NCBI GenBank assembly: GCA_036785375.1
Contig: JAWMAR010000612.1
Span: 248,001-312,000, forward strand
DNA: 64,000 nucleotides
DNA from: Leucoraja ocellata
Taxonomy: Eukaryota
Direction of reading: 5' to 3'
The notes beneath the pieces were generated by a model, which saw nothing but the letters and a program-made list of their open reading frames with translations, ran no database searches and was not told the DNA's origin. Position numbers and translations under genes: made by a program. Below, piece after piece: positions 1 through 64,000 of the stretch. How positions within the stretch are numbered: the stretch's first letter is position 1; each line of letters starts with the position of its first letter.

Positions 1-459
1 TATTTTAGAAGCAGTAAACGTGGTTATTTGTGAAGGCCTCAAAATTTACATAAGATTTGATCATATGGAAGCAAATAATAGAGCATTATTGGGGTTTGAA
101 GCAAATCCTTGTACCTAGGATATGTGAATCTACATTCTACAGTACAGATTTCATTCATGATACACAAGAGGTGGTCAAGGGTGTGGGGGGGGGGGGGGGG
201 GGGGGTATTAGTAGTTGGGTGTCTTGAATTCAATGACCATGTCACTTTGTTGCATTCACTACCATATCAAGTTGCCTGGAGTAATGATGTTTGCCTTATG
301 CCTAATCCTGCCTTTTAGAACAGCAGAGTCCATAGGTACCTGGAGATTTTGTCATTTTAATTAAAGGATTCTAGTATTGGAACAGCAGCTGTTCTCTTTA
401 TAAGGACTGTAATCAGTTAACACTGGTGGTCCTAGAAACCAACTGATATTTATACAGAA

Positions 460-760
460 AAAAAGACACTGTGTTGGACATCATCTCTGGAGAATATGGA
501 TAGGTGACGTTTCATGTCGGGGCCCTTCTTCAGGCTGTTTGTGGTGGAGGATGCAGAAAGCTGGAAGAGGAGAGGCAAGACAAAGTCTGGCGAGTGATAG
601 ATGGAGACACGTTAGGAAAGTATTTAATAGGCAGATGGTTGGACGAAGCTCAAAAATAAAAAGACAAAAGGTGTGAGATAAGGATAGAAGAAGTCTGATT
701 TGTGAAGTCTGAGGAAGTGTTTTTGTTTTTATTTTGTAAATCGGCATCTAGTTCCTTGTT
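460..760 (-). mobile_element. Penelope-derived repeat with decayed hammerhead core (506-533)
   Basis: Reverse complement reads CTGAAGA-agggccccgacat-GAAACGTC-acctatccatattctccagagatg, the same unit as at 42206 and 52254. Confidence 0.7.
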
Positions 761-859
761 CCTCTCTTTATAAAAGATTGTATATTAGGTTTGCTTTTGC
801 ACATTTGATGTTGTCTTAGGCAGTCCCACTGTTTGAGGAGACTTGCTTCCATTTCTGAT

Positions 860-1790
860 GAAATGGTTAATGTACAAGGAGGTTGCATACCTTCCACTTT
901 ATGATGGTGTTTGTGTGCACTTGATGCATGGGTTGGAGTTTGGATTCATTGATTTCAAGGATGCAATGCAAATGCAAGGATGACATTGAATCATTTCCCC
1001 TTTCCTAACTAGATTTTTTTTCCAATGACACAATTTGGTCTGTATTGTCTATTGTAAGAGTCTGGTGTCAGCCATTCAAATGATGAGGTGTTTCACTGAG
1101 ATGATAGATTATGTTTTTACCAGGGTTTCAGTGCTGCTGATTTTGCCCTTCCAATAGACAAGGTTTTTGCAGAGATGATGTTGGTGGTATCTTTCCGATG
1201 CCTGTCACAGATGATCCAGATCATGGAAGCATATAAGAGAGCCAGGATCACCGCAGCCCATTAGGCCATGAGTTTTGCAATGTCTGAAGTTTAATTCCTC
1301 AATCGACCAAGGGCTAGATTGGCCCACTGAAAGCACTGGTGAATTTAGTCACTGGTGTCTGCCTTTGATAGTTGGCTCCAGATAGATGAAAAATAATCTG
1401 TTTTCCTGAGTCTTGCCATGAACCTTTATTGTTGGAGGGTGGTATTTATAGCCTGAGCAGGTTGATCGGTAAAGTGCTTTGTCTTTTCATTGTTAAATGC
1501 AAGGCCCATCTTGTGCTTCAGTGAATTTGTCTTCAATGACTGAAGCTTGTCCTCTGAGTTTGTCCACATGCTTCAAACTGGTGTTAGAGTGCAGTCGCTG
1601 TGAATTGAACAGTTCTTTATTAGTTCTGAAGGTTAACTGGACGTGCAGGAAGTTTGTTGAAGGCGAGATATAGCATTGCCTTGAGAAAGATTGCAAAAAG
1701 TGCTGGATAATGATGTAGCCTTGCTGTCAATCGTCGTCACTGTGATTGGTTTATCTGAGTTCTGCCATTATTCAGCGAAAGATTTATACA
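860..1790 (-). mobile_element. Degenerate RTE-clade LINE reverse transcriptase remnant
   Basis: Minus-strand fragments translate to RTE-like segments (FRTNKELFNSQRL, IKVHG, YLGA, AVILALLY) with many frameshifts. Confidence 0.55.
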
Positions 1791-4416
1791 ACCATCACGC
1801 GTGATCTTTCCTCCAGTCCCTTGGAGAGTACTATTACAACAGCAGCAGCTCTGTCAACTCTTTAAAAGAAAGTAAGATCATTAAAAATTGGTTCTCTCCA
1901 GTAGTACTGTGGATGGTATTTACAAAATCAGCATTTTGAAGGAATAAAACATTGATGGGTTAATATGGATTTTCTCCCCACTTTGCATTGGCCATAATGG
2001 TGTGGCTATAATTTGTAAACAATTGCATGTGTTTTGGCAGGTTCATTTTGGCCAGCCTTTGATCCTTCACCGATACCTTCTGTAAATGGGAACCATGTGC
2101 AGAAACTGCTTCCCAATCAAACACAACCCACACAAAACCATGTATAAATGGAACTAAATTGGCAAAACTGAATGTCTATTTCTATGGGTGAAGCTTAGTA
2201 CTGACAGTCTTCAGCCCGAAACGTTAAATCTTTCTCTTTCCACAAATGCGACCCGACCTGAGTACAGTGTACAATTTCGGTCACCTTACTATAAGAAGAA
2301 TGTCATTAAACTGGAATTGGTGCAGAAAATATTTGCGAGGATGTTGGGAGTTTGACGATTTGAAATGAGGATGGGCTGGGTCATTATTCTATGGAGCGTA
2401 TGAAGCTGAGTGGAGAACTTATAGAGATTTATACATGCTGAACGCACAGTGGAGTCAAGATTCTCACCGTACATGTGTATATGACAATAAACTTCTCTTG
2501 AATTTATCCTGTTATCCCTTTTTAATTGCTTGCAGCAACTACAATGTGCTTGTTTATCCCATTTGTTGTGATGCATCCCCAGTGAATCCTGTTCTTATTT
2601 TCAATTTAAGTTTTTATTTTCTGTTATTCTCTTCCAAAACTAGTCAGAATGTCAAACCTTGCTTTACCTGCGTTTTTTTCTACATTATTTGCCACCCATG
2701 TCTTGTTGCTTTCAGTTCCTATCATTTAAAAAAAAAATAAAACAACGAGATTCGTTGTAGTGACTCATTAAGGGTCAATGGTAAGAGATTCACCATTACC
2801 ATTGAAAGGACATTTAACAGCGGACATTAAATGCTCAGCTCGCCACCAATACCTGCATTGAGTAAATCAATTAATTCCCGATTTTGTTGTTAACTAGATC
2901 TGCCATAATTTTTAAGATTACATCCACTTGTTCTGGCTCCACTAATGATAGAAAGTGTTTTGTTTACCTAACCTACCAATAACTGAATCAATCAAATAAT
3001 CTTGTGGCCTTGTTAATTCAAGGTTATACAAGTCATGTTTGTGCAGTTGACATTTCCCTGTACTGCATTCTATGTGTCATAGTTTTGCACACTTGTGTTG
3101 CATGTAAACTTCTCTTGTTCACACGGGTAACTGCCTCACCTTGGTCACCGTGCAAGCTTTGATAAAGAAATGGAATGTAGAATACTTGTAACAAGCCCTT
3201 GGACAGAAACTGCTAGAAGAGGATAAAAAGGAAATGACAAATAAGGCAGCACTAACTCATTTGTAGCACCTAGTTCTAACTCTTCTAAGTTGGCTGTAGG
3301 TAATTTAGCTGCTGATTGTATGGCTGTAGATTTGTCCACATTCTTTGTAGATAAATAATGCACTGCATAGCTTGTGGCATTTGGTTAGAGCCGGCTGTGG
3401 TATATACTGCTGTTATTCTCGATGCAATATACTAGTCATTACTTGGCCAATTATGAAGGTTGCTTCTGCATAAAAACATTTGTTATTGGGGATTGTAAGA
3501 CATTCTTAATATTGTTTTGTTCTAGCTTTGCTTAGACATGGCTAACAGAATGTAAAAGTTAATGTCAATGTTTTTGTTCAGATATAGTCAACTAATCTTA
3601 TATAGTAGATCATCTGCATTCACAAGTCCTCCTCTTTCCTAAATATGATGTATTACTCAAAGAATCCTTCTGACGGGATGTATTTCTAATGAGCATGTAA
3701 TAGCATATAGGCAGAAAGTAATTTAATTTAATATGTCCATTTTATGCCCTATACATCACTGCCTAGTTTTGTTGGAACCCAATTATATCATTAATGCTGA
3801 AGTGTTGACAATTGGGACCATGTCCCAAAATTAACTGCTTCTCCTTCAAACTAGTGGCTGGCTTATCCAACATGTATCCCAGCCAAATTGTGCTATCGTT
3901 GTAGATCTCTGTTTACTTGTTCTGATTTATTGTTTTTCTTTTCATGTGTTTTTGGAATTTGTGGTTTGCTAGTTAGGCCAGCATCCTTATTTGTGCTTGA
4001 ACTGAATGGTACAATTAAGAGACAGTTTAAACATTGATTTGGGTCTGGATTTTAAAGAAGGCAGCTTTTAGAAATTGACCAGATAGGTTTTTATGCCTTT
4101 TACAATCACCATCACATTAGCTTAATAAAATCTAGAATTAACTAGTTTCAATTCCTCAACTGCTGTGCGCTTGTCACGAAGTTATTGAGCCTGATCAATA
4201 CATTACCAATCCAGTAAACTGCCACAACTGTGCTATGCTGCATACAACAATAGTGGATTTGTGTTCATAAATCCATCCTCTATGAAGAATGTATAATATT
4301 GTCTTCCTAAATGTAATATGCTTTCAAATTAAAACAGTATTTATTGTGAAGTTATTTGAGCCGTCTTGCCTGATGGAATCTAATTCTAATTTTGATTTGG
4401 TTAAATCTTGTCCTAG

Positions 4417-31858
<27,442 letters not shown>

Positions 31859-32660
31859 ATGCTGTGTATAAACTTCATTCTGTGAGTGACCTCGAGCAAT
31901 ATTGGAAACCGAAGACTGCAGGGTAGAGGCTATGCAAAATTTGGGTGCTTATGATGCCAACATTGTTGTAAAACATTTTGAATTATAACAATAGTAAATC
32001 TTGCTGATATGTATATTAGATAGTTGGTTGTCCCTACATTATATCTTTAAAATTATGCATTTTATTTTACGTGGGTCTTTTCTCTTGCATGAGGATACCG
32101 TTTTATACCTCTCCCATGTAAAATAATCATGATCTTTTGTTTTGAAATATTTTGAACAATTGATCAGTATCAATGAAAACTTGCATTTCCAGATTGGCTG
32201 CCGTTATAAAATTACATTTTTTATGAACTTCATCTTTTAAACAGCATCATTCTATTGTGATACTTTTGCTGGCCTACTTTTTTATTAAAAGAAATAGAAT
32301 AATGCATGCTATATAAAGTTCAAGGCAAACTCTGCATTGATCGCCCATCCCTCGATAAATCCTGGTATCTCAGTCTGCGCTGCTGCTATTCAGTTGAGAT
32401 GATGCACTTTAGAACAATTCCCTTTGTGTATAAATGCTTGTCCACATCACGGCAACATCTCTGTATTCTTGTACTATATACTTTTTCATAAGACTTAATT
32501 TTGTTTGGATTTGCTGTACATTATAAACAGTTGAACTATGGATTTTTGTTATAACATCTTTTTTATCACAAGTGTGACTTTTGTAAGTGATTTCCAGCAT
32601 CCCAAATACAAATAGTGAATTCATTTTTCATTAAAATTGTTCCTGCCATAACATATGCAG
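31859..32660 (+). other. Putative KIF23 3' UTR with candidate poly(A) signal ATTAAA at 32630-32635
   Basis: AT-rich, repeat-free sequence after the stop; ATTAAA is followed by a U/GU-rich tract. Alternatives are ATTAAA at 32284 and AATAAA at 32745. The end is not determinable without transcripts. Confidence 0.55.
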
Positions 32661-33149
32661 TTTTGTCTTTGATTATTTTTGAACAAATTGGACAGGAGAC
32701 TTGTTTGAAATTTTTTTTTTGACGGGAATTGTAAGATCGTAGAGAATAAAAGGCCAGTGGACGATGTCCAAGCGGAGAAACGTTGGAGACTACAGAGAGA
32801 GTCACTGGGTGGGGTGATGTGATGAGGATCAAGTACTTCTTTTGAAGAAAAGAAAATGTGACTGGTATGGAAGAAGAACTTGCAATCACGATTAGCCCAA
32901 AACTCACTAAGGTGTGGGTGCAGGTGTACAAAAGTGTGAGGCCTCTGCTGAAGGCAGATTGTTGAGTGTCAAAAGCGATGGTGAAGATGGCAGGGGTGGG
33001 GAAGAACCTGGAGGGAGGGAGATCAGGACACTTGTATTCTGTGATTCAAGATTCAATGCAGGACTGAGTCTGGAGGTCAGTGTGAAAGGTGATGAAAGAA
33101 TGTTCTGTGGACAGAATAGGCAGGAAGGAGCACAGCAGAGGGTGAGGAA

Positions 33150-35700
33150 GGACTGTTGGATTGAATTGCATTTGTTTTGATGCAAGGCAACATGGGTAAG
33201 AAGAATGATGGGTGTGGATAGCTTAGTGTAGCAGTTATGGAAACATGGCTAGGAGAGGGGCAGGACTGGCAACCTGATGCTCCAGGGTATAGGTTCGACA
33301 GGAGTAATAGAGATAGCAGAAAAAGAGATGAGGATGTTGCTTTGTTGGTTGAGAATGTCACCAGCAGTTGGAGATTACATTACTGATGGTTGATCCAGTC
33401 AGGCTATACAGGTAAAGCCGAGATAAAAAAGGGATCGCCTTGTTGGGAGTGTACTACAGGCCCCCAAACAGCCAATGGGAATTAGAAGAGCAAATATGCC
33501 AGGAGGTTGCTGGTAGCTTCAAGAATAATAACATTGTCATAGAGGATTTTAACTTTCCCAATATAGACTGGGAGTGTCAAGGGCGTAGATAGGGTGGAAT
33601 TTGTCAAATGTGTATGGGAAAGTTTTCTTATGGGCCTGTCCCACTGTACGAGCTAATTCAAGAGCTCTCCTGAGTTTAAAAAAAAAATCAAACTTGTGGT
33701 AAGTACGTAGAGGGTACGTCGGAGCTCAGGATGTCTCTTAGTGGCTCGTAACGCTAATGGCGGGTACTTGGGAAACGCGGTAAGATCGTGAAGATTTTTC
33801 AACATGTTGAAAAATGTCCACGAGAGCCCCGAGTACCCATGAGCGGCTATTACTGTAATTCTCCGATTTCGAATCAATGGAAACTTGGGAGAACTCTTGA
33901 ATTAGCTCGTACAGTGGGACAGCCCCATAAGGCATATGTAGAGGGCCCTAAAGTTTGATCCGCTGCTAGGAAATTGGGACGGGAAGTGACTGAAGCATCC
34001 ATGGGCGAGTGTTTTGGGACCAGCGACTACTTTCAATTAACTTTAAAATTAGTCATGAGGGTGGCCCCAGAAGTTAAAACTTTGAATTTGGGCAAGACCA
34101 ACTTTGACAGTAACTTGCTACGGTCAATTGGACTAAGTTGTTTGGAGGCAAGGGATTTCTGGAAAGTGGGATGCTTTTAACAGTGTGATGACAAGAGTTC
34201 AGGCCATGCATGTTAGAGTGAAGGGCAAGTCAGCTGAGAGTAAGGAAGCTTGGTTGTAGAGAGAAAATGAGGCTCTGGTCAGGAAACGAGGTATGAGGCA
34301 GGCATCGATAGCTTGGATCAAATGCATCCCTGGAGGACAGATGTCGGAGGTTATAGGGAGAAGGCAGGAGAATGGGGTTAATTCTACTATTAGTTTGAGG
34401 AACTGAGGAACATTCTTGAGGAAATCAGGAAGGTGAAAAGGGAGTGGTGATAGCATTGGCAGATAATATTAAAGAAAATCCAATGAGATTTTATGTACAA
34501 TAAGGGAAAGAGGGAATAGAGAGAATTGGGCAGTCATCGCTGGAGCTGCAGGAGATGGGCAAGATCCTATTTCTCCTCTGTTTTTACCGTGGAGAAAGAC
34601 ACGAGGACTGGGGAAGTTTGCACAGTTAATGCAAATGTCTTGAGTGATAGCCAACGGGATAAATAATTGGTGTCATGGAAGGAAACAGATGGTGATGATG
34701 GAAGGTTGTTTTTCCAGACTGGACGTCTGTGATAAATAGAGTGCCTGAAGAATTGGTGCTGGATCCATTGTTTATGCTTTATATCGACGATTTGGATGAG
34801 AAAGTAGACGGCTTGATTAGTAAGTTTGCAGATGACACTAAATTAGGCGGTATGGATAGCAAAAATTGAGATCAAACATTACAGCAGGATCAAGTGGGCT
34901 GAAGAATGATTGATAGGGTTTAATACAGATATGTGCACTGTTTTGCAATTTGGGAAGTCAAATGACGGCAAGAACTACACAGTGAATGGCAGAGCTCCCA
35001 GGGAGTGTTCTAGAGCAGAGATCTAGGATTGCAGGTAAATAGATCTTTGAAAATGATACCATGGGTAGATAGGATGATCAAGAATTTTTTCAACACTGAT
35101 CATCAGTCAGGGTATTGAATGAATTAATACGTTTATTGGCCAAGTAAGGAATTTGCCTTGGTGCTCTGTCCACAAGTGACAACATTACATACAGTGACAG
35201 TTAAGAATGATACATTAAACATTAATAATAAAACATTGATTAAACATGTGAATTAAATAAAATACCAGAGCAAAAGGAGGCTACAGATTTTTGGTTATTG
35301 AGTAGAGCTACTACTCATGGAAAAATGTTTGAGTAAAATTGAGTAAAGAATTTGGGATGTTACATTAGTTGTACAATATGTGGATGAGTGCTCCACATTT
35401 GGAGTATTGTGTTTAGTTTTGGTCGCCCTGCTATAGGAAGGATGTTGTCAAGGTGGTAAGAATGGAGAGAAGATTTACAAAGTTGCTGCCAGGACTTGAG
35501 GGCCTGAGCTACAGGGAGAGGTTGGACAGACGAGGACTATATTCCATAGAGTACATGAGGATGAAGGGTGACCTTGGAGGTGGGTAAGATCATGCAGAGA
35601 ATAGATAGGACAAATGCAGAGTCTTTTACCCAGGGTAGGGGAATCAAGAACAAGCAGACAGGTTTGCAGTGAGAGAGTTGAAACATGTAATAGGAACTGT
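33150..35700 (+). mobile_element. Degenerate CR1 LINE ORF2 (endonuclease plus RT)
   Basis: APE motifs ETWL, GVYYRPPNS, DFNFPNIDW; RT motif ISKFADDTKLGG (about 34816-34851); LEYCV.FWSP C-terminal region; many stops and frameshifts. Confidence 0.88.
33631..33927. mobile_element. PIF/Harbinger-like MITE inserted in the CR1
   Basis: Long TIR (t)gggcctgtcccactgtacgagctaattcaagag / ctcttgaattagctcgtacagtgggacagcccc(a), flanked by TTA and TAA. Confidence 0.8.
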
Positions 35701-36120
35701 TCTGGGATGCCTGTGTAGATGTGCATGGTCCAGGCCAAGACAAGAGAAAACAGGGTGATGAATGATCAGCACCTTTGAAGCAGGCTCAATACACAAAGCC
35801 ATAGTGAAGAGGGCAAGCCCTGAACTCTTGTCATCACGTCTGGTAGGGAAGCACCGATTCGGGACTTACCTTGCCTGTACACCTGGCCGCCCACAGCGAC
35901 GACTGCAGAGGTTTTTGGTCCCGACCACGGGGAAAAATGGAGGAGGACTGACTGAACTTTGTGCCTTCCACCATAGTGATGAATGCGGTGGTGGATGTTT
36001 TGTGTTAAAAAAATTATTGTGTATTGTGTGTTTTTTAATTTATTTTTATCGTACCGCAGCTGGCAAGTTCGTTTCACTGCGCTTCATTGTGTATGTGACG
36101 AATAAATCTGACTTGACTAA
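35700..36120 (+). mobile_element. Non-autonomous retroposon with Rex1-like 3' tail
   Basis: Shares aggaggactgactgaac...gccttccacca...gtggtggatgtt and an aataaa-(cttga) tail with 46200-46980 (-) and 39690-39860. Confidence 0.55.
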
Positions 36121-36903
36121 TGGGATGACTCGTCTGTAAATGAGTGTAAAATGTACTTGGAAATGGCTGAGAATAGTCATTCTTAGGAAACAGACAAGAT
36201 GTGCTTGGGTTAGACATTAGGGCCACTTTATGTTTGGGTTATGTATCTGGAGCCATTGAAGCTCAATACAAAGGGCCATCTGGCTGAAAATGTCATACAC
36301 TGAACCATAGGAGGCTACATCGGCACTTGGCCTTGCCAAATGAGGCCATTGTTATATCACTGCCAGTTATCCTATTGAGTATTTCAGCAGTTTACACTTT
36401 TATTAGGTTGGAATATATTTTGATTTTGGGCGGGGTTTTTCCACCTGATGTGCCAAGTAGATGCTTGTATTGTGATTGGTTAAAGACTTGTTGCACCTCC
36501 AGCTCTGATCTCAGTCTTTCTTCGGCCCCAAATTGTTGGACTGAGATTTGAAGTTGATATTGTAATCGTCTTTCTTGATTCGCAGAAGTAAAACAACTTG
36601 TCTACGGTGGTATTGTGCTCCTTGTGGTGAGGGGCTGGGATTATATTCATTGTCACACGCAAGGAAGGAATTGTTGAAGTAATTACTGCAAATATAATAT
36701 AGGAATCACTACTGAACTTGTATTTCCGTGGCACCTTTCTTGGCTTGCCAAAATGTAGCTAAAGCAAAATTCTTTAATCTTCAAACTGGGAATGTGCAAC
36801 AAATAATCTGTGATTGGCAAGCAAAGCCAAAGTTAACAGCAAAGTTAACAGCAAAGAAGTAATGACCAGCTGATCTGTTCTGGTGATTGGGGGATAAATA
36901 TCA

Positions 36904-37500
36904 ATGAGCCGGCACGAGCAGGCCCTCGCTTTGACTCCCGCAGATCTGGGCCACACTCACCAAGACCTACAATGGACCCCAACTTTACTTCATTCTATGT
37001 CTTCAACAAACAGTTCCTCGCCTACCTGGACTCTACTAAGGATCACAAGCTTGCCTGCCTCCAGACCGGTCCTTCCACCGACACTCCTCAACTCGACTGC
37101 CCACAGGCCCATGACTCCACCGCTGGGCCACGCGACCTGCTCAACCACCACGGGGCCGATACCCCGGAGGCCATTATCGCCATGAAGACTAGCACAAATG
37201 TCCACAGCTTCTCCGACCCTCATCGCCGATCCCAGGCCTGGACCACCGAATCTACAGCCGCCTCCCCGGGGGCCACTGCCGCTGACCCTCACCACCTCCC
37301 CGGGGCCACCGACGCCACCTCCAACTGACCACTGACGCTTTGCTTGCTGACCCGTTTAAAAAATTTAAGCAGTCTGAAGAAGGACCTCTACCCGAAGCGT
37401 CACCCATTCCTCCTATCCAGAGATGCTGCCTGGCCCGCTGAGTTTACTCAAGCATTTTGTACCTATTTTCAGTGACAACCAGTATCTGCAGTTCCTTCCT
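36904..37500 (+). mobile_element. Probable Penelope-like N-terminal ORF fragment joined to a hammerhead-bearing terminal repeat (core 37374-37401, GAAA changed to GAAG)
   Basis: C-rich ORF remnant (FNKQFLAYLDSTKDHKLACLQ) followed by agtCTGAAGAaggacctctacccGAAGcgtcacccattcc...gatgctgcctggcccgctgag. Confidence 0.6.
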
Positions 37501-38693
37501 GGGCCCTCCATTGATATCCTCCTGAGAATATGAACTTCTATTTAGCATCCCAGCTGAAAGGCACCGCATCCAATGCAGCAGCATTCCCTTACTGCTACAA
37601 CAGGCGCACCTTTTGTACTCGAGTGGGACTCGAACTCATCTGACTCAAGCTTGCGTTCTATCAGTTTACCACTGTGTCAATGGTGCAGACATACTGCATG
37701 GTTCTCAGCAGCAGCTCGCCTTTACCCAAAGCCAATTAGATGTGAGGAGCAAATGCTGGCTGTGTCAGTGACAGATTCTATGAGTGAAGTTTTATCTTCC
37801 CAGAACAAAGACTCGACTGGCCCCCAAACAGGTTGCAGCAGTGAATTGTGATGACTGCTGTCGGTGATTCATATTATTAATATAAAACTTATTGTGTGTT
37901 CCCCAGCATTGAATGATCTGTTTTGAAGATCAAAAAGACAGCAGGTATTTTTCCATATTTTTCGCTCTTGCATATGGAAGTCTGTAGTTGCAAGCAAGAA
38001 TTTCTGCTTATCTTCCTGTTCTCCGGATTGGAGTGATTCATGAATGGTTTCAGTCAGCTGCCAGAGTTAAAGAAGCTTATTTTCCTCTTGCTTTGACTCG
38101 CTGCCAGTAAGGCAAGTTAACTTTTCTATTTTTGGGCACTTTAACCATGCCGCTGTCAATTCCTGCACTATACCTTGTGCTTGTTTTACCACATTGCTGC
38201 TTGCACAGAATGGATCGTTTTAAGACCTGAGTACACCGTTTGTTCAGCCAATATATCTCAGCACTTTTGCAACTAGAATTGCCTATTATTATATTTCCTG
38301 AATTAATAGTGTTTTTTCCAGTTGACAGGGAATACCGATATCGGTGGCTATCATAGTAGACATTCACTGATACTTTCTATCCACACTCCCCTATGCCAAA
38401 CATCAAACTTTGTGGATTGGATTTTATGGGTTTACAAAGCTGGTTTCAAATGTTCTAGACTGTAAGAAGGTAAGTGTGAATTGATGCTTATGTCCACTTC
38501 AGCACAGAGGCATTCATTGATAAAGGAAAAAATGAGGCTCATTTGCAATTGATTTGGCTTGAAATAACTGATGCGAGAGACCGGGACTTTAGTGGTCGAA
38601 GGACACAAAACCCTTATTTAGTACAGTTGAATGAATTTCCTCTGGAGTCAGAAATTTATGGGTTTCATCCCTACTGCTAGAGTTGACATTTCA

Positions 38694-38972
38694 TTTAGTT
38701 TAGAGATACAGAGCGGGAACAGGCTCTTCGCCCCACCGGGACCGCGCCGACCAGCGATCCCCACACATTAACACAATCCTACACCCACGAGGGGCAATTT
38801 ACACATTTACCAAGCCAATTAACCTACCTGGGAAGAAACCAAAGATCTCGGAGAAAACCCACGCAGTTCACGGGGAGAAGGTAAAGAGAGCACCCGTAGT
38901 CAGGATCGAACCCGGGTCTCTGGTGCTGCATTCGCTGTAAGGCAGCAACTCTACCGCTGCGCCACCGTGACC
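38694..38972 (-). mobile_element. HE1/V-SINE-type tRNA-derived SINE, near full length
   Basis: Reverse complement has A-box GGTGGCGCAGCGGTAGAG, B-box GGTTCGATCC, central gtgggttttctcc region and gctctgtatctctaaactaaa tail. Confidence 0.85.
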
Positions 38973-39309
38973 GCAGCGCGGCTCTGGCCAGCAGCGGCCT
39001 CTGCAGCCTGTCCGCGTTTTTATTATTTTTTGTCTGTGTTTTTATGTAGTTTTTGTTATTTTATGTTGAGGTGTGTGTGTGGGGGGGCGGGGGTGGGGTG
39101 GGAGGGGGGGGGAAACTTTTTGAATCTCTCCCTGCACTGGAGACCCGACCTTTTCTCGTCGGGTCTCAGGTGTCGTTGAGGCCGCAACGAGGAGCGGCCT
39201 CCAACAGGAAGAAGCCGGGGACTCGGGTGTCGACTCACCGTTGCCGTCACGGAGCTGGCCGGGTCCGGAGCGGGTGGAGCGGTGGAGGAGCGCTGCTGCT
39301 GCTGCTGTC

Positions 39310-39342
<33 letters not shown>

Positions 39343-39860
39343 ACCGGAGAGTCGGAGGCTCCAACGACGGGTCTGTGGACGACGGCACCGGGAGCCCACG
39401 GCTCCCTGGAGGGAGACCGCTTCTCAGGGCTCCTGCAACGGCGACTTCTCCCGCCCGAGTTGCGGGGTTGAAGAGCTCCTGGAGCGGGGCCTGACACCAC
39501 TGCCCCGCGCGGCTGGAATGGCCGCGGACTCTGCGAGCGCACACCGGGGGCTCTAACACCAAGACCCGGTGTGCGACCTCGCACCACCCGGTGTGGCTTT
39601 AATGGCCGCGGGACAATCGCCATCGCCAGCCGGGGGCTATGACTTTGACTCTGACATCGGGGGGGGGAGAGTGCAGTGGAGAGATAAGTTTATTTGGCCT
39701 TCCATCACAGCTATGTGATGGATGTTTATGTTAAATGTAATTATTGTTGTGTCTGGGGTCTATTTGTGTGTAATGTATGGCTGCAGAAACGGCATTTCGT
39801 TTGGACCTCCAGGGGTCCAAATGACAATTAAATTGACTCTGACTCTGACTCTGACTCTGA
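38973..39860 (+). mobile_element. GC-rich non-autonomous retroposon with (GCT)n tract and (GACTCT)n tail
   Basis: CpG-rich body, (GCT)n at 39291-39342, terminal hairpin ttggacc-tccagg-ggtccaa, tail gactctgactctgactctgactct. Confidence 0.6.
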
Positions 39861-41499
39861 GTGACGCAAGTCTAGGGTGAGGCATCTATTGCAATACTGA
39901 GGGAGCGCTGCATTGTTGGTGGTGGCATTTTTCAAATGTGGTTAAAACAAGCCACCCTCTCAATTAAAAATCCCACCACAGTTTCAAAGGGGAGCAGGAA
40001 AGCACTTCACAAAATCCTTCAGTCATCACCACAAAAATAGATTATCAACTATTATTTGTGGGATGAAAATTGAACTGTTTTTTTTCCAGCATTCTGTGGA
40101 CAAAGGAAACAGAGAGTTAAAAAGGTTAAGATCAATAATTCAACTCTTTAGATCTTTGTAGATTCTGCCAGAATTTCTGAGTACTAGCAGCATTTTTTAA
40201 TACTCCAAATTCCCACCAACTACTGTTCCTTTTTTGGCTTTTTATTATAGTTGTGTGGGATTTTGCTGTGTACAAATTGTTTGCCATAGAGCTTAGAAAA
40301 CAGTGATCAAGCTTCTAAAATATTTCATTGCCTTTAAAGTGAGTGACCCAGGGGTTTCAAAAGATGTCGTAGAATTGAGTCTGCTTATATTTACAGGTGC
40401 ACTGTATTAAAGGAGTTGAAGTAATATACAATGTTTTGTTAGACATAATGAACAAGCGATCAAGGTAGTAACTTAATGCAATAGTCATAAGTTCTAAACT
40501 TTTAAATACATGAAATGTTTTAAAATGCTATGAATGTCTTTTTAAACCATTTTACAGCAAGCTACTCTTAAATAGTTCTGAATGTGGTCCTTATAAAGTA
40601 GGAAACAATCTGCAAGGGATCTTTGAGTGGGATAAAGGTTGAAACGTTACGTTGGAGATCTTTGGTACTTCTCACTATCTTGCTGGAAATTCTCTTTGTA
40701 TTGGGAGAAAGGTAGCTCCTGTACTTCACTGGGTTGATCCCAAAACTGCTACCGAGCAGTTACTGGGAATGGAGGGCTTGAGTTATAAGGAGATACTGAC
40801 GAGGCTGCGGGTTTTTTCTCTGGAATGTAAGAGATTGAGGAGTGACCTTATTGAGGTATATAAAATGTACATGTGCTGTACGACTCTGTTGCTCTATATT
40901 CTGGCACATTTAAGTGGAGGTTGCTGACCTAAATTGGCTCCCAGCTGCACATCCTATAAAACTAAAGATTTAAAAAAAAGCATGTTCATGTCCCACCAAT
41001 ACCTATTCACTGATATGTTTCCCAACTCTGCAAACGTTTCTGTTTCTGAAACAATGCTTTCTTTCTTTCCATTGCTCCACCATTGGCCACTGTTCTTTAC
41101 GCTGCCTGGGCCGTTGGCCCTGGAATCCCAGCCCTAAACATCCCTGAATCTTCCCTTTTAAATGCTCCTTTACAAAACATCTATCCCTTTGACCAAACCT
41201 TTGGCCACTAGGCCAAATATCTCCTTGGGAGGTTTGGTCACCTATTTATTGGATACTACTCGTACGAATGGGTTGATTCAAATAAATCTCTGTGAATGCA
41301 TTGTATAATGAGGCCCCAAACTGGATGCAGTTTCTGTATCTCTCCAAGCAGAGTTGACATACATTTTGTAAAAGAAAAAGTGGGGTAAAAATTCTACCGT
41401 GTTATTAATCTTTCATGGTTCAAATTGTGTATCTGTCTTTGACTGTTCCACTTTCTGTCCACCTCCTATAATCCTGGTTCTCTTCAGCACTGGTTTTGT

Positions 41500-41620
41500 G
41501 CAAAACACCAGATGTCCAGCAGTCTGAAGAAGGGTCTCGACTCGAAACGTTGCCCATTTCCTTCGCTCCATAGATGCTGCCTCATCCGCTGAGTTTCTCC
41601 AGCATTTTTGTCTACCTTGG
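41500..41620 (+). mobile_element. Penelope-derived short repeat with intact hammerhead core (41524-41551)
   Basis: CTGAAGA-a-GGGTC-tc-GACTC-GAAAC-GTT followed by gcccatttccttcgctccatagatgctgcc. Confidence 0.75.
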
Positions 41621-41944
41621 ATGTCCAGCAGGTGTCTCTGTTGTGCTGCGGAGAACAAATTTTATCTGACACTTGAGGGCTTGAGACACTTAAGACCATT
41701 TCAGCTTGTTCCACCATTCAGTGAGGTCATGGCTGAAATGTAACCCTAAAGTCACATCAAGTCGGGTTTATGCGAGAGTACGGTTCAGTACAGGCACAAT
41801 AAAAATTTGCTTTCAACAGCATCACAAGCACATAAACTCAGATAACACTCGAAGCATGAATTGTACATAACTTATACATACATCTTGCAAGTTGATAAAA
41901 AGAGTGTGCAAATAAATAAACAAGTCCATGACAATGCAATAGGT

Positions 41945-42335
41945 GAAGGGGGAGGGGATGGAGAGAGAGGAACAGCAAGGGCTACTTGAAGTTAGAAAAG
42001 CCAATGTTAATACCGCTGGGGTGCAAGCTACCCAAGCGAAATATGAGGTGCTTGCACCCCAGTGGTATGAACATTGACTTTTCTAACTTCAAGTAGCCCT
42101 TGCTTTCCCTCTATCTCCATCCCCTCCCCCTTCCCAGTTCTCCTACCAGTGTTACTGTGTCCGGCTACATTCTACCTCTGTCCCGCCCGCTCCCCTGACA
42201 TCAGTCTGAAGAAGGGTCTCGACCCGAAACGTCACCCATTCCTTCTCTCCAGAGATGCTGCCTGTCCCGCTGAGTTGCTCCAGCATTTTGTGTCTACCTT
42301 CGATTTAAACCAGCATCTGCAGTTCTTTCCTACAC
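41945..42335 (+). mobile_element. Penelope-like 3' end with inverted 5' duplication and intact hammerhead core (42206-42233)
   Basis: 84-nt inverted arms (41945-42028 and 42050-42133), then CTGAAGA-a-GGGTC-tc-GACCC-GAAAC-GTC. Confidence 0.82.
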
Positions 42336-43411
42336 ACTTCCAGTCAAGTGTTCTCTGCCTGAGAAGAGAATAGTTTTGAAAGGCGATGACTGTTGTAATG
42401 AAGCTGATTTGTACACAGCAAGCTCCCAATGGGTGGTAATGCCATGAAGACCAGGGGCATAGTGGTTGTAATAAAAGCACAAATATTTCAATCCAGTCAG
42501 AATCCTGTATCTCTGCAGTCCATGAGGTGGCGCCCACTGCCGTTGTTTGATCATCAAACATCCTGGGTTCAGTTGATCCTCGGTGCTTCACAAGCACCAG
42601 ACGTTGTTGATGTTGGTTTATTTTCAACTACTGTCGGCACCATCCCCCAGATGTTCTGACCTGCTTGCTTGACACAAAGAGGCAGCAGAACACAAACACA
42701 ACCTCTGGGAGGAATGATGTTGCCTCTACCCACCGATTTGTACAACAGGCCTGTGGGTTGAATTCCACAAACTGTGCAGATGTCACAACCTCAGTTTTTT
42801 TAAAGTGATATACAAAATGCAAATATTATTTTGTGATGTAATACTTTCACTTGGGGTTGAGGGATTACAGTAACATTAATGTAACAGCTAACACTAGGAC
42901 ACCCAGCCTTTTTCTTTTCCCCTCTGTACTTGGCTCTACTTAGACTTACGACTGTCCTGTAGTGTGTCTGTGAACAATTTGATGAGACACAACTTCTGTT
43001 GACTGACCAGTCCACCCTTCTCCACTGCAGCCCCAGTCTCGCATGACTGCCTGCTGATTGAATTGATCACTTTTCCTGACTTCAGAGTGTTTAGTTTTAA
43101 AATACGCCATTTGCCATAAACAATTGTAACTGTAGCTTCCTCTTTGACCTAACCTCTCTCTCTTTCTCTCAGTTGGGTATCTCTCTCTTCTCTTTGATAC
43201 AGTTATTAATGGCAACGTCATAATTTCTGAATTATATCTCGTGTGGCCAAACTAATTTCAATATTTACTATGGTATTACTTCACTTCAATAAAGTTTCAG
43301 AAACGAGGGACAACAATGGGTTCTATTCCAGCTGAGGAAATAAAAATACTTCCCAGCATCTGTTCTCTATTCATACACACAGCTTCAATATATGCTTGTT
43401 TGCATAACTGA

Positions 43412-43567
43412 NNNNNNNNNNNNNNNNNNNNNNNNNNNNNNNNNNNNNNNNNNNNNNNNNNNNNNNNNNNNNNNNNNNNNNNNNNNNNNNNNNNNNNNNN
43501 NNNNNNNNNNNNNNNNNNNNNNNNNNNNNNNNNNNNNNNNNNNNNNNNNNNNNNNNNNNNNNNNNNN
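43412..43567. other. Assembly gap (156 N)
   Basis: Run of N. Confidence 0.99.
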
Positions 43568-45014
43568 CAGGTGTTGCGATAGTTCAAGACAATTCTCTTA
43601 GAATAAGTCACTCCAAGGGCATCTTGGTTGGCATGGATGAGATGGACTGAAGGGCCTGTTTCCGTGCTGTATGACACTGCTACAGGGCTGGAAAGCAGCA
43701 GAATTGGATCCCGACTATACTGAGTTAGCAGGCATCAAACGGAGCAAACAAAGTTGGTCCTCAATGTGGCATGACTGCAGAGGGCGAATTATTCAACTGG
43801 ATAAGGCATTGCAGCCTTTCCCTGCAGTCGCATGTGTGGGTATGGACAACTGCAAATAAACTTCCTCTGATGCCTTTCAGAATGTCCTGAGTGCTGTTTG
43901 AATGTGGCTTTATGGTGGTGTGGAAACAAACACAGCTATCTCTCTCTTGCAAGTCTAAACTCAGCAAGTTTCCACAACCTCCATGGGAACATTCTGTTTT
44001 TAGTGGCATTAATTCAGGAACCATATTGGCCAGGATGCTTCAAAAAAGCCTCATAATGGGCTTCTAATATACAGTATTTTATTAAGTTCTTAATGATTAC
44101 AGAATTGCCAAACGGTATTTTGTCTACTGTGACCGTATTTTGAGGGGGGGGGGGGGGGAGAAGAGTGACATTGTGGAGGGAATTGTTGGCTGATAAATTC
44201 TCTGGTACAATGACTATTGGAATCTAGTCAAGAGCATTCGTATTCTTGTTAACTTTTATGTCTTCCTGTTAAAGGAACAACAATGGAATTTAGCAAGGAC
44301 AAGTTGTGGCTTGGGAGTGATTATCTGTGATTTTTCTTCTGCTGGGCTCCAGTTTCTGATGCATTTAGGCTTTGCTAAATTAAAGCCAGTTTGATACAAC
44401 ACCCAGCAAAATCGCTGTTGCACACGTCATTATTGCATCTCACTATGCCTAAGTATGATTGATGGCTTATTCATGTTACTGACTTCTGATTTCTTGCATC
44501 TCTGATTCCTGTTGCATTAAGGCTGCAAATTAGCTGCCAAACCAGTTACAGTTTGCTCTTTTTTACAAGATAAAAAAACAGATTTTTTCTTTTTATCATG
44601 TGAATCATTGGTTCTGAACATTTTATTTCAATTGGTGATTGATGTAATCACGAAGGAGTATTGTTATAAGTACAAGCCTATTTCGTGCAATTTTAAATAA
44701 CTGGTATGCACAATGTTATTTGTTCAATGGAAGCACTAGAGATTGCCAATGTTGCTATCTGGGGGGGCGGGAACAGCTGAAGGAACTCAATGGGTCCAGC
44801 AGCATCTGTGGATGCAAGGGGATGGTCAGTAGTTCCCTTTGTCTCTACGGATGTTGCCTGACCTCTCGAGTTCCTCCAGCAGTTTATTTGCTCAGTTTTT
44901 GTAAAGCCGAGCTAACAAGTCAAAATTTAATATTCATACCATATCCTTTGTTTGTTAAAACTGTTTTAGAAGCATTTGAGGTCTAGTGATTGACATTTTA
45001 TAGTTTTGAGAATT

Positions 45015-45440
45015 TAAGATCATAGGACAAGGGAGCAGAATTTGGCCATTTGGCTCATTCGATCAGGGCTGATCTATTTTTCATCTCTAACCCATTCTCC
45101 TGCCTTTTCCCCGTAAACATTGATACCCTTACTAATGAAGAACCTGCCAATCTCTGATTTTAAAAATACCCAATGACGTGGCCTCCATAGCCATCTGTGG
45201 CATTGAATTCCTGAGAGTCACCACCCTCTGGCTAAAAAAAATCCTCCTCATCTCTATTCGAAAGGTACAACCTTTTATTCAGAGGTTGAGCCGTCTGGTC
45301 CTGGACTCTCCCACAACTGGAAATATATTCTCCACATTCACTCTATCTAGTCCTTTTGTTATTCCGTAGGTTTCAATGCGATGCCTCCCCTCGTCTTATT
45401 AAACGCCAGCGAGTACATGCCCAGAACCATCAAACACTCC
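45015..45440 (-). mobile_element. CR1 LINE 3' end
   Basis: Reverse complement matches the CR1 3' end at 62545-62910 (ggagagtccag...cagagggtggtg...gatcagcc...gaatg...ttctgctcc). Confidence 0.75.
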
Positions 45441-46197
45441 TCATGCATTAACCTTTCACACTGGATGAATGAAAGTGAGCTTGTGGGATGGACAGATCCA
45501 CCTTGCACAGAACTAATGGTGCGCTGTTTCAGCACCCCAAGATGTTCCATTGTATCTCCACTGCCAGGCTTTCAAACCTTGATCTCCACAAGGGTATGGA
45601 CTATATGGCAATCTATAAATCACAGGACCAGCAATCAAACTGCTTTTTGTATTTGAATTCTTCTTCCAAGTTATTTCTCCCACTGCACTCAGCTGGCAGC
45701 ATTAGCCAACTTTTCTAAAGAGGTGAGGAAAATAATTGTTATTTCACTCTCAAATGGGCCTCTCGATGAGAGGATATCATTGATGGTGTTTTGGAGATGA
45801 CAAAAGGATACATTCCTATGCACCCCCTTCTTCCCAAAGAGGTCAGTGAGGATATAGAAATGACATGGGGAAAAAAGCCCTATTTTTAATACACTCATTG
45901 ATATGCTTGCACTTTTATCTTGTAAAAATTTCAAATTCAAACATGAAACATTTGAATTTATTTATATTGTTGCAAATTAGGTAACACTACTTTTTGAAAA
46001 TTTGGGTATGTAATTAATTCTCACAAGAAGAAAACAACTAGGTAACACTTTCAAAGGTAGACAATTCCCTATTTAATCCTGCTTAATGGATGTGCTTATG
46101 GTGATGTTACAAACTAATTCCGGGTATATAGAGCAATTTAAAATATTTCAGATGTAGTTTCCTGTGTAAATGGGACTACAGGTGAATACAGAATTGG

Positions 46198-46980
46198 CAA
46201 AGTTCAAGTTCACATTTATTGCCACGAGCACCAATTAAGGTTCAGTGGAATTTGATTTACCATGCAACCTCACAATCAAAAAGAGCACAATACACGATAG
46301 AATGTAACATGAACATCCACCACAGTGGAGTCAGCATTCTTCATTGTGGTGGAAGGCAATAACGTTCAGTCAGTCCTCCTCCTTTGTTCATCCGTGGTCG
46401 GGGCCATGAACCCTCCGCAGTTGCCGCTATGAATGGCCCGATGTACAGGCCCTCTCATCGGGATGGTCAAAGCGGACGGACGGACGGACATTCTGCGGCT
46501 TGGAGGTCCCGAATCGGCCGCTTCCTGCCGGAGACCGCAGCTTCACGATATTATAGGCTGCTGGCTGACGGTCAGAGCTCTTCTCCGGCGATCCCCGACA
46601 AGGGATCCCAGACTCAGCGAAGGAAAGTCCATGCCGCGCCCGCGGTTAGAAGCTCCGCAGACTTCGCCCGCGGCTTCAGGATGTTGTAGCCCGCGGGCCA
46701 GCGATCGGAGCACTTCTTCTGCCCTGCCCCGTGATGGAAAGTCCGCGCTGCGCCCGCTGCTGAAGCTCTGGGCATGACTGGGAGAAGCCGCACCAATCCA
46801 AGCTGTTAGGGAGGGCCAAATGCAACTAGGAGAGACATCGCATTCCACCGAGGTGAGTGACTAAAAAACGTCCCCCTTCCCCGCCCCCCACTAAAACGCA
46901 CGTTTAGACATACTAAAAACAAAAAAAAGTTGAAAGGATGAACAGCTGATGGCGAGGCTGCCGGCTCGTGGCGCCACTGG
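46198..46980 (-). mobile_element. GC-rich non-autonomous retroposon, Rex1-like tail family
   Basis: Tail aagttcaagttcacatttattg and the shared motif described for 35700-36120; CpG-rich body. Confidence 0.6.
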
Positions 46981-47244
46981 AAATACTAATTTAATCCTGA
47001 TGTCCAGAGATTCCGCAGTCATGGAATCATCAGTCTTTTCTCGCTGATGCTGCCTGCCGTGCTGAATGTTACCAGCTCTTTTCATTTGATTCAGCAACGA
47101 TAACTCAGTGTGTGTGAAAGTTGTGGGTTGAAATCTCACAGTCAGAGGAACTGCCTTTTGTGTGAACAGGTAAACTGAGGCCCCATCCTCCTTCTGATAT
47201 GGTGTCAAGTATCCAGCGCCCCATGGGGAGTTCCACCTATGGTT

Positions 47245-47450
47245 AGGGAGTTTGGATGTTTTCCCTGTGACCACGTGGGTTTTCTCCGGCTGTTCCTGTT
47301 GCCACCCACACTCCAAAGACGTACAGGTTTGTTCGTTAATTGGCTTGGTAAGTTGTAAAATTGTCCCTAGTGTGTAAGATAGTGTATGGGGTGATCACTG
47401 GTCTGGGTGGGCACAGTGGCCAAAGGGCCTGGTTCCACTCTGTATCTCTG
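47245..47450 (+). mobile_element. HE1/V-SINE-type SINE, 5'-truncated
   Basis: gtgaccacgtgggttttctccgg...ctccaaagacgtacaggtttg...gggcctggttccactctgtatctct. Confidence 0.75.
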
Positions 47451-48229
47451 AAGTCCGAAGGAAGATATTTATTCCTCGACAATAATTGAAAATGCTAAAT
47501 GATCTGGTTATTGTCACAAAAGGACACAAAGTGCTGGAGTAATTCAGAGGGTCGGGCAGCATCTCTGGAGAACATGGAAAGGTGACGTTTTAGGTTGGGG
47601 CTTTTTTTAAGAGCATTCTCCCAGACCCACTGAGTTATTACAGCACTTTGTGTCTTTTTTTTGTAAACCAGCATCTGCAGTTCCTTGTTTCTATTGGTTG
47701 TTGTTATACACTATGGGAGCTTACAGTGTGGAAACTAATGTTTGCTATATTGTAACCACATTTTATATAGTTTCATACTTCCTGTTGTGGAGAAGGAGGT
47801 TGTTCCACCACTGAGCCTACGCTGTTACTCAGCGCGATGCTATTAATCCGATACCTCCCTTTATTTCCCTCTAATATATTCTCTCAGGCGTATCCGTTAA
47901 CATCTCCGATTCTTCCACTAGCCATCTACAATTGGGATAATTTACAGTTGCTAATTAACCTTTCAACATGTCTTTGGGAAGTGGGAGAAAGCTGGAGCAC
48001 TCACCCAGCCATGGAGAGAACATATCAACTCCTCTCAGCACTTCTCAAAGGTCAGAATTGAACCTGGGTCTTTTGAGCTGTAAGAGAGCTGCACTCCATG
48101 GAATTCAACTGCTCTCTCCTTCAAAATAACGTCAGCGGCTGCAAAGTACTTTGGTGCGGAATGAGGGTGTAAAATGTTCTATGTTACATTCTCACGGTGG
48201 GACCAGATGAATGTCCGTGCCTCGTCCAT

Positions 48230-48445
48230 ACGTACACTAGTTCCATCCTACACAATTTACAGAATCCAATTAACCTAAAAACCTGCACATCTTTGGTGTG
48301 TGGGAGGAAACCGGTGCACCCGGAGAAAACCTACGCGGTCACATGGAGAAGGTACAAACTCCGTACAGACAGCACCCATAGTCAGGATCGAACCCAGGTC
48401 TCTGGTGCTGTAAGGCAGCAACTTCACCGCTGTGACACTGTGCCC
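48230..48445 (-). mobile_element. HE1/V-SINE-type SINE
   Basis: gtcaggatcgaacccaggtctctggtgctgtaaggcagcaact is the reverse tRNA-like head, followed by the central conserved region. Confidence 0.8.
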
Positions 48446-49134
48446 TCAGTTGTGTAACTCCAAATTCTCCTGCTCCACCTTTGGTTTTGAGCCCTCAGCT
48501 GCAAGGCCTTCATCTATGGAATTCTCTCCCTCTGCCTTTCTGCCTCTTCCCCTTTAAGGTGCTGCTGCAAACATCTCTCAAGAGCCAGACTGACTGGGTA
48601 AACAGCATTTGAAATGTCCTGACCTAAACGTGTTGCATCAGCACTGGTGCTGTTGAGCCACTCACTAATGCACAACATACTGTAAAATAAACAGGAGATA
48701 TAAGAGCTTTGCAAGCAATGTAAAACTTTGAGAATAACTCCCAACACAAAGATAAGCTTTGTGTTTCCATTGCAGCCTGAGCTATGATTGTGCGTGCAGT
48801 GACCTGTGTAAATCACACAATGGCTTTATCTCTTTCCCTCTGCACCTGAGACTTCACAGAAACGCTTTGTTCTCAGTAAACACTGGAGATAGCTTGGCTC
48901 CTAATCTGTGGTTTCAGGCAGCACGATTAACTCAGTTAATCTGAAAGCCACCAGGAGGGTTGTGTAGACCCGGGAAAGAGTGCGATCGAGGGAGGTCGAG
49001 CAGCCAAACACTGTACAGTGCACCTGCTTGAATTGGAGCTTCGAACTTTGACAGCTGGAAACTCATCTGCCGCCCAGTGTCCGTTTCCCCATGCATCCAT
49101 TCCTGCCCTGCCCCTTCGCCCTCATGCAATTGTC

Positions 49135-49230
49135 AGAATGTTTGAAGAAGGGTCTCGACCCGAAACGTCACCCATTCCTTCTCTCCAGAGATGCTGCCTG
49201 TCCCGCTGAGTTACTCCAGAATTTTGTGTC
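49135..49230 (+). mobile_element. Penelope-derived short repeat, hammerhead core with C to T change (49142-49169)
   Basis: TTGAAGA-a-GGGTC-tc-GACCC-GAAAC-GTC-acccattccttctctccagagatgctgcc. Confidence 0.75.
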
Positions 49231-49486
49231 AGAGTGTTTTGCTGGACAATATCAGAAACAGAGGCTGGGGAAGGCCTTTCAGCCTCTCGAGATACTTCCG
49301 CCATTCAGTGTGGTTGACGTTGGCGTAAGCTCCAGTTTCCTGCTTGCTATCCTTCACCCATGACTCCTCATTGAATACATTAAATGATTCAGCCTCCCAT
49401 GTTAGAATATTGATACATGGCCACCAGGAAGAAGTGGAAGTTGATATTGTTCTTTGAGATGTAATCAATGCCCACAGCTGGGCATT

Positions 49487-49772
49487 GGGCACCATGGTGG
49501 CGCAGAGGTCGAGTTGCTGCCTTACAGTGCCAGGGACCCGGGTTTGATCCTGTCTACCGGTGCTATCTTCTACGTTCTCCGCGTGACCATGTGGGTTTTC
49601 ACCAGGCGCTCCGGTTTCCTCCCACATTCCAAAGACGAACCCGTTTGTAGGTTAATTGGCTTCAGTAAATTGGAAATTGTTGGTAGGGTGTAGGATCATG
49701 GGATATGCGGGGTGATCGCTGGTCGATGCGGATTCGTTGGGCCGGGCCTGTATTGCCGCTGTATCTCTAAAC
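49487..49772 (+). mobile_element. HE1/V-SINE-type SINE, full length
   Basis: ggtggcgcagaggtcgagttgctgccttacag...gggtttgatcc...gtgggttttc...gctgtatctctaaac. Confidence 0.85.
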
Positions 49773-51419
49773 CTATGTCCAGCATCTGTGGTTTTTTTAC
49801 TTTCCTTTCCCAGCATTGATTAGATGGGTGGATTGGCCAGTTCCTTTATTGTATATTCAGTGCGGTGATCTAACTACTGTCCTGTTTTTGATGGTGCTGA
49901 ATATTTACAGTTAAAACTTTACTCTTAGGCATTAAGATATCAGTATCGACAAAATGCTTTGTGCCATTTCCCGAAACGGCAGCCACTGTGACTTATGGAG
50001 TATTATATTGGTGTGACGTGATTATAGCATAAATTAATTCCTTCTTGGGCCAACGTTTAGCCAAGGCAGTTTTTGAGACGGAGAAGATGGGGAGCGAAAA
50101 GGAAATAAAATATCCTGCCATGTCTGGGTTAAAAAACAAGTGAGGCTTCATGTTGAGTCTTGAAGTTTCCAGAGTGGTTCAGTAATGTGCTTATGCAAGC
50201 AGAGAGAAGCTTACCAAGCGCTCTGATCTGTTCAGCAGGCTGTGGGAATGAGCTGGGAATTTAATCAGCGATTAATTTTATCATATTGACTCTGCAGTTT
50301 GTGACAAAATGTCAACATTAGCTCTGTCAACAATGAAAGAGTTGCTATTTGCACAATCAACACAGACGCCAATAGCACAAAGAACTGGAGGTCACAGGGA
50401 GGGAGGGGGGAAAGGGGGAAGTTTTATTATTACAGGATCGCTGAACAAAAGGAATAGGATGAAGTGCGGGCAGATGGGTGTGGGCATCATTCATACTCCA
50501 TTGTATAAATGAACGGGCACTGCACACATCGTGGTTGGCATGTAATTAGGTTCTTGCTCTTGCTGTGTTTGTTTAATGGGCAGGTGGACCCTCACTGCTG
50601 TGGAAATATTGACCTACATGCTGCTATTTAGCAAGCACGGCTCCCCTTCTCTTTAAGCCGTTTCTCTGTGGCAGTGGCACATTGGGGAGCTATGGGACTG
50701 TAGATGCTTGAATGGTGGGAAGCTTCTTCTGGCGTGTGCAGTGTGCCCCTGGTCAATGAGATTGCGGTTCTCAATACCCCCTCTGAGCATTGAAGGTATC
50801 AGAGGAGGTGAGACATTTATTTATGGGCCTTTTGAAAGCATTCATGAAACATTTCCTCCTTGCACCTGAGGAGCAATCTCTTGCCATGCCAGGGCTAAGT
50901 TCATTTCTGGAGCCTGGTGGCAGGCATGTGAACACAGTGGGCAGCTGAGTACGATTAGTACCTCCGTGCTGGCGGGACTGGTCTGGGAAAGGTCGCTGAC
51001 ATTGATTACAACAACCATTGAGTGTTTGTTGGCACACACACACCACGAGGCCTCACAGCCTTGCCAATGGAACACTCGCTAATGAGAGATTAAAGGCTTT
51101 CTTATCAGTTTGCCTTTGTCCTTGCTGAAGGAGGCTGCTTTCCCAGGGCCCTGCCGTTAATATTTATTTGGGCCTGCAGCAGTTTGCTGTTGCTCAGGCG
51201 TCACCATAACTGCTCCCATTGACAGGTTGTTTGCTCACATTCCCCGTCCAAAGATTATATGTGAATGAGTACCTCGGAGTCCGAGCTTATGACATTGAAG
51301 GTGGCCGTTTGGCCCATTGAGTCTGTGCCAGTTTTCAGAGCAACTCTACCGCTGCGCCACTGTGACTGCCACCTTGACTGGAGTAGCTCAGTGGGTTCAT
51401 CTTCTGAAGATCCCCATCC

Positions 51420-51755
51420 CCCCCTCCTCCTTCTGTCTTCACAGTCTGCAACTCCTCAAACCTCTCTTATACTTATAGTTCATATTTCTGGCCTTTGTTC
51501 CAATTATCTGCCTGTCAAAACATCTCAATGCCCCTCGTCTTTTTTGACAGGCAGATGATTGGAACAATGGCCAGAGATTGCCCGCCACAGTTTGCCCCTC
51601 CTCTCCCTTTTTCCAGCTCTCTTCTCCCCCCCCCCGCCCCCTCCCCCCCACCACAGTCAGTCTGATGAACGGTCTGGATCCGAAACATTACCTATCCATG
51701 TTCTCCAGAGATGCTTCCTGACCAGCTGAGTTACTTCAGCACTTTGTGTCTTCTT
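51420..51755 (+). mobile_element. Penelope-derived 3' repeat with variant hammerhead core (51662-51689)
   Basis: CTGATGA-acggtctggatcc-GAAAC-ATT followed by acctatccatgttctccagagatgc. Confidence 0.65.
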
Positions 51756-52199
51756 TTGGAAATACATCGTGGCCTTTGTGGTTTTTTACAAATCCAGTAT
51801 TAGTGATGCATGTTGAACAGGACCCTGCAGTCTTCAACAATTGTGGCTTGCTGGAGCCATGTAAGGCTTTTTTATTATAGCCTTTGTTATCATGAAGAGA
51901 GTGTTTTGTAGCAGGCTGTTCCTGAAGAAAGCTTCCATTGGGGATGGATTGGGACAAAGATTAAACGGCCTCAGAGATCTGAACATTTCCATTCAAAGAA
52001 TAAATTACAACATGCAGTGAACCTTTGTGGCTCTGTTGCTGATTCTGAGTTGGAGGGACTGAAATAAACCACTGATTTCTTGTAAAATCAGTGATTCAAT
52101 ACACAGGCTCTCTAGCCACATATCCCAGTCGAAATCAATTTTAGCCTCCAGCACATTGGGACAGTCAATGCCGATTCGGTGGGGCAAATGGCCTGTTTC

Positions 52200-52762
52200 C
52201 GTGCTGGAGTAACTCAGTGGGACAGGCAGCATCACTGGAGGGAAGGGATGGGTGACGTTTCGGGTCGAGACCCTTCTTCAGACTTGTCAGGGGAAAGGGA
52301 AACGAGAGATATAGACAGCGATATTGAGAGAGATGGGACAAATGAATGAAAGATATGCAAAACTAATTATGATAAAGGAGACAGGCCATTGTTAGCTGTT
52401 TGCTAGGTGAGAACGGAAACCTGGTGCGACTTGGGTGGTGGAGAGAGAGGGAGTGCAGGGGTTACTTGAAGTTAATTAATCAATATTCATACTACTGGGG
52501 TGAGAGCTGCCCAAGCAAAATATGAAACGCTGTTCCTACAATTTATGATTAGCATCACTCTGACAATGGAGGAGGCCTAGGTCAGTGTGGGAATGGGAAG
52601 GGGAATTTAAGTGTTTGGCAACCGGGAGATCAGGTAAGTCCAGGCAGACTGAGCAAAGGTGTTCAGCGAAACGATCGCCCAGTCTACGTCCGGTCTCGCC
52701 GTTGTATAAGAGTCCACATCTTGAACAACGGATACAGTAGATGAGGGTGGGGGAGGTGAAAT
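52200..52762 (-). mobile_element. 5'-truncated Penelope-like element: GIY-YIG endonuclease remnant, 3' region and intact hammerhead core (52254-52281)
   Basis: LIYCIRCSRCGLLYNGETGRRLGDRFAEH is a PLE-type GIY-YIG with CxxC; downstream on the same strand is CTGAAGA-a-GGGTC-tc-GACCC-GAAAC-GTC. Confidence 0.88.
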
Positions 52763-55084
52763 GTTCATTCCAAAACGTAAAGTCCCAAAGAGCGACAATA
52801 GGAAGCCTTTGACAGGCACTCCTGGCCTTCCACATCCTGTACAGAGTAGCAGCAATTAGAAAAAGATTACTAACAAGATTATAAACAACTTTTGACTGGA
52901 TTCCCAAAGCCAGATGGTTTAAGGATGCAGTGGAGTTATGTTTGGCTTGGTTACTGTGATGGGATTTTTCAGATTGTTAACTCAATTAATTACCCGATGA
53001 GCCCACAATGGTGTCAACCTCTCCTCCAAACAAAGTAACATTCAGCTGATTTGTTCGATACATGTATATAAATTAACATCCTTTGCTGTCTGGAAATTAA
53101 ATCCGATGCTATAAAACTGACGTAGTTGGGAGTGGCACAGAGCTGCTGCCTCACAGTGCCGGAGACCCGGGTTCGATCCTGACCTCGGGTGGAATGTGCA
53201 TGTTCTGCCTGTGACTGCTTGGGCTTCCTCCGTGTGCCGTTCCACCTCTTTGCCACAACGCAATATTCCTGTACACTTGAAAATCTAAGAAACTGCTGGA
53301 AATCTAAAATAAAAACAGAAAATGCTGGTGATACTCCACACGTCTGGCAACATCAGTGGCAGTATCTCCTGTGCTAGGGCAACCTTCCCAAGTAAAGGTG
53401 CTATGTAAATGCAAATTGTGTTTGTTGTACCTTGATCACATGAGCTTTGACAAACGCAGTTTACTGATCGTAATTACCTTAGACTCTGTAATCAAAAGAC
53501 ATTTATGGCAAATTGTTTGCTTTGTATTGAATAATCAGTTGGCCTGCCAAGCACTTCCATACCATTTGTTAATTACTGTTTCACTTTTATTGCTAAAAGC
53601 CTGTGTAGCGATATGGACAATATGAGGGTCATAAGTTACTGTGTACACAGTGACAGGCCTGTGCTCCACAGAGACTCTATTAAATCATTGTGATTAGGAG
53701 CAATGGAAAATAAGTGACAGCTTTGTTAGTCCAATTGTGTAGTGTCTATTTGCCCAAGCGCTCGGCTGTATGAACACACAGTAGTCTTTCAATGCACTGT
53801 TGAAATAGCATGATTTCTAAAACATCCGGCTCTTATTTGCAGGGAGCATATTGCCTGCACAGAAGGTGATCACATCTTTTTACCCATCTCCTGCAGGTTC
53901 AAGTAGCCTCTTGGAAACAATGAACAAACCCAAGCTCCATGAGTTTCCAGCCAGGTCTGCCCTAGTACAGCGACACTTTTTGATCTGAAGGAGGATCCTG
54001 ACCCGAAATGTCACCCGTCCATTCTTCCAGAGATGCTGCCTGACCCACTGATAGACACAAAATGCCAGAATAACTCAGGTGACAGGCAGCATCTCTGGAG
54101 AGAAGGAATGGGTGATGTTTTGGGACCTGCTGAGTTACCCCAGCACTTTGTATTTTTGTAAACCAGCATCTTCAGTTTCTTATGTTGACTTTTTTTATTT
54201 ACTTATTTGTTTATCCTTTTATTTGTTCATGGGACGCAGACTTATGGGCAAGGCTGGCATAGCTTATTGCGTGCAAACTGACAAAGGTCTATAACACCAA
54301 AGGGTCATATGCCAATTTGGACTGCAAATTTGACCCATTTTCCCTACATTGTATCAACTCCCCCAGTTTGGACCACTCACCTGCACACTCTGGGGCAATT
54401 TACCTCTTGGCCAACGTCTTTGTGATGTGGGAAGAAACCCATGAGGTCACAGGGAGAACATGCAAACTCCACACAGACAGCACCCGATGTCAGGAACGAA
54501 CCCAGGTGTCTGTTCCTATGAGAGTGGCTGTACTAGGTGCGCCATTGTGCTGCCTATTGATTCTGGGTCAATGTTGTTAATGTATGTTTGGAGTTGAACC
54601 TCCAAATGTCTCTGAATGGATCAGCTATCTCCCCATGGAATCTCCTTGAACTGTTGAGATCAGTGCCTCATAAGTAAATTTAGAAACTCCAGCTGCTGAG
54701 AAGACAATAATTGGAAAATGTCAAATCTTCGTTCTGTAATCGAAAGAACACTTCCATTCCTATAGCGTTTTTTTACAAGCACAAGATGCCTTAATAAACC
54801 TTACAGCCAAGGAAGTTCTTTGGGAGTGTGGTCATTTTTATAAAGTAGATAACATAGCAGTCAGTCTACGTGCAGTAAATCCCAAACAATGGTGTGATAA
54901 TAACCAGACTATCTGTTATCTATGAAAATGGTTGAGGGATAACTGTTGGCAGAGGACATGGAGAATACGTGAAACAGTGCTGTGGGGCATTTTGTGTCTT
55001 GCTGAAAGAACCTTGGTTTTAAAGATGGCACCTTTAGCAACACACAGCTCTGCCTTGGTGATGTAGCAGAATGTCTGTCTGACC

Positions 55085-55220
55085 TCTGGGAGTCAGGGGT
55101 TATGGGGAGAAGGCAGTAGAATGGGATTGAGGAAAGATAAATAAAGCACGATTGAATGGTGCAGTGGACCTGATGGGCCGAATGGCCTAATTCTGCTCCT
55201 GGAACTTATAAACCTATGAA
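55085..55220 (+). mobile_element. CR1 LINE 3' tail fragment
   Basis: ggggttatggggagaaggcag...tgatgggccgaatggcctaattctgctcct; further fragments at 56085-56300 and 56500-56840. Confidence 0.7.
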
Positions 55221-57455
55221 CTTTGGCTGCAACCTTCAGGAGGTTTGTCCTGTGGACATAGACTGATCAACTTCCAGCTCATCGGACTGCGACGTGACCT
55301 CCATCAATATTGATAAAAGCCAAGGGTTTTGCACAATCTCTCCCAGGCTGCAGAGTAAATAACTAACGCGCTATAAAATTAAGAAATCAGATTTCCATTG
55401 AGGCATGGATCAATCAGGGCTTGTATGATTTGAAAGTCACATCAGAACTTTGTCCCCAAAATGCTTCCTGATATTTTCTCCCATATTTATATTATCCCCC
55501 TAGGTCAATTTATCTGCTTTCTTGCAATAAGAGATGATTATAAAGTCCCACCCTGTGTTGGCTAATGCGCATCACATGACCCTGTAGATACTTCCTGGTT
55601 AGATGACAATAGGATCCCAACAATGGTCCTCCATCAGCTGGGGCAGTAGAGTTCAAAGATTATAGAGCGCAGCTATAATCTTTGGTAGAGTTGGCCATCT
55701 TTGGGGCCCTGCTTGATCCCTTTGGAAAATGACTCTGAGCCATTGAGTCTGGCAAATATATAAAGGCAACTGGTACCGACTGTTTGTTGAGGGTTGTTGT
55801 GGTTGCATTTGGAAGAGGATCCAGAGATGGGGAGCCAAGGATGAACTAGAAAAGCAGGGTGAGGGTTTTAAACAGAGAGCCAGTCAAGAAGCTGGGGGAG
55901 GTGGTGTTGGGAAGAGTGTGGGGCTGCAGTTTTTGTGTTAATGAACTGTTTCATGCCAGCTCTGCCTCGTTACTTCCCTCTCCGTGGTTGTCATTTCAAA
56001 CTCCACTGGTGAAGCGTGAGTACAACATTCTCTGCTGTGCATTCACAGGGAGCATCTCACTGAGAGATTCATGTTTTCATGTTCGTGTGGAATTCAATGC
56101 CACAGACAGCTGTGGAGACCAAGTCAATGGATATTTTTAGGGCAGAGATTGATTAGCAAGGGTATCAAGGCCAGAGATGGGGAGAAGGCATGAGAATAGG
56201 TTTCAGAGGGAATGATAGATCAGCCATGATTAAATGGTGGAGTAGACTTGATGGGCCAAATGGCCTAATTCTGATCCTATAAATTATGAACTTATGAACA
56301 AGGAACTGCAGCTGCTGGTTTACACAAAAGGATACAAAGTGCTGAGTAACTCGATGGGTTAGGCAGCTTCTCTGGAGAATGTGGATAGGGAATGTTGTGG
56401 GTTTGTGTGGAGTTTACACGTTCTCCCTGTAATGTGGATTCCTTTCAACATCCCAAAAATGAGCTGATTGATATTTCAATTGGCCTCTGTAATTAAAAAT
56501 GTCTAGCATTGTTAAGAGTAGATAGTCACAACCTTTTCCCCATTGTAGTAGTATCGATAATAGGTGGGACTGGGATTAAGTTAAGAGGAAATTGTTGCAA
56601 AGAGGATTTGAGAGAAAATTCTTTACCCAGAGAGTGGTTGATATCTGAAACTCACTGCCAGAGTAGATGGTGGAGTTAGAAACAGTCTCTCTGTTACTGA
56701 GATATTTAGACAGACACCAAAATACGCATTGCTTTGAAGGATTGTACATATGTGGGCTTTATGTAAATAGCCAAAATAGTCAGCATGGACATGGTGGGCT
56801 GAGGGGACTGTTTCTATGGTGTATAACTCTATAGCTATGACTCTACGTGTGGTGGAATTTGGGGGCAGTTCAGGGAGCTGAGGGGACAAATATAATGAGG
56901 TAAAACAGGATTAGTATAGAAATGGGTGCTGAGTGGTCAGCATGGACTTGGAAGGCCAAATAGCCGATTTCCATGCTGTATTTCTCTTTGACTCTGACTC
57001 TATCTCTCTTTGTCTTCTTCCACTCAAAACCTCCATGAAAACCTTTCCATTGGTGATGCTTTATCTTTCTAGAGAGTGGTTGAAATCTGGAACTGGCTGC
57101 CAAAGGAAGTGGTGCCAATAGAACTGGCTACAACACCGATAATAGTTACATTGACTGAGGGCTGCGATGCTGTCCTGAATTTAGTGACTCGTTGATGTGT
57201 GCGAGATGTGGTTTGGTAACCTGGAGAGCTCTGTACTCTGCCACCTCGCTGCTGGTATGTGGCCTTATTGATTCATAGCAGCACTGGACAAACTGTAATG
57301 TTGGGGATTCCACGTTCTGGATGGGACATTAAACCGAGACCTTGGCTTCTTTCTCAGCAGAATGCTGCACAATGCCAATACCACTATTTTGAAGAGGAGC
57401 AATGGCGATCTGCCGGGGAACCTCCACATTTATCCGAGGAGCAGATGGAGCCTCA

Positions 57456-57661
57456 AGGGCCTGTTCCTCTTGGGCGTCATTTACGCAACATCGTTTACTC
57501 GTCATGGGGCACGACACACGCGTGGTGACGCGCACGTGATGTGCGCATGGCGTGCATTACGCGTGCGTGGTGACGTAGGCAGTCGCGCGCGGCGCCCCAG
57601 GATTTTGGAATTCATAAAATCTTTGCGCGCCACCTGCAATACGCCCAAGTGGACAGGCCCT
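57456..57661. mobile_element. PIF/Harbinger-like MITE, CpG-rich, TCA target duplication
   Basis: TCA|AGGGCCTGTTCCTCTTGGGCG ... CGCCCAAGTGGACAGGCCCT|TCA. Confidence 0.8.
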
Positions 57662-58064
57662 TCAGTTTAAGCGGGCTGCTCTGACCGTGCACCACTTCAT
57701 TGCGATTCCACTGAAACCTCAGCCTGGAGTTTATACACACCCTGCGACTGAGGTGAGATCATTACCCACGAGGTCATGACTAACCCAGTAATCTTTTCTG
57801 CTTAAGAGCCACACACTGCTTCTTCATGAGTCTGTGACATTGCTAATGCCAATGATTCGGTTGGACACAGACCTAGTGAGGCAATTACTGGTGAAATATG
57901 CAAATGTGATACCTCCTCAGTTGCTCGCTTCCTGTATGATGTGAATAGTGACTTCCACACAAAGCTTTCTTAACATTCAAATAGTGTAGGCACCTCCAGT
58001 GCCCCAACCTTGTCAGGATGGTATGTCGGTGAAGCGCGCAAGGTGTCGGAGGTAAATTCTGTGA

Positions 58065-58330
58065 GAATGGGAATAGATGTTGGTTTGAGTCGAAACCCTT
58101 CTTCAGACCGAGAGTCAGAGGAAAAGGAAACTAGAGGCATGAAATGATTCGGAACAAATCAAAGCCGACACCGATGACCAAGGAATGGTGGAGCCCACAA
58201 TGGACCATTGTTGGCTGGGTAGGAGGTGATAACGAAAGGATATATGGATACAAACAGTGGAACCAGCAGGATGGCTGGGGTGGTGGAGAGAGAGAGAGGG
58301 ATCAGGAATGCAGAGGTTACTTGAAACCAG
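58065..58330 (-). mobile_element. Penelope-derived 3' repeat, decayed hammerhead core
   Basis: gagtcgaaacccttcttcagac (reverse of CTGAAGA-agggtttcgactc) followed by sequence similar to 52280-52470. Confidence 0.6.
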
Positions 58331-59961
58331 GGATGAACTGTGGTATGTTTGGCACTGATCAGTCGAGCATGGGAATGCATTCCTGCTCTGGCACTGTTTG
58401 ATATCCACTTGGGTAACTTTCCCTGGACTCCATCTCATCCACACCACACACGCCATTCTCCACCATGATCTTTATCTAACAGCTTTTCCCAGTGATGCCC
58501 AATTCCTAACCAGTTCTTTCAGTCTTCTTCGCTGCAATAAAGTGAACTCTCCTTGGCAGTTCCGAGAAGATAGACTACCTAGAAATGGGTCCATCAACTG
58601 CCGAGCTCCCATTTATTCTCCCCATTTACAATCAATTCCCTCTGGATTCTACCACTCAACAGCACACCAGGTCGGCCATTTGATGCTGGCCATCAGAGTA
58701 ATCATATAAACCTCATCCTCTCACTTTTTCCCTGTAACTTGTTCTCTGACCCAGATCAATGAACTCCATTCAAGTCGAGTCAAGTCAAGTTTATTTGTCA
58801 CATACACATACGAGATGTGCAGTGAAATGAAAAGTGGCAATGCTCGCGGACTTTGTGCAAAAAGACAAACAAACAAACAACCAAACAAACTACAACTCCA
58901 TTCTGACTCTCATACCACTTATAGGAGCCAGTTAACCCACTAACCTGCACGTGTCTGGGACGTGGGTGAAAAGTGGAGTACCTCGGAGAAACTCATACAA
59001 TCACACACGCATGCAGCACCCAAGGTTAAGATCAAGCCTGGGTGTCTGGAGCTGTGAGTCAACAACTAGTCCTGCTACACAATAGTGCATGCTGAATGCG
59101 ACTCGCGTCGACTGATGCATCAGATCCCGCCCTCACTGTCGGTTGCCATGTTTTGTGTCTCTCTCCCAACAGCTTCTCATTACCAGAGGCTCCCAGGAAT
59201 GTAATTGGCAAATGTCCTCCGTCACCCATTGCATCTGACTGTTCGTAATGAAACACAAAATTGGAGATCTTGTTGGAGCAGAGCTCTTGATTGCTTTCCT
59301 TGCTGGAGGCTTTCTTTCTGAATTGTGAGTGTGGCAGGGCCCGGGCTTGTATTGATCACAAGTCTCGAGTTCGGGAAGCTGGGGTGCTCTGCACCCACTC
59401 TTTCAGCTGTGTTCTGCTTCTGGCAATTGGTTTATCTCTGACGACATACAATCTGAGTTTAATGAGTGAGGCTGTTCCTAGACACACTAGTGTTTCTATA
59501 ACGTGTGAGTAAAAAGGATTGAAAGTATGTGCATCACCAGAAACTGCTGATAGAATCACACAATCGGCTCGCCTCATCCATGTCAAATGTGGTGCCTGTC
59601 TACGCTAACCCCGTTTGCCTGCATTAGTTCAGGATGCTTCAACACCTTTCTTTCCCAAACTACCTTTTAAACATTTGCCACTGCCACCACCTTCTCCAGC
59701 AGTTTGTTGCAGATGTTTCAACGGTTCACTAGTGCTTTATCATCACATGTGGAAAACACTGTGAAATTATTTTGCATTGCTCCGGATTTGGTGCCATTTT
59801 CAAAGTCCGACCACGTATTAAACCTTATGGAGCGGTGTCCAATCCAGGCAACCCCAGGCTGCCTGCAGGATTTCCAGCCATCGCCTTCATCTGAGTTGTT
59901 TATCAAACCGTTGTCCCTTTCCTCACCCGGCCATCTTTGATCCTGCAGCCAACCTTGAGAA

Positions 59962-60447
59962 AGGGGCTGTCCCACTGCAGCAACCTCATTGGTGAGTTTA
60001 GAAGAGTCGAGGAGAGTTTGAGAAAGTGTCATGTTGAAGACCTCCTTGGACTCTGTTGAAGACCAGCTTCGACTAGCTTCAGGAAAATTGGTCACTGAAT
60101 AGTGGAGAGTGAAGACGACCTCCCTTTGTCTATGTTGAAGACTATCTACGACTACCTTCGATTACCTACGACTAACGTACAGACCTACTACGACCTACTT
60201 CGACTAAACCTACAAGTAAAAAAAAAATTTTTCCATGGCGACCTTTTTTCTACTCACGGGCATTTTTCAGCATGTTGAAAAATACGCCGCGACCTAGCTG
60301 AGGCCTCGAGTATGCGGGGACTACTCTTGAGCATGAAGGAGAGTTACAAAGACCTCCTAGGACCTCGTGTTGACCATGCTGCGAGTACGAGTCGAGGGCA
60401 AACTCTTCTGAACTTGTGGATTAGGTTGCCACAGTGGGACAGCCGCT
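59962..60447. mobile_element. PIF/Harbinger-like MITE, copy 1 of a tandem pair
   Basis: TIR aggggctgtcccactg / cagtgggacagccgct. Confidence 0.78.
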
Positions 60448-60450
60448 TAA

Positions 60451-61059
60451 AGGGCCTGTCCCACTGTGCGGACCTACTTTGCTAGTTTAGAAGAGTTTAG
60501 GAGAGTGTTGTATCGCCGAAGTAGAACACCTACGACCTCCTTCGATTATGTAGAGAACCTCCTACGAATATGTAGAAGATTTCCTGCGACCATGTAGAAG
60601 ACCTCCTTCGACTATGTTGAAGACATGTTGAAGACCTCCTTCGACTATGTTGAAGACTGGCTTCGACTATCTACCATTTACTCGCTGATGCTCTCTGGAA
60701 AATTGGACACCAAATAGTGGCGAGTGAAGACGACCACCTTCGACTACCTTTGATTGGTTTTGATTACCTCCGAATAACATGCTGACCTACTACGACCTAC
60801 TCCGTCTAAACCTACGAGTAAAAAAATATTGATTTTTTTTTTTTTTTTTTTTTTTTCCATCCCGACCAATTTTTACTTGCGGACAATTTCCAGCATTCTA
60901 AAAAATACTCCTCGACCAAACTGAGGCTGCGAGTACGCAGGAACTTCTCTTGAGCATGAAGGAGAGTTACAAAGACCTCCTCGGACCATGCTGCAAGTTT
61001 GAGTTGAGCGTAAACGCTTCTAAACTCGCCAATTAGGTCCCCACAGTGGGACAGGCCCT
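60451..61059. mobile_element. PIF/Harbinger-like MITE, copy 2 of a tandem pair, TAA target duplication
   Basis: TAA|agggcctgtcccactgtg ... cacagtgggacaggccct|TAA; internal ~22-bp subrepeats (gaagacctccttcgactatgtt). Confidence 0.85.
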
Positions 61060-61689
61060 TAAGACTCTGGTTCACTTTCCTACCGCTATTGCCCATGGCG
61101 ACCGTTGTCTCCGGCTCTCGCCTCTTCAGTTCTCTGGTCTTCTGGGCGACGGTCAGGGGCTGGGCTTGATGGCTTCACCCTGACAGGCCACGCAGATCAC
61201 TGGTCTTTCTGGACGGGTTCCTGGTTCCACAGTGGGTGAGCCAGGCCTGTTGTTGGGTCTGGTCATGGCTTGCCGGGATACCACCTTCTGAGTGAAATGA
61301 TACCTCTCAGATCTCCGTTAAACTTTTCCCCTCTCACTCTAAACCAGTTCGAGACTCCCTTGCCCTGAGAAAAATTTCAAAGTTTTGAACAACTTACTTT
61401 TCCTCTCCTGGGTGTGGGTTTGAAGCTTGCTACATCTTCAAAGCAACGTTCATTGAACATGCTCACTGTACAGATCGTATTGCTGCACAGCTGAGCCGCG
61501 GGGAATGGTTGGCAGTGGGGTCTCTGCTGGGATTCTCTCTCCACGTAATTCTCCTCTCACTCCTCTTTAACTAGAATCTGAAGGGTGAGTTTCATGGGAA
61601 TGTGAGCAGAATAAAAAGAAAATCAGATTAATGCAGGATTAGTGGGCACCAGTATAACGGGCGTCCCTGACGATACTTGCAGCCTTCCT

Positions 61690-63014
61690 GATGCAATGCA
61701 CCGTGACGATGGACTGCTTGTGCTGAGCCTGTGATAGACAAGGTTGCATTCAGCATTCTCTGCCAGTTCAGGTGGTCAAGAATAGAGCAGGTGCCATACT
61801 AGACTGAGATGCAGGTTGTCTATGATATAGATACCTAGCCATCTCCACAGCCGCCCCATTGAAGGTGTTCCCTTCCTTGCTTCCTTAAGTCAACAACAAC
61901 CTCTTTCATCTTAGAAAGACACAAAAGACTGGAATAACTCAGTAGGTCAGGCAGCATCATCAGGAGAACATGAATAGGTGATTTTTCAGACCGGGACGAT
62001 TTCTCAGACTCCCAAATTGTCACTATCCATGTTCTCCAAAGATGCTGCCTGACCTACTGAGTTACTCTTATCATTTTGTGTCTTTCTTTGGTAAACTAGC
62101 ATCTGCACTTCCTTGCTCTGGTATTTTATTTCATTCTTCACATGTTTAAATTATAATGTATTATTTTTAATTGTCTATAATGTATATCGTGTTGTTACTT
62201 GCGAGCAAAGCACCAAGGCAAATTCCTTGTATGTATACATACGTGGCTAATTAAATGTATTAAATTCAATTGCTATTACCCCTTTAGTCTTGCTGATGGT
62301 AAGGGCTAGATTGTTGTCCTGGTCCAATGTCACAAGCTTTTTGATCTCTTTCCTGTCGCATTATTGTTGTTGATCTGCCCGGCCAGAGCGATATCATTGA
62401 ACATGAAGATCTAGTTGGCATTCTACTTTGTGATGCAGTCATGGGTGCTGGGAATGTGACTGGACATACAACTCTGCGATGATGCAGATCAGGGTGGAGA
62501 AATGTTCTGACCAACTGAGATTTACCACAAAGGAAGTCGATTGTTAAGGGCTTGTACACGCTAGAGGCAGGAAACATGTTCCCGATGTTGGGGGAATCCA
62601 GAATCAGGGGCCACAGTTTAAAAATAAGGAGTAAGCCATTTAGAATGGAGACGAGGAAACACAGACTCACCACAGACTCACAGAGAGTGGTGAGTCTGTG
62701 GAATTCTCTGCCTCAGAGGGCGGTGGAGGCAGGTTCTCTGGATGCTTTCAAGAGAGAGCTAGATAGGGCTCTTAAAAATAGCAGAGTCAGGGGATATGGG
62801 GAGAAGGCAGGAACGGGGGACTGATTCGGGATGATCAGCCCTGATCACATTGAATGGCGGTGCTGTCTAGAAGGGCCGAATGACCTACTCCTGCACCTAT
62901 TGTCTATTGTTGCAGATGGAGGCCCTAAAACCAAGGTTTAGTAGTTTAGGAGTGAACTTATTCGGTATTATGGTGTTGAAGGCTGAACTGTAGACTGAAT
63001 AGCATCCTGACATA
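61690..63014 (-). mobile_element. Degenerate Rex1/Babar-type LINE RT interrupted by younger insertions
   Basis: Reverse of about 62955-63014 gives YVRMLF/YSSAFNTIIPNK (frameshifted), a Rex1 RT motif; THDC-like remnant near 62435-62447. Confidence 0.6.
62545..62910 (+). mobile_element. Well-preserved CR1 LINE 3' end
   Basis: MFPMLGESRIRGHSLKIR...QRVVSLWNSLPQRAVEAGSLDAFKRELD, then 3' UTR aagggccgaatgacctactcctgcacctattgtctattgt. Confidence 0.88.
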
Positions 63015-63022
63015 GAGTAGGC

Positions 63023-63367
63023 CAATGATTCACAACGTGGGGCCATACATGGCAAATTTCAGGGGGGCCACAGAAAGATTATGGGATTTAGGGGGCCAAC
63101 CGGTTCAATGAAGGGGGCCACAGAGCTACCACCCTGTTGCCTCCTAAATTTCAGTTCTAATAAATTTAAATCTATGTAGTTGAAATATTTTTGATGTTTG
63201 TGGAATAGCATAAAAGAGAATATATGTGCAGTTAATAGACACTGATATTTTTATGGAAAGTATTATAATATTGAAGTACTTTTTTTCCGCTAATAATGTT
63301 AGGGGGGCCACAGTAAAATTAAAAGATCCCAAGGAGACCATGAGGTAAAAAAGGTTTGGAACCACTG
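63023..63367. mobile_element. hAT (Charlie-like) MITE
   Basis: Imperfect TIR caatgattcacaac / gtttggaaccactg; 8-bp flanks gagtaggc and cagtaggt (6/8); repeated ggggggccac subterminal motifs. Confidence 0.6.
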
Positions 63368-63502
63368 CAGTAGGTGATCGCATTGCCTCCACTGCACAGC
63401 AAGTTGGTACTGCGGCCCCCGAGAGTTTAATTCCTCTCTCGTCCCTGTGAGTTATTGACCATTACGGGTTAATTGTTCTACCAGGATTAGCCTTGCTCAG
63501 AG

Positions 63503-64000
63503 TAATAATAATAATAATAATAACTTTATTTGTTAAGCACCTTAAAAACAACCAAAGCTGACCAAAGTGCTGTACAGAAAAAAGAAAACAAGCAAGACAT
63601 CATAAAACAGGCAGAACAACAGAACATACAACTAACACGAGGCGCATAAATTACATACAAAAATCCAAACAATAAATTAAAAAACATAAAACACGAGTAC
63701 GAACAACGCAGCAAAACCAAGCAAATAAAGTTAATAAACAATTCAACACCTCACTGGTCTACAAAGGCCATGGAGAATAGATATGTCTTCAGGAGTGACT
63801 TAAAAACAGCTAGAGAAGGGGCCTGTTTAACGTGCAGAGGCAATTCATTCCACAATCTCGGAGCCGACACAGCAAAGGCACGGTCCCCTCTGAGCTTCCG
63901 CTTAGTCTTTGGCTCAATCAGGAGCAGCTGATCATCTGACCTGAGAGAGCGGGAGGGCGAATAAGGGTGAAGAAGCTCAGATAGGTAGGACGGGGCAAGA
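63503..64000 (-). mobile_element. L2 LINE 3' end with (TTA)n tail, runs off the window
   Basis: Reverse strand translates to PKTKRKLRGDRAFAVSAPRLWNELPLHVKQAPSLAVFKSLLKTYLFSMAF, a typical L2 ORF2 C-terminus. Confidence 0.88.

Follow-up and report, generated by a model that had tools for sequence, protein, structure and literature searches.

The repeats described here are very likely the terminal repeats (pLTRs) of an endonuclease-bearing Penelope-like element (PLE), probably of the Neptune type, left in the skate lineage as dead-on-arrival products of at least two waves of activity. Judged by its sequence, the motif that they carry is a genuine hammerhead of a known type, the minimal hammerhead (min-HHR). 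The family is an ordinary PLE repeat, without sign of acting on host genes.

The window (the whole 64,000-nt stretch of DNA that was analysed) is of skate origin, with a KIF23 exon that is 97% identical to that of Amblyraja. A C-terminal motif of RPLP1, the usual downstream neighbour of KIF23, is not found in the six-frame translation, and no tRNA genes are found in the window.

A minimal-hammerhead descriptor (CUGANGA, 0–1 bulged base, a 4-bp stem II, GAAA, a self-complementary centre, and UH) matches the window at three positions (41524+, 42206+, and 52281-), while 300 dinucleotide shuffles give a mean of 0.007 matches per shuffle and a maximum of 1. The first-pass annotation of this DNA had listed nine cores, and the unit that it described, or a variant of it, is present at 9/9 of these coordinates. 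The three cores that it called intact are exactly those that pass the descriptor, but the one at 41524, with its catalytic residues kept, has a G-U pair in stem II, and its cleavage triplet reads GUU. Two details of the description do not hold. The proposed five-pair stem II (GGGTC-tc-GACCC) is a 4-bp stem with a CUCG loop, because a fifth pair would leave a loop of 2 nt, and the core at 49142, listed as changed, carries no point mutation, the altered base being host flank inside the target duplication.

Positions are numbered here with p1 at 42206, which places the predicted cut after p28 (42233). The CUGANGA, GAAA, and UH core, with stem II and the G10.1–C11.1 pair, is present in the three descriptor-passing copies. 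All 11 catalytic positions are kept in 5 of the 12 core-spanning segments, the bulged base between A9 and 10.1 (A at p8) in 12/12, and the palindromic 15.2–16.2 centre (ACGU) in 6/12. Helix I has only 2 bp, and the 4–5 bp of the Schistosoma mansoni families are not reached. The earlier reading of a minimal hammerhead of the PLE kind, in which stem III is palindromic and stem I has 2 bp, is upheld. The Rfam hammerhead models have no match in the whole window or in 42150–42350, and a scan of bacterial and archaeal genomes with the exact pattern gives 0 matches. Rfam miRNA matches at 41945–42134 and 51491–51571 were rejected, as they are inverted arms of insertions. An alternative cleavage register, through the GUC at p-1 to +1, was rejected by eye, since stem I would then lack any pair and stem III would have 2 bp.

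A profile search of the window finds 25 segments at E ≤ 1, with the profile built from 20 of these segments; the reversed window gives one match (E 0.96). The segments were grouped by eye into 19 insertions. A covariance model from 11 copies adds no core to those of the profile search, its 16 matches at E < 0.001 being all already known. The insertions and their context are as follows.

466–690, minus strand: older-subfamily copy, UTR of about 160 bp; core at 506–533 with catalytic residues kept and stem II broken; lies before the first mapped coding exon of KIF23, in antisense orientation to the gene.
4418–31858, plus strand: KIF23 coding exons; first codons outside the mapped part, stop at about 31858.
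8603–9224, plus strand: decayed remnant of a PLE reverse transcriptase within a KIF23 intron, separate, unjoined to any pLTR and outside the 19.
9821–10007, no single strand: head-to-head pair in a KIF23 intron, with a 12-bp target duplication (9810–9821 / 10008–10019); minus arm 9821–9946 from p-1 to the tail, core degenerate; plus arm 9944–10007 from about p32, without core or tail.
16976–17053, plus strand: very old fragment in a KIF23 intron, no recognisable core.
37370–37501, plus strand: solo pLTR with tail, starting at about p-3; damage in both core and stem II; without a significant target duplication.
40160–40232, plus strand: possible coreless fragment, weak (E 0.32), included in the 19.
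41520–41631, plus strand: solo pLTR starting at p-3 to 0; core at 41524–41551; 12-bp target duplication (41511–41522 / 41620–41631).
41945–42053, minus strand: inverted arm of the 42050 insertion, head-to-head, with the GIY-YIG end and the start of the UTR; arms identical at 78/84 positions.
42050–42340, plus strand: 5'-truncated young PLE copy with the last 14 GIY-YIG codons (42052–42093), stop (42094–42096), 109-bp 3' UTR, core (42206–42233), remaining pLTR, and 3' tail.
44772–44890, no single strand: old head-to-head pair, both arms starting near p26–32, without core; junction ambiguous.
47044–47084, plus strand: short coreless fragment (E 9e-4).
47504–47690, no single strand: older-subfamily head-to-head pair, target duplication 9/10 (at 47505 / 47695); minus arm to p0–1, core degenerate; plus arm from about p48–50, with tail.
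49143–49232, plus strand: solo pLTR starting at p2–3, with 97% identity to the copy at 42206; target duplication 12/13 (49131–49143 / 49227–49239).
51378–51751, no single strand: complex older-subfamily insertion; weak minus arm 51378–51405 (E 0.24), UTR pieces with an internal inversion (51491–51580), and plus-strand UTR and core (51662–51689), stem III palindrome broken.
52202–52769, minus strand: 5'-truncated young PLE copy; GIY-YIG remnant (52479–52769) with an internal stop and a frameshift, UTR of about 180 bp, intact core (52254–52281), 3' end lost at about p80.
53293–53359, minus strand: very old coreless fragment.
53984–54181, plus strand: older copy starting at about p0; core at 53985–54012 with A9 changed; interrupted by the next.
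54052–54124, minus strand: younger pLTR fragment inside the 53984 copy, from about p18; imperfect 8/10 duplication.
56297–56402, minus strand: older pLTR fragment without core, beginning at about p18, tail present; abuts another repeat.
58063–58330, minus strand: decayed copy with last codons and stop, UTR, and damaged core (58080–58106); 3' part gone.
61914–62117, no single strand: older-subfamily head-to-head pair; minus arm 61914–62010 to p-2, core degenerate; plus arm 62011–62117 from about p18, with tail.

The family is larger than first described. A figure of about one recognisable core per 7 kb had been given for it. Insertion density is uneven, with 16/19 beyond 37 kb and 2/19 inside the KIF23 coding span (4418–31858), where 8.1 are expected (P 0.003). 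Both insertions within this span lack a working hammerhead core.

The tie to PLEs was initially made through a GIY-YIG remnant located 5' of one copy on the same strand. This link stands, but not the number, as two copies show it (52479–52769, minus strand, and 42052–42093, plus strand). The remnant has a Pfam E value of 0.004, below the curated cut-off, and is 60–66% identical to named batoid proteins in tblastn comparisons. Two of the batoid relatives (P0002 and P0003) have upstream RT/thumb sequence and a CX4CxxC linker, and in full-length relatives the reverse transcriptase (RT) is followed by the endonuclease (EN). The hammerhead is located within the terminal repeat, 110–180 bp after the GIY-YIG stop. 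According to PMC8557442, a CX2-5CxxC linker before the GIY-YIG domain is absent in Penelope/Poseidon and present in Neptune and Nematis. The remnant in the window begins downstream of the linker position, and the element is probably of the Neptune type, an assignment resting on the linker motif of the relatives. The window contains no full-length element and no direct pLTR–ORF–pLTR tandem, so that RT, EN, and pLTR are never seen together in one unit.

The insertions carry further hallmarks of PLEs. Head-to-head inverted arms are present in 6/19 (9821, 41945, 44772, 47504, 51378, and 61914). Target duplications of 10–13 bp flank four of the 14 junction pairs tested (12/12, 12/12, 12/13, and 9/10 matches), with no significant duplication in the other 10; in the null, at least 9 matches occur in 27/983 and at least 12 in 1/983. 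Two classes of 3' end, read by eye, lie about 20–40 nt apart, and the end points of the profile differ by 16–26 positions. PLEs of this kind have an optional 3' tail of 30–40 bp, often at one end only, and in the 9821, 47504, and 61914 pairs the tail is found, also by eye, on one arm only.

The 5' ends show a distinct preference. Among the ribozyme-reaching insertions, 7/12 stop at p-3 to +3, compared with 0.4 expected (P ~3e-8), and 5/10 do so after removal of two insertions without structural anchors (P ~2e-5). The boundaries were set by eye and the p-3 to +3 interval was picked after seeing the data, for which the corrected P values are 3e-6 and, for the conservative set, 1e-3. The first 5'-end test covered 16 insertions, and three weak later finds brought the total to 19. 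One in 16 insertions, the 44772 pair, stops at the cleavage site (p26–32). Stops at the first bases of the ribozyme, with 1/16 at the cleavage site, point to uncleaved templates and a fixed 5' stop, which is possibly the transcription start. For 37370 and 53984, differences in the UTR between copies could give the appearance of a 5' boundary.

Most copies had been described as short and ORF-free, and this is the case for 14/19 insertions, which lack UTR and ORF, many of them sharing one 5' boundary. They had also been taken for a separate non-autonomous retroposon, a part of the claim that is not supported. Such a unit of about 95–135 bp would have an internal promoter and be recopied in trans by the PLE protein. 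The short copies do have a fixed 5' boundary, two fixed 3' ends, and target duplications around solo copies; moreover, rotifer pLTR sequences suffice in cis for trans mobilisation (PMC3846280) and non-autonomous PLE derivatives exist (PMC8557442). On the other hand, each of the two marker sets at p32/37/38/40 groups long copies with short ones (the p61 and p82 columns, 2 of 6, were uninformative and dropped). The short and the ORF- or UTR-linked copies share these subfamily markers, old short copies matching old UTR-linked ones, and the short copy at 49142 and the ORF-linked one at 42206 share 97% identity. A lineage of their own was not found, in a test of low power (four marker columns, 20 segments). 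As the markers are common to both kinds of copy, a separate non-autonomous family is unsupported, and we regard it as unlikely.

Still further from these observations is a tandem non-LTR retrozyme, replicating via circular RNA, of which the units would be monomeric offspring. Retrozymes derive from pLTRs, have been reported in one chondrichthyan genome, and are dispersed as monomers in Xenopus (bioRxiv 10.64898/2026.07.22.740005). However, no head-to-tail tandem of the unit is found in the window, the ribozyme is minimal rather than canonical, and copies run into the PLE ORF. Units of a retrozyme should start at the cleavage site or be permuted, while those observed are colinear and start upstream of the site. 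This origin is scarcely credible, and short copies are better read as products of the PLE itself.

In the mechanism that we propose for the PLE, the element protein would, as published for other PLEs, nick DNA and prime reverse transcription at two internal positions that lie downstream of the ribozyme, giving an optional tail. Long, variably truncated copies that reach the UTR or ORF would, we infer, come from priming in the downstream pLTR. For the short copies that stop at p-3 to +3, the leading explanation, held tentatively, is run-off at the transcript's 5' end by synthesis primed in the upstream pLTR; folding back of the cDNA on itself is a less probable one. An initiator-like TCAGT is located at 42201–42205, with a match of only 5–6 nt to the initiator consensus. 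In a fuller and rather doubtful version, the 5' stop would be the transcription start and most copies run-off cDNAs from the upstream pLTR, stem I would have 2 bp as the RNA begins there, and a predicted hairpin (p1–11/p29–49) would keep the ribozyme off until the element protein or a second RNA turned it on. In D. virilis, the ribozyme begins at the intron end and transcription starts well upstream of this point, which argues against a start at the first bases of the ribozyme. Every core-spanning copy came from uncleaved RNA, and hence the ribozyme was off or slow during copying. For an anole PLE in vitro, mainly unprocessed RNA is inserted and the ribozyme needs protein (PMC11167929). The skate ribozyme would probably cut only in dimeric form or together with the element protein, and the scattered copies would decay without function.

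The first-pass annotation had also suggested that the ribozymes could cut host transcripts, and active cis-cleaving ribozymes kept by selection are the corresponding alternative. Three copies do have all catalytic residues, and core identity is nominally above that of the flanks, 118/130 (91%) against 539/619 (87%). Higher conservation of the core had been named beforehand as the criterion, but the difference is not significant (P 0.30, in a small sample), and stem II is less conserved (95/120). Covariation in the stems of 11 copies shows no excess, with pairing as high in 402/500 shuffles, as expected for neutrally decaying copies, and RNAalifold finds no consensus pairs in these 11. The predicted fold hides the core, and a fold with an open core would cost 5–7 kcal/mol in the three intact copies. 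The predicted dimer fold, with a 4-bp stem II, is likewise disfavoured (-12.7 or -6.1 vs -32.2 kcal/mol, by nearest-neighbour energies that ignore tertiary contacts and protein), and without a head-to-tail tandem there is nothing to give a dimer. The 138-nt unit shows no folding advantage over shuffles (z -0.12), leaving the competing hairpin without sign of selection. Moreover, published min-HHRs cleave weakly even as dimers. The scarcity of insertions in KIF23 could reflect selection against genic copies, but depletion in genes is common to many repeats. No descriptor-intact core occurs until more than 9 kb beyond the KIF23 stop, and none of the 110 frames of at least 72 aa in 32–64 kb is a Pfam-supported host exon, a survey that short exons and non-coding RNAs would escape. 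Cutting of host transcripts is unsupported by these results and very improbable, and the copies are best regarded as ordinary PLE repeats.

Published work has proposed processing or circularisation as the role of the hammerhead in the Penelope life cycle, with weak activity and uncleaved templates in vitro. Insertion ends offer a genomic test, in which cleavage before copying predicts ends at p29, and run-off or fold-back predicts p-3 to +3; the window favours the latter. Were the window typical of a skate genome of 2.2 Gb, the genome would hold some 10^5 descriptor-intact hammerheads, more than 10 times the vertebrate counts of 4,000 and 9,000 min-HHRs in PMC4209133, a figure extrapolated from three matches in one uneven window. 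If the fuller version of the mechanism is true, these hammerheads would document, across the whole genome, when PLE ribozymes stay uncut.

The element is of a known type, and the skate family is presented as a new member of the PLE min-HHR carriers. Dispersed single min-HHRs have been attributed to truncated PLEs (PMC4209133), and head-to-head pairs, one-sided tails, and target duplications are described for PLEs in PMC3846280 and PMC8557442. The new point is the stopping of insertions at the first bases of the ribozyme, which does not appear in the consulted passages of the two papers. The closest likeness of the core is to the metazoan PLE min-HHRs (PMC4209133), in the core residues, the bulged base before stem II, G10.1–C11.1, and a loop-less palindromic stem III. 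These too are mostly scattered as single copies, some of them near one another on opposite strands, and occur in fish Neptune/Poseidon/Xena; no cartilaginous fish is named in the available portion of the text or in two supplementary files. In comparison, stem II has 4 bp and stem I 2 bp in the skate, and 7–8 and 4–5 bp, respectively, in the S. mansoni families, with a 2-bp helix I reported for a D. virilis variant. Neptune-type EN+ PLEs (PMC8557442 and PMC3846280) share the C-terminal GIY-YIG domain, 5' truncation, a head-to-head copy, a tail at one end, short duplications, and solo pLTRs, but their duplications are 8–10 bp in A. vaga and 10–13 bp in the skate, where the window has no full-length copy. 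The anole Poseidon PAc (PMC11167929) likewise has two 3' end classes, inserts into its own pLTR, and gives copies of uncleaved RNA; it belongs to a different clade, and its ORF starts inside stem II. The non-LTR retrozymes (PMC7229834; bioRxiv 10.64898/2026.07.22.740005) are similarly short, non-coding, and pLTR-related, with a type I hammerhead, but their units are arranged in tandem, head-to-tail, and canonical ribozymes and circular RNA are typical of them.

All nine hammerhead cores claimed in the first-pass annotation are present at their coordinates, and exactly the three called intact there, at 41524(+), 42206(+) and 52281(-), match the minimal-hammerhead descriptor. These are its only matches in the window (mean 0.007 and maximum 1 across 300 dinucleotide shuffles). 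Positions are numbered from p1, at 42206 (C3 of the 42206 copy), with the predicted cut after p28. A search of the window with a profile from 20 segments finds 25 family segments at E≤1 (one weak match in the reversed window), grouped by eye into 19 insertions, with the core spanned in 12. DNA derived from Penelope-like elements (PLEs), including a separate reverse transcriptase (RT) remnant, makes up about 6% of the window. The hammerhead motif of the family is not recognised by Rfam.

A same-strand GIY-YIG endonuclease (EN) remnant had been noted upstream of one core. The arrangement is confirmed, for two copies rather than one:

52202-52769 (-): ORF-linked copy; broken GIY-YIG domain, then a UTR of about 180 bp and an intact core
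42050-42340 (+): ORF-linked copy; last 14 GIY-YIG codons, a 109-bp UTR and an intact core

The GIY-YIG domain of the first copy (Pfam E-value 0.004) has 60-66% identity to named Leucoraja, Mobula and Hypanus proteins (tblastn). The Mobula and Hypanus relatives have RT/thumb sequence upstream of EN as well as a CX4CxxC linker, and RT precedes EN in the full-length relatives. Such a linker is a mark of Neptune and Nematis and is missing in Penelope/Poseidon, according to the available text of PMC8557442. The skate element likely belongs to Neptune, because this clade is widespread in vertebrates (preprint bioRxiv 10.64898/2026.07.22.740005, available portion). By the features tested, the family is the terminal repeat (pLTR) of an EN+ PLE with a minimal hammerhead. 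P0001, a Leucoraja gene model, is an apparent chimera of a LINE-type RT piece and a PLE endonuclease, and no real PLE ORF. The UTRs of the two young copies (42097-42205 and 52282-52461) differ in length and sequence and their pLTRs are 94% identical, which suggests that subfamilies exchange their UTRs or that UTRs turn over rapidly between them.

The short copies, solo pLTRs with neither UTR nor ORF, had been suggested to be a high-copy non-autonomous retroposon. Four marker columns (p32, p37, p38 and p40) separate two sets of copies. Both ORF-linked copies belong to the young set, as do the short copies 37370, 41520, 49143 and 54052; the older set consists of copies 51662 and 506, which are UTR-linked, together with the 47504 and 61914 arms. 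Each set holds short as well as ORF/UTR-linked copies, which argues against a separate retroposon, and the short 49143 copy shares 97% identity with 42206, an ORF-linked copy; the short copies thus follow the long ones. They would be expected to do so as by-products, and with twenty segments to judge from, solo pLTRs may also have been recopied secondarily.

Head-to-head inverted arms form or belong to 6 of the 19 insertions. Target duplications were observed at 4 of the 14 junction pairs tested (12/12, 12/12, 12/13 and 9/10) and are not significant at the remaining 10; random windows give at least 9 matches in 27 of 983 cases and at least 12 in 1 of 983. In two cases the duplication encloses a whole inverted pair, and each pair is therefore a single event. 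As judged by eye, the 3′ ends fall into two classes (about p90-100 or p120-135), and the long end is found on one arm only in three pairs. One fragment is nested:

54052-54124 (-): young pLTR fragment, lying within an older family member

Such nesting agrees with the insertion of PLEs into their own pLTRs. PLEs elsewhere show inverted 5′-truncated copies, a one-sided tail of 30-40 bp, duplications of 8-10 bp and solo pLTRs (available parts of PMC8557442, PMC3846280 and PMC8969392), and the tail of the anole element stems from two internal RT start sites (PMC11167929, in part).

The distribution of 5′ ends is one testable lead from this family. With boundaries placed by eye, 7 of the 19 ends are located downstream of p3, 7 at p-3 to p+3 and none between p-4 and p-79, and 5 reach at least 80 nt into the UTR/ORF. 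Among the 12 insertions reaching p3, 7 stop within 7 nt, where a constant rate would give 0.4 (P about 3e-8, or 3e-6 when corrected for the choice of the interval p-3 to p+3). Omitting two insertions unanchored by duplication or junction leaves 5/10 (P about 2e-5; 1e-3 corrected). Around the cleavage site (p26-32) there is 1 stop in 16, an old ambiguous pair. The core-spanning copies are made from uncut RNA. Likewise, unprocessed RNA is the main substrate of the anole PLE, whose ribozyme requires protein (PMC11167929).

Two causes fit the fixed stop. In the first, the cDNA would run off at the 5′ end of the transcript. The TCAGT at 42201-42205 resembles an initiator. A similar motif is noted in the available text of PMC3846280, and that of PMC8557442 locates PLE transcription starts in the pLTR; in the D. 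virilis PLE, in contrast, transcription begins far upstream of the ribozyme (PMC4209133). In the second, the cDNA would fold back, its end near p-2 to p+1 pairing with the p29-49 region (predicted, about -9 kcal/mol). The junction of the 47504 head-to-head pair (p0-1 to about p48-50) is consistent with fold-back, and those of the 9821 and 61914 pairs match it more poorly. We found no fixed 5′ stop at the ribozyme described in the available literature on PLE hammerheads, pLTRs and transcription start.

The ribozyme is, as proposed, a minimal type I hammerhead, with the bulged A (12 of 12), G10.1-C11.1 and a loopless palindromic stem III, features that the available text of PMC4209133 gives for the published type. 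Stem I has 2 bp and stem II has 4 bp. The core had been expected to be more conserved than its flanks. The check found no significant excess, the majority base occupying 118/130 cells at catalytic positions versus 539/619 downstream (P 0.30); stem II positions have 95/120, and covariation and pairing in the stems across 11 copies are the same as in shuffles. This pattern is the prediction of neutral decay after insertion, and is silent on selection on master elements. The core is hidden in the predicted folds of the monomer by a p1-11/p29-49 hairpin, which costs 5-7 kcal/mol to open. The dimeric hammerhead is predicted at -12.7 kcal/mol without stem I and -6.1 with it (best co-fold -32.2), energies that leave out tertiary contacts and protein. 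Lunse et al. (2017) reportedly announce dimer cleavage in their title. Published metazoan minimal hammerheads have no activity as monomers and low activity as dimers (PMC4209133). The window has no head-to-tail pair of family units, and opposite-strand neighbours cannot provide a ribozyme partner within one transcript.

Cutting of host transcripts had also been suggested. The host gene is KIF23:

4418 to the stop at about 31858 (+): KIF23 coding exons, coordinates excluding the first few codons
8603-9224 (+): decayed PLE RT fragment, in the KIF23 intron between exons 8323-8439 and 9407-9580

One KIF23 exon in the window shares 97% identity with Amblyraja radiata and 92-95% with other rays and sharks, making a skate the most likely source; an alternative exon of long isoforms lies at 24680-24973. 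The RT fragment is sense to KIF23, with no pLTR attached. Between 32 and 64 kb, no Pfam-supported host domain was found in 110 frames of at least 72 aa, a search that misses short exons and non-coding transcripts. The coding span holds 2 of the 19 insertions versus 8.1 expected (P 0.003), both without a working core, and all three intact cores are found over 9 kb past the stop, which speaks against such cutting. Selection could be the cause of the depletion, but it is not ribozyme-specific.

Other repeats in the window are:

38840-38976, 47244-47346, 48253-48449, 49497-49672, 53154-53214, 54430-54522: second dispersed family
34717-35023, 56629-57123, 62519-62824: LINE-like remnants
18970-19021, 30607-30658, 58774-58825: three 52-bp copies, 98% identical, each ending in a short 5-bp tandem

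The second family resembles, and may belong to, the tRNA-derived shark HE1 SINE. The first LINE-like remnant has RT similarity, and the other two look like CR1/L2 3′ ends. The 52-bp copies probably represent the 3′ terminus of a young retroelement. The elements at 33627-33931 and 60450-61060, the latter with internal 22-bp tandem units, are bounded by related 50-bp inverted repeats and look like non-autonomous DNA transposons. Assembly gaps are located at 22507-22863 (357 N) and 43412-43567 (156 N).

A non-LTR retrozyme (cf. the available text of PMC7229834) was rejected on the tandem test, which needs a head-to-tail pair, none being present in the window. The retrozyme preprint (bioRxiv 10.64898/2026.07.22.740005) includes, in its available portion, one chondrichthyan. 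No description of the skate family was found in the available literature on Penelope elements, cartilaginous fish included, and Repbase/Dfam may well hold it. The family works like the terminal repeat of an EN+ PLE with a minimal hammerhead, and is a further example of this known type.
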